A stretch of 64,000 bases of DNA from Candidatus Algichlamydia australiensis (GCA_033977065.1 JAXCHI010000003.1:32001-96000), one strand, 5' to 3'; shown: positions 1-64,000, counted from the stretch's first letter. Made by a program: numbers and translations. The notes: generated from the sequence alone by a model not told the origin.

Positions 1-414
1 AGTAACCCAACTTTTGCAAAGAGTAAAGGGAAGTGGGTCACGCTCTGCAAAAAGAGTAGGCAAAATTTGGTACTCTTCATAAATATCTTGGTAGAAAATT
101 TCCTCGTATAAAGTCTCTTCTTGCCCAAGCAGGTTCTCAATATCTTCTTCAAGCTCAACTTGCTCTTCTTCTGACGCTCCTAAAGTTGCTAGAAAGGCAA
201 GAGTTCCATTAACTCTCTCTAAATCCTTTGGTGAATAGGTTTTTTCAAGCTCACCTGATTCCAAACGCTCAAGCAAAAGAAGAACATCATCGTAGGTGAT
301 CTGAGAGCTTAGTTCTTTCCATGATAAGACAGAAGTTCGCGGAGCTTCATCGCTCTCAATAAAGCTAATAGGTGTGACAATCAGTAAAATTAGGTGCGTT
401 AGAAATTTAAACAT
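1..414 (-). CDS. Hypothetical protein with N-terminal signal-like segment, 5' part only (runs off the window edge)
   Basis: Read by hand (absent from ORF track): ATG at 414 with GGAG RBS at 421-424, open to position 1: MFKFLTHLILLIVTPISFIES...PFTLCKSWVT. Confidence 0.75.
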   Translation of the reverse strand, partial: MFKFLTHLILLIVTPISFIESDEAPRTSVLSWKELSSQITYDDVLLLLERLESGELEKTYSPKDLERVNGTLAFLATLGASEEEQVELEEDIENLLGQEETLYEEIFYQDIYEEYQILPTLFAERDPLPFTLCKSWVT

Positions 415-434
415 GACGACCTCCAAATGGCCGC

Positions 435-464
435 AGTCTATTCCCTTTGAAAAAGCTTTGTCAA
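435..464 (-). promoter_or_regulatory. Sigma66/70-type promoter for the 1..414 gene
   Basis: TTGACA-N18-TAGACT on the minus strand. Confidence 0.5.
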
Positions 465-710
465 GATTTAATTCGGATAGTATTTAACCCAAGATGTTTG
501 AAAAGTATAAGTAAGCTCTGCGTTACTCAAACTCTTTTCTAGAAAAATTTTTGCCAAACAGCCAAAACTTTATCAAATATAGTTGATTTTACATGGATTT
601 TCTACAATGTTGAGACTGCAGGTGCAGTAGCTAAAGTTGACTCTATTGCGACATTATACGAACAAATTGTATCATCTGATTTGTATTTTAGATGTAAGAA
701 AATCAAACTC

Positions 711-1787
711 ATGCGTTTTAAATTATTTAACATTCCTGTCCGTATTTGCCCAAGCTTTTGGATTTTTTTAGTCTTTTTTACAGGGATGCATAAGCAAATA
801 TCTCCTAGCTGCCTGATTATAGGAGCGGTATTAATCATTGGTTTATTAGTGCATGAGCTAGGTCATGCGCTAACAGCCAAGTATTTTGGCTCTGAGTCTG
901 AGATTACATTGGAAGCTTTTGGGGGTTTTGCGAGCTTTGATCCCTCTAGAGTCTCCCCAAAGCAGAGTTTTCTTATTACACTCAACGGTCCCTTACTTGA
1001 AAGTATGCTGATTTTGGTTGCTGCTGCTCTTTTGAAGTTTGGTATGTTCAGTGGCTACTTTCGCTATTTCTTGTCTGCAACCGTTTGGATCAATTCTATC
1101 TGGTGCATTTTAAACCTATTACCTCTAGATCCTCTTGACGGCGGTAAGATTGCACGATTTCTTCTTACCAAGTGGTTTGGGCAAAGAGGCGAAAAGCTGA
1201 GTATAGGCTTGGGGATAGCTGCTGCTCTGATAGCGGTTCCTATTTTAGTAAAATTTGGGTTCTATTTCTTCTCTCTTTATTTAGTCACTTGTGCTTTTCG
1301 AAGTGTAAAGGGTTATGAAAAGTATGATGTACAAAGCGATCTCAGCTATTTGAATGAAGGGCTCACAGCACTTAGGTGTGGTGAAGTTGACAAAGCTAAG
1401 CTCCTTCTTACTCGATTAAAAAAGTGTCATAATAAGCAAATCAAAAACTCTGCAATGGAGGCCGTAGCAGAAATTTACTCCATTGAAGGAAAGAAAGATA
1501 AGGCGTTTCACATTCTCAATAAGAGAAAGCCTGATGAGTTAAAAAGTGGACTATGCCTTCTTTGCAGACTTGCTTACGAGCGCGGTAATCATGCAATTGT
1601 TGCAAAGCACTCTAGACGACTCTATGAGCTTGAGCCCACTTTTGATACAGCGATGCTTATTAGTAATTCTTTCTTTTGCTTGGGCAATTCTGAGCGCGGC
1701 AACGCATGGCTAAAAACAGCCTCAATGTTTGATGGTGTGACAAATGAAGATATAGAGAAGGCTCAGAAAAACAGGATTGCCCTTTAG
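711..1787 (+). CDS. Site-2 protease (M50) family metalloprotease with TPR-like C-terminus
   Basis: HELGH and NLLPLDPLDGG motifs, several TM helices, helical C-terminal region; ATG at 711 preferred over TTG at 681. Confidence 0.85.
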   Translation: MRFKLFNIPVRICPSFWIFLVFFTGMHKQISPSCLIIGAVLIIGLLVHELGHALTAKYFGSESEITLEAFGGFASFDPSRVSPKQSFLITLNGPLLESMLILVAAALLKFGMFSGYFRYFLSATVWINSIWCILNLLPLDPLDGGKIARFLLTKWFGQRGEKLSIGLGIAAALIAVPILVKFGFYFFSLYLVTCAFRSVKGYEKYDVQSDLSYLNEGLTALRCGEVDKAKLLLTRLKKCHNKQIKNSAMEAVAEIYSIEGKKDKAFHILNKRKPDELKSGLCLLCRLAYERGNHAIVAKHSRRLYELEPTFDTAMLISNSFFCLGNSERGNAWLKTASMFDGVTNEDIEKAQKNRIAL

Positions 1788-1903
1788 TATCTTTGTACAG
1801 AACATAAACGATGTGCCATATGACTATTACTTGATTTAATGGCTAGATCTCATTTTTGCGATCGCAAAAACAAAAAATGCATGCATGGTTTGTTCTACAT
1901 ATT

Positions 1904-2362
1904 TTAATGCTCTTTTTGGAAGTCAGGGGTAAGAAGTTCAACTTTTTCATATTTTTTTGCTAGTCGATCGATCCACTTAGTATCTTTAGAAAATATTTCC
2001 CAAAACCCACCATCGATCATCTCAATAACAATATCACAAGTTTCATACATTTTTTGGTCATCTTTATAGCGATGGATGTTCCCTTTATTGCTACATCCAA
2101 TTATGAGAACCTCGATTTCTTGAAAAATTTTCTTTGAAATCTCAAAAAGAGTCTCAAATGTGCATGGAAAACCATTTTTAGATTTGTTAACTTTATTTTC
2201 TAACTCTATAAAAAAGCTTCCACTTGAGTCCAAAGGAGTAACGTCCAGCCACAATAACGCCCAATTTGGCTGACTCGCATTTGGTATTTCAGCCAATATT
2301 TCTCTTAGAGGTATGCACTTGTTTTCTTTTAGATCTGATATTCTAATCCCTTTTGTACTCAT
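1904..2362 (-). CDS. Candidate immunity protein for the RHS toxin
   Basis: 152-aa acidic ORF starting 29 bp after the RHS stop, same strand, GGAG RBS. Confidence 0.6.
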   Translation of the reverse strand: MSTKGIRISDLKENKCIPLREILAEIPNASQPNWALLWLDVTPLDSSGSFFIELENKVNKSKNGFPCTFETLFEISKKIFQEIEVLIIGCSNKGNIHRYKDDQKMYETCDIVIEMIDGGFWEIFSKDTKWIDRLAKKYEKVELLTPDFQKEH

Positions 2363-2391
2363 AAATAATAATAGCTCCAGTCTGTTACAGG

Positions 2392-5300
2392 TTAGCCTCT
2401 AGGATCTCTGCTACGTGTCCCACCTGTAGGGTTGGGTTTGTATTCGTGTTGGTGAGGATTTGAGTGGTCTTTAGACCTACCGTGGTCAGTAAAATCTATA
2501 TCCCGTACTGGCTTGCCATTTATATCAAATTCCCTTGCTTGGGGATACTTTCCTTTTCGCCCTTCTTTGGTACCAAGTTGAGTATGAGGAGCGTCACTCT
2601 CAGGTTTTGGCTCTTTAGTTCGAGGGTCTCGAGGTAGATCCCTATCTGGAGCATACACATCGCTACTTTCTTTATGAATTCTATAGTCATCATAAAGTTC
2701 AGGCGGAACTTCAACAGAAATCCAGCCATCTGACAAATATTCTTGTCTTTTTGGTGTTGCTGGAGCACCATCAATTCTGTTGTTTACGTAGTCTACGGCT
2801 TCGTTGGCTCCCCAAGCTGCAATTGCTACCGCTGCTGAGCAAATTACTGCTTTAATAACTGCTGCGGCTTCAATTCCTAGAGGTATTGCGATCAACCACT
2901 TTCCAGTGGGGTCTTGGTAGTAAAAGGGTCGATTGAGGAGGTAGGCATAGGTGTTATAGCTGTCGGTGTAGCCGGCGGGGTCAGGGGTGAGAAAGCGGCC
3001 GAGGGTAGGGTCGTAGTAGCGGGCGCCAAAGTAGATGAGGCCGGTGGGGTCTTCTCTTTTGGACTGGTAGGTCCAGGGATGGGTTGATGGTAAGGTTTGC
3101 TCTCCGAAGGCCGTGTAAGTAAATTGATGCTGGAGGTCACCGTTGGGTGTGTAGAGAGCTGTGATATTGCCATCGATGGAGTGGAGCGGGATGTAGGTTT
3201 GATTCTCTATTTCGTAGAGGATTGTCGCGTCGATTTCTGAAGGAGTGGTGGGGTTGAGGAGGCGTCTTTGTATGAGGGTGTTTTGTTGAATTTGCCCTAT
3301 TTCTTTTTGATTATCGTAGATGTAGCTGCTGTTATTGGCGGTTAGTCTGCGGTGGAAGGGGTCGTAGGTATAGGTGGTTTTTGTGGCGGGAGTTTGGATG
3401 GCGATGAGACGATCTAAGGCGTCGTAGGTGTAGTGGGTAGTGTTTTTTTGGATGAGGTTACCGTTAGGGTCGTAGGTGTAGGTTGTTTGGGGCGTTTTTG
3501 TGATTTGGTTGAGGGTATTAAGGGTGTAGGGTGTTTCGTTTTTTGTATGGCGATTGTAGTGGGTGTCGTAGGTGTAGGTAGTGTCGTTTTCGGTGAGGAG
3601 TTGATTTAGGGGATCGTAGGTGTAGGTGGTATCGGCTCTGTTGTAGGTGCGGGCGAGGAGATTGTTAGCTTGATCAAATTGGGTGTAGGTTTCTGTTTGG
3701 TAGGGTGAGGTGCGGGCAGTTTCACGACCAAGGGGATTGTAGGTGTGGGTTTGTGTGCCGAGGCCTGCTGGGAGGGTCTCTTGGAGAAGGTGGCCGTTTT
3801 GATCGTAGAGGTCGTAGGTTTGGGTGAGGTTGTTGAAGTGAGCTTGTTTGAGGTGATATGGGTCGTAAGTAAAGGTGGCTTTTTTATGATCGGGATAGGT
3901 TAGAGTCGTTGGGCGGTCGTAAAGGTCGTAGGTTTTTTTTATGGTGTAGTGGTTGATAAACTGTTCTTCTATGAGACGGTCTTGATGGTCATAGTTTCTT
4001 TTTAGGATGAGGTTGCCGTGATCATAGACTTTTTTTAGGCGATCGCGTGTGTCATAGGCATAGCGGTAGCTGATGGTGTGGTCTGAGGAAGTAAGGGTTG
4101 TAAGACGCTGTTTGCCGTCGTAGGTTTTTTTAATTTTTACGCCGTCAGGTTTGATGATTTGGGCTTGGTTGCCTGTAGGGGTATATGTGTAGGTTGTTTT
4201 TTTGATTTCTGATTCGATGTGGGCTGTTTTTCTGTTGAGAGGGTCGTAGTTGTAGGTAATGGTTTGTTGTTTAGTTGTCTCATCGGGCTGGGCGTAGGTA
4301 ATTAGAATTTGGACGAGGTTGTTATTGGGATCGTAGGTATTTTCTTCGATTCGTAATGTGTTGCTTTTTTGATCCATCCATCTTTTGAGAAGGAGGTTGG
4401 CTTGGCCGTTGTAGTGCTCTTCTTGGGTTGTGCCGTTAGGATGTTGGGTAGTTTTTTTGAGGTGTTGGGGGTGATTTTGGTAATAAATGTAGGTGGTTTG
4501 GTTGAGAGCGTTGGTTTTTTGGATAAGGCGATTGAGTGCGTCGTAGGTGTAGCAGGTTTCGCTTGGGTTTTGGTCGATAGTTGTGGAGATTTTTTTGCAG
4601 TTATTATGACCATCGTATTCGTAGGTAGTTTGATGGTAGAGCTTTCCGGAGAGGTCTTCATCTCGCTTTTCAATAGGACGATTTAAGAGGTCAAAGGTTT
4701 TAATTTGCACTCTTTGACCGTCTACGGTTTTGTAGGGTCTGTCGAGAGCATCGTGGTAAATTTTTTCTTTTTTCTCTCCGTAGATGGTCGATTTTAGGCG
4801 GCCTGCACCGTCGTATTTGTAGGTATAGATGCGTTTTCCTGGCAGTTCTTTGCGGATTAGGTGAGGGCCTTTGTAGGTATAGCGCTCTTTAGCGATTTGC
4901 TCCCAGTTGTTATCTGTAAGGGTTGTTTTGATTTTTCTGCCTAAGATGTCATAGGTGTGGTCTGTTATTCGTTTCTCTTGGTCGATGTAGGTAGCCAGGG
5001 TGCCATCAAGGTCATATATGAAGGACTCTTCTGTTCCATCTGGGTGGATGATAAGGGTCTTTTGATTGAAGATGTTGTAACGGGTTTTGGTAGTATTGCC
5101 GTTGCCATCGGTTACTGCAGTGCAGTTTCCTTCGGGGTCATAGGTGTATTTCCAGATGGAGCCATCAGGTCTGCGTTTTTCGATAATTTGATCGTCTGTA
5201 TTGTAGGTATATTCTGTTCGCTCATCCAGCTCGTTTGTTTCTGCAATTTTGCGGCTTTTTCTATCGTATTCGTAGGTGATTTTTTTAAAGGTATTGGGCT

Positions 5301-7300
5301 TAGTTGTATCTTGGTGAGTGCGGGTGATAAGGTTATTTTGCTCGTCGTATTCTGAATGAATTTCTAAATTTTTGTAGGGGTGACTCTCTTTAGTGCAGTT
5401 GTTTTGCTCGTCGTAAGTATAGAGGGTCTTCTGTCCGAGCGCGTCTGTTTTCTCAATGAGTCGGTCTTGCGTGTCGTAGAGGTAGTGGAGGGTATATTGG
5501 TAGTTGTCTTCTGCATCAAATATCTTTTTTTGGACGATGCGCGAATTTTGGTCGTAGATATTAATGCTTTTTTTTTAGGAGGATCTCTTTTTGTTTTTTG
5601 CTGTCGTAGTAGTAGTCAGCAATTTCTTCGGGCAAGTTAAGAGCTGGGATAGGTGCGATTTTTGTTGAACTCTCCCCTGCTCGATGCGGTTTGATTCTTC
5701 TGATTTTTCGGGTTGTGACTTCTTTTAGGTTTTCTGGGTCCTCCGATGCGCCATCATCTCTGATCTGTTGGATGAGGATGTAGTCTTCGTTGTAGGTAAA
5801 AAATTGACGCTTGTAAATTTTTTCTGAATCGCCAGTAAGGATTGAAGCTGGAAGCGCCGTCTCTTTCCAGTATGTGGTTCTGGTGATTTTGCCTGAAGGG
5901 TCTTTTTTAAAGATAGGCAGGTGCTTTGCGTTATACTGGTATTCTGTTACAGATTTTTCACATCCTCCAAATCCACGATGGTCTCCCCGGAGAATCTCTT
6001 TTGTGATATTGTGTTTGTTGTCGTATTCATACTCGACTGTTTTGTAGGGTTTTCCTTCGCGGGTTTTGTAGGTGAGACTCAGGAGGTTTCCTTGCGCCCA
6101 TTCATATTCAATCTCTCGCGTTTTCTCTCCCTTTTGGTTGGTGTAAATGAGTCGTTTTGGAAATTTTTTCTTTCCCAGTTGATAGAGAGTTTTTCCGCCT
6201 TCAGGATCTATAGCTTCTATCTCTTTTGTAATATCAGATGAAGGACCTTTATAATTAAGTTGATAGACTCCCCTGCTGTTTGCGATCTGCTTAACAGTAT
6301 TTGAGGGCCATACGACTTTTTGCCCCCATTCGCGGTAGTTTTTTCCTTTGCTCCTATCTTCATTCTCAAACGGAACAATTTTTTTCTCGTTGTAGGTAAT
6401 TTCTACGTAAGGACCTTCGGAAAAGGCTCTTCTACTCATGCGCCTGTCAGTATAGGTGAAGAGCTCTTTTGGCTTTCCCGTAATCTCTAAAGATGCGATC
6501 TGTCTTTGGCCCTCCTCAAATCCTTTCCTCTCTTTTCTTCCATCACTTGTGACAATTTCATCGTCATTATAGATTGCAACGGCATACACTGAGTTTTTTC
6601 TTGGACCAGAAGAGTATACAGATTTTAATACTGTGTACTTCGGATTTGTAGTCCAACTATAAAAAATTCTATTCCCGTTGGGGAGTCTCTCTTCGGTAAG
6701 GCAGTATCTATATGAGTGAATTGTGCGAAGCTTTTGATCGCCAAATATGTATGAACTGCTTTTTGTCTTTTTAAGTTTTTTTCCGTAGATGCGCACTGTC
6801 CCATCAGGCATATGCACTCTGCATGCATCTCCACTAAAGTCCGCATAGGCATTTTTTAGGTTTGTACGACCGCCTACTTCCCCAATTGCTGTATTTAGGA
6901 GCGTGCCTTCGTAAATTTCTCGATTAAGATAGAACTTCTTTGCGTGGTGCTTGCTTGCATGTTTATCACCAAAAATGAGAGGGATTCCTGACACGTCGTG
7001 GGTAGAAAAGTAAAAATAGTTATTTCCCACTTTTCTCGCTTTTAGAAGTAGATGGTTTCGATCACTCCACCCCCCTTTTCCGTACTGATCAAGGCTAAGG
7101 TAGTTGCGCGGAAGCGGCAGAGGCTGTGCGCCCCTCACAACAAGATCATTTTCTGAAATAAAATACTGCCCGCTGATGGGACTCACACAGTCTGCAACTG
7201 TCCAACTTGGAAGCTTTGAGAAGGTTGAGGTTGCCTCCTCAATCGGTGTTTGCGCACTAAGGTGTACCAATACCGTAAAAAGAAAGAAAAGCCTTTTCAT
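2392..7300 (-). CDS. RHS/YD-repeat polymorphic toxin (~1635 aa when restored), split by one +1 frameshift in an A9 run at 5568-5576
   Basis: Signal peptide MKRLFFLFTVLVHLSA, N-terminal VSPISG motif, YD repeats, core end PTGLIYFGARYYDPTLGRFLTPDP...DPTG, His-rich tip; I checked that the frame from 5568 to 4710 is stop-free and joins the 772-aa ORF. Confidence 0.9.
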
Positions 7301-7456
7301 TTAGCCTCCTGTTTAGTGTTTTTTCAAACTTGTAAACAGGTATAGCATCAGGCCGTTTTTTTAAGAAACGGAAAAGGTTTTATTAGCACCACATGTGGCG
7401 CATTGACAGAAAAAATTTATAAGCGCAATGTTTTTTTCAAAAATTTGGAGGACAAG

Positions 7457-8719
7457 ATGCCAAAAGACTATATTGACATGATGTGGGAAAGACATCAAAC
7501 AAATTTAAGATGGCAAAACATGCAAACAGCGCACTATCGACAAAGTAGTGCAATCAATGCAAAGAACATAAAAGTAGTTAAAGAAATAGATGACATAAGA
7601 GAACGGATGACCCTTGAAAGAGGTGAAGTCGACTGCAATTGCTGTCCAGATTTTGGAATTTTTAGATGTTTTAGCGATTGTTTTGAAGCAATGGGAGTTA
7701 TTGGTTCTGCAACATGTAAAAGAACTTACGAAGACGCCAAAGAAAACTGGGTTTCAGTTGCATTTTATGCCACAATTTCAGTTGTCGGATCGATAATCTG
7801 TAAAAAACCAATTGTAGACTCAAAATCAACTAGCAGCGCTGTTTCAAAAGTTGTTTCAAATACCGCAACAAGCGTTGATGAGTATTATGATGTATCTGGA
7901 AAAGTAAGAAGGTGTGCATCTACTACAGCTGAAGCTTGCAAAAGAGGAGTATCTCAGGCAGATGAGCATTTTGACATATCGCACAGATTAGATAGCTGCG
8001 TATCTGGTGCCGCTGAAACCTGTAAAAAAAGCGTAGCCCAGGTTGCAGGAACAATTCTTCCCGCAAAACTTTTTGGAGGAGATTCCTCTACTACCAACCA
8101 TTACACTTCTGTCCAAGATACTTACTACCACAACACACCTGCAGGAGGAGTCCGTAGAAGTACAACACCTCAAAGGTCTTTTTCAAGTAGATACAGTACG
8201 AAAACAGACTCGTCTCTTTCAGACCAAAATAAGCAATTTTCTCAAAATTCCTACGCTATTTTTGAAGAGCCTGTTCCCCCTAAATTAGAGGATTTCCCTT
8301 ACACTGCTAATCCACCATTACGTGGTACTAAACAAACTCTAAAAAGGCGTACAAGACAACGTTCAATGAGACCTACTCGCACAATTCAGGCGCCTACTGA
8401 AACTGACTCACTCACTAGTGTTTCTTATGAAATCGACAAACGAATACAAAAATTAAACGAAATGGACATAGATAATATTAAATTCTATAATGACATTTAT
8501 AATTATGCGGTATTAATAGACCACCTTCTTTTTTTAAAAAAACATGGACGCTTCCACCTTTTAATGGAAAAGAACAATGAGACTCTGAGAACATGCTTTA
8601 AGAGCAAACCCGGGATTTACAAGGCAATCGAAGTAGCAGATTTGCCTGAAGATCGTAAATTATTTGCAAATAGTGTTATCGATCGTGTCTCATCTGCTTC
8701 ATTTGATGAAAGCACTTAA
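7457..8719 (+). CDS. Hypothetical Cys/Ser/Thr-rich protein, possible secreted effector
   Basis: Long ORF, GGAGG RBS before ATG 7457, internal ~28-aa duplication. Confidence 0.7.
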   Translation: MPKDYIDMMWERHQTNLRWQNMQTAHYRQSSAINAKNIKVVKEIDDIRERMTLERGEVDCNCCPDFGIFRCFSDCFEAMGVIGSATCKRTYEDAKENWVSVAFYATISVVGSIICKKPIVDSKSTSSAVSKVVSNTATSVDEYYDVSGKVRRCASTTAEACKRGVSQADEHFDISHRLDSCVSGAAETCKKSVAQVAGTILPAKLFGGDSSTTNHYTSVQDTYYHNTPAGGVRRSTTPQRSFSSRYSTKTDSSLSDQNKQFSQNSYAIFEEPVPPKLEDFPYTANPPLRGTKQTLKRRTRQRSMRPTRTIQAPTETDSLTSVSYEIDKRIQKLNEMDIDNIKFYNDIYNYAVLIDHLLFLKKHGRFHLLMEKNNETLRTCFKSKPGIYKAIEVADLPEDRKLFANSVIDRVSSASFDEST

Positions 8720-8796
8720 GCTAATTGCGTAAACAAGAAGATACGGCTCTTTTTGGGAAAAGTAGCAATAAGAAAATAGAGCCTAAAAATACTGTA

Positions 8797-8824
8797 TTGA
8801 CGGAAACATAATTTTAGATATAGT
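8797..8824 (+). promoter_or_regulatory. Sigma66-type promoter upstream of the 8876 gene
   Basis: TTGACG-N16-TATAGT, followed by AAGGAGGT RBS. Confidence 0.45.
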
Positions 8825-8875
8825 TGGCGTAGTGTTTATGATTTCTTTACAAAAAAAGGGGAAGGAGGTGCAATC

Positions 8876-9865
8876 ATGAGTTTTCCTATTAAAGATGCGA
8901 AAATATATGAAGAATTTTCTAGATTTGCAAACATCATTGATTGGAGCAAGCATCCGGTTGATATTTATTTGAAAACACAAGGAAGCCGTATAGAATACAG
9001 CGATTTTGTTCCTGAATTACATCTCTCATCAAAACGGTATAAAAAGGCCGATTGTCCTAACTATCATGCATATGAGTTATATGGTGGTAAAGAAAAGATC
9101 ATTGGAATTGGGTATGTTTGCTTAAATAAAACTCCAGAAAAGAGAAAGCACATTATTTGTCTACATCGAGGGGATCTTAACCGCAGTATAGCCTCAAGGA
9201 CCTGCGACACATTTTGCGAGTACACCGTCTCAAAGCATGACTCCCCCATACTTTATACTCTTTTACTTCCCTTTAGATTTGTACTGCTAATTCTTTATCT
9301 TTTTACTGCTCTTGTCCTTGATGGAAAAATTGGAGACAATACCAAATCCCAGAAAAAAGTACTTGAAGAGGGTAAAGAGATAAGCAATATTTCTGGTAAA
9401 CTCAGACAAGATCAAGAAAAAATAGAAAAACTAACACCGGAATTAAAGGCAGTACTAGCTCGGTTTGAAAAAGGGTTGACCTCATGTTTGTGTGAACTAA
9501 GTTTAGATACATCCGATTTGGAAAATAATGCAGAAAAATCACTTCTAGAAAGGATAAAACTCTGTGATACAGCTGTTCGAAGCATTCTATCTAAGTCTAA
9601 AGCGTTCAAAGATCAAGATATAAAACAGCGCCTTGTTTCAGATTCAAATGAAGTCTCAAAAAAAATGCAGCACATCCAAGATCTGCATGACGAAATCAAA
9701 CAATTAGCAGAAAGAGCGTCAACTTTTAGAAGAGGTTTACTCTTAACATCAAGCAAATACTCAACATCTAAAGATAACTCTCTTTTTAAAGACATAGACA
9801 AAATCACAACTAGTTGGATTAAGGTCAATCAATCTATCCAAACGTTGTCAAAAAAAGTCGAATAA
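8876..9865 (+). CDS. Hypothetical membrane protein with coiled coil (Inc-like)
   Basis: Hydrophobic segment ILYTLLLPFRFVLLILYLFTALVL followed by heptad-rich region. Confidence 0.7.
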   Translation: MSFPIKDAKIYEEFSRFANIIDWSKHPVDIYLKTQGSRIEYSDFVPELHLSSKRYKKADCPNYHAYELYGGKEKIIGIGYVCLNKTPEKRKHIICLHRGDLNRSIASRTCDTFCEYTVSKHDSPILYTLLLPFRFVLLILYLFTALVLDGKIGDNTKSQKKVLEEGKEISNISGKLRQDQEKIEKLTPELKAVLARFEKGLTSCLCELSLDTSDLENNAEKSLLERIKLCDTAVRSILSKSKAFKDQDIKQRLVSDSNEVSKKMQHIQDLHDEIKQLAERASTFRRGLLLTSSKYSTSKDNSLFKDIDKITTSWIKVNQSIQTLSKKVE

Positions 9866-9880
9866 CAGAGGAGGATACGT

Positions 9881-10606
9881 ATGTTTTTCTTAGATATGCT
9901 TAAAACAGGAGTTGATACCACAAAGTTTACAGAAGACGATGAGGTGTGCCAAAAAATTTTAAAAACAGTTGCTTTGGTCAATTTTGTCTCTGGCGGTTTC
10001 TTCGTTTCGTCGGCCTATTTTTATAATGGTAATAAGGCGATTTTGGGGGCGCTCTTACTGATAAATTCAAAGTTTCTCTACTCTTATGCTAAATTGCAAA
10101 AGCGTTTTTATGAAGATGAACGGTTACGAGAAGCTATTGGTGAGAGTGAAGAAAAACGAAAAGAGGCTATTGAAGATTTAGGGAGAGTTTCTTCAAGTAT
10201 GAACAATACAACAGATACCATGAACAAGTTGTATAAGGAAGTTGTTGAAAAAACTGAACAACTCCAAGAAATTGCCAAAGCTTCTGATGGTATAGGTGAT
10301 GCTAGCCAATCGCTCTCTGATTTAAACAAAAAATTCGATGAATTGATTGCTGGCAACAAAAAATTCATTGCACAGCAAGCAGAAATTATTGATCGAATCA
10401 ACGCAGAAATACCGCTTAAAAGCAAAGAAGACGTCGACTCTGATCCCATTTGGAAAAGAATTGATGAGTTAAATAAAAAAATTGATGCGGAGTCTGATCC
10501 TGTTTTAAGGATCGAACTGGAATTTGAACAGCTCGCCCTAGAAGAAAAAATTAATGATAGAAGGAAAAAACAAATTAAGGAAAAACCTACTAACCAAAAC
10601 AACTAA
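9881..10606 (+). CDS. Inc-like protein, paralog A (bilobed hydrophobic domain plus coiled coil)
   Basis: Two close hydrophobic stretches near the N-terminus, then coiled coil; GAGGAGG RBS. Confidence 0.75.
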   Translation: MFFLDMLKTGVDTTKFTEDDEVCQKILKTVALVNFVSGGFFVSSAYFYNGNKAILGALLLINSKFLYSYAKLQKRFYEDERLREAIGESEEKRKEAIEDLGRVSSSMNNTTDTMNKLYKEVVEKTEQLQEIAKASDGIGDASQSLSDLNKKFDELIAGNKKFIAQQAEIIDRINAEIPLKSKEDVDSDPIWKRIDELNKKIDAESDPVLRIELEFEQLALEEKINDRRKKQIKEKPTNQNN

Positions 10607-11040
10607 AATAGAAATTAATTTGTACGGCCAATAATATCAAGCTCATCGAAGTTGGGGTATTTTTCATTTACGCAATTATGAACTTAAATTGAAACCGTTA
10701 GGTGGCAACTTAAGTATATTAGTACTCTATCTAGGCCGTTGATAACAGGGGCAGCAATGAACAGATTAGGGCTGCTAAAAAGCAGATCAATATCTAATTG
10801 AGTGAAGAAGAATCAAGAGAAGTAAAAAACTAATTCACTAATCACGATTTCTACAGTAAAATTCTTTGTATATATTCTCTACTATTTTTAAAAATTAAAT
10901 TTTTTATAGCTAAATAAAATTTAAAAAATATTTTTTATTTAAATTTATCTAAAAGGTTGATAAAATAACTAAATAATTTCTTTTCTTATAAAGAAGGTAT
11001 TTAAGTAGAAGCTCAGGATTTTTAAAAATGGAGAAAAGGT

Positions 11041-11763
11041 ATGTCTGCAATTGAAGGAACTAAAACAGGGTGTGCCATAGAATGTGAAGCTATAGATAGT
11101 AACTATCAAAAGCTTTTAGTTTTAATGAGTGCAGTTAATTTTGTTGCAGGTGGCTTTTTTACTGTAATAGGCTGCATTCGCAAAGATAAAAGAATTCTCC
11201 TTGGTGCATTCTTATTAATAAACTCCATCGTTATCTATTCTTATTCGAGAACAAACAAGGTTATAGAAGGTATAATCGAAGATGACCAACATCGACAAGC
11301 TATCGGAGAAAGCGAAGAAAAACGCAGAGAGGCTATTGATCGCCTGGAGAGAATTTCTTCTAATATGAGCAATACGGCAGATACCATGCATAGGTTCAAG
11401 AAGGAGGTTGTTGGAAAGACTGAACAACTCCAAAAAGTTACGCAAGCTTCTACCAATATAGGTGAGGCAAGCAAATCACTCTTCAAAATAAGCGAAAAAC
11501 TTGATGAATTGATTGCAGCCAAGAAAGAATCTGTTGAAGCTCTAGAAAAAATTATTGAGAATCTCGATGCACAGCTGCCTCTCAAAACCAATGAGGAGAT
11601 TGAGTCAGATCCTCTTTGGATACAAATTAAAGAGTTAAATAGAAGGATTAGCAACGAACCGGATCCAAAAGAAAAGCTAAGGCTAGAGTTTGAGCGGCTT
11701 GCTTTAAAAGATCAGGTTATCGCTAGGAGAACGAGCCAAATCCCACAAGAAACAACTGACTAA
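11041..11763 (+). CDS. Inc-like protein, paralog B
   Basis: Colinear with 9881..10606 (VNFVxGGFF, AIGESEEKRxEAI, DPxW...LELEFE). Confidence 0.75.
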   Translation: MSAIEGTKTGCAIECEAIDSNYQKLLVLMSAVNFVAGGFFTVIGCIRKDKRILLGAFLLINSIVIYSYSRTNKVIEGIIEDDQHRQAIGESEEKRREAIDRLERISSNMSNTADTMHRFKKEVVGKTEQLQKVTQASTNIGEASKSLFKISEKLDELIAAKKESVEALEKIIENLDAQLPLKTNEEIESDPLWIQIKELNRRISNEPDPKEKLRLEFERLALKDQVIARRTSQIPQETTD

Positions 11764-11775
11764 TCAAAAAACGGG

Positions 11776-12594
11776 TCAATCGAGACCATCACCGAGGTCA
11801 TCGCCTTTATGATAGGAGCCTTTGATATTTTTCCTCTGCATCTCCCTTGCATGGCGCAAGATTTTTACGCCCATCTCCACATGGTCAGGCATAAAATTTT
11901 CGTAAACGAACTCGGATGTGCGCTTTGTTTTGACCTGTGCAAGCGGTAGGTCCGAGATAAGTAGAAGCGCGCCAAGAGTAAATTTGCGCTTGTAGCTTGC
12001 AGTGAAAAGCGTTGCACACTCAAGTTCAATTGCTTGCGCGCGTGTTGCTTTCAAGCGATCTTTGAACTCTTCGTTATACTCCCAAAAGCGCTTGTTTGTT
12101 GTGAATGTCAACCCAATATGATAATTGCGCGCCTCTTCTTGCAGCACCTCTGTTACGGCTTTTTGCATCAAAAAGTTTCCAAGAGCGGGTACTTCAGGAG
12201 GAAAGTAGAAGTCCGAAGTCCCTTCTGCACGAATACTTGCCACAGGAACAAGATATTCGCCAATTTGATAGCGGCGGCGCAATCCGCCACACATGCCTAG
12301 CATCAAAGCAGTTTTTACAGGTAAAAACCCACACAGATCAATAACAAGTGCTGCAGCTGGCGAGCCAATCTTAAAATCGAGAATCGAGACATCCTCTTTT
12401 TCACAGTGCGCCACTTTAAACATCGAACCTTCAATGAGCTCGATATTCCTCGTTTTGGCGTAGTGCTCAACATAACGAGGGAAATTCGTAAGCAAAAGGC
12501 TGGAGCAAAAAGCTTCAGGCGGACAACCGGCATACCGCTCTAATGTATCTCGAGCAAATTGTTCTTCTTGCACCACATCTTCTTCAAACATCAT
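11776..12594 (-). CDS. amn: AMP nucleosidase
   Basis: LLTNF, FKIGSPAAAL, LGMCGGL, IELECATLF, LLLISDLP motifs; amn-efp synteny as in Chlamydia. Confidence 0.9.
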   Translation of the reverse strand: MMFEEDVVQEEQFARDTLERYAGCPPEAFCSSLLLTNFPRYVEHYAKTRNIELIEGSMFKVAHCEKEDVSILDFKIGSPAAALVIDLCGFLPVKTALMLGMCGGLRRRYQIGEYLVPVASIRAEGTSDFYFPPEVPALGNFLMQKAVTEVLQEEARNYHIGLTFTTNKRFWEYNEEFKDRLKATRAQAIELECATLFTASYKRKFTLGALLLISDLPLAQVKTKRTSEFVYENFMPDHVEMGVKILRHAREMQRKNIKGSYHKGDDLGDGLD

Positions 12595-12712
12595 AGAAAA
12601 CACTCTCCCAATTCCCCAATACCCGATCTCACAAAAAAAAAATACGGAAAACCTTTTGATTAAAATTACGTAAAGATTTAAGTTAAGTTAGAAAATATTT
12701 TGGGAGGTAGAT

Positions 12713-13699
12713 ATGAGCTCAAGTTTGGGAATAATGGCAGTAAGAATGGCTGCTGAAAATGCAACTTCATTAGGAGGACAAACTCTCTCTTATGCAGCAA
12801 GCTCTGCCAAAGATAAAATTTCTGAAAAGGAATGGTCAAAAGGTGACTTCATTTTCCTGGGGTTTACTGCAACATTCGCATATAGGGCATATATTTCTGA
12901 AAAACGTACAGATAAAGCATATTGGGTAACTGCTGCTGTTGCTACACTATATATTTGGAGCAAATATGAATGGGGAAACCAACTGAAGCAGATGAAGGAA
13001 AACATAGCAGAGCAAAAAGAGCAACTAGAATGTCAGAAAACAATAACCCAAAATTTGAAGAATCACCAACGCGTTTCAGAAATACAGCTGAAAGCTCGAG
13101 AACAGCTACAAAAAGAGGCCATCTCAGGCCGTGAAGCCGAAGCTAAAGCCCGCAAAGAAGAAGCCGAACGTAACGTTAAGCTTAATAATCAACTTCGAGA
13201 ATCTCAAGAACAGTCCGTTGAACTTAGTAATCAACTTCGAGAATCTCAAGAACGGTCTGCTGAACTTAATAACAGCCTGGAAGAAGCAATCACACGACTT
13301 AACAAAGGGGCCGTTCTTCAAAAAATACGAGAAAGAGGCTTGGTCATTGAATATGACGAAAGAGTTGAAACCTTAGTCGGAGTCACAAATGCATTCCAAT
13401 CACAACTAGCTTCAACGGGAGAAAATATACTAGAATTCATAGTTAGAAATAATAATGTTCTAAAAGAAATTGAAACCGTCACAGCTAATGCTCAGAAAAT
13501 TCAAAATCAGACCCTGAAAATTGGTGATCTTTCGAATGAAGAAACGATATTAGTAATAAATGTAGTTTTCCGATCAAGAGGTATTGAGTTATCCGAAGAT
13601 GATTGTAGAAAAATGTTTATTAAAGCAGCAACAACTTATTCTTCAAAAAAAATCAGCCATTCAAATAATCACGAGAAAAGGATGGAAGGAGAAGTCTAG
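12713..13699 (+). CDS. Inc-like membrane/coiled-coil hypothetical protein
   Basis: Two adjacent TM segments near residues 45-82, long coiled coil, GGAGG RBS. Confidence 0.7.
   Translation: MSSSLGIMAVRMAAENATSLGGQTLSYAASSAKDKISEKEWSKGDFIFLGFTATFAYRAYISEKRTDKAYWVTAAVATLYIWSKYEWGNQLKQMKENIAEQKEQLECQKTITQNLKNHQRVSEIQLKAREQLQKEAISGREAEAKARKEEAERNVKLNNQLRESQEQSVELSNQLRESQERSAELNNSLEEAITRLNKGAVLQKIRERGLVIEYDERVETLVGVTNAFQSQLASTGENILEFIVRNNNVLKEIETVTANAQKIQNQTLKIGDLSNEETILVINVVFRSRGIELSEDDCRKMFIKAATTYSSKKISHSNNHEKRMEGEV
13181..13270 (+). repeat. 42-bp tandem repeat (about 2 copies) inside the 12713 ORF
   Basis: CTTA(A/G)TAATCAACTTCGAGAATCTCAAGAAC.GTC.G.TGAA twice, encoding LNNQLRESQEQSVE and LSNQLRESQERSAE. 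Confidence 0.85.
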
Positions 13700-13755
13700 A
13701 AGGAATTGCTTATCAGGCTCTCTCTGTGATATGATCGTTTGAAAAAAGGGTTTAT

Positions 13756-14325
13756 ATGGCGTCTGTTGGTACGAATGATTTGAAGTCGGGAATGAAGGTC
13801 AAAATTGATAACGCTCCCTACGGTATTGTGAGCTGCGAGTTTGTTAAACCTGGTAAAGGTCAGGCTTTTGCTAGGGTAAAAGTAAAAAATTACCTTACTG
13901 GGCGCGTTTTAGAGAAAACGTTTAAGTCTAATGAAAAATTAGATTTGGCTGATGTTGATGAGAAGAGTATGCGCTTGCTCTACACTGAACAGGATAGCGC
14001 TGTCTTTATGGATGATAAGACTTTTGATCAAATCGATGTTCCTTTTACAAGTTTAGGCGAGAGTCAGAAGTGGCTGATGGAAGATACGGTCTATGATGTG
14101 ATTCTCTATGAGGGTCGGGTCATTGATGTGCAAGCGCCAACGTTTATGGAGCTTGTAATCACAGAGACTGCTCCGGGCGTGCGGGGCGACACGGCATCAG
14201 GCCGTGTGATGAAACCTGCTAAGGTCGAGACGGGCGCTGAGGTGCAGGTGCCAATTTTCGTCAATGAGGGCGAAAAGATTAAGGTCGATACCCGCACGGG
14301 AAAGTATGACTCACGCGTCACGTAG
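13756..14325 (+). CDS. efp: Elongation factor P
   Basis: KPGKG loop, PGVRGDTA, VQVPIFV motifs. Confidence 0.97.
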   Translation: MASVGTNDLKSGMKVKIDNAPYGIVSCEFVKPGKGQAFARVKVKNYLTGRVLEKTFKSNEKLDLADVDEKSMRLLYTEQDSAVFMDDKTFDQIDVPFTSLGESQKWLMEDTVYDVILYEGRVIDVQAPTFMELVITETAPGVRGDTASGRVMKPAKVETGAEVQVPIFVNEGEKIKVDTRTGKYDSRVT

Positions 14326-15202
14326 CTCTTCGCTCCTTTATAAACGAGCGGAGATGTTTCAGGCTGTAAGACGCTTTTTTGAGGAGCGTTCTGTTCTTGA
14401 GGTTGATGTTCCCTCTCTTGTGCGCGCTCCGATTGTCGATTTGCACATTGATCCGATGCGGGTTGGGTCTGAATTTTTGATCACTTCTCCTGAATCGGGC
14501 ATGAAACAACTTTTGGCTAAAGGTTCGGGCGATATTTATCAGATAGCCCATGTCTTCCGTGCAGGAGAAAAGGGTAAGCTTCACAATCCAGAATTCACGA
14601 TGGTAGAGTGGTACCGTGTCGGAATGGGATTTGAACCATTTATTGATGAGACGGTGCAATTCATTTCCCTTTTTGTTGGTCAAGCTCCGCGAGTTTTTTT
14701 CTCTTTCCAAGAGGCTTTTTTGCACTTTTTGCGTATCGATCCTTTTGAAGCAAAGGATGAGGAGCTACGCGCTTTAGCTGAGTTACCTGAAGATTGGGAC
14801 CGCGAGACGATTTTACACTACTTAATGGGTTTTGTTATTGAGCCAAAATTTGATCCTGAAATTTTTACTGTAGTTACGGATTTTCCTGAGAGTGAGGCAG
14901 CTCTTGCTAAGATTGAGAATGGCAGAGCTAAGCGTTTCGAGGTCTACTTCGGTGGGTTTGAGCTCGCTAATGGGTATGATGAGCTAGATGATGCAGCTGA
15001 GTTGCGCAGTCGTTTTGTAGAGGCTAATCGGAAGCGCGTGCAGCATGGGAAAGAGGTACTTCCTCTTGATGAAGAGTTATTGGCTGCAATGGAAAAGGGT
15101 TTCCCAGAGTGCTGCGGTGTGGCGGTTGGGTTTGACCGTCTGCTCATGCTAAAGCTAGGAGCAGATTCGATTGCTCACATCCAACCCTGCACAATGGGAT
15201 AG
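14306..15202 (+). CDS. epmA: EF-P lysine aminoacylase EpmA/GenX
   Basis: LITSPE, FRAGE..HNPEFTMVEWY, ELANGY, GVAVGFDRL; follows efp. Confidence 0.92.
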   Translation: MTHASRSSSLLYKRAEMFQAVRRFFEERSVLEVDVPSLVRAPIVDLHIDPMRVGSEFLITSPESGMKQLLAKGSGDIYQIAHVFRAGEKGKLHNPEFTMVEWYRVGMGFEPFIDETVQFISLFVGQAPRVFFSFQEAFLHFLRIDPFEAKDEELRALAELPEDWDRETILHYLMGFVIEPKFDPEIFTVVTDFPESEAALAKIENGRAKRFEVYFGGFELANGYDELDDAAELRSRFVEANRKRVQHGKEVLPLDEELLAAMEKGFPECCGVAVGFDRLLMLKLGADSIAHIQPCTMG

Positions 15203-15203
15203 C
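15174..15203 (-). repeat. Duplicate of the nadE 3' end (encodes YPIVQGWM-stop) overlapping the epmA end
   Basis: ctcacatccaaccctgcacaatgggatagc vs 15447-15476 ctcacatccacccttgcacaataggatagc; 3 differences, all synonymous in the nadE frame. Confidence 0.85.
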
Positions 15204-15310
15204 CCAATCCCGAGACTTTGACGTCCAACGATTTTACTAGTGATAAACCTTTATTAAAACTTTCTATATTCATATTTAAGTGATTTGAATTTAGTTGTTT
15301 AAAAGCCAAG

Positions 15311-15408
15311 AAAAAGTATCCGCTGGCTATAAATTCCTATATTCAGCGGATAAAACACAAAAACAAAAAGTATCCGCCAGGTATAAATTTCTATAGCTGG
15401 CGGATACT
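15311..15408. repeat. Two tandem REP-like hairpins, 54-bp period
   Basis: AAAAAGTATCCGC...GCGGATA at 15311 and 15365. Confidence 0.8.
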
Positions 15409-15447
15409 CAAGAAGGTTAAAAATACCGATTTACTTGGGCTGCCTAC

Positions 15448-17082
15448 TCACATCCACCCTTGCACAATAGGATAGCGCCGGCCCACTCCAAAGGATTTAC
15501 GTGTCACACGCAAGATTGGCGGACCTTGTCGTCGTTTGTACTCCGCGCGATGAATGCGTTGCACAAGGTTCATTACGGTTTCAAGCGGAATTTTATACTT
15601 ACTCGAGATTTCATCTAAAGAGAGATATTCTTCAACATAGCCTTGCAACACTGCATCAACAATGCCGTAATCTGGGAGGCTATCAAGATCTTTTTGGTCT
15701 GGTCGCAGTTCAGCACTCGGAGGACGGTCTATGATATTTTGAGGAATAATTTCTCCGTTGCGGTTGATGTAGCGACAAAGTTTGTAAACTTTTGTCTTGA
15801 TTACATCTCCAATCACGCCAAGCCCTCCGCACATATCTCCGTAGAGTGTGGAGTAACCTAGTGCTGTCTCACTCTTATTCCCTGTACTTAAGACTATGTG
15901 CCCATTTTTATTGGAGTAGGCCATGATGATGAGGCCTCGGATGCGCGCCTGCATATTTTCTTCGGTTACATCTGTGGGCTTATCACCAAAGTGTGGTTTG
16001 AGCAGATCCAAAAATGTAGTAAAGGGCTTTTCAATCGGGATCTCAATGGTCTCTACTCCCAGGTTTTTTGCTAAAGAGATGGAGTCTGTCACGCTCTCTT
16101 TGCTCGAATAGCGGGATGGCAGCATGATTCCCAATACGTTTTCAGGTCCTAAAGCGTCTTTTGCAATGCAAATTACAAGTGCTGAATCAATTCCTCCTGA
16201 GAGTCCCAAGCACGCTTTGGTAAATCCTTGTTTGTGGAAGTAGTCGCGCACTCCCATCACGAGGCTCTGATAAAGATCTTCTAACACATCATATTCGAAA
16301 GGACAGGTGCATGTTGGTGCATCAACGTCGATGATCATGACGTCTTCTTCGAATCCTTTTGCAAGCTGCCGCAATGTTCCATCAGCATTTACGCATACGC
16401 TATACCCATCAAAAAGAATTTGATCATTGCCCCCTACTTGGCAGCAGAGAATAACGGGACAGTTTAAGGTTTTAGCTGCCTTGGCGCAGACTTCTACACG
16501 TGTGTCAGGTTTTTGATACTGATAGGGCGAGGCTGAAAGGTTAAGAAGAAGGTCGATCCCCTCTTTTTTGAGCTCTTCAACTGGGTCGCGTTTGTACTGC
16601 GCGGGACCTGTTTTGCCTGCATGCTGCCAGATATCTTCACAGATAATAACGCCTACTCGCTTGCCGTTCACTTCGGTAATACAGAGCTCTTTTCCTGGGT
16701 CAAAGTAGCGTCTCTCAGTAAAAACGTCGTAGGTAGGTAAAAGCCACTTATCATAAAACCCTTTGAGTTTTCCATTGGAGATGATGGCGCAGCTATTGCA
16801 AAGTCCGTTGGTTCCATCGTTTGTATTGCGACGCACAAGACCTACAAAAACAGTGAGATTGTGAGAATTTTTTACAATTTTTTCTAGGTGCTCATACATG
16901 CTATCGATAAAGCTGTGGTGATAGAGCAAATCTTCTGGCATGTAGCCACAGATTGTCATCTCAGGAAAGATGATAATTTCTGATCCAGAGGTGCGTGCGC
17001 GATCCATATCACGCAAAACTTTTTCTGTGTTCTGATCAAGATCCCCAATTTTGAGGTTAAGTTGCGATACAAATATTTTCAC
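15448..17082 (-). CDS. nadE: Glutamine-dependent NAD+ synthetase
   Basis: Nitrilase domain (FPE, ICEDIW) plus synthetase domain (GLSGGIDS, TGNKSE, PPSAEL, EYKRRQ). Confidence 0.95.
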   Translation of the reverse strand: MKIFVSQLNLKIGDLDQNTEKVLRDMDRARTSGSEIIIFPEMTICGYMPEDLLYHHSFIDSMYEHLEKIVKNSHNLTVFVGLVRRNTNDGTNGLCNSCAIISNGKLKGFYDKWLLPTYDVFTERRYFDPGKELCITEVNGKRVGVIICEDIWQHAGKTGPAQYKRDPVEELKKEGIDLLLNLSASPYQYQKPDTRVEVCAKAAKTLNCPVILCCQVGGNDQILFDGYSVCVNADGTLRQLAKGFEEDVMIIDVDAPTCTCPFEYDVLEDLYQSLVMGVRDYFHKQGFTKACLGLSGGIDSALVICIAKDALGPENVLGIMLPSRYSSKESVTDSISLAKNLGVETIEIPIEKPFTTFLDLLKPHFGDKPTDVTEENMQARIRGLIIMAYSNKNGHIVLSTGNKSETALGYSTLYGDMCGGLGVIGDVIKTKVYKLCRYINRNGEIIPQNIIDRPPSAELRPDQKDLDSLPDYGIVDAVLQGYVEEYLSLDEISSKYKIPLETVMNLVQRIHRAEYKRRQGPPILRVTRKSFGVGRRYPIVQGWM

Positions 17083-17207
17083 GAGATTATTCCATTATTG
17101 TTGCTTATAAAGTTTTTCATGATTTTCTGTTCATTTTTTCTCAATTTTTGAGGTAAACTTTAAAAAGTTGGCCGAAAAAATTGGAAGCATAAGATAATGG
17201 TGTAGTC

Positions 17208-18470
17208 TCAAGATCCAAAGTCATCCAATACAATATTTTCTCTCTCAACTCCGTAGTTGTCGAGAAGTTTCATCACACTCTGATTATGCATGGGAGGACC
17301 GCAAACATAATAGAGGCAATTTTCCGGTTCATTCATTTTTTCTAACTGTCCTATCTCAAACGCCTTGAAGAGAAAACCTGTTTGCTCAGGATCGTCTACT
17401 GGCCAGCCGCCTGCTTTATCTTCATCTGTTGGCTCTGAAAGAACAAGACGGTAAGAGAAGTTCTCATGTTCTGCGTCGAGTGCTCGAAATTCCTCTTCGT
17501 AAATGTTTTCTTTGATGGAGCGCGCTCCATACCAGAGTGTGACTTTGCGCTTTGTCTTTTTGTTATGAAAAAGATCAAGAATATGACTACGCCCAAATGA
17601 TGATCCCGCTCCTCCTATAAGAAAGATCAGCTCTCTATCATCGTGTATCATATGCGATTCGCCAAAAGGACCGGATAAGCGTACTTCATCTCCCGGTTTG
17701 AGAGAAAATGTATAGGAGGAGCAAATTCCCCAAGGAACATTTTTTGCAGGCGGTGTTGCGATGCGAATATTAAATTTTAGATGCTCTTCGCCCGGGTAAG
17801 AGGCCATTGAGTAGGCTCGGATTACTTCTTCATCAAAGGATCCAAAATCAATTTTTGTATCAAAAAGCTGAAACTTCTCCCAATCAGCAAAGTACTTCTC
17901 TTCCATTGTCCCCTTCCACTCCGAGGTGTTGGTGACAAAAGGTGGCACATGAAACTGGAGGTAATCCCCTGGTTGGTAACTTTCGATCGCGTCTTTGGGA
18001 ATTTCGATGATCAGCTCTTTTATGAATGTGGCCACGTTTTGATTGGAGACAACTTTTCCTTTAAACTCCTTCAAGGTCAAAAGAGATTCTGGAATCTTGA
18101 GTTCCATGTCCTCTTTGACTTTGCATTGGCATGAGAGCCGCCACCCCTCTTTTAGCTGATGATAGCTAAAAGTGGCCTTATCTGTTTCTAAAATATCGTT
18201 ACTGCTGTTGACTATCTGAACTTTGCACTGTTTGCATGTCGCCTTGCCCCCACAAGGAGACGGCACTGCGATGCCTTGCGACAAGAGTGCTGAAAGCAGC
18301 GTCTGTCCTGCTGACACCTCTTTTGTAAGCTCCTCATCCTCATTAATCTTTAACTTGCAGGGTTTTGTCGATACAAGATAGCGTCTTACACCCAAGATCA
18401 TAAAGGAGAGTATGAGGCCAATGCCCACAAAACTGAGCGAACTAATAAGGAGTAGTATCAGGTCCATCAC
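17208..18470 (-). CDS. nqrF: Na+-translocating NADH:quinone reductase subunit F
   Basis: CGGKATCKQC 2Fe-2S motif, RAYSMASY, GGAG, YVCGPP, DDFG. Confidence 0.96.
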   Translation of the reverse strand: MMDLILLLISSLSFVGIGLILSFMILGVRRYLVSTKPCKLKINEDEELTKEVSAGQTLLSALLSQGIAVPSPCGGKATCKQCKVQIVNSSNDILETDKATFSYHQLKEGWRLSCQCKVKEDMELKIPESLLTLKEFKGKVVSNQNVATFIKELIIEIPKDAIESYQPGDYLQFHVPPFVTNTSEWKGTMEEKYFADWEKFQLFDTKIDFGSFDEEVIRAYSMASYPGEEHLKFNIRIATPPAKNVPWGICSSYTFSLKPGDEVRLSGPFGESHMIHDDRELIFLIGGAGSSFGRSHILDLFHNKKTKRKVTLWYGARSIKENIYEEEFRALDAEHENFSYRLVLSEPTDEDKAGGWPVDDPEQTGFLFKAFEIGQLEKMNEPENCLYYVCGPPMHNQSVMKLLDNYGVERENIVLDDFGS

Positions 18471-18670
18471 TCTCTAATAAAGCATTTGCTAGATAGAGAA
18501 CAACACACTATTTCGATTTAAATATTCATCATGGTAAATCATTGTGAAAAACAATTGCTTTTTTTCTAAACAGTATTGACGTTAAATCTTCCAACCTGGC
18601 AGAATCCTAAAGAAAAAGATTTCTTAACACAAATAGCAGGAAATCTTAATATACCAGGGGGGGGGGATTT

Positions 18671-20164
18671 ATGAGTGTTCAAATTAGAGCTTTTGGCCCA
18701 CAAGAAAGGGTCGATGTGTTGCGGACAGCTTTTCCAAAGTCTAGAGAATTGAGCCAGGGAGTCAGTGCAATCAACCTAGCCGACGACTGGCTTAGCAACC
18801 CCGACAAGTACGACCCTAACGATCACATACATGTTTGTATTGGTGAATCTTATACCGGTTGTATCTTGCAATCATTAATGCGAAGACCAGTAAAGCACTC
18901 TAGTTGCGGTAATAGATTTGAGCATGCTTTTTTAAAACGAGCTCTTGATACTGATCGCAGAAAATTATGCCCCATGTGTCGGACACCCATAACAAGCATG
19001 CCCGATGTTGATGTCCAACTCCAAGGAGAAATTGCTCAATTCTCTACAAAGCTCCTCAGAAGAGTGTATGCTTACATCGAAGCACTTGAAGAACAAAGAC
19101 AGGAAGAACGCCCTGAATGGCGAGCTGCACAACTCCAAATACAGCCTCTAAGGCTGAGAAGAGCTCGGGTAAACCCTCAAGCAGAGGCTATAGCAGCCTT
19201 GTATCGGGAAGTGATAGATGAGATTTTGGAAGAAAATCCCTTCCCAACAGAATTTGAAGAGAGAGATCTTAATAGTAAAATATTCGTTATTGATGACTTA
19301 AACCGAACAGACTGGGGCAAAATTCGCAAATTTTCTATTGCCGGCTTTGTAGGAGGAGCCGCTTTGGGCGGAGCAGCAGCCTGTTACTTTTATCCCCCTT
19401 CAACACCAAAATGTGCTGCAAAAGGAGCAGCTGTAGGCGCTATTGCGGGTGGTGCTGCGGGTGCTGGGTATGCAAAGCACTTAGACTACCAAAACAGACG
19501 ATCTCTAAGAAAAGAACATGCAAGACTATTAAACGAATTACTGAGTGGGGAGTTTCATAACATCCAATACAGCTTGAAACAAGAGCTTGAAACAAACAGA
19601 GGTCTAATCAGAAGGTTTATTACCGACAACCCGCAAGTTTTAAACCTTTTAATCGACGATTCTAAGCGAGACAGAAATAAAGAGTTGCAAGTTTTGTTTG
19701 CTGGCTTCCAAAAATATGTTGTTTCCTTGTTTAGCGGAGATACAGACATTGAAATACTTCCTAATTCACAATCTATAGACCAAAGAGTTCCAATAAGCCG
19801 CGAACAGATAGAAAATAATTTCGATATATTTCGTCTAAACACATCCCTTCTTATTATGTATGTTTATAAGCGATTTTTACTTTCTAAACTGGGTGTAAGA
19901 AATGAACTCGAGATAAACATAGCTGATATTGAACGTGAAACACAAGGTATTTCCAGCAGGTATCGTAGTAAAGTTGTCTCCTTAGGAAAAGTCCACTTTT
20001 GCAATCGTGTTCTTGCAAAAATCTCTAGCATATTTGTCAATCACTTTAAAGAGGAAGCACGCGAGCTCCAAGGGGAGGAGCGTGACCTTAAAAAAGGAAG
20101 AGTTAGCTTGTGGGAAAACTTCCTTGATAAAATCATTGATCGAAACCCAATTAACGGCTTTTAA
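18671..20164 (+). CDS. U-box/RING-like domain protein with glycine-zipper hydrophobic hairpin, putative effector E3 ligase
   Basis: CILQSLMRRPVKHSSCGNRFE...CPMCRTPI; GGAALGGAA...GAAVGAIAGGAAG. Confidence 0.7.
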   Translation: MSVQIRAFGPQERVDVLRTAFPKSRELSQGVSAINLADDWLSNPDKYDPNDHIHVCIGESYTGCILQSLMRRPVKHSSCGNRFEHAFLKRALDTDRRKLCPMCRTPITSMPDVDVQLQGEIAQFSTKLLRRVYAYIEALEEQRQEERPEWRAAQLQIQPLRLRRARVNPQAEAIAALYREVIDEILEENPFPTEFEERDLNSKIFVIDDLNRTDWGKIRKFSIAGFVGGAALGGAAACYFYPPSTPKCAAKGAAVGAIAGGAAGAGYAKHLDYQNRRSLRKEHARLLNELLSGEFHNIQYSLKQELETNRGLIRRFITDNPQVLNLLIDDSKRDRNKELQVLFAGFQKYVVSLFSGDTDIEILPNSQSIDQRVPISREQIENNFDIFRLNTSLLIMYVYKRFLLSKLGVRNELEINIADIERETQGISSRYRSKVVSLGKVHFCNRVLAKISSIFVNHFKEEARELQGEERDLKKGRVSLWENFLDKIIDRNPINGF

Positions 20165-20176
20165 AAGAGGTAAAGT

Positions 20177-21082
20177 ATGAATGCATCATTTAGCATAGCT
20201 CTGAATAGTTTTTTTGATTCGATAGCACCAACTGATTTCCATAGGTTGAATGAAGAGAATCGACAAATCGAAACCAGGGTCCTTAAACGGACCCCACCAA
20301 AAACAGCATGGCAGCTCCACGAAAAGGACATTACGCTTCTAGCGCGTGAGCTTCCCCTCTACCTTTTCCGGTTTTTTTTCTCCAGAGGCCTCGATCAGAA
20401 ACGCATCGATTTTGTTAGAGAGCACGCTTATCCTGTTGAGCATAACCAAACACGAAATGATAGGGGAAACAATACCACTTTGTATGGTAGATCAGTTGAG
20501 TCTTACTTTTTAGATACCAGGCACATCAATAATGACGACTATGACCCTCAAAAGATAAAAACTGCTATTGAAACTCTTTTCACACAGAATCCTTCTTTAT
20601 CTTTACATATTTCTGATGATGTATCCAAAGAAAACCTTCTTGTAATGCGGGTCTTTGAACGAAAGATGACTCCATGCATGAAAGATGATGTAGCAGGTAT
20701 AAAACCATTTACTCGCGAGCAAGAACGTTCTGTAGATATAGCTTGGACCACCGCTGTTGTTAACTATCCTAAAACCCTTGACGACTTACCTCCGGGCCCT
20801 GGAACGTCCGCACTTGGAGTGCACGTTGAAAGCGCAAAAACTTCCCTTGATGAGAAATCTTTAGCACATAAAAAAAGACTCACTGAAGTAAAAGAAGAAA
20901 TGCTCTCTGTTATTGATGATGTTATCGCTGGCAGAAAAGACCTCAGAGCCTTCACTTATGAGTCTTCCTATGAGTGGGCTTTTTGGAAAAGGCGCTCTGT
21001 CACTCAACTTTTTGCTTCCTCTTCTACTCTTGCCATTTCTGCTGCCATTTTTGTGTTACATAAGTTCATTTATCAAAGCTAG
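20177..21082 (+). CDS. Hypothetical protein with C-terminal hydrophobic anchor
   Basis: 301-aa ORF, GAGG RBS, 12 bp after the U-box gene. Confidence 0.7.
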   Translation: MNASFSIALNSFFDSIAPTDFHRLNEENRQIETRVLKRTPPKTAWQLHEKDITLLARELPLYLFRFFFSRGLDQKRIDFVREHAYPVEHNQTRNDRGNNTTLYGRSVESYFLDTRHINNDDYDPQKIKTAIETLFTQNPSLSLHISDDVSKENLLVMRVFERKMTPCMKDDVAGIKPFTREQERSVDIAWTTAVVNYPKTLDDLPPGPGTSALGVHVESAKTSLDEKSLAHKKRLTEVKEEMLSVIDDVIAGRKDLRAFTYESSYEWAFWKRRSVTQLFASSSTLAISAAIFVLHKFIYQS

Positions 21083-21111
21083 TTTTTCAAAAAAACTACA
21101 TCCACAAAACA

Positions 21112-21143
21112 AGAGCTTTAGCTAAAAGCTAAAGCTATTTTTA
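21112..21143 (+). terminator. Probable intrinsic terminator
   Basis: AGCTTTAGCT-AAA-AGCTAAAGCT followed by ATTTTTATT. Confidence 0.55.
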
Positions 21144-21176
21144 TTAAAAATAAGAAAATTGCTATTCTCGCGGGAT

Positions 21177-21503
21177 TTAGAACACAATTAAATATTTTTT
21201 TTTGACTGGATTACTCCAATCTAAAATATCCTTGTCAATATTGAAAATTTGTACTTTGCACTGTTTGCATGTCGCCTTGCCCCCACAAGGAGACGGCACT
21301 GCGATGCCTTGCGACAAGAGTGCTGAAAGCAGCGTCTGTCCTGCTGGCACCTCTTTTGTAAGCTCCTCATCCTCATTAATCTTTAATTTGCAGGGTTTTG
21401 TCGATACAAGATAGCGTCTTACACCCAAGATCATAAAGGAGAGTATGAGGCCAATGCCCACAAAACTAAGCGAACTAATAAGGAGCAGTGTCAGGTCCAT
21501 CAC
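21177..21503 (-). pseudogene. nqrF: Truncated duplicate of the nqrF 5' end (~95 homologous codons)
   Basis: 21253-21503 near-identical to 18220-18470 (offset 3033), then ~10 diverged codons, then unrelated sequence to a stop. Confidence 0.92.
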
Positions 21504-21555
21504 TTACTAATAAAACATTAACTAGTTAGTCGACAACTCTGATAGGATTATTTTC

Positions 21556-21645
21556 ACCGCTAAATTCAGCTTTCCGAATCTAGCGGGGAATTTTCTTCTT
21601 CCATTAAGTACCGCTAAATTCTGTTTTCCGAATCTAGCGGTACTT
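21556..21645. repeat. Two tandem REP-like hairpins, 54-bp period
   Basis: ACCGCTAAATTC.G.TTTCCGAATCTAGCGG at 21556 and 21610. Confidence 0.8.
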
Positions 21646-21679
21646 TTTTCAAAAGAAAGTAAGTGTATTTTTTAGTTGG

Positions 21680-21708
21680 TTGACAGGCTTCATAGGATAG
21701 GGTACACT
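21680..21708 (+). promoter_or_regulatory. Sigma66-type promoter of the transporter-htpG operon
   Basis: TTGACA-N17-TACACT. Confidence 0.65.
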
Positions 21709-21736
21709 TTTTCAAAGTAATCAAACTTAAACTACT

Positions 21737-23122
21737 ATGAAACAACCCCGTGAACATTGGGGCAGCCGGCTTGGCCTAATCTTAGCTGCTGCTGGATCGG
21801 CCGTTGGTCTTGGAAGCGTTTGGCGTTTCCCCTACATTGTTGGAGAAAATGGCGGTGGCGCTTTTGTTCTTCTCTATATTATTTTTACTTTAATCTTAGG
21901 CATCCCCGTCTTTATTTCTGAGGTCATCATCGGCCGCAGATCGCAAAAAGGACCTATTCAAGCCTATTCCGATCTACGCCCTCAATCGCAAAACTGGAAG
22001 ATGGTCGGTTGGCTAAATATGTTCACCTGCTTTTTAATCATTTCCTATTACTGTGTCATTGCCGGCTGGTGTACCAGCTATATTTTGATGTCTCTCGGAC
22101 AATTCTGGCAAGGGAAAGATCCTACGCAGGTAAGAGAAGTTTTTAGCATTCTTGCCAACTCTTCCGATATCAGCATTTTCTGGCTCTTTATCTACATCAT
22201 GCTCAATATCGGTATTGTTCTCGCTGGTATTCGTAAGGGAATTGAACACTGGAGCCGTATTTTAATGCCCGCTTTTGTTGTCATTCTCCTCGGACTTTTT
22301 GGTTATAGCATGTTTTTAAAGGGCTTCCCCGAAGCATTTAAATTTGTTTTATATCCTGATTTCTCAAAGCTTTCTGCGCATGGAATATTAGAGGCTCTCG
22401 GTATGGCCTTCTTTACGCTGAGCGTTGGCCTTGGTATTATTTTGACCTACGGTAGCTACATGAAAGAGAGTGAAGATGTACCAAAAATGGGCTTTACTGT
22501 GGCAGGTTTAACAATTGCTATCTCGATTATTTCAGCTCTTGTTATTTTCCCGATTGTCTTCACATACAATCTACCAAGTCAGGGAGGGCCTGGACTCATT
22601 TTTCAAACCATGCCTGTGATCTTCTCCCAAATGCCAGGAGCGATCTTTTTCTCAACAATTTTCTTTATTCTCATCGTTTTCATTGCATTAACCTCATCGA
22701 TCTCTCTTTTAGAAGTCTTGGTAGCAAATTTGATTGAAAACTTTAAGCTCTCACGCAATAAGGCTGTCCTCTACGCTGGAATAGGGATCTTCCTTCTTGG
22801 CATCCCTTGCGCTCTGTCCTCTTCTGGCGCTCTTTTCGGAAGTTGGAATGCGATTTACGGCAGAAACTTTTTAGAAACTCTTGACCACTTGACTGCAAAC
22901 TGGATGATGCCTTTCGCAGGGCTTTTCGCCATCCTATTTGTGGGCTGGTTTTTGGATAAAAAATTGGTTTACGATGAGTTTACAAGCGGCACAACACTGC
23001 AAAAGCTCTTTCCCATCTGGCGCTTCTCTGTGCGCTGGATCGCCCCAGCTGCTGTGATCGTGATCATTTTGCAAGAAGCTGGTATTGTTCATATTGAAAA
23101 ACTTTTAACCCTTTTTAATTAA
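21737..23122 (+). CDS. Sodium-dependent transporter, NSS/SNF family
   Basis: REHWGSR..AAAGSAVGLGSVWRFPY..GGGAF signature. Confidence 0.93.
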   Translation: MKQPREHWGSRLGLILAAAGSAVGLGSVWRFPYIVGENGGGAFVLLYIIFTLILGIPVFISEVIIGRRSQKGPIQAYSDLRPQSQNWKMVGWLNMFTCFLIISYYCVIAGWCTSYILMSLGQFWQGKDPTQVREVFSILANSSDISIFWLFIYIMLNIGIVLAGIRKGIEHWSRILMPAFVVILLGLFGYSMFLKGFPEAFKFVLYPDFSKLSAHGILEALGMAFFTLSVGLGIILTYGSYMKESEDVPKMGFTVAGLTIAISIISALVIFPIVFTYNLPSQGGPGLIFQTMPVIFSQMPGAIFFSTIFFILIVFIALTSSISLLEVLVANLIENFKLSRNKAVLYAGIGIFLLGIPCALSSSGALFGSWNAIYGRNFLETLDHLTANWMMPFAGLFAILFVGWFLDKKLVYDEFTSGTTLQKLFPIWRFSVRWIAPAAVIVIILQEAGIVHIEKLLTLFN

Positions 23123-23124
23123 TT

Positions 23125-24888
23125 ATGAGTAAAAGTACGCTAAAAATTCACAGTGAAAATATTTTACCCATTATCAAAAAATGGCTCTATACTGATCGCG
23201 ACATTTTCCTACGCGAGCTAGTTTCAAACTCTTGCGATGCCATTTCAAAGTGTAAGGTTTTGGGTATTTCGGACGATTTTCGTATCGATATTACGATTTC
23301 TAAGGAGGGCAAGTCTCTTCTGATTTCCGATAATGGAATTGGAATGAGCGCCCAGGAAGTAAAAAAATATATTGCGCAGATCGCTTTCTCCGGTGCAGAA
23401 GATTTTCTTGAAAAATATGAGAACGCAGAGAGTTCTGATGCAATCATTGGGCACTTTGGCCTCGGCTTCTACTCTTCGTTTATGGTCGCGGACAAGGTTG
23501 AAATTGATACCCTCTCTCATAAAGAGAAGTCTAAAGCAGCCCACTGGAGCTGCGATGGGGGAATCGATTATGAGTTAACAGAAGGGACGCGCGACACACG
23601 TGGAACAGCGATCACACTTCACTTAAATGAGGAAAACCATGAGTTCTTAGAAGAGGATAAGCTGCGTGCTATCCTTTCCAAATATTGCAGCTTCCTCCCC
23701 TACCCTCTCTATTTGGAAGGCAAGCAGATTAATGAAAAAGAGCCTCTCTACACAAAGCCTGCAGCAGAGTGCACAGATGAGGAGTATTTAGACTTTTATC
23801 GACAACTCCACCCGATGGAACCCGATCCCATTTTCTGGGTCCATCTCAATGTTGACTACCCGTTTAATTTAAAAGGAATTTTGTATTTCCCTAAGGTGGA
23901 TCGCCGCTTTGACCCTGCTAAGCCGCAGATTCAGCTCTACTGCAATCGCGTCTTTGTCTCCGATAATTTGCGCGACCTTCTTCCCGACTATTTGACCATT
24001 TTACGCGGCGCTATTGACAGTCCCGATATTCCTTTGAATGTTTCGCGTAGCAGTTTGCAGATGGATCGCACAGTGCGCCAGCTTGGTTCACACATCGCCA
24101 AGAAGCTTGCTGATAAGCTAAAAGATTTAATGGAGAATGAGCGCGAGCGTTATGAGACGATTTGGCCCGACCTTGAAACCATTTTAAAAATTGGAAGCTT
24201 GCAAGATGAAAAATTTTATGAGCGTTTAGCTGACCTACTTCTCTGGAAAGATTTAGAGGGAAATTTTGCTCCTCTCAATAAGGATCAGGAAAAGGTTTAC
24301 TACACAACAGATCCTCATGCAAAGAGTTTAGAGCTCTACAAAGAGAAAAAAATTCCTGTACTGATCAGCGAAAGTCCTCTCAACACCCCTTTTATCCAAC
24401 TGCTTGAACGCAAGCACTCCCCTCTAAAGTTTCACCGTGTGGATGGAACGATCGACGAGGCAATTTTGGACAAGGAGCGAGAAAAAACGGTTCTTGATGA
24501 AGAGGGAAAAACAGAGGCTTCTCATATTGCCGACTTTTTCCGCACGCACCTTGGCAGTGACCAGCTGGAAGTCGAAGCCAAAAGCTTGGCTTCAGATGAG
24601 CTTCCTGCAATGCTCTTAATTGATGAAAACATGCGTCGCATCCGCGATGCGATGGCTCTTTCTCAAGAGAAGATGGCGGGATTCCCAGAAAAGCAGCGCT
24701 TTATTCTCAATACCAACTCCCCTCTTATTGCTCGGATCTTTGCTAAGAGCAAGGAGAGTCCTGAGCTTGGCAAAGAGCTTGCTCTTCACCTTCTCGAGAT
24801 GACGCGTCTCTCTCAAAAAGAGCTGCAACCTGGTGATCTACCAAAATTGATTGAAAGAAATACAAAACTGCTGGAAAAACTAATCTAA
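23125..24888 (+). CDS. htpG: Molecular chaperone HtpG (Hsp90)
   Basis: FLRELVSN, DNGIGM, IGHFGLGFYSSF, PLNVSR. Confidence 0.95.
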   Translation: MSKSTLKIHSENILPIIKKWLYTDRDIFLRELVSNSCDAISKCKVLGISDDFRIDITISKEGKSLLISDNGIGMSAQEVKKYIAQIAFSGAEDFLEKYENAESSDAIIGHFGLGFYSSFMVADKVEIDTLSHKEKSKAAHWSCDGGIDYELTEGTRDTRGTAITLHLNEENHEFLEEDKLRAILSKYCSFLPYPLYLEGKQINEKEPLYTKPAAECTDEEYLDFYRQLHPMEPDPIFWVHLNVDYPFNLKGILYFPKVDRRFDPAKPQIQLYCNRVFVSDNLRDLLPDYLTILRGAIDSPDIPLNVSRSSLQMDRTVRQLGSHIAKKLADKLKDLMENERERYETIWPDLETILKIGSLQDEKFYERLADLLLWKDLEGNFAPLNKDQEKVYYTTDPHAKSLELYKEKKIPVLISESPLNTPFIQLLERKHSPLKFHRVDGTIDEAILDKEREKTVLDEEGKTEASHIADFFRTHLGSDQLEVEAKSLASDELPAMLLIDENMRRIRDAMALSQEKMAGFPEKQRFILNTNSPLIARIFAKSKESPELGKELALHLLEMTRLSQKELQPGDLPKLIERNTKLLEKLI

Positions 24889-24906
24889 TAATACTATTGA
24901 TAAGGA

Positions 24907-26094
24907 GTGAGAAACCTCCTTATCATAATTATATTTCCCGTTATTCTACTTGCAAAAGTAGGAAATCCTTCCGCAGTTACACTTACTTGGATCTCCGACC
25001 CCTCAAGCACCATGACTATCTCATGGCATACTCCCTCCAATCGCTATCCTTCATATATCCATTACCGTGAAGTCGGAAAAAGTGATTGGACAACCCGCCT
25101 CGCTTCTAGCAAAACTCCTTCAGGCTATCTCACAGTCCGCAGGACTACTTTGCAAAATTTAAAGCCCGGACACTCCTATGAGTTTCGCATTGATGATGCT
25201 ACGGAATCCTACGCGTTTAAGACTCTTTCCGCTGATTCCAAAGCCCCCCTAAATTTTGCTATTGGTGGTGATGTCTACCGCTCTTTTGCCCTCTATAAAA
25301 AAATGATGGATACGGTTGCAAAAAAGAGTCCACAGTTCGTGATTTTAGGTGGGGATATTGCGTATACTCTTCGCTCTCCTTACTTTATTCATACAAAACG
25401 TTTTGAGTTAAAACGCTGGCACACTTTTTTCAATGAGTGGTCAAAACGCATGGTGGATCGCGACGGCTATCTCATTCCTCTTGTGATTGTCCCCGGGAAC
25501 CACGATGTGAATGGCCCTCCAACATCTCATATAACACGCGACACTCTCTACTACGACTTTGTTCCTCTTCAGGTCGAGGGGCGCACCTACTCAGCGGTTG
25601 ATTTTACCCCTCTCTTTAGCCTCTTTATCCTTGATACGGGACATGGGGCGCCAGTAGAGGGCGCGCAGACTGAATGGCTCTCAAAAGCATTAAAGGAGCG
25701 CGAAAGCGTCCCCTTAAAAATTGCTGTTTATCACGAAGCGGCCTACCCTGCCTACTATCTGCCTGATAGTCGAAATTCCAAAAAAATGCGCCGCTACTGG
25801 ACCCCTCTCTTTGATGAGTATCACCTCAATCTTGCGTTTGAAAATGACAACCACACCTACAAAAGAACTCATCCCATTAAAAATCAACAGATTGACCCTT
25901 CAGGAACTCTCTATCTAGGAGATGGCGCCTGGGGTGTCGATGCGCGTCGTCCTAAAAGCCCTGCTCAACTCTGGTATCTCGCTAAGAGCCAGCAGATCAA
26001 CCATTTCTATATGATTCACTATTCAGCTCCTAATCTTCAGGTTGAAAGTTACGATATTAAGGGAAAAATCATAGAAAACATCGCAATTCCCTGA
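24907..26094 (+). CDS. Secreted purple-acid-phosphatase-like metallophosphoesterase with FN3-like N-domain
   Basis: GGDVY, GGDIAY, GNHD motifs; signal peptide. Confidence 0.85.
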   Translation: MRNLLIIIIFPVILLAKVGNPSAVTLTWISDPSSTMTISWHTPSNRYPSYIHYREVGKSDWTTRLASSKTPSGYLTVRRTTLQNLKPGHSYEFRIDDATESYAFKTLSADSKAPLNFAIGGDVYRSFALYKKMMDTVAKKSPQFVILGGDIAYTLRSPYFIHTKRFELKRWHTFFNEWSKRMVDRDGYLIPLVIVPGNHDVNGPPTSHITRDTLYYDFVPLQVEGRTYSAVDFTPLFSLFILDTGHGAPVEGAQTEWLSKALKERESVPLKIAVYHEAAYPAYYLPDSRNSKKMRRYWTPLFDEYHLNLAFENDNHTYKRTHPIKNQQIDPSGTLYLGDGAWGVDARRPKSPAQLWYLAKSQQINHFYMIHYSAPNLQVESYDIKGKIIENIAIP

Positions 26095-26172
26095 TAATCA
26101 ATAACTAAAATATTTGTTTAATAAATATCCGATATAATATAATTAATATTAGGTTAATAGAGAGTTAATAAA

Positions 26173-27714
26173 ATGTCAGATCGAGACTATAATATTAAAG
26201 GGGCTATTGATGTTCTCTACGTGGACCCCACAAAGATTTTAGAAGAGGACCGACGCCATATCGAGATCGCCAATGTGGTTGATCGGATGCTCCATAATAA
26301 GATTCTGCCGGAGCTTTTTCAGAACGCAGAAGAAACGTCTGATTTTGCTATTGAGGTAACCCGAAACTCGCTTACTTTAAACGGGCAAGAGGTTAAAAAT
26401 CTCACTCATACGTTTGTTCCCAAAAGTCCTCTTGAAAAAAGACAGGTCCGACAACTTACAAAAGATATACGCGCTATTATGCGCCTTGTTGATGCCTCCT
26501 TTTCAAAACTTAAAGAACAACCCACAAATATTTTTGCATCTTCTTTAGAACTTGAAGAGCTCTTTGTAGAAGAAGCAATTCCTGTAGAGGCAGATCTTCC
26601 CTCTGATGAGGTGCGCTTCCATTTTGGAGATGTGGGAGAGATTCTTGAAGCTGTAGCAGAAGATGACGAGGGTGGAATTGAATATAGGAATTATTTAGCG
26701 CTTGAAACGGAGTTAAACGATAAGCTTGCCGCCATTGCCGATCTTCGTGAAGAGCTTGTGACAACAAAAGCTCGGAACCGTGAAACAATCGCTAGCCCAG
26801 ATGACAGCGTGCAAATTGAGAATTTAAGGCATGAGTTCGAGACGACAAAAGCCCAGGCTAGTGAAACGATCACTCAGTTACAAGAAGAGATCACACAATT
26901 AAAAGAGCTATCTCAAGCTAACCCATCACGCGCCTCAGAGCTTGATGAGCTAGACGGTGAATTTTCTGAAAATGAATTGCTCCCTCATGACTCCTTATTG
27001 TTTTCCGATGATGAAGAGAGTTTTTTTGGGGAAATAGAAGCTGATCAGCTATCAGAGTTAGAAGAAGCAAAAAGAAGGCTCTCTGATCAACAAGAGCAAC
27101 TGAGTAGACTACAAGACTCTTTAATGAAAGAACATGGAAAGTTCGTTGCTACTCAAGCTGCGCTTAAAGCTGCTCAAAAGGTTTCTGTTCCGTTGGTTCC
27201 CTCCCTTGATCAAAGCAAAATACATGACTTAAAAGATGAATTGGACGCTACTCGGGATCATCTCACCGGTAATATTGAAAGGTTGGACAGTTTGAAAAGA
27301 GCTTTGGATAACGCGCGAAATGAAAAAGAAGAGTTGCAAGCAAAGGTGAATAACCTTGAGAGCCAACGTAACGATAGAGAAAATCAAATTACTTTTCTTC
27401 GCAAACAGCAGGAAAATCACGTCAGAACTGCTGAAGAGTTAAAAAAGAGAGAAGCGGAGCTAGCGCAATTAGAGAGAGATTTTGCATTTGCAAAAGACGC
27501 TGTTGAACAGTTGGATCGCCGAAATGTGGAACTAGGATACGCACTAGATGCGTCTCAAAAAGCTAAGCAAGCTTGGAAAGAAGAGAGAGAGGCGCTACTT
27601 GAGTCGAACAGATTCGAAAAGAAGGCCATCTCGCAATTGTTTCAATCTTTGCAAGAATCCGAAGAGCTTCCACTAAGCCTTCGTGGACGCCTCGCTTGCA
27701 TCAGTTGTAGCTGA
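26173..27714 (+). CDS. Large acidic coiled-coil hypothetical protein
   Basis: 513-aa ORF, extended heptad repeats; overlaps yajC 3' end convergently. Confidence 0.7.
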   Translation: MSDRDYNIKGAIDVLYVDPTKILEEDRRHIEIANVVDRMLHNKILPELFQNAEETSDFAIEVTRNSLTLNGQEVKNLTHTFVPKSPLEKRQVRQLTKDIRAIMRLVDASFSKLKEQPTNIFASSLELEELFVEEAIPVEADLPSDEVRFHFGDVGEILEAVAEDDEGGIEYRNYLALETELNDKLAAIADLREELVTTKARNRETIASPDDSVQIENLRHEFETTKAQASETITQLQEEITQLKELSQANPSRASELDELDGEFSENELLPHDSLLFSDDEESFFGEIEADQLSELEEAKRRLSDQQEQLSRLQDSLMKEHGKFVATQAALKAAQKVSVPLVPSLDQSKIHDLKDELDATRDHLTGNIERLDSLKRALDNARNEKEELQAKVNNLESQRNDRENQITFLRKQQENHVRTAEELKKREAELAQLERDFAFAKDAVEQLDRRNVELGYALDASQKAKQAWKEEREALLESNRFEKKAISQLFQSLQESEELPLSLRGRLACISCS

Positions 27715-28029
27715 GCCCACATGGACTTCTGAGATTGCCCCTTTCAAAACTTCGATTTTAGCGCCATCAACCATGCTCAAAATAACTGTCTTTTCCCCAA
27801 TTTTGTGAATCGTGCCAACGATTCCCATTGCAGTTACTCGATCCCCTTTTTGCATTGCATCGCGCTGCTCAGCCATTTTTTTGCGACGCTTCTGCTCCGG
27901 TCTGAAGAGCAAAAAGTAGAAAAAGACAACAGAAAGACCCAAGAAGATCAGAACTTGCGACCAGTTTTGTTGTGGGGCTGCACCACTATTTCCAAGAAAA
28001 GAGAAGGTTGCCAGTATATTGTCCATCAT
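27673..28029 (-). CDS. yajC: Preprotein translocase subunit YajC
   Basis: FFYFLLFRPEQKRRK, KGDRVTAMGIVGTI. Confidence 0.93.
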   Translation of the reverse strand: MMDNILATFSFLGNSGAAPQQNWSQVLIFLGLSVVFFYFLLFRPEQKRRKKMAEQRDAMQKGDRVTAMGIVGTIHKIGEKTVILSMVDGAKIEVLKGAISEVHVGSATTDASEASTKA

Positions 28030-28655
28030 AAGATCACCAAGTTTGATTTTTCTCTATTGTACTCCCTTCCTTCCCTAGAATCAAGGAATTCTTCCAATGT
28101 TTTTGACTTAAAAAAAACATTTTTTGATGGGTGGGTGTTTACGTTCTCTTTTGCATCCAGAAGAGCGTAAGGGTTTTTTTCTAGTCCAATCGCCTTCTTC
28201 ACATAGGGGGCAAGCGCAATGGGCCAAAAACCGGCTCCACACTCTGGAACAATTAAAAGCGTCTCTTTGTTTAGGGTCTCTACTTGTTTCAAAAATTGTG
28301 TTTCAATTTCACAAATATTTTCTGGAAAAGGTGTAGCAGGACTAAAGCAAAATGTCATGGGTTCAGGTAGATGAAGAGTCTCATGAATCCACTCAGGCCC
28401 AGCGAGATGCATTTCAGAAAATGCGCTTGTTTGCGAAATAATATGCAGAAAAATAGCGAGAGGATCGCTAGTTGTGGCAAGAAGTGTCGTACAAAAGCGA
28501 TCAATTTGCGTCTGCGTTAATCCAGATTGGGCGGAGACGCTAAGAATCGCCATCTTTTCCTGCGTGCGCTTTGCCTCTCGCAATTCAAGATTTTGTATGA
28601 TTCCGCGACCTACTGCCGTGATTTCATGTTTAGCTTGTTCTTTCCAGGTACTCAA
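28026..28655 (-). CDS. Truncated/degenerate RlmD/TrmA-like RNA methyltransferase remnant
   Basis: ECGAGFWPIALAPYVKKAIGLE...DAKEN resembles SAM motifs I-II; position between yajC and hctA matches the Chlamydia ygcA slot; C-terminal catalytic part absent. Confidence 0.6.
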   Translation of the reverse strand: MSTWKEQAKHEITAVGRGIIQNLELREAKRTQEKMAILSVSAQSGLTQTQIDRFCTTLLATTSDPLAIFLHIISQTSAFSEMHLAGPEWIHETLHLPEPMTFCFSPATPFPENICEIETQFLKQVETLNKETLLIVPECGAGFWPIALAPYVKKAIGLEKNPYALLDAKENVNTHPSKNVFFKSKTLEEFLDSREGREYNREKSNLVIL

Positions 28656-28709
28656 GCCTTGGATTATAGAGAAATCCCCTAGATTTTTCCAGGGGATTAA
28701 AAACTTTAT

Positions 28710-29105
28710 CTACCGTGGCTGTGCCCAGCGCTTGTTGTAGTTAGCACGGGTTGGGCTGATTGTCTCCGCTTTCTTGCGCAAGATCTCGGCCATCTTATTC
28801 ATCCGCGTCTCGTTTGAAAAGTTTACGGGTACATCACCATGATCGAGCTTCTCTGCCCAGATCAGAAGGCTTTGAAGAGAATCTTTTAACTCTCCTCCAA
28901 GCATAATATTTGTTTGAAAACGAGCGAAGTCCAAGAGGAAGATCAGTCGTGGAACTAGTCCCTCAATATGCTCGTCACAAGAATCTTTTAGCTCCTTCTC
29001 ATACTCTTTTAAAAAGGCGCCAAACTCTTTGTCGATGTCGATATCTGGAGCCTTCTTAATTAAGTTGTCCAGTGCACGCATCATATGTTGATGACTCTCT
29101 GCCAT
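28710..29105 (-). CDS. Hypothetical protein
   Basis: 131-aa ORF with GGAGG RBS. Confidence 0.65.
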   Translation of the reverse strand: MAESHQHMMRALDNLIKKAPDIDIDKEFGAFLKEYEKELKDSCDEHIEGLVPRLIFLLDFARFQTNIMLGGELKDSLQSLLIWAEKLDHGDVPVNFSNETRMNKMAEILRKKAETISPTRANYNKRWAQPR

Positions 29106-29120
29106 TCTTCCTCCAGAGGT

Positions 29121-29160
29121 AAAGTAAAGCAGACATCTCGGTTCGAGATGTCTGCTTTAC
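29121..29160 (-). terminator. Intrinsic terminator after hctA
   Basis: 17-bp perfect stem GTAAAGCAGACATCTCG/CGAGATGTCTGCTTTAC followed by T residues on the minus strand. Confidence 0.75.
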
Positions 29161-29168
29161 AGATTTGT

Positions 29169-29693
29169 TTATCTTTTAGTTTTTCTTCTTGTCGTTTTTC
29201 TTTTAGCAGCTGTTTTTCTTTTTGCTGGTGCTTTTTTCTTTGCAACTGTTTTTCTCTTTGCCGGCGCTTTTCTCTTAGCTGTTGTTTTCTTCTTAGCTGT
29301 GGTCTTTCTCTTCGCTGGTGCTTTTTTCTTCGCAGCTGTTTTTCTTTTTGTTGTTGTCTTCTTCTTAGCAGCAGTCTTTCTCTTCGCTGGTGCTTTTTTC
29401 TTTGCAACTGTTTTTCTCTTTGCCGGCGCTTTTCTCTTAGCTGTTGTCTTCTTAGCAGCTGTCTTTTTCTTCGCTGGCTTTTTCTTTGCTGCTACCTTGG
29501 TTTTCTTTAAAGAACCATTTTTTGCTGCAGCAACAGACTCTTTGCGGAAAGTCTTTGCAAGTTTTGCAAATTTGATGGTATTTGTGCGCATGCGCTGGCA
29601 AGCAGCTTTGTTACCGCAGCATCCTTTTGTCAAATCTTTTGCCATTTGATCGAGCATCTTGCCCATCTTTGCCATTGTATCTTTTAGTGCCAC
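29169..29693 (-). CDS. hctA: Histone H1-like protein Hc1 with extended Lys/Ala/Arg repeat tail
   Basis: (M)ALKDT...GNKAACQRMRTNTIKFAK...FRKES Hc1 N-domain; GTG start after GGAGGAG. Confidence 0.9.
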   Translation of the reverse strand: MALKDTMAKMGKMLDQMAKDLTKGCCGNKAACQRMRTNTIKFAKLAKTFRKESVAAAKNGSLKKTKVAAKKKPAKKKTAAKKTTAKRKAPAKRKTVAKKKAPAKRKTAAKKKTTTKRKTAAKKKAPAKRKTTAKKKTTAKRKAPAKRKTVAKKKAPAKRKTAAKRKTTRRKTKR

Positions 29694-29842
29694 CTTCTCC
29701 TCCAATAATTCTTAATTTTTAGAATAGTTGCCTATCCTTAATGTTAGTGGTTACTTCTTTGAATAATTTTTATCATTAAATTGTGCAAGCATTTTTTAAA
29801 TAAAAGATGTCTAAAAAAGGCGTTTCGATTAAATTAGGGATA

Positions 29843-30640
29843 ATGATTTGTTATGTAAATGGCTTATACACAGATGATCCTAAAATTTCCGGATTCGATC
29901 TCGGAGTACTGCGTGGGCTAGGAATTTTTGATTACTTCATTACTTATGATCGCACTCCTTTTCACTTTTCTGATCATTTTTTGCGTCTAAAAAAAAATGC
30001 TGAAAAAGTTCGTATTAAATTGCCGCACACTGAAAAGGAAGTGCGCGCAATTGTGGATGAATTAATGCAACAAAATCCGAACGGAGAACTCGCTTTCCGT
30101 ATGGTGCTTACAGCGGGCTCAAAAAGAGAGTCGCATTTCATGATTCTTGTTACTGAGATTGACCGCCCCGACCCCACCTATTATCAAACTGGTGTGAAGC
30201 TCCAAACAGCTATTATCCCTCGCGTCTATCCCGACATTAAGTCTCTTTTTTATATGCCTGCTATACTCGCTCTGAATGAGGCACAAACAATGGGGTTTTT
30301 TGAGGTTTTAGGAAAAACGGAGGCGGGGCAAATTTTAGAAGCCTCGACTGCAAACTTTTTTGCCTACCTTGATGGTAAGCTTTTAACACCAGCTCAAGGT
30401 GTTTTGCCAGGAATTACACGAAAAATTATAAAAAACCTTTCACCTGTCTGTGAGAAAGCGCTCCATATTGAAGATATCCCCCGCTTTGAAGAGGCTTTTC
30501 TCTCATCAACAAACAAAGAGATTTTGCCTGTGGTGCAGATTGACAACCAGATTATTGGTGATGGAAGACCGGGGCCAAGGACCAAACAGCTGCACGAGGC
30601 GTATCAAAAATCCATTCGCCCTTTGATTGTCAGCCCGTGA
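29843..30640 (+). CDS. Class IV aminotransferase (IlvE/Dat/PabC-like)
   Basis: DLGVLRGLGIFD, EASTANFF, LPGITR, EAFLSST..EILPV. Confidence 0.88.
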   Translation: MICYVNGLYTDDPKISGFDLGVLRGLGIFDYFITYDRTPFHFSDHFLRLKKNAEKVRIKLPHTEKEVRAIVDELMQQNPNGELAFRMVLTAGSKRESHFMILVTEIDRPDPTYYQTGVKLQTAIIPRVYPDIKSLFYMPAILALNEAQTMGFFEVLGKTEAGQILEASTANFFAYLDGKLLTPAQGVLPGITRKIIKNLSPVCEKALHIEDIPRFEEAFLSSTNKEILPVVQIDNQIIGDGRPGPRTKQLHEAYQKSIRPLIVSP

Positions 30641-31605
30641 ATACCAATATCTTTTCCAACGCGCACTGTGTTTAGAGTTGTGTTATCGGGAAAACGCGCG
30701 TATTGCGTAATATTCCATATGTACTGCATCTCATAGTCAAAAGTGATCGCAAAATGGTTGCGCGCTTCATTGAACCAGATCTCCCAGCCGATTCCCGCCT
30801 GCAGATCAACAAGAGGGACCATTCGGGTGTGCTCTTTTGTAAGATCAACCACCTTTACTTCGTCTTGGCGATGTTTTTGGGTTATACTTAAGTCGCCCCA
30901 AAGTGCCGAGAGGGCCAACTCTCCATTCAAGAAAAAGCCTTTTCCTAAGAGTGTGGTTAACTCTGAACCTGCTCGCACTCCCCCACCCCAAAACGCATTT
31001 TCAATTTCAACTTTATACCCTGCCCCAGTAAAGTAAGTTAGATCAAGTTCTTGATCGATCCAACCAATGCGAGGACCGAAAAAGGGGCGTGCAATAAAAG
31101 CTTTGGAGAGAAAGGTCGCACGTCCAATTTCCAAATCTAAAGTTTGAAAGCGGAGAGTAGCATCAATTTTTGCGCGACTCACTTGAGTGGTTTGGATGAT
31201 AGAGGGCACAGCAAGAAGAGGGAAGAGAGAGGCCTCTTGGCAGTCCTCTTTTTCTGAATTGCGAAAATAGGTGTAGAGCAGGTGTAGATCCCACCCATCA
31301 TAGGGAAGAGTGACACCAATACCTGGTCGAATGCCACTGTCAAAATCAAAAGCTACCTCTTTGCTCTTCCCATCAAGGAGAGGCGGCGCAAAAGAGAACG
31401 CGTATTCTGTTCCACTTTGGAATGTTTTCCAGTAAAGGTACTCTAAACTCGCGTAAAATCCCCACGTAGCGCAAGGCCTTGCTGCACGCAGATTAGGGCC
31501 AAAGTCACAGTGCTTATTGACAGCTCCCAGTTCACAAATTTGCTCTTGTAAATCAGCAAAAAAAGTGAGGGGAAAAATCAGAAAAATCAGGAAGTTTCTT
31601 CGCAT
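30604..31605 (-). CDS. Outer-membrane beta-barrel protein, Legionella-MOMP-like porin family
   Basis: Signal peptide, EYLYWK, amphipathic strands, terminal GLTIKGRMDF. Confidence 0.75.
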   Translation of the reverse strand: MRRNFLIFLIFPLTFFADLQEQICELGAVNKHCDFGPNLRAARPCATWGFYASLEYLYWKTFQSGTEYAFSFAPPLLDGKSKEVAFDFDSGIRPGIGVTLPYDGWDLHLLYTYFRNSEKEDCQEASLFPLLAVPSIIQTTQVSRAKIDATLRFQTLDLEIGRATFLSKAFIARPFFGPRIGWIDQELDLTYFTGAGYKVEIENAFWGGGVRAGSELTTLLGKGFFLNGELALSALWGDLSITQKHRQDEVKVVDLTKEHTRMVPLVDLQAGIGWEIWFNEARNHFAITFDYEMQYIWNITQYARFPDNTTLNTVRVGKDIGIHGLTIKGRMDF

Positions 31606-31646
31606 TACTTGGTAGGTTAAGGCATCTGTGTTAAAAATGGAACTAT

Positions 31647-32717
31647 ATGAAAAAAATTTTATTTACCTTAAGTGCAGTACTCACTCTTTTTGCAGAAAAA
31701 GGCTTTGAGTATGAGCACATCAGTAGCAGCGTCTCTCCTTCTATCCATGTCCTTCGTATCGACCCAAAGGAGTATGAGATTAAACTGGTGCCCGCACTCG
31801 ATGATGGGCTCGGGCTTGAGCGTGTAGCTTCTCTGTGTGAGCGCAAAGGAGCTAAAGCGGGAATTAATGGCAGCTTCTTTGAGTACGATAATAAATACTC
31901 AGGTCTTCCGCGCTGGATTTCAAAAATGGAGGGGCGGTATTTTTCTATTTCAAACCAGTCTCATGCTGCTTTTGGGTGGACAAATGATGGAAAGCTCACA
32001 CTATTTGATCAATTAAAAGGCAAAATTTACATAGAGCAGAATAAAAAATTTACGCAAATCCATGGAATGAACGGGTTTCTCAATGATGGGGAGACTCTTC
32101 TTTTTACCCCCTGGTTTCACCGAACAACCCTAACTCCTTACAAAACGCAAGAAGCGATTATTGAAAATGGCAAAGTGGTGAAAATGGCAGAAGTAGGAAG
32201 TAACATTATTCCCGATGAGGGCTTTATTCTTGCTTCTCCTCAAGGAAAACCGGTAATTGAATATGGAGCGCAAGAGATTCGTTATAAAGTTGAGTTAATA
32301 CCTGAAGAGGGCTCCGGAACGGTTGGTCAGTGGGAGCAAGTAGAGAACATTGTGAGCAGCTTTCCTCTTCTCATAAAAAATGGGAAGCGCCATATATTTA
32401 AAGGTGAGGGGCCTGGTGACTACACGATTGATGCTTTTATCAATACTAGGCATCCGCGCTCTGCTGTAGGTGTTCGCAAAGATGGCACGTGGATTTTTGC
32501 CATTATCGATGGAGGAGCAGAATCAGATATCGGTGTTAACCTTCATGATTTAGCTGAAATCATGGAGAAAGAGCAGTGCTACAATGCAATTAACCTAGAT
32601 GGCGGCAGCTCCTCTTCTCTTGTAATTGATGGAGAGTACAAAAATATTGGAAGTGGAAAGGCTGCTCGCGTTGGAAACGCCCTACTCATCTTCCCTCGCT
32701 CTCAATCATCTAAGTGA
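31647..32717 (+). CDS. Phosphodiester glycosidase (NAGPA/DUF2233) family protein
   Basis: AGINGSFF, RHPRSAVG, AINLDGGSSS. Confidence 0.88.
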   Translation: MKKILFTLSAVLTLFAEKGFEYEHISSSVSPSIHVLRIDPKEYEIKLVPALDDGLGLERVASLCERKGAKAGINGSFFEYDNKYSGLPRWISKMEGRYFSISNQSHAAFGWTNDGKLTLFDQLKGKIYIEQNKKFTQIHGMNGFLNDGETLLFTPWFHRTTLTPYKTQEAIIENGKVVKMAEVGSNIIPDEGFILASPQGKPVIEYGAQEIRYKVELIPEEGSGTVGQWEQVENIVSSFPLLIKNGKRHIFKGEGPGDYTIDAFINTRHPRSAVGVRKDGTWIFAIIDGGAESDIGVNLHDLAEIMEKEQCYNAINLDGGSSSSLVIDGEYKNIGSGKAARVGNALLIFPRSQSSK

Positions 32718-33259
32718 AAGACCTCGCTTCGTAGATCTGCTATTACCTCTTTGTAAACGCTCTGAAGGTTTTCCTCTAATGAAGTCACAGGAGTGCGAGG
32801 ATTTTCTCCAGTAAGTCCATGACCTTTAATGTTGGCATAATAACTTTTTAGGAAAATCTCATTCCCTTCTTCAAGAACACGAACTTTTAGATGCACCTTG
32901 CCACCAAACTTGAAGTAGACATCACAATAAAGTTCTTGAATACTTCCCTGAATTTCGTATTTGCTATCTTCAGCAAAGGAAAATCCTGCCAGCTTTAACT
33001 CTTGAGAAAGTGCGCTTGACACCCACTCAGAAACATTCTCTTCTGTTTTAATAGAGACAATAGGCATTCCATACAAGTTTCTGTAGCAACCGATATTTTG
33101 CGGTTTTTTTCTCGTATCTATGAATTCAGAAACACGTACTTGAATAGAATTTTCTGGTTGCTGCTCTGTAATGGGTCTGTAAGCCAAATTGTTTTTTACT
33201 GAGCAACTGGCCAAACCCAAACAGAGAAGAGTTAGGTAAATTTTTTTCACGATAGACAC
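32702..33259 (-). CDS. Lipoprotein (YajG-like)
   Basis: Lipobox LASC; FIDTR motif. Confidence 0.65.
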   Translation of the reverse strand: MSIVKKIYLTLLCLGLASCSVKNNLAYRPITEQQPENSIQVRVSEFIDTRKKPQNIGCYRNLYGMPIVSIKTEENVSEWVSSALSQELKLAGFSFAEDSKYEIQGSIQELYCDVYFKFGGKVHLKVRVLEEGNEIFLKSYYANIKGHGLTGENPRTPVTSLEENLQSVYKEVIADLRSEVFHLDD

Positions 33260-33303
33260 CTCAAATATATTTTGTTTTCGATTATAAAGAGACGAAAAAA
33301 AAG

Positions 33304-33367
33304 AGCAAAAAAAACCGCTTAAGATTTCTCTTTAACGGCGAAGTAAAACTTGGCAACGACCTACTCT
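33304..33367 (-). repeat. Duplicate of the 5S rRNA 3' end and rRNA terminator
   Basis: Matches 33564-33629 (offset 262), including 32 identical nt CGGCGAAGTAAAACTTGGCAACGACCTACTCT. Confidence 0.9.
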
Positions 33368-33375
33368 TACGGCCC

Positions 33376-33526
33376 CAAAACATTGCAATTCCCACATCCC
33401 ACTTGTGGAGCTTACTCTTTCTTTTCATAATGCTTCTTAGCAATAGCCTGTGGCTATTCCTTTCGTCGCATTCTAAAAATCTAGAGCAAGCTGCACTTCC
33501 TGTAATGAGTAAATTGCAATGTTTTG
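33376..33526. mobile_element. ~150-bp element bounded by 15-bp perfect inverted repeats
   Basis: CAAAACATTGCAATT ... AATTGCAATGTTTTG. Confidence 0.5.
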
Positions 33527-33566
33527 CTACCTATACTCTTGTGCAAAAAATCAAAAGGAATTTAGC

Positions 33567-33601
33567 AAAAAAAAAGCCGCTAAAGATCTCTCTTTAGCGG
33601 C
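33567..33601 (-). terminator. rRNA operon terminator
   Basis: GCCGCTAAAGA-loop-TCTTTAGCGGC followed by a T9 run on the minus strand. Confidence 0.8.
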
Positions 33602-33610
33602 GAAGTAAAA

Positions 33611-33725
33611 CTTGGCAACGACCTACTCTCCCATACTCTCGTGCATAGTACCATCGGCGATGAAGGGCTTGACTACTGAGTTCGAAATGGAATCAGGTAT
33701 ACCCCCTTCTCTAATGTCACCAAGA
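33611..33725 (-). rRNA. rrf: 5S rRNA
   Basis: Canonical GATGGTACT...GGGAGAGTAGGTCGTTGCCAAG; ends approximate. Confidence 0.95.
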
Positions 33726-33834
33726 AAGCTCAAGTATCGTCAATTTCAACAATACAAAACGACGTTTGAGTCATCTTATATGGTTTTTAATCTTTTCGTT
33801 GCTCATCTCAAGATGAGATAAGCAATGAAAAAAA

Positions 33835-36773
<2,939 letters not shown>

Positions 36774-37087
36774 AGAAAGTTACGTGATCTAAAGTATATT
36801 AGATCGATAATTGCCACATAAGATTGTGATTAAAATAAATTAATCACCCTATTCTCAAACGTCGTTTTGTATCTTTGAAATTGTTTTCAATTAGATTTTA
36901 AGACGTTAGAATCTAAAAAAGTTTTTTTTAGATTATAATTATAATTTTGATACTTAAGCTATACTTTCAAGATAACAAACGCTCTTCTAAAAGAGCATTC
37001 TGCATTTGACAGCAGAAGAGAAGTGATGCAGTTTAAGGCCAAATATGTGCCTCAACCTAGTTACGAGCGTCTAAACACTCGAACTTG

Positions 37088-38654
<1,567 letters not shown>

Positions 38655-39142
38655 ATGAAAAAAAAATTTATTTACGGGTAGATCCATTTAAAAAATGAAT
38701 CGACCTAGCACATTATTTGGTTTGCTTATGTAACTTACACCCTAGAGTGTAAACTACATCTGCATCACTTCACTTCTACTGTCAAAAAAACTTTGGTCAG
38801 CTCTTAGACTTTGACCTTTTCTCCTTTGAGTGCTTTTCACTCTCAGAGAAGTTCTAAATGTACATGAGACGCGATTTATTACGCAAATGGTTTTGGCTAA
38901 AAAAGTTCGAAAATCTGAAATAAAATAATTAGTACTATATTTTACCACCTTCTTTTTTTTCCTTTTTCCATAGACAAAACATGCTCAAAATGGCCTGTAG
39001 ACACCTTTCGCAAAAAAATTCGCGAGCAAATACGAATGAGGGAAAATTTCTCCGGATTAAAAATTTTTATTTCTACTTTTTACCGTTTTTTTAGGCTAGT
39101 TTTTTACACGCTGCGTGTAAGTATTTATTTTAATCAGATTCA

Positions 39143-39534
39143 AGGAGTGCGAAACACCAGTATTGTTCAGGGATTCCTTTAGAAAGGATTGAATAAATGC
39201 TTTGCTAGCAGGCCAAGTTGAAAAATTTTAAAAGGGGTTATTTGTAGATCGCAAATGCCTAGTGCTCTGTAACAGAGTACTAGATACAGTTAGTTAGAAA
39301 TTGAAAATACCCTTTTCAAGGATTTCTCAACCGGGATATTGGTGAGTGAGTTATTCAGTGGCTCCTTAAAGAGATACTGAATAACTGCTCTTTTCAAAAA
39401 GGGATCAAAAAATGAGGACAAATTGGTTTTGGAGAACGGAGCTAACTCAACTATGAGTTAGTGAGTTCAAAAAACCGATTTGGACCAATTTTTGATCCCT
39501 TATTGAAAAGTCTGAGTTGTTCAGTATCTCCTTA
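39143..39534. mobile_element. Tandem cluster of long-hairpin MITE-like elements with GAGA/CC-ACTGAATAAC-type ends and a nested 25-bp CTAG element
   Basis: 39370-39531 folds along its whole length and is flanked by TAA/TTA; degenerate sister at ~39181-39365; CTAGTGCTCTGTAACAGAGTACTAG at 39259-39283. Confidence 0.75.
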
Positions 39535-40804
39535 GGCAAGAGAAACGAGATAGACTGCCATACCGGCTAAAAATCCTGCTAATGCTGGAAGGCTCGCTTT
39601 TTTCATATATTGAAAAAAAGTTGATTTTTTCCATTCCCATCATTGCGACTCCAGAAGACGAGCCTATTAAGAGGATAGATCCTCCTGTACCTGCAGCATA
39701 GGCAATCATCATCCAAAGATTTGAATCTTGGGGAAACTGCTCAATAGAGTACATTCCCATTGTTGCTGCAACAAGTGGAACGTTATCAATTATCGCAGAA
39801 AAAATCCCAATTAAGGTTGCAATCGCAGGTAGACTTCCTATATGCACTTGTAACCATGTTGCTACTCCTTCTAGAAAACCAATGCTGTCTAGAGAATCGA
39901 TCGTCAAAAGAATTCCAAGAAAGAAAAGAATATTCGATACATCAACTTTTGTTAGGATATGCGGTACACGCAAATGCTGGCGATGTTCATATTTATAGTG
40001 CAAAATATCGGTTACAAACCAAAGAATTGCAAGCGCAATCAGTATGGCCATGTAGGGCGGAACTCCTGTCAACCAATGAAAGATGGGGACAAGAAGTAGC
40101 GACGCTATCCCCATACAAAAGACAAGTTTTGCCCCCGGCTCCTTCTCTTCAATCTGTGGGGGTTCTTTTGTTGTTGTTCCTTTTCGCATAGAGTAGGTGT
40201 AAATCATGAGAGGAACAAGCATACAGATTAGGCTTGGAAAAAAGACTTCGTTCATAACTTTTAGTGTCGTGATTTGTCCTTGAATCCAGAGCATAGTTGT
40301 CGTGACATCGCCAATTGGTGTCCACGCACCACCCGCATTTGCAGCAATGATCACCATACAAGAAAATGTTAATCTTGTTTTGCGATTAGGAACGAGTTTT
40401 TTTAGTATGGAGATCATCAAGATTGTTGTGGTCAAGTTATCAAGTACAGCAGAGAGAAAGAAGGCGAAGAACGAGACGGTCCAAAGAAGCTGTCTTTTGG
40501 AATGGGTATGAATGAATCGCATAACGGTCTGAAATCCTTTATGTGAATCAATGAGTTCCACAAGTGTCATTGCACCTAGCAAAAAGAAGAGAATTTCTGA
40601 TGTGTCTGAGAGTCGTTCTGAAAGATCTGTAATATCAACTGAGAGCGGCTCTAAGTTTCCTAAGAAATAAATAGTCCAACAGATTACACCTGTAAAGAGT
40701 GCCACCGCAGTCTTGTTGAGCTTTACAAAAAATTCGAAAATGATCGCAAGATACCCAATGCAAAAAAATGCAAGGATCAAAGAGTAAGCAAGTGTGGCTT
40801 CCAT
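39532..40804 (-). CDS. nhaD: NhaD-type Na+/H+ antiporter, +1 frameshift in a T7 run near the C-terminus
   Basis: LDNLTTT, ANAGGAWTPIGDVTT, IIDNVPLVAA, GGSILLIGS; removing one base at 39613-39619 restores the last TM helix and a TAA at 39532. Confidence 0.9.
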
Positions 40805-40828
40805 GCCTTCATTTTATATGATTAAAAA

Positions 40829-41785
40829 TTATAATCCAGACTGAATTACATCGTGTAAATGGAGTAAACCGACAAGTTTATTCTCTTTTAATACGGGAAG
40901 CATCATGATGCGTTTTTGTGGATCGCTCTCCATCTCCTCAATAGCTTCAACAATCAACTTATCTCCTGCAATTGAGCGAAATGTTTTGACCATCACCTCA
41001 GATACAGGCGCTTGCAGTATTGTGTCTCCATAGGTTTGCAAAGCACGGCGCAGATCTCCATCAGTAAAAATTCCTGTAATTTTCTCTTCCTCATCTGCAA
41101 CTAAGACGCAGCCACATCTTTTTGAAGAGAGCTCAAGAAGGATGTCGCGCACTTTATCTGTCGGTTTGCAAAGAGGCAGCCTCTCCCCCTGGATCATAAC
41201 GTCAGAAACGTGCGTTGTAATCCGGCGTCCAATCCGTCCTGCTGGATGATTCATTGCATAATCTGACAATGTAAATTTTTTCTCTTCCATTAATGCTACT
41301 GCAAGAGCATCTCCTAGAAGCAGCTGTAATAGGGATGAGGTCGTAGGTGCTAAGTTAAAAGGGCAGAGCTCTTCGTCAAGTGGCAAATAACAGAGTAAAT
41401 CGCACTCTTTTGCTAACCTGCTCTCCCTATTTGATGTCCAAACGATAGTTTGAATGCCGCGAGATTTTACAGCTGTAAGTAGATTGATCAGCTCTTCACT
41501 CTCTCCACTCTTGCTCAAGACAATGAGCAAATCTTTTTCTTGAACAATTCCCACATCACCGTGCATCGCATTTGTTGGAGGAAGGTAGAGCGCGCGTGTC
41601 CCTGTTGAAAGAATGGTCGTCGCGATTTTTTCTGCAATGTGCCCGCTCTTTCCTACACCTGTGAACAAAAGTGTGCCCTGACACGCAAGAAAGAGTTCCA
41701 TAATTTTTTCGGTACATTGAGGATCAATGTTTTGAAAAAAATGATTTAGCGAGTTCTGTTGTTTTTGAAAATATTTTTTCAGCAT
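40829..41785 (-). CDS. kdsD: Arabinose-5-phosphate isomerase (SIS plus CBS domains)
   Basis: TGVGKSG, HGDVG, SKSGES, APTTS, HPAG, GIFTDGDLRR. Confidence 0.93.
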   Translation of the reverse strand: MLKKYFQKQQNSLNHFFQNIDPQCTEKIMELFLACQGTLLFTGVGKSGHIAEKIATTILSTGTRALYLPPTNAMHGDVGIVQEKDLLIVLSKSGESEELINLLTAVKSRGIQTIVWTSNRESRLAKECDLLCYLPLDEELCPFNLAPTTSSLLQLLLGDALAVALMEEKKFTLSDYAMNHPAGRIGRRITTHVSDVMIQGERLPLCKPTDKVRDILLELSSKRCGCVLVADEEEKITGIFTDGDLRRALQTYGDTILQAPVSEVMVKTFRSIAGDKLIVEAIEEMESDPQKRIMMLPVLKENKLVGLLHLHDVIQSGL

Positions 41786-41825
41786 CTTCTTTAATTCTAT
41801 ACCTTTTATCTAATAGAATAAAGGC

Positions 41826-43253
41826 ATGAGTATTCCTATTGCATTTGCCCGCGGGGACGGCATTGGCCCCGAAATTATGGAGGCGGTCCTTCACATCTTG
41901 AAGGAAGCTGGCATTCCTCTAGAGCTTCACGAAGTGGAGATTGGGGAAAAAGTTTATAATCGCGGTATCGCAACTGGCATGGCTCCTGAAACGTGGGATG
42001 TGCTGCGCAATACAAAAGCTTTTTTAAAAGCGCCTATCACGACTCCTCAAGGAGGAGGGTTTAAAAGTTTAAATGTTACCGTACGCACAACACTTGGTCT
42101 CTACGCCAATGTGCGCCCTTGCATTAGTTACTCCCCTTTTATTAAGACCAAACATCCCGATATGAATGTGGTCATTGTGCGAGAAAATGAGGAGGATCTC
42201 TATGCAGGCATTGAGTACCGCCAAACTCCCGAAATTTGCACTTCGATCAAATTAATTTCAGAACCCGGATCAGAAAAAATTGTCCGCTATGCATTTGAAT
42301 ATGCTCGGGCAAATGGTCGCAAAAAGGTGAGCTGCTTCACAAAAGATAACATTATGAAGCTCTCTGATGGCCTCTTCACTCGTGTATTCCTTGAGGTAGC
42401 CAAAGAGTATCCCGATATTGAACATGAGCACTGGATTGTTGATATTGGTGCAGCTAAATTGGCCGATACTCCTGAAAATTTTGATGTTGTTGTTCTTCCC
42501 AATCTCTACGGAGATATCCTCTCTGATGTTGCTGCGCAAATCAGCGGCTCTGTTGGGCTTGCTGGCTCTGCAAATATTGGAGATCATGGCGCTATGTTTG
42601 AAGCAATTCACGGATCTGCTCCCCGCCGAGCGGGCCAAAACATGGCCAACCCTTCTGGTCTTCTTTTTGGCTCTCTGCTCATGTTGCAACATCTTGGCCT
42701 AGGAGAGATGGCCGAAAATATTCACAACGCATGGCTTAAAACAGTTGAAGAGGGCATCCACACTTACGATATTTTTGTGGAAGGAACAAGCAAAGAAAAA
42801 GTGGGAACAAAGGAATTTGCTGAGGCAATCGTAAAAAATCTTGGCATGAGACCGGAACAACTTAAGTGCGCTGCTTACTCAAAAGAGAAAAAAGGTTTTA
42901 AAAAACCCCATTTAAAAACGATCGAAACTAAGCGCGAACTCGTCGGTGTTGATGTCTATTTCTATGCAAAAACTACCCTGTCTGACTTTGTGGAGAAAAT
43001 GAAAGATGAGGGACATGGCAATTTAAAAGTGCAAATGATGACGAATCGCGGAGCCAGAATTTACCCGCACGGACAACCCGAAACTTTTTGTACAGATCAG
43101 TGGCGCTGTCGTTTTACAACTGGTGGCAGCTGCACCCAAAAAGAGATCAGCGATCTTTATGCAAAGCTTAGTGATGCGGGCCATGACATCATTAAAACAG
43201 AAAATCTCTACAGTTTTGACGGGAGCTTAAGCTACTCGCACGCCGAAAAATAG
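41826..43253 (+). CDS. icd: NADP-dependent isocitrate dehydrogenase
   Basis: GDGIGPE, KAPITTPQGGGFKSLNV, NLYGDILSD, FEAIHGSAP. Confidence 0.95.
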   Translation: MSIPIAFARGDGIGPEIMEAVLHILKEAGIPLELHEVEIGEKVYNRGIATGMAPETWDVLRNTKAFLKAPITTPQGGGFKSLNVTVRTTLGLYANVRPCISYSPFIKTKHPDMNVVIVRENEEDLYAGIEYRQTPEICTSIKLISEPGSEKIVRYAFEYARANGRKKVSCFTKDNIMKLSDGLFTRVFLEVAKEYPDIEHEHWIVDIGAAKLADTPENFDVVVLPNLYGDILSDVAAQISGSVGLAGSANIGDHGAMFEAIHGSAPRRAGQNMANPSGLLFGSLLMLQHLGLGEMAENIHNAWLKTVEEGIHTYDIFVEGTSKEKVGTKEFAEAIVKNLGMRPEQLKCAAYSKEKKGFKKPHLKTIETKRELVGVDVYFYAKTTLSDFVEKMKDEGHGNLKVQMMTNRGARIYPHGQPETFCTDQWRCRFTTGGSCTQKEISDLYAKLSDAGHDIIKTENLYSFDGSLSYSHAEK

Positions 43254-43277
43254 CAACCTCCCAGGAACCACAAACGC

Positions 43278-46200
43278 TCAACAAGACACATCCTTTTTTA
43301 CTTTCGTTTGCGATTCATGCTCAGGAGGCCACTTAGAGATGTCTTCAGGAACATAAGATTTTCCATCCCTAAATTTCCAACATTTTTCGGATGGTGTTGC
43401 ATATAACAAACGATGAAGTTGGACGTGACTCTTAGCAGCTACGCGATCCCCAAATGTATAGTACCCAATTTCATTAGGAAATTCATCGGAATATTCATGA
43501 GGATACATAAAAATTTTAGAACCGCTTTTACCTGGATATGCAACAGGCATTCTAGCATCAAATGACTCCATTCCTGTAGGTACTAAAATTTCTTCTACAA
43601 ACTTTAAAGCATCACTCTCAATTTTGTATAGAGCTCTTTCAAGGAAACTCTTTCCTTTGTCTTTGGATTTTGCTTTTTTAACTTTAGCTTTAGAGTAAAG
43701 TCGATTTGCTACAGCCTCCCTCTTTGCATCCACTCTATACATAGCGGTATTTTTTGCACGCTTAATAAAATCAACTGATTTGTCAATATTGGAGAGCTCT
43801 TGCCTAGAAGCAAACTCTTTAGAAAAATGCATCAAATTCATAAAAAAGAGTTCACACTGATATTCAATAAAATTCATAAGACCAAATTCATCCTCGTACT
43901 TTACTGTTGAGAGCTTTAAAGCCAAGTCACTGGCTACTTGAAGTGCAAATAGTTCCATGGTAAACATTTCCGGTAAAACAGTGAGACACTCCATTTTTTC
44001 TTGCAACTCGGTTATACAAATTTGCAAACCGTTAAAATTTCTCCTAAGTTCTTTTTTAGATTTTTCTTCATAATAACTACCTACTGCTTCACGAATTAAC
44101 CCCATCATAGTATTGATAGGAAAAGTTACAAGAAAAGCAGGTCCAGGAAAACCCATAACAGCTAATCCATCATCACTGGCAATGCTAACACCCCACGCTA
44201 AAATCCCCAATGCTGTGCTGATCTTTTGCGACGCTTCATCTCTGGTTAGCTCTACGAACTCACTTTTCCCAGCATAGAGTCCAATAATTACTGCCTGCAA
44301 GCGGTCACGAAATTCTCTAAATATTTGTATTCCATTTCTAATCGAGGGATTTTCATCATTCTTATATTCAATGTCAGGTAGTATTTCTACTTTTTTCAAT
44401 ATCTCTTGACGCTTCACAAGATATTTTCCAAACGATGACAAAGCAGAAATGCAATCCACTGAAATGCCCAGCTTTTTCACTTGTTCAAAAAGCTCTGTAT
44501 TTTCTTCCATCAGCTTATTGTTGCTCTCGATTGCCTTACTAATTTTTGCTTGTTCATTTTTAAGGTCTTGGATAGCTACAGATGCTTCTACGCTAAAAGC
44601 ATTCAAGGCGTCTGCAAACTTCGTCTCCCAGCTCTTAAGATCATCTTTTTGATGAGAGTCGAATTCCTTTTTTAATTTTTCATACTTATTTAATCCTTCT
44701 AAAACCTCACCCTCTAACAAATTAATTTTATTTTTGAGATTGGCTATTTGTGTTACAACACTGGCTATTTGTGCGGAGGTAAACTTTTGCCTAGAGCGAG
44801 TCTTTAACATTTTCCCAATCCAATCCGCCAAATCCTGTCTTTTATTAAAAATCGCATAATCAAGTGGTGTGCGCCCAGTTGAATCTGGTATCTGAAGAAT
44901 CGATGGGTTTGCAACTAAAGAATCAAGTACATCAACCGGAACATGAGTTTGTTTTAATGCGTAATGTAGAGCTGTATCTCTAATTATATCGAATCCACTT
45001 TTCCCTCTATCCCAATTAGGAAACTCTGTATCTATCTCGAACTTCCCTTCTAGATTTGCAAAAGGTGTCATTCCCGAACTAATAAATTGGGTAACTTCGC
45101 CACAAGAATTATCCGCAATAGCTCGCCTTAAATGGACTAAGCTTTGGTAATTATTAGCAATATGGCCTTGAATTTCTGAGAGAGGGCTTTTTATCAAAGA
45201 GCAGTTTTTCTTCTTAAATGCCCCCCAGTCTAAGGCTGTATTAGTCTTAGCTCTAAAAAAAGCCAACACTTTTGTTTCTGCTAAAGATTCGGCAAAAAAG
45301 GGAGGCATTAAATTTTCACCAAGGTCGAGCCATACAATTGTACGCTGATAATTAAATCTTGTTGGCTGGATCCCCTCACCGATTACTTCCATTTGCTTTG
45401 AGTTGAGACTATTTCCTGCCAAACTTACAATTGACAATCGATTTCTTTCTAAAAAGAGGGCTTTAATAAACTCGATGTTTTTTTTAGACGAATTTCCTCC
45501 TAGTTTGTTATTTGCTAGGTTAATTGCATAAAGAGCTTGCTTTTGATTGAATAAGTTTTTTATTTTATTTGTGTTGTATTTGCAATCTTTAAAATTAATC
45601 TCACAGCCAGCAAGATCAAGAGAGCAAACTACACTATTAGTTTTTAGTGCCTTAAGCAATTTATAAACTTTTTCAGCCCCTAGCTTTACGCCTCTAAAAC
45701 TCAACTTAGTAAGCCAAGAAAAGGGGTCAAAAGGGACATTATCAAGCTTCTTTAAAAAAATCTCAAAACCACTGTTACTCTTTTCTGTTTTAAGTTCTTC
45801 GATCTCTTGTTCCAGCTTCTTTGACCTTTTTTTTACCTCCTTCAATGCACGCCCTACATTTTGAAGTTCATTCCTTTGTGATCGAATTTTCCCATCTTTA
45901 CATCTTTCAAAACCGTACGTTCTACGAGGGTCCAAAATATACTTACGCCTTGGTCGGGAAGTAAATTTTTTGGCTGGAATGTCTTTACCTTTATGCCTTT
46001 TAAGATCGTGCACTCGAGGTTCCCAACGATGTTTAGGCCTTCGATCGCAAACAAATTTTTTGATCGGAGTCTGCTTATGTTCAAGTACTTCAAATTTACG
46101 CTTACGTTTATCTCTTGAAAGTAAACTCATTCTTCTACGAAGAGCATCTTTAATAAAAATTTCTTCTTTTTGAAGACGGGTTTCTTTATTTCGAAGACGA

Positions 46201-46337
46201 ATTTCTCCATTTTGAAGACATTTCAGAGATTCTAATTTGCTTTTTAAATCCTTAGCGGGATTCGAACTCTCCAAAAACTCTTGCATATCTGCGAGTGGGG
46301 CTCCCGCCATTCTAGAGGGAACTAGTCGTAATGTCAT
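43278..46337 (-). CDS. Large eukaryote-like LRR (RI-type) plus ankyrin plus coiled-coil protein, putative effector
   Basis: LDLAGCEI, INLANNKL, VSLAGNSL, LDLGENLM; DTALHYA and GRTPLDYA ankyrin motifs. Confidence 0.8.
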   Translation of the reverse strand: MTLRLVPSRMAGAPLADMQEFLESSNPAKDLKSKLESLKCLQNGEIRLRNKETRLQKEEIFIKDALRRRMSLLSRDKRKRKFEVLEHKQTPIKKFVCDRRPKHRWEPRVHDLKRHKGKDIPAKKFTSRPRRKYILDPRRTYGFERCKDGKIRSQRNELQNVGRALKEVKKRSKKLEQEIEELKTEKSNSGFEIFLKKLDNVPFDPFSWLTKLSFRGVKLGAEKVYKLLKALKTNSVVCSLDLAGCEINFKDCKYNTNKIKNLFNQKQALYAINLANNKLGGNSSKKNIEFIKALFLERNRLSIVSLAGNSLNSKQMEVIGEGIQPTRFNYQRTIVWLDLGENLMPPFFAESLAETKVLAFFRAKTNTALDWGAFKKKNCSLIKSPLSEIQGHIANNYQSLVHLRRAIADNSCGEVTQFISSGMTPFANLEGKFEIDTEFPNWDRGKSGFDIIRDTALHYALKQTHVPVDVLDSLVANPSILQIPDSTGRTPLDYAIFNKRQDLADWIGKMLKTRSRQKFTSAQIASVVTQIANLKNKINLLEGEVLEGLNKYEKLKKEFDSHQKDDLKSWETKFADALNAFSVEASVAIQDLKNEQAKISKAIESNNKLMEENTELFEQVKKLGISVDCISALSSFGKYLVKRQEILKKVEILPDIEYKNDENPSIRNGIQIFREFRDRLQAVIIGLYAGKSEFVELTRDEASQKISTALGILAWGVSIASDDGLAVMGFPGPAFLVTFPINTMMGLIREAVGSYYEEKSKKELRRNFNGLQICITELQEKMECLTVLPEMFTMELFALQVASDLALKLSTVKYEDEFGLMNFIEYQCELFFMNLMHFSKEFASRQELSNIDKSVDFIKRAKNTAMYRVDAKREAVANRLYSKAKVKKAKSKDKGKSFLERALYKIESDALKFVEEILVPTGMESFDARMPVAYPGKSGSKIFMYPHEYSDEFPNEIGYYTFGDRVAAKSHVQLHRLLYATPSEKCWKFRDGKSYVPEDISKWPPEHESQTKVKKDVSC

Positions 46338-46360
46338 TTTCTACCTCTTTTCGTGCAGCA

Positions 46361-46389
46361 ATTGTAGTATGGAAACACACAACCTTCAA
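46361..46389 (-). promoter_or_regulatory. Promoter for the LRR-ankyrin gene
   Basis: TTGAAG-N17-TACAAT, then AGAGGT RBS. Confidence 0.5.
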
Positions 46390-46484
46390 GCACTTTTTTA
46401 AAGCACATAAAAATCTGACGAAAATTAACAGCTCTCCTTCTGCATACAGCTGCACCAAAATAAGCTGTTACATGTCAGCAGCTT

Positions 46485-46684
46485 CTATTTTTCGATAGCA
46501 CTCTTTAGTGTACCAAGAAAGTCATCCCCCTACATACCATCAGTAATGCGATGGTCAAAAGTTAGCGAGACATAGATGAATAAGGCGCTCCAAATGAATC
46601 ATCATCATGCGCAACAACTTCTTTCTCAATTGCCTCTATACCAATGATGGCAACTTCTGGGTGGTGACTGATAGAAATGCCAAA
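46485..46684 (-). pseudogene. Degraded duplicate of the 3' end of the E2 acyltransferase gene
   Basis: Aligns to 48021-48221 (HHPEVAIIG...LTFDHRI.DGM) with many third-position changes and indels; followed by hairpin AAGCTGCTGAC..TAACAGCTT-ATTTT. Confidence 0.85.
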
Positions 46685-46712
46685 GCTACTCATAATAATA
46701 GTGCTTTCTTTA

Positions 46713-47011
46713 ACTCAAAAGAGAGAGAGAAAAGTTTAAAAAGCTCCCTTTAAAACCGATCAAAACTAAGCACGAACTCATCGGTGTTGATATCTATTTC
46801 TATGGAAAAACTACCCTGCCTGACTTTGTAGAGAAAATGAAAGATGACAGATCAGTGGCGCTGTCGTTTTACAACTGGTGGCAGCTGCACCCAAAAAGAG
46901 ATCAGTGATCTTTATGCAAAGCTTTGCGATGCAGGCCACGATATTATCAAAACAGAAAATCTTTATAGCTTTGATGGAAACTTAAGTTACTCCCAAGCAG
47001 ATAAATTATAA
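46713..47011 (+). pseudogene. icd: Duplicate 3' end of icd (icdC-like) with ~83-bp internal deletion
   Basis: Aligns to 42877-43253; 59-nt identical core; ends FDGNLSYSQADKL* vs FDGSLSYSHAEK*. Confidence 0.92.
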
Positions 47012-47082
47012 AAAAATATACTTCTAAAATAACCAAGAAATAGCTATCCTTGAAAAGAAATTAATTAAAAAAGGCGGCTAAA

Positions 47083-47982
47083 ATGGGAGCTTGGGGACCG
47101 GGTTTATATAGTAATGATTTTGCTTGTGATTTAAAGAGCACGATTCGAGCAGTATCGCGTCTTCCTTACGAACCTAAGAAAATTTTAGAACTTTTGTGCG
47201 AAATGGAGGAAGATACAGCAAGTAATCCTCTCAATGAAGATTATACGACTTTTTGGCTTGTTGTTGCGGACCAATTTTACAAAAAAGGAATTTATCTTAA
47301 GCATCTAAATGAGAAAGCCATCAAGATTATCGATAAAAAACAAGATTTACATATGTTAAGTGATCTTGGGATGGAAGATCGTGATTTAAAAAAACGCGAA
47401 AAAACACTTCAAAAGCTCAAATCTCTGCTTTGTAACCAAGCCAATGAACCTTCAAAAAAAAGAAAAACTTTAAAGGCTCCTCTGCCTTTTATCATGGAAG
47501 TCGGGGACTGTTTTTCCTTTCCCACTTCAAATGGTTTAGCCTTGAACCCTTACGTTTCCAAAAAAGATGCAGAAAGGTATTACAATGCATGTAAGTGGAA
47601 GCAAAATGGCTATGGTCTTCTGGTTGTTTGTGAGAGAGGAAGAGTTTTAGACTACCTTACTTGGTACCGCGTGCTCGTTATGGACCACTCCCCTGAAAAA
47701 AAGCCTTCTTTTAGCAAAGAACTTCTCATTGAAAATAAATGGTCTATTTGTGAACCGGGAGTGTTTACGAATGCTATGGTAAAAAATTGTAGCTTCGAAA
47801 AATTAGGTAATATTCAATTTAAAGAGGAAAAGTTGGATCAAATTTTTCCGAACCGCAAAAATCCTTATTGGAAGGTGCTAGATAATATCGGCATGGGTTT
47901 TTGTTCTTCAGTGCCAAACGATTGCGAGTTAGACAAAAATGCACAAGAGAGCCCCTGCCCTGGAACTTCTTTATTTGAGTAA
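47083..47982 (+). CDS. Hypothetical protein with MGAWG N-terminus (DUF4259-like, possibly immunity-type)
   Basis: MGAWGPGLYSNDFACD start motif; 299 aa. Confidence 0.65.
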   Translation: MGAWGPGLYSNDFACDLKSTIRAVSRLPYEPKKILELLCEMEEDTASNPLNEDYTTFWLVVADQFYKKGIYLKHLNEKAIKIIDKKQDLHMLSDLGMEDRDLKKREKTLQKLKSLLCNQANEPSKKRKTLKAPLPFIMEVGDCFSFPTSNGLALNPYVSKKDAERYYNACKWKQNGYGLLVVCERGRVLDYLTWYRVLVMDHSPEKKPSFSKELLIENKWSICEPGVFTNAMVKNCSFEKLGNIQFKEEKLDQIFPNRKNPYWKVLDNIGMGFCSSVPNDCELDKNAQESPCPGTSLFE

Positions 47983-48020
47983 GATAGCACTGAAAAACAA
48001 CTAAATTTTCTTAAGTAGCT

Positions 48021-49160
48021 TTATTTTTCAAGCATAGTTTTTAGTGAGCCAAGAAAGTCGCAGCCGTACATACCATCAATGATACGATGATCAAAGGTGA
48101 GTGAAATGTGAATCACAGAGCGTACGCCAAATGAGTCATCTTCATTCGCTACCACTTTTTTCTCTATCGCTCCCATTCCAATGATTGCGACTTCAGGGTG
48201 ATGAATAATAGGAATGCCAATTTTCACTCCTGACATGCCAAAATTGGTCATGGTAATGGTACTTCCTTGTACTTCATCAGGTTTAAGAGTTTGACTGCGC
48301 GCTTTTGCTGCAAGGTCTGCCAACTTTTGAGCTACTTCGGGATGAGAAAGTTTGTCGATTTGCGGAATTACAGGAACAAGTATTCCCTCTTTTACACTAA
48401 CTGCAATACCGAGATTGATATGGCGTTTCAAGACGATATGATCGTGATCGACTGAGGCGTTGAGAAGGGGAAATTTTGTTATGGCTTGGCTAATTGCATG
48501 GGCAACATAACTTGTAATGGTGAGTTTACAGCCATGCTCTTTTTGAAAGCTCTCTTTGTTTGCTGCAATGCTGTTTTTGATATTTGTAATATCAATTTCT
48601 GCAACGAGGGTGGCGTGCGGCGCTTGATAGAAAGATTTGACCATGCTCTCAGCAATCGCTTTGCGCATGCCACTCATTTTCACTCTCTCCTCGTGGTCGG
48701 AAGCTGGCGTTGAAGAGCGTTTTTTTAGATAGTTTTCTATGTCTTTTTTGCTTACGCGTCCGCCTGCTCCTGTTGCAGGAATTTTTTTCAGTTCATCAAG
48801 AGGTATCCCCGCTTCACTTGCAATGCGGATCACGGCCGGTGAGAGGTAGTGCGTCATCGACTCTTGAGTTGGTGCTGGCTCTTCTTGGGGAACCTCTTCT
48901 TTGACTGTGCTCTCTTCTGCCTTGGTACCTGTTTCAATATGGCAGAGCAACGCTCCTACCTCGAGATCATCATCAGGTTTTGCAAAAATTTTTCTGATTA
49001 CTCCCGATACAGGAGAGGGTATCTCGCTATTAACTTTGTCTGTTGAGACTTCTAAAAGTGGCTCATCAAGATCAACTCTTTCACCCTCCTGCTTAAACCA
49101 CTGCACAATTTTTGCGCTTAAGATGCTCTCGCCGAGCTTTGGGAGCCGTACTTCTTCCAT
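48021..49160 (-). CDS. 2-oxoacid dehydrogenase E2 (dihydrolipoamide acyltransferase)
   Basis: Lipoyl STDKV, E3-binding GAGGRVSKKD, catalytic DHRIIDG. Confidence 0.93.
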   Translation of the reverse strand: MEEVRLPKLGESILSAKIVQWFKQEGERVDLDEPLLEVSTDKVNSEIPSPVSGVIRKIFAKPDDDLEVGALLCHIETGTKAEESTVKEEVPQEEPAPTQESMTHYLSPAVIRIASEAGIPLDELKKIPATGAGGRVSKKDIENYLKKRSSTPASDHEERVKMSGMRKAIAESMVKSFYQAPHATLVAEIDITNIKNSIAANKESFQKEHGCKLTITSYVAHAISQAITKFPLLNASVDHDHIVLKRHINLGIAVSVKEGILVPVIPQIDKLSHPEVAQKLADLAAKARSQTLKPDEVQGSTITMTNFGMSGVKIGIPIIHHPEVAIIGMGAIEKKVVANEDDSFGVRSVIHISLTFDHRIIDGMYGCDFLGSLKTMLEK

Positions 49161-50392
49161 TATTCAAGCCAAGTTGTATGGTGATATTGATCTTCGTTGA
49201 TCTGCTTCTCTCTTTTTGCAATGAAGACTGCTGCTGCTGCGTCACCAAGAACGTTCACAACAGAGGAGACCATTTCGCGTATGCGATCCACTCCTGCAAG
49301 AAGGGCAATCCCTTCGAGGGGAAGACCCATTGCATTGAGAACAACTGAGAGCATGATCAGTCCTGTTCCTGGTACACCGGCCGCACCAATAGCAGATACA
49401 AGAGAGATCACAAAAAGTGTAATAATTTTTAAAACGCTTAACGGTATCCCATACGCTTGCGCAATGAACACAGCTGAAATTGCTTGCCCTATCGCTGCTC
49501 CATTCATGTTCACTGTTGAGCCAAGCGACATCACAAATCCGGAAACATCTTTTGAAACTCCTAGGTGGTCGCGGGCGCACTCCAAGGAAACAGGGAGCGT
49601 TGCAGAACTACTCGAGGTGGAAAAAGCAACCACAATTGCATCTTTCATTCCTTTGAAGAAGGGCGTAATCTCGAGTTTTGCATAGCGTAAAATCAAGCTG
49701 AAAATCACAACAATCTGAATCAAACAAGCGATGTAATTACAAACTAAAAATTTTGCAAGTGGAAGAATAAGCTTTAATCCCATTGACCCAATCACAGAGG
49801 CCATCAACGCAAAGACCCCAATCGGAGCAAGACGCATAATAAAATGGGCCAGCGAATACATAATTTCTGCTACTGATTCGAGGACACTAAGGACAGGTTT
49901 ACCGCGCTCTCCAGAGAGCGTTAACCCAAATGCAAAAAGGATGGCAAATACAATAATTTGTAAAACATTTCCTTCAGTAAATGAAGCAAAGGGGTTTTTG
50001 GGGACTAAAGAGAGAATGAAATCTGACCAACTCATAAGAGGTGGCTCAGTGAAATTCACCCCTAAATTATGTTTGAGGTTAAGGCCCACTCCCGGCTCGA
50101 TAATATAGGCAAATATCAATCCTAATCCAATTGCTACTAAAGTAGTAATTGCATAAAAAGCAAAGGTCGTAAGACCAATGCGGCCCAATTTTTTTGGATC
50201 GTTTATATGACAAATTCCTACAACAAGAGAAGAGAAAATAATCAAACCGACAAGCATTTTAAGCAAGTCAATGAAGATTTTACCCGCTACATTGAATAGT
50301 TCAATATCTTTTTGGACGATCAGACCGACAAGTATCCCTAAAAAGAGTCCTATCAGGATCTGAATCCAAGGTTTTTTGATCCAAAGTTTCAT
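49160..50392 (-). CDS. Dicarboxylate/amino acid:cation symporter (GltT/GltP family)
   Basis: FSTSSSSATLP, GSTVNMNG, AAGVPG, GVDR. Confidence 0.92.
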   Translation of the reverse strand: MKLWIKKPWIQILIGLFLGILVGLIVQKDIELFNVAGKIFIDLLKMLVGLIIFSSLVVGICHINDPKKLGRIGLTTFAFYAITTLVAIGLGLIFAYIIEPGVGLNLKHNLGVNFTEPPLMSWSDFILSLVPKNPFASFTEGNVLQIIVFAILFAFGLTLSGERGKPVLSVLESVAEIMYSLAHFIMRLAPIGVFALMASVIGSMGLKLILPLAKFLVCNYIACLIQIVVIFSLILRYAKLEITPFFKGMKDAIVVAFSTSSSSATLPVSLECARDHLGVSKDVSGFVMSLGSTVNMNGAAIGQAISAVFIAQAYGIPLSVLKIITLFVISLVSAIGAAGVPGTGLIMLSVVLNAMGLPLEGIALLAGVDRIREMVSSVVNVLGDAAAAVFIAKREKQINEDQYHHTTWLE

Positions 50393-51363
50393 AATTCTCC
50401 AATTTTTTCTGACCAAGCGTCGTAGAGATCATTTCCGTATGTGATTTTCATTTCACACTTCAAATAGTTGATGGGGAGCGAGTACTTCTTAACTTTCTCA
50501 AGCTTCACCCAATCTTTTTCGCTACAGAGAATCTCAGTTGCTCCAAGAGATTTTGCTCTCTTAGCAAAAGCCTCTAGTTTACGTGAGGAGATCCTCCTAT
50601 GGTCAGGGATTATTTTTTTTAAGCGCACCTCCCCACCTAATCTCTCCACTTCTGAGAGAAAGGCGCGGGGGTTTCCCAGCGCACAAAATGCAGCAACAGG
50701 TCCTCTCTCTATCTTTGAAAGAGTTTGCAAATGGCAACCCACAACCGGAGCTTGGCTCCAAGATTTAAGTTGCTGCCTTACTTGAGCAAAATGCTCTCTA
50801 TCTTTTGCACGATTCACTACGATAAGTGTCGCATTTTTTAACCTCTCGGGTAAATCGCGAAACTTTCCGCAGGGAAGAAGAGGACCGATGGGGTTTGTCC
50901 CATCAATCATTACAACCTCTTCATCGCGCGCCAATCGCCTATGTTGCATCCCATCATCTAAGAGCAGTACTTCAGCACCTAGCTTCTCAGCCCACTTTGC
51001 AGATGCAGTGCGATCTTTCCCTACAAAGACCATCACACCAGGGAGGCTTTTTGCCATTAAAAAAGGCTCATCTCCCCCCTCTTCAGGGCTTAAAAGTGGT
51101 CCAGTGCCATCACTCATTAAAGCGAGCTTTCTCTCGGACCGCGAGCGATACCCTCGAGAGAGTATAGCAACTTTTTTCGTCTGCATCAGCTGGCGAGCCA
51201 GCATGATGGTAAAGGGAGTTTTTCCACTCCCTCCGCATGCAATATTGCCAACGCTAATCGTTGGCAAGAAGCTTTTATAAACTCTGCGCCATTCTTGATC
51301 GTAGGAGTAGTGACGCAATCTCACTCCTAATTCATAAATTTTACTCGCAAGCGAGCCAATCAA
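50389..51363 (-). CDS. lpxK: Tetraacyldisaccharide 4'-kinase
   Basis: SVGNIACGGSGKTP, LSRGY, GDEP, LDDGMQH, SEKDWVK. Confidence 0.95.
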   Translation of the reverse strand: MIGSLASKIYELGVRLRHYSYDQEWRRVYKSFLPTISVGNIACGGSGKTPFTIMLARQLMQTKKVAILSRGYRSRSERKLALMSDGTGPLLSPEEGGDEPFLMAKSLPGVMVFVGKDRTASAKWAEKLGAEVLLLDDGMQHRRLARDEEVVMIDGTNPIGPLLPCGKFRDLPERLKNATLIVVNRAKDREHFAQVRQQLKSWSQAPVVGCHLQTLSKIERGPVAAFCALGNPRAFLSEVERLGGEVRLKKIIPDHRRISSRKLEAFAKRAKSLGATEILCSEKDWVKLEKVKKYSLPINYLKCEMKITYGNDLYDAWSEKIGEL

Positions 51364-51956
51364 GTGGCAACCAACTCTTCACGGTAGACGTCAAGATGAC
51401 TCTCTACCATCTCTATCAAAATATGAATCGCCGCCATGTGAGCTTCTTGTATTCTATCAGAATACGTGAACCCATCGATGATCAATTCAAAATCAGCAAG
51501 GCCTCTCATCTTCCCACCGCCCTTTCCTAGAAAGGCTACGGTTACAAGTCCCATCTCCTTCGCTTTTGTAAGGGCTTTCAGCAGGTTTTCTGAATTTCCG
51601 CTTGTAGTCAAAGCAACGAAGAGATCTCCTCTCTTACCAAGTGCTTCTACTCCTCGCACGAAAACGTCCTGAAAGCCTGCGTCGTTTGCTACACAGGTGA
51701 TGTGTCCCGGTTCAGAGAGACAAATAGCGGGAAGTGGTCGACGCTTTTTGCGAAAAAATCCTGTTAGCTCCTCAGCAAAATGGGCCGCATCACACAGGCT
51801 CCCACCATTGCCAGCAACAATGAGCTTTCCACCCATGTCGTAGCAACGCGCTAGGGCTGTACTCACATCTTTTATGAACGCAACGCTTTTGCTGCTCTTT
51901 AGCTCTTCAATAGCGCGCGTGGCATCGTCCAAACTTTTTCGAATTGCACTTTCCAT
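51360..51956 (-). CDS. gmhA: Sedoheptulose-7-phosphate isomerase
   Basis: GNGGSLCDAAHFAEEL, TTSGNS, RIQEAH. Confidence 0.93.
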   Translation of the reverse strand: MESAIRKSLDDATRAIEELKSSKSVAFIKDVSTALARCYDMGGKLIVAGNGGSLCDAAHFAEELTGFFRKKRRPLPAICLSEPGHITCVANDAGFQDVFVRGVEALGKRGDLFVALTTSGNSENLLKALTKAKEMGLVTVAFLGKGGGKMRGLADFELIIDGFTYSDRIQEAHMAAIHILIEMVESHLDVYREELVAT

Positions 51957-52034
51957 TCAACGCTCGAGCGTAGCAGATTGAACATTTTTTTTCCAGTCGC
52001 CTCAAAAATCCCTTTTATTCATACTAGTTTGTAC

Positions 52035-52910
52035 ATGCTTAGTTTCAAAAAAATCGCAATAGTTGGCTCTACCGGAATGGTAGGAAAAGAGTTACAAACT
52101 TTTTTACTAAACCACCCAATAAAAAAATTTTCTTCACGCACTCCTTTAAGCAAATCTTCTTTTGAAGATCTCGACCTCGCTTTTTTTTGCAGTAGTAACA
52201 AAATTTCTAAAGAGTGGGTTCCTGTTGCACTCGCTTCAAATACTTTCGTGATTGATCTCTCTAGCGCTTATCGAGAAGATCCTCAAATCCCTCTTGTCAT
52301 TCCTGAAATCAATGGTCATCTATTGGAAAACAACCCCCGACTCGTAAGTTCACCAAATTGCACCGCTTCTATTCTCTCTCTAGCACTCTTTCCCCTTCAC
52401 AAACTTTTCGGAATCAAAAAAATCATTCTCTCCTCTTACCAAGCGATCAGTGGTGCTGGGCGTAAAAGTTACGAAGAGCTTCTCTCCCAAACAGCCAAAA
52501 AAGAGGGGCCTCTTGCCTTCAACCTCTACCTTCACCCGGGTGACGAGGAGGAAAAAGTGGTATTTGAAACGCGTAAAATTTTTAATCTGCCTGCTCTTCC
52601 CATCAGTGCTACGTGTGTACGTGTCCCCACTCTTCGTGCACATAGTATCTCTGTATTTGCGGAATTCTCTTCCCCTGTTGAATTAGGCGATGCAAAAAAA
52701 GTTTTACAACATCAGCCAGGAATAGCACTTGAACAGGTCACGCCGCAAGAAGCAAGTGGTAAAGAGGAGGTATTTGTAGGCAGAATACGTAAAGAGAGCT
52801 CCCACGCTCTTCACCTCTGGATTGTTGGTGACCAACTCTTAAAAGGGGCTGCATTAAATGCCTTTCAAATTGCAAAAAATTTACAACCTCTTTATCATAT
52901 GGAGACATGA
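52035..52910 (+). CDS. asd: Aspartate-semialdehyde dehydrogenase
   Basis: GSTGMVG, IDLSSAYR, SPNCT, YQAISGAG, ATCVRVP, GDQLLKGAALNA. Confidence 0.93.
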   Translation: MLSFKKIAIVGSTGMVGKELQTFLLNHPIKKFSSRTPLSKSSFEDLDLAFFCSSNKISKEWVPVALASNTFVIDLSSAYREDPQIPLVIPEINGHLLENNPRLVSSPNCTASILSLALFPLHKLFGIKKIILSSYQAISGAGRKSYEELLSQTAKKEGPLAFNLYLHPGDEEEKVVFETRKIFNLPALPISATCVRVPTLRAHSISVFAEFSSPVELGDAKKVLQHQPGIALEQVTPQEASGKEEVFVGRIRKESSHALHLWIVGDQLLKGAALNAFQIAKNLQPLYHMET

Positions 52911-53341
52911 AAGGGATCAAACTTCTATTTATATTTACCTGTTTCTCACTTTTCTCTTTTGAAAAGGAATTTACCCCTATTTACATTCTATTAAGCGAAA
53001 AACTTGCAGTAGAAAATCCTTTAGAAATCGCGGACGACCTCATAAAGCAAGAGGAACCTACTTTTGTTCCAATACCCAGCTGGGGTAAATGCGCAGTAAA
53101 GTGGGCTGGCAAAAAAAAATCGGAACCCAAGGGATTTTATCTCTACCTCAATGGCCCTGAAAGTAAGGTGCAAATGAAAGGTTATGCAACTCTTAATTAC
53201 AAGGGTTATCCTACTGCTGAAGGCTTCTCTCTTTCTAGCAACTTGCATCCTCGTATCAATGTCGATATGAACATCTCAACGAATGATCTTGTTCTTCGCT
53301 CTAAGAACTCTTTTGAAACGGCGATCGGCTGGAAATACTAA
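52907..53341 (+). CDS. Hypothetical exported protein
   Basis: Signal-like N-terminus, ATGA overlap with asd, aromatic C-terminus. Confidence 0.6.
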   Translation: MKGIKLLFIFTCFSLFSFEKEFTPIYILLSEKLAVENPLEIADDLIKQEEPTFVPIPSWGKCAVKWAGKKKSEPKGFYLYLNGPESKVQMKGYATLNYKGYPTAEGFSLSSNLHPRINVDMNISTNDLVLRSKNSFETAIGWKY

Positions 53342-53942
53342 GTTTTTCTTTTGTTGTGGGGTGAGAAAAGATCATCTCTCCATGGTGAAGCGCAATGGCT
53401 TCACTGTGAAACGTTTTTGTACTTCCATACTTTTGATCTCCCACGATTGGAGAGCCAATTGCGCTTAGCTGGGCGCGTATCTGATGATAGCGCCCTGTAA
53501 CAAGCTCGATTCGTAAGAGATTTTTTCCTATAACTTCATAAAATAAAACTGCCTCTTTCCCTCCATCTTTCACCACAGCCTTAAAGGAGCCATGAGAGAG
53601 CTTGTGCTCAAGCTTTCCTTTTTTTTCTGTTGGGGTTTGGTCTACAAGGGCATAGTAAATCTTCTTGATTTTCCTTTCGCGCTGCTGCTCTTGCAGGCGT
53701 GAAAGAGCCTTGGAAGTCCTTGCAAAAAGCACAATACCTGAAACGGCTCTATCCAACCGATGAACGGCGTGTAAAAAGACAGCTCCCGGCTTTGCAAAGC
53801 GCTTTTTAATATACGCTTTAGCGCGCTCTTCTAGTGAGTCGCTTGCTGTTGGGCTTGGCTGTGTTAACAAGCCAGCTGGCTTGTTCACAACAAGAAGGTG
53901 GTTATCAAGATAGAGAATTTCTTCGCTGTCTAAGGACTTCAT
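53301..53942 (-). CDS. RluA-family pseudouridine synthase
   Basis: VNKPAG, HRLDR, TGRYHQIR, IVGDQKYG. Confidence 0.92.
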   Translation of the reverse strand: MKSLDSEEILYLDNHLLVVNKPAGLLTQPSPTASDSLEERAKAYIKKRFAKPGAVFLHAVHRLDRAVSGIVLFARTSKALSRLQEQQRERKIKKIYYALVDQTPTEKKGKLEHKLSHGSFKAVVKDGGKEAVLFYEVIGKNLLRIELVTGRYHQIRAQLSAIGSPIVGDQKYGSTKTFHSEAIALHHGEMIFSHPTTKEKLSISSRSPFQKSS

Positions 53943-54699
53943 ATAGAATAAGGGTGGTTGCTGAAGCGACGTTTAAGGAGTCTGCAACACCGCACATAGG
54001 AATGCGCACTTGCAAATCCGCTTGCTTAATAAATTTTTCCGATAACCCCACCTGCTCCGTTCCTGCTGCTACTGCAATTGGACCTGTTAAATCGACATCT
54101 GTGTAGTGCGTTTTTGTATGCGGGGTTGTTGCAACAATCGCAATACCTCTATCACGTAAATAGTTGAGTGTCTCTTCTGTGGAGGCTTGCACAACAGGTT
54201 GTGTAAATAGCGTACCAACACTAGCGCGCACCACATTAGGATTAAAAATATCTGTTTTAGGGTCACAGACAATTACACCATCTACACCAACAGCATCTGC
54301 TGAGCGCAGCATCGTTCCTAAATTCCCAGGCTTCTCAATCGCCTCTCCAAGCAAAAAGAAGGGGACACTCGATTGCGGAAGCTCATTCAATTGCAAGTAC
54401 TCCTGCTGTGCAATGGCAATGAGCCCATCTGGTCGATCGCGATAAGAGACTTTTGCAAAAGCTTGTTTAGAAAAGCGAAACACTTCTGCCCCTCTGCTTG
54501 CAATTTCATCGATCAATTTTCGCTCATTCGAACCGAGAAAATGTTCAGGGGAAAAGTAGAGCGCCTCAATAGAGATCTTTTTTGCGCGAGACAGCTCGCG
54601 ATACCCCTCTATAATGAAGGTTCCACTCTTATCTCGCGCTCTTCTATCGCGCAGGCGTACCAATTTTTTTACGTGGGGACTCTGTAAACTTGTGATCAT
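53905..54699 (-). CDS. SpoU/TrmH-family RNA methyltransferase
   Basis: PGNLGTMLRSA, GTEQVGL, IPM..DSLNVA. Confidence 0.92.
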   Translation of the reverse strand: MITSLQSPHVKKLVRLRDRRARDKSGTFIIEGYRELSRAKKISIEALYFSPEHFLGSNERKLIDEIASRGAEVFRFSKQAFAKVSYRDRPDGLIAIAQQEYLQLNELPQSSVPFFLLGEAIEKPGNLGTMLRSADAVGVDGVIVCDPKTDIFNPNVVRASVGTLFTQPVVQASTEETLNYLRDRGIAIVATTPHTKTHYTDVDLTGPIAVAAGTEQVGLSEKFIKQADLQVRIPMCGVADSLNVASATTLILYEVLRQRRNSLS

Positions 54700-55502
54700 G
54701 CTATCCACCTCGCAAAGGCTCCGGCAGGTAAGGAAATTTTCGATTGAATGAGGGTCTCTCCCGCCTCTATTCTTCCATGAGAAAAGTTTTGAGAGAGCAG
54801 ATTCTGTAATACAGTTGGTGTATATCCGGGTGTATGACAGGTTAGTAGAACAAAGAGCGGCGTATCTGATAGAAGTTCTTTACAAAGCTCAAGTAGGGGC
54901 CCGATCTCTTTTTCAATTTTAAAGAGCTCTCCATTTGGACCTCGACCAAACGTTGGCGGATCCAAAACAATCGCATCGTATTTCCTATTACGGCGCACTT
55001 CTCGGCGCAAAAATTTCATTACATCATCGACAATCCAACGCACAGGCCGATCAGCAAGGTGATTGAGATCAGCATTGGTGCGTGCCCAATCCACCATTGG
55101 CTTGGAGGCATCAAGATGGCAGACCGATGCTCCCGATCGAGCGGCAGCAAGTGTGGCAGCCCCTGTGTAAGCAAAGAGATTCAAAACATTTGCCTTCTTT
55201 CCCTTCAAAACTTTTTCCATCCACTGCCAGTGCATCTCATGCTCAGGAAAAATCCCTAAGTGTCCAAAATCAGACGGCTCAATTTTAAAGGTTAATCCTG
55301 AGAGTTCAATCTTCCAAGTTGGGGGCAATTTTTCGCGATTCGCCCACTTATTTGCAGGCGTGCGCGTGAAATGAGCATCAGCACTTTTCCATAATTTAGA
55401 ATCACTTGGCCCCCACACTGCCGCACTTGAAGGGCGAACAAGCGTGTAATCTCCGAAGCGTTCCAACTTCTCTTCATTTCCAGAATCAAGCAGAGAGTAC
55501 AT
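54696..55502 (-). CDS. Class I SAM-dependent methyltransferase (RlmI/RlmK-like)
   Basis: GIFPE, VLNLFAYTG, LDPPTFG. Confidence 0.88.
   Translation of the reverse strand: MYSLLDSGNEEKLERFGDYTLVRPSSAAVWGPSDSKLWKSADAHFTRTPANKWANREKLPPTWKIELSGLTFKIEPSDFGHLGIFPEHEMHWQWMEKVLKGKKANVLNLFAYTGAATLAAARSGASVCHLDASKPMVDWARTNADLNHLADRPVRWIVDDVMKFLRREVRRNRKYDAIVLDPPTFGRGPNGELFKIEKEIGPLLELCKELLSDTPLFVLLTCHTPGYTPTVLQNLLSQNFSHGRIEAGETLIQSKISLPAGAFARWIA

Positions 55503-64000: not shown

Follow-up and report, generated by a model that had tools for sequence, protein, structure and literature searches.

Partial copies of conserved gene ends bracket accessory inserts in the genome of Candidatus Algichlamydia australiensis

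Gene-end copies and inserts in the window

The window analysed here is a 64,000-nucleotide stretch of the Candidatus Algichlamydia australiensis genome (GCA_033977065.1, JAXCHI010000003.1:32001-96000). Five conserved gene ends in it, namely the 3' ends of nadE, icd and E2, the 5' end of nqrF, and the 3' end of the 5S rRNA gene with its terminator, possess a second, partial copy in the same orientation; all five had been listed in the initial annotation and all are present.

The resident nadE gene (15448-17082, minus strand, identified by Pfam) has its 3' end at 15447-15502, and a partial copy of that end lies on the same strand at 15174-15224 (about 51 nt, solid over 28 nt at 15177-15204), with a 222-nt insert (15225-15446) between both end copies. 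The core at 15448-15475 agrees with 15177-15204 at 25 of 28 positions, weaker similarity reaches to about 51 nt, and by a hand estimate a match of this type is expected by chance about 1e-3 times in the window. On the plus strand, the first 28 nt of the copy form the end of epmA (14264-15202), supplying its final nine codons and its stop, and the three differences occupy third positions in both the nadE and the epmA frame. Since both copies are coding, the earlier argument that synonymous differences at nadE record selection on two versions is void. The insert has a GC content of 0.337 (measured over 15205-15447) and features two 45-nt hairpin modules (15308-15352 and 15362-15406), and a promoter and terminator consensus scan of it returned no site; a MITE origin was considered and dropped because the insert has no second copy in the genome. 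At the 5S rRNA gene (33610-33724, minus strand), the resident 3' end and terminator (33564-33629) recur on the same strand at 33304-33367 as the last 20 or so nt of 5S rRNA plus the hairpin terminator (92% identity, BLAST E 3e-17), separated from the original by a 196-nt insert (33368-33563) that is likewise unique in the genome. The topology of these two small cases is like that of the larger ones, and neither requires a foreign allele.

The 5' end of nqrF (gene 17208-18470, minus strand, identified by Pfam) is contained in repeat R1 at 18187-18539, which comprises the first 284 nt of the gene and 69 nt upstream, and again in repeat R2 at 21220-21565 on the same strand, a partial copy with upstream sequence that gives rise to a 108-aa ORF (21177-21503). 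The two repeats (BLAST E 2e-127) share a core that is about 98-99% identical, and both edges are only about 70% identical, bearing out the earlier description of near-identical cores with diverged edges. Between them lies a plus-strand insert of 2680 nt (18540-21219, GC 0.401) with two orphan genes, one for a RING/U-box-like protein (18671-20164) and the other a 301-aa ORF (20177-21082); the U-box match scores 18.2 bits, under the Pfam cut-off of 21.4. For the 497-aa cargo protein, a large protein collection returned only the protein itself at E<=1e-5 in a word-based search limited to near lengths, which is not proof of absence. Atlas feature matches at 0.86-0.92 connect the cargo with Ank/LRR and RING/U-box clusters and serve as leads only. 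In the congeneric genome G001, SNF, nqrF and nadE are contiguous, without cargo and with one nqrF-end copy, and the native nqrF-SNF spacer of G001 is closer to the upstream part of R2 than to that of R1.

The icd/E2 locus is more elaborate. The resident icd gene (41826-43253, plus strand, identified by Pfam), whose 3' end is at 42865-43251, is followed by cargo A, an orphan 1019-aa protein on the minus strand (43278-46337) in an interval of GC 0.368. Next come a dead copy of the E2 3' end (46477-46683, minus strand; 74% identical, one stop and one frameshift, BLAST E 8e-25), a novel joint, J (46684-46699), between the two gene fragments, and a dead copy of the icd 3' end (46700-47006, plus strand; 83 nt deleted, stop codon lost and small indels besides, BLAST E 7e-38 and 8e-50). 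Cargo B, an orphan 299-aa ORF without a Pfam family (orf299, 47083-47982, plus strand), then precedes the resident 3' end (48014-48220) of E2, a 2-oxoacid dehydrogenase acyltransferase (48021-49160, minus strand, identified by Pfam). In the relative G002, icd and E2 are about 30 nt apart, and the cargo between the two genes differs in other families. The locus thus shows the exact topology of stacked alleles that the initial annotation had proposed, and here as at nqrF the copies bracket inserts absent from relatives.

The cargo itself answers less well to its earlier description as eukaryote-like. The ankyrin match in the 1019-aa protein (23.9 bits, cut-off 27.3) is, like the U-box match, below the Pfam threshold, and no LRR family is matched in that protein at E<=5. 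Searches for a donor, or for a sister genome carrying either allele alone as had been predicted, found none among proteins, genomes of the phylum or metagenomes. Searched with the 1019-aa protein, the large protein collection gave nothing but the query at E<=1e-5 (again word-based and at near lengths only, and not proof of absence), and orf299 matched itself and one weak sequence (E 9e-6) in 400 scored genomes of the phylum. A metagenome scan with icd covered 39 loci, with a best identity of 75% and a convergent E2 in one of the 39, and found neither a sister allele nor a fragment of icd or E2 in the gap.

Scars of the same kind across the genome

A genome-wide search for short partial gene duplicates found about 20 gene-end scar loci in the 1.8-Mb genome. 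With the same script, 400-kb portions gave 9, 6 and 3 scars in this genome vs 2 and 1 in two other chlamydial genomes (G009 and G019). The candidate list comes from a crude ORF caller and partly manual curation, and a pair was kept only if its segment had at most three self-matches genome-wide. The repeats are therefore not dispersed elements of the IS or MITE kind, and the inserts of the window are unique. The repeats are 28-464 nt long, with mosaic identities of 74-94%, the inserts measure 0.2-4.5 kb, and all 20 lie below the genome GC, a trait also typical of orphan genes and spacers. An Rfam search gave no match inside the inserts.

A second interlocked stack is found at EamA/NDH2, two genes about 15 nt apart in G002; its units hold a 177-aa ORF and an 894-aa ankyrin protein with no shared interior, and its joint displays a 9-nt imperfect microhomology. 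The 4-kb insert at sdhB is absent from G001. The joints fall at arbitrary coding positions, and no common motif was seen by eye at the ends of the 20 repeat pairs. Effector enrichment between the copies, which the initial annotation had anticipated, is modest and no more than that, with 4 of the 15 ankyrin genes inside inserts.

Pfam matched no integrase or transposase family in the 55 ORFs of 80 aa or more in the window, in agreement with the initial annotation, and among 110 ORFs scanned at 19 other loci no mobility gene lay inside an insert. The genome has two PF00589 genes, neither in the window and both far from the scar loci, and a ComEC-family gene. Near other scars, a PDDEXK_2 gene abuts that of pdhE1, and that of nqrA has a DDE transposase 1.4 kb away. 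At C2:56398-57214, HepT/MNT lies between copies of a 75-nt repeat whose sequence resembles a tRNA fragment. One candidate, at C3:147-153 kb, proved to be an ordinary tandem gene duplication in which the 5' end of the next gene was copied.

Mosaic divergence and selection on the copies

Differences between the copies are not spread randomly over codon positions. In the 20 pairs, 106, 76 and 315 differences fall at positions 1, 2 and 3 (315 of 497 at the third), and the third-position changes occur in runs between long identical stretches, forming mosaic patches. Seven of the 20 pairs could be polarised with G001 as outgroup (no outgroup sequence for the MptE pair was found in that genome); the fragment-unique changes are then distributed 36/25/61, so that 61 of 122 lie at third positions and a one-third share is rejected (p=1e-4). 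The excess is individually significant at EamA (10/14), pgsA (8/9) and sdhB (10/17). Such third-position-rich change in the fragments shows that many of them were once parts of working, diverged alleles, in line with the earlier claim that both versions evolved under selection.

Within the window that claim holds only in part. The icd copy is a mosaic of a neutral-like proximal zone, an identical core and a synonymously diverged stretch of the last 34 codons. Its differences had been described as largely synonymous, which is true of the last 34 codons (15 of 19 synonymous, 17 of 19 at third positions) and not of the whole, where 18 synonymous differences stand against 18 non-synonymous ones. 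Polarised with G001, the last 34 codons carry fragment-unique changes of 1/0/7 and resident-unique changes of 0/0/8 over the three positions, and the fragment-unique changes of the proximal zone are 7/5/0. All 12 of the latter are at positions 1 and 2, a seeming bias of neutral decay that would make the third-position test conservative. Over their whole lengths the icd fragment (7 of 21 polarised changes at third positions) and the E2 fragment (6/8/9, that is 9 of 23) look neutral, and an old in-situ duplication is therefore possible for E2. Only icd and E2, of the fragments in the window, combine a protein-coding frame with an outgroup, and between them the selection signal is confined to the icd 3' edge (7/8).

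The identical cores require a second process, either gene conversion or a duplicated stretch that was identical at birth. Patch-wise conversion from the working copy would account for identical cores flanked by diverged edges.

Origin of the scars

An assembly artefact, in which a long-read metagenome assembler or the polishing step set alleles of two co-occurring strains in tandem, deserves attention because a MAG published for this organism was assembled with metaFlye from long reads at about 10x and polished with short reads (PMC11317633, in the part of the account consulted). Short contigs end at the 59-nt identical core of the locus, which leaves the long-range order without independent confirmation. 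The only sequence that such an artefact would have to invent is joint J, and contigs of two runs (X1, 43121-46876; X2, 44943-46769) read through J with 0 differences, at depths of 12.2 and 1212, like those of the flanks (11.3-13.4 and 1399-1695). The fragments, moreover, bear a deletion, a frameshift and a stop unexpected in the allele of a living strain, and the architecture recurs at about 20 loci. The five copies are not an assembly artefact, and chimerism of strains is a most improbable source of the pattern. Contigs over 41800-49200 reported no joints and no cargo-free or circular variant, which is uninformative either way as contigs drop rare variants. Polishing as the cause of the identical cores was dropped, since the shared 59-mer has about 1.5x the flank depth in X1 (18.5 vs 11-13).

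Two biological alternatives need no import of the kind we favour. Site-specific integrative elements resembling e14 may have entered at gene ends, supplied replacement ends and later lost their integrase; phage 21 also integrates into E. coli icd, and the tRNA-like 75-nt repeat at HepT/MNT recalls the classic integrase target. The structure mimics that of e14, whose insertion, according to the part of PMC13626634 consulted (citing Hill et al. 1989), supplies a new 3' end so that icd is whole into the element, with the displaced native end beyond it as the pseudogene icdC bearing mainly conservative changes. That element, however, has a site-specific recombinase, a defined att site and excision on SOS induction (PMC13626634, same part), whereas no integrase, transposase or phage gene lies in any window insert or in those scanned genome-wide, the two PF00589 genes are remote, and repeat lengths and end points vary without a common core. 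The icd insert also includes part of E2, the adjoining gene on the chromosome, pointing to donor DNA from a chromosome of the same synteny, and we consider remnants of such elements improbable. In-situ segmental (tandem) duplication across gene ends, followed by differential gene loss or turnover, fragment decay and gene conversion, has more in its favour and would involve no foreign DNA. The layouts at icd/E2 and EamA/NDH2 match tandem-duplication joints exactly, down to a novel joint of two gene fragments with later decay and conversion; the neutral-looking changes of the E2 fragment and the icd proximal zone are as expected, and the duplication at C3:147-153 kb is a true example. Yet the stacked units hold unrelated cargo, with no detectable similarity between 43278-46337 and 47083-47982 in self-comparison where duplication would leave the same interior, and the cargo is absent altogether from relatives. 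Several fragments, furthermore, bear a history of purifying selection, and a fragment dead on arrival should not gain mainly third-position changes as at EamA, pgsA, sdhB, the icd edge and in the pooled set. This explanation is rather unlikely for the pattern as a whole.

We therefore interpret the gene-end copies and their cargo, with moderate confidence, as scars left where accessory DNA was inserted, repeatedly and without a specific enzyme, at conserved gene ends. Partial dead copies of conserved gene ends bracket accessory inserts, an integrase-free route of a known kind that is unusually frequent in this genome, with diverged relatives as the apparent source of the DNA. The phenomenon itself already has a name, ILTD (insertion with long target duplication); it was described from restriction-modification units of Helicobacter pylori and of further bacteria, most of them competent (Furuta, Abe & Kobayashi 2010, PMC2853133, in the sections consulted). 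As characterised in those sections, the inserts are under 20 kb and lack a mobility gene, direct repeats of more than 30 bp correspond to one target copy in insert-free relatives, and repeats often lie over gene 3' ends (PMC2853133). In the present genome, repeats of more than 30 bp likewise face a single copy in an insert-free relative at nqrF, icd/E2, sdhB and EamA/NDH2 (the loci compared in this way), and the inserts are under 20 kb without a mobility gene. The cargo differs, consisting of orphan, ankyrin, RING/U-box-like, Fic and toxin-antitoxin genes instead of restriction-modification units, and the case is set apart by its count, about 20 loci in a genome of 1.8 Mb, and by the two interlocked double stacks among them. 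The repeats are 74-94% identical, mosaic and synonymous-biased, in contrast to 94-100% (43/46 to 417/423) in the tabulated cases of PMC2853133. This lower identity may reflect age or foreign alleles. An earlier paper on ILTD is reportedly that of Nobusato et al. in 2000.

At these loci ILTD is best explained by one homeologous exchange and one illegitimate joint. DNA of a diverged chlamydial relative, sharing a flanking gene and differing in the neighbouring DNA, would enter the cell; as the topology and mosaics suggest, one end of the fragment would pair with the resident gene end in a homeologous exchange, and the other would be joined illegitimately tens to hundreds of bases upstream of the pairing point. 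Recombination is inefficient across about 20-25% divergence, which counts against the homeologous step. What is observed is that the resident gene comes out whole, with a partial second copy of its end at the far side of the insert, and that at convergent conserved pairs, icd/E2 and EamA/NDH2, two alternative intergenic "alleles" are stacked head to tail. The patterns show the orphaned fragment in decay, with patches of it probably overwritten from the working copy by gene conversion. In a compact genome only events sparing both neighbours would survive, which may be why duplications are the outcome observed.

The exchange could proceed directly, by homology-facilitated illegitimate recombination (HFIR) or template switching, or through a circularised fragment in a Campbell-type crossover. 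The initial annotation, which is partly supported as a whole, is borne out on the stacked topology and on the lack of a nearby integrase, and had named the Campbell route. That crossover is one possible route and not a demonstrated one, and the identical cores of the repeats would call for gene conversion or gap repair in addition to it. The direct routes, HFIR and template switching, lead to an equal topology and are in better accord with icd. HFIR combines a homologous anchor with an illegitimate joint at the level of microhomology, brings foreign DNA beside a conserved gene, and predicts the icd pattern of an identical proximal stretch and a diverged distal edge. The nqrF repeat, diverged at both edges, would be better fitted by a circular or ends-in intermediate. 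Experimental HFIR products usually delete recipient DNA and do not duplicate it. HFIR in natural transformation is reportedly the subject of work by de Vries & Wackernagel in 2002, Prudhomme et al. in 2002 and Meier & Wackernagel in 2003. A related system is found in polymorphic toxin loci (the T6SS effector-immunity arrays of Vibrio cholerae, Rhs, CDI), in which successive imports anchored in a conserved part displace the prior allele downstream and stack 3' fragments and linked genes as orphan modules, with no integrase and with HFIR proposed as the mechanism (Kirchberger et al. 2017, PMC5361080, in the part consulted). In those loci a single toxin gene supplies both the conserved anchor and the variable part, and retention is accounted for by immunity selection (PMC5361080, same part), whereas in the present genome housekeeping genes act as anchors and what varies is whole intergenic genes.

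For annotation, the fragments are a pitfall, yielding gene-like short ORFs (108 aa at nqrF, 122 aa at sdhB, 115 aa at EamA), and gene-end fragments can alter the C-terminus of an adjoining gene, as in epmA. With about 20 datable insertion scars of a single type in one genome, the loci offer concrete material for the study of a poorly understood mode of insertion. Several scars retain a piece of a diverged, once-functional allele of the adjoining housekeeping gene, direct sequence evidence that well-separated chlamydial lineages have exchanged DNA inside a host. The genomes of environmental chlamydiae are rich in lineage-specific genes of eukaryote-like type, whose acquisition has been a puzzle because, to our knowledge, these bacteria have few integrases and phages. 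We offer tentatively, as a conjecture open to considerable doubt, that homeologous allele stacking at gene ends is the main integrase-free route by which this Simkaniaceae-like symbiont lineage gains ankyrin, RING/U-box and Fic host-interaction genes and toxin-antitoxin pairs, and that repeat-cargo-repeat units may loop out when their repeats recombine with each other and re-enter other chlamydiae through the same conserved gene. If true, this would amount to a machinery-free system of cassette exchange among co-infecting chlamydiae.

Duplicated gene ends in the window

In the window (C3:32001-96000 of the studied genome, G000), all five partial gene-end copies claimed in the initial annotation were recovered by sequence self-comparison, each in direct orientation; for four of the five pairs the genome self-comparison gave BLAST E values of 3e-17 to 2e-127. 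The nadE pair, identical at 25 of 28 nt, the similarity extending more weakly over about 51 nt, is below the reach of the BLAST self-comparison, and about 1e-3 matches of this kind are expected by chance in the window (hand estimate).

The most elaborate arrangement is that of icd (41826-43253, + strand; Pfam), which is followed by an orphan 1019-aa protein (cargo A, 43278-46337), an E2 fragment, 16 nt, an icd fragment, orf299 (cargo B, 47083-47982) and the 2-oxoacid dehydrogenase E2 gene (48021-49160, - strand; Pfam). The joint at 46684-46699 is the sole sequence that a mis-assembly would need to invent. It is crossed without differences by contigs of two sequencing runs, X1 (3756 nt, 43121-46876; depth 12.2, flanks 11.3-13.4) and X2 (1827 nt, 44943-46769; depth 1212, flanks about 1400-1700); both runs come from one study and X1 may be the source library, so that this is read-level support and not evidence from a separate isolate. 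At a 59-nt stretch common to both icd copies the contigs end, and the long-range order therefore depends on the original assembly. A MAG of the same size and contig number as this genome, 1,799,045 bp in seven contigs, is reported as built from long reads with short-read polishing (PMC11317633). The window's duplicated gene ends are no assembly artefact. Both fragments at this locus are dead: the icd fragment has lost its stop codon and carries small indels besides an 83-nt deletion, and the E2 fragment has one stop and one frameshift.

In the confamilial genome G002, icd and E2 are convergent with about 30 nt between them; the kdsD-icd / E2-gltP synteny is conserved in three further families, where unrelated genes fill gaps of 1.4, 2.5 and 5.2 kb, and the gene adjoining E2 is different again in G001, the sole congeneric genome compared (about 78% nucleotide identity, 76% complete). 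No gene-end fragments were found at icd/E2 in G002, the three other families or G001. The gap separating such conserved genes is thus a recurrent landing site. Contig C176 of G001 ends 176 nt past icd and contig C77 of this fragmented assembly starts some 70 nt away from the 3' end of recD, both coinciding with positions of scars (gene-end fragments left at inserts) in the studied genome; similar repeats may thus break the G001 assembly at icd and recD.

An epmA-like class II tRNA-synthetase paralogue (14264-15202, + strand; Pfam) obtains its last nine codons and stop from the upstream copy of the end of nadE (15448-17082, - strand; Pfam), which is read there on the opposite strand (15177-15204). 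The two genes overlap by 16 nt in the chlamydial genome G009 and abut in G012; a 222-nt insert therefore split these tail-to-tail genes, duplicating their common end, and both copies have been coding ever since. The three differences between the copies had been taken as a sign of selection before the two met, but they fall at third positions in either reading frame and are thus uninformative on this point. The EpmA tail is wholly unlike among the studied genome, G001 and G009. The pair at the 5S rRNA gene (33610-33724, - strand; Rfam) takes in the final ~20 nt of this gene together with its terminator hairpin, and 196 unique bases lie between the copies.

The nqrF-type Fer2/FAD/NAD reductase gene lies at 17208-18470 (- strand; Pfam). 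SNF, nqrF and nadE are contiguous in G001, where the SNF-nqrF gap is about 60 nt and neither the U-box/orf301 insert nor a second nqrF end is present. The cargo-proximal edges of the nqrF repeats are diverged on both sides, and the cargo-distal edges look native, the upstream part of the partial copy matching the G001 spacer and codons 84-95 of the resident copy matching the G001 protein. Two unrelated hairpin modules, one of 45 nt (15308-15406) inside the nadE insert and one of 31 nt (21556-21640) at the nqrF fragment's outer edge, are each paired with an identical 54-nt spacing, and both are at scar sites. The nadE-nqrF spacer (17083-17207) contains an element of ~60-80 nt with three more copies in the same genome (C3:304974, C2:19503, C4:256156; 91-94%) and copies on three contigs of G001.

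Scars and their cargo across the genome

Self-comparison of the genome yielded 80 pairs of direct repeats that are local, non-tandem and low in copy number. Pairs were retained if one copy touched an ORF end (ORFs of about 130 aa or more) and its partner fell in a spacer or a short ORF; with paralogue pairs and intragenic repeats excluded, the curated list comprises about 20 scar loci, nadE and 5S not counted. Among them is a second interlocked stack, in the order EamA, a 177-aa ORF, NDH2 fragment, EamA fragment, an 894-aa ankyrin protein and NDH2, with an imperfect 9-nt microhomology at the joint; EamA and NDH2 are adjacent in G002 and a different 283-aa ORF is present there in G001. A 4-kb insert at sdhB is absent from G001. 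Under one automatic criterion, 400-kb samples contained 9, 6 and 3 scar pairs in the studied genome, 2 in G009 and 1 in a further chlamydial genome, G019, a small-sample comparison with two genomes whose pairs are shorter (44-78 nt).

Among the insert genes, three clearly encode ankyrin proteins, and others encode a Fic protein, a GNAT and a ricin-lectin-like protein; there are also toxin-antitoxin pairs (HigB/HigA-like, HepT/MNT) and many Pfam-less ORFs. The GC content of the inserts is 0.33-0.40 in 20 of 20 cases against 0.423 for the chromosome. Ank_2 scores above cut-off in 15 reading frames of the genome, four of them inside inserts that make up 1.8% of it (Poisson p about 2e-4 in a post hoc test). 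The two large cargo proteins of the window are orphans; their U-box and ankyrin matches in Pfam fall below threshold, and no LRR family is matched. A 75-nt repeat (97%) brackets the HepT/MNT pair (G000:C2:56398-57214) and, judged by its sequence, resembles part of a tRNA gene.

Other repeats and nuclease remnants were observed in the window and elsewhere in the genome. A 772-aa RHS-repeat protein (2392-4710) has the internal repeat families D4, D7 and D9; neighbouring 240-aa ORFs at 9881-10606 and 11041-11763 are paralogues (72% over 300 nt) with no Pfam family; and the lysine/alanine-rich tail of the Hc1 histone-like gene contains an 18-nt tandem repeat in 12 copies (29162-29480). Truncated DUF1016/YhcG PD-(D/E)XK nuclease ORFs lie at 63162-63569, at the window end, and at L040:4937-5368, beside the nqrA scar and adjoining a DDE transposase. 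The motif CTGTAACAGAAA is found at the EamA repeat edge (G000:C4:186215, right side) and again within a 39-nt repeat close to the window end (63724/63889), and may mark MITE ends.

Codon-position record of the copies

Over 20 pairs, differences number 106, 76 and 315 at codon positions 1, 2 and 3 of the working gene, and in the alignments runs of third-position change are interspersed with long identical stretches, a pattern that looks like the product of recombination between alleles that had diverged. Any fragment dead from birth is expected to change at all positions, and changes were therefore polarised with G001 in the seven pairs with a retrieved orthologue; that of MptE, an eighth pair, was not found in G001. 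Changes unique to resident ends are distributed 11/4/66 over the three positions and those unique to fragments 36/25/61. In fragments, third positions account for 61 of 122 changes, a share above one third (p=1e-4) and below that of resident ends (Fisher p=7e-6). From a simple two-phase hand calculation we infer that roughly two thirds of the fragments' separate history passed inside working genes, the rest being decay. The third-position excess is individually significant for EamA (10/14), pgsA (8/9) and sdhB (10/17), and not for recD (12/27), nqrA (5/11) and the icd (7/21) and E2 (9/23) of the window.

Along icd the record is zoned. The proximal zone (codons 349-394), with 7/5/0 fragment-unique and 1/1/2 resident-unique changes, shows decay and suggests that neutral change there is biased to positions 1 and 2. 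The core (codons 423-441) is identical, with 0/0/0 on either side, and the last 34 codons (442-475), with 1/0/7 fragment-unique and 0/0/8 resident-unique changes, were under purifying selection on both lineages.

Possible routes of insertion and known parallels

At icd, the proximal stretch would have been identical at birth and the allelic distal edge would run into cargo A and the diverged E2 fragment; one homologous exchange near codon 441 and an illegitimate joint back at codon ~347 would suffice, a route equivalent to homology-facilitated illegitimate recombination (HFIR) yielding a duplication in place of a deletion. At nqrF, the diverged cargo-proximal and native cargo-distal edges fit a circular or ends-in intermediate, the core of which would have been copied from the recipient. 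HFIR and the circular or ends-in routes are inseparable here. All combine a homeologous exchange with an illegitimate joint, and the identical cores may also reflect later gene conversion. By sequence, no recombinase was found in the inserts or the window. A ComEC-family gene is present in the genome, and DNA uptake in Chlamydia trachomatis is reported to require ComEC (PMC6686042). The genome also has four PDDEXK_2 (YhgA/Rpn-like 'transposase') genes, one of which (G000:C2:93536-94456) directly adjoins a pdhE1 3' fragment, a lead only.

The first interpretation is partly supported: integrase-free stacking of diverged alleles is supported, and the Campbell circle, the argument from nadE and the emphasis on effectors are not. 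The same structure, insertion with long target duplication, is described for restriction-modification units (PMC2853133), and the scars resemble orphan-module stacking, with HFIR as its proposed mechanism, in T6SS, Rhs and CDI loci (PMC5361080); the icd locus mimics e14 at E. coli icd as described (PMC13626634), minus the recombinase. New here are the density of scars in one small genome, the interlocked double stacks, the type of cargo, and the evidence for orphaned ends deriving from diverged functional alleles.
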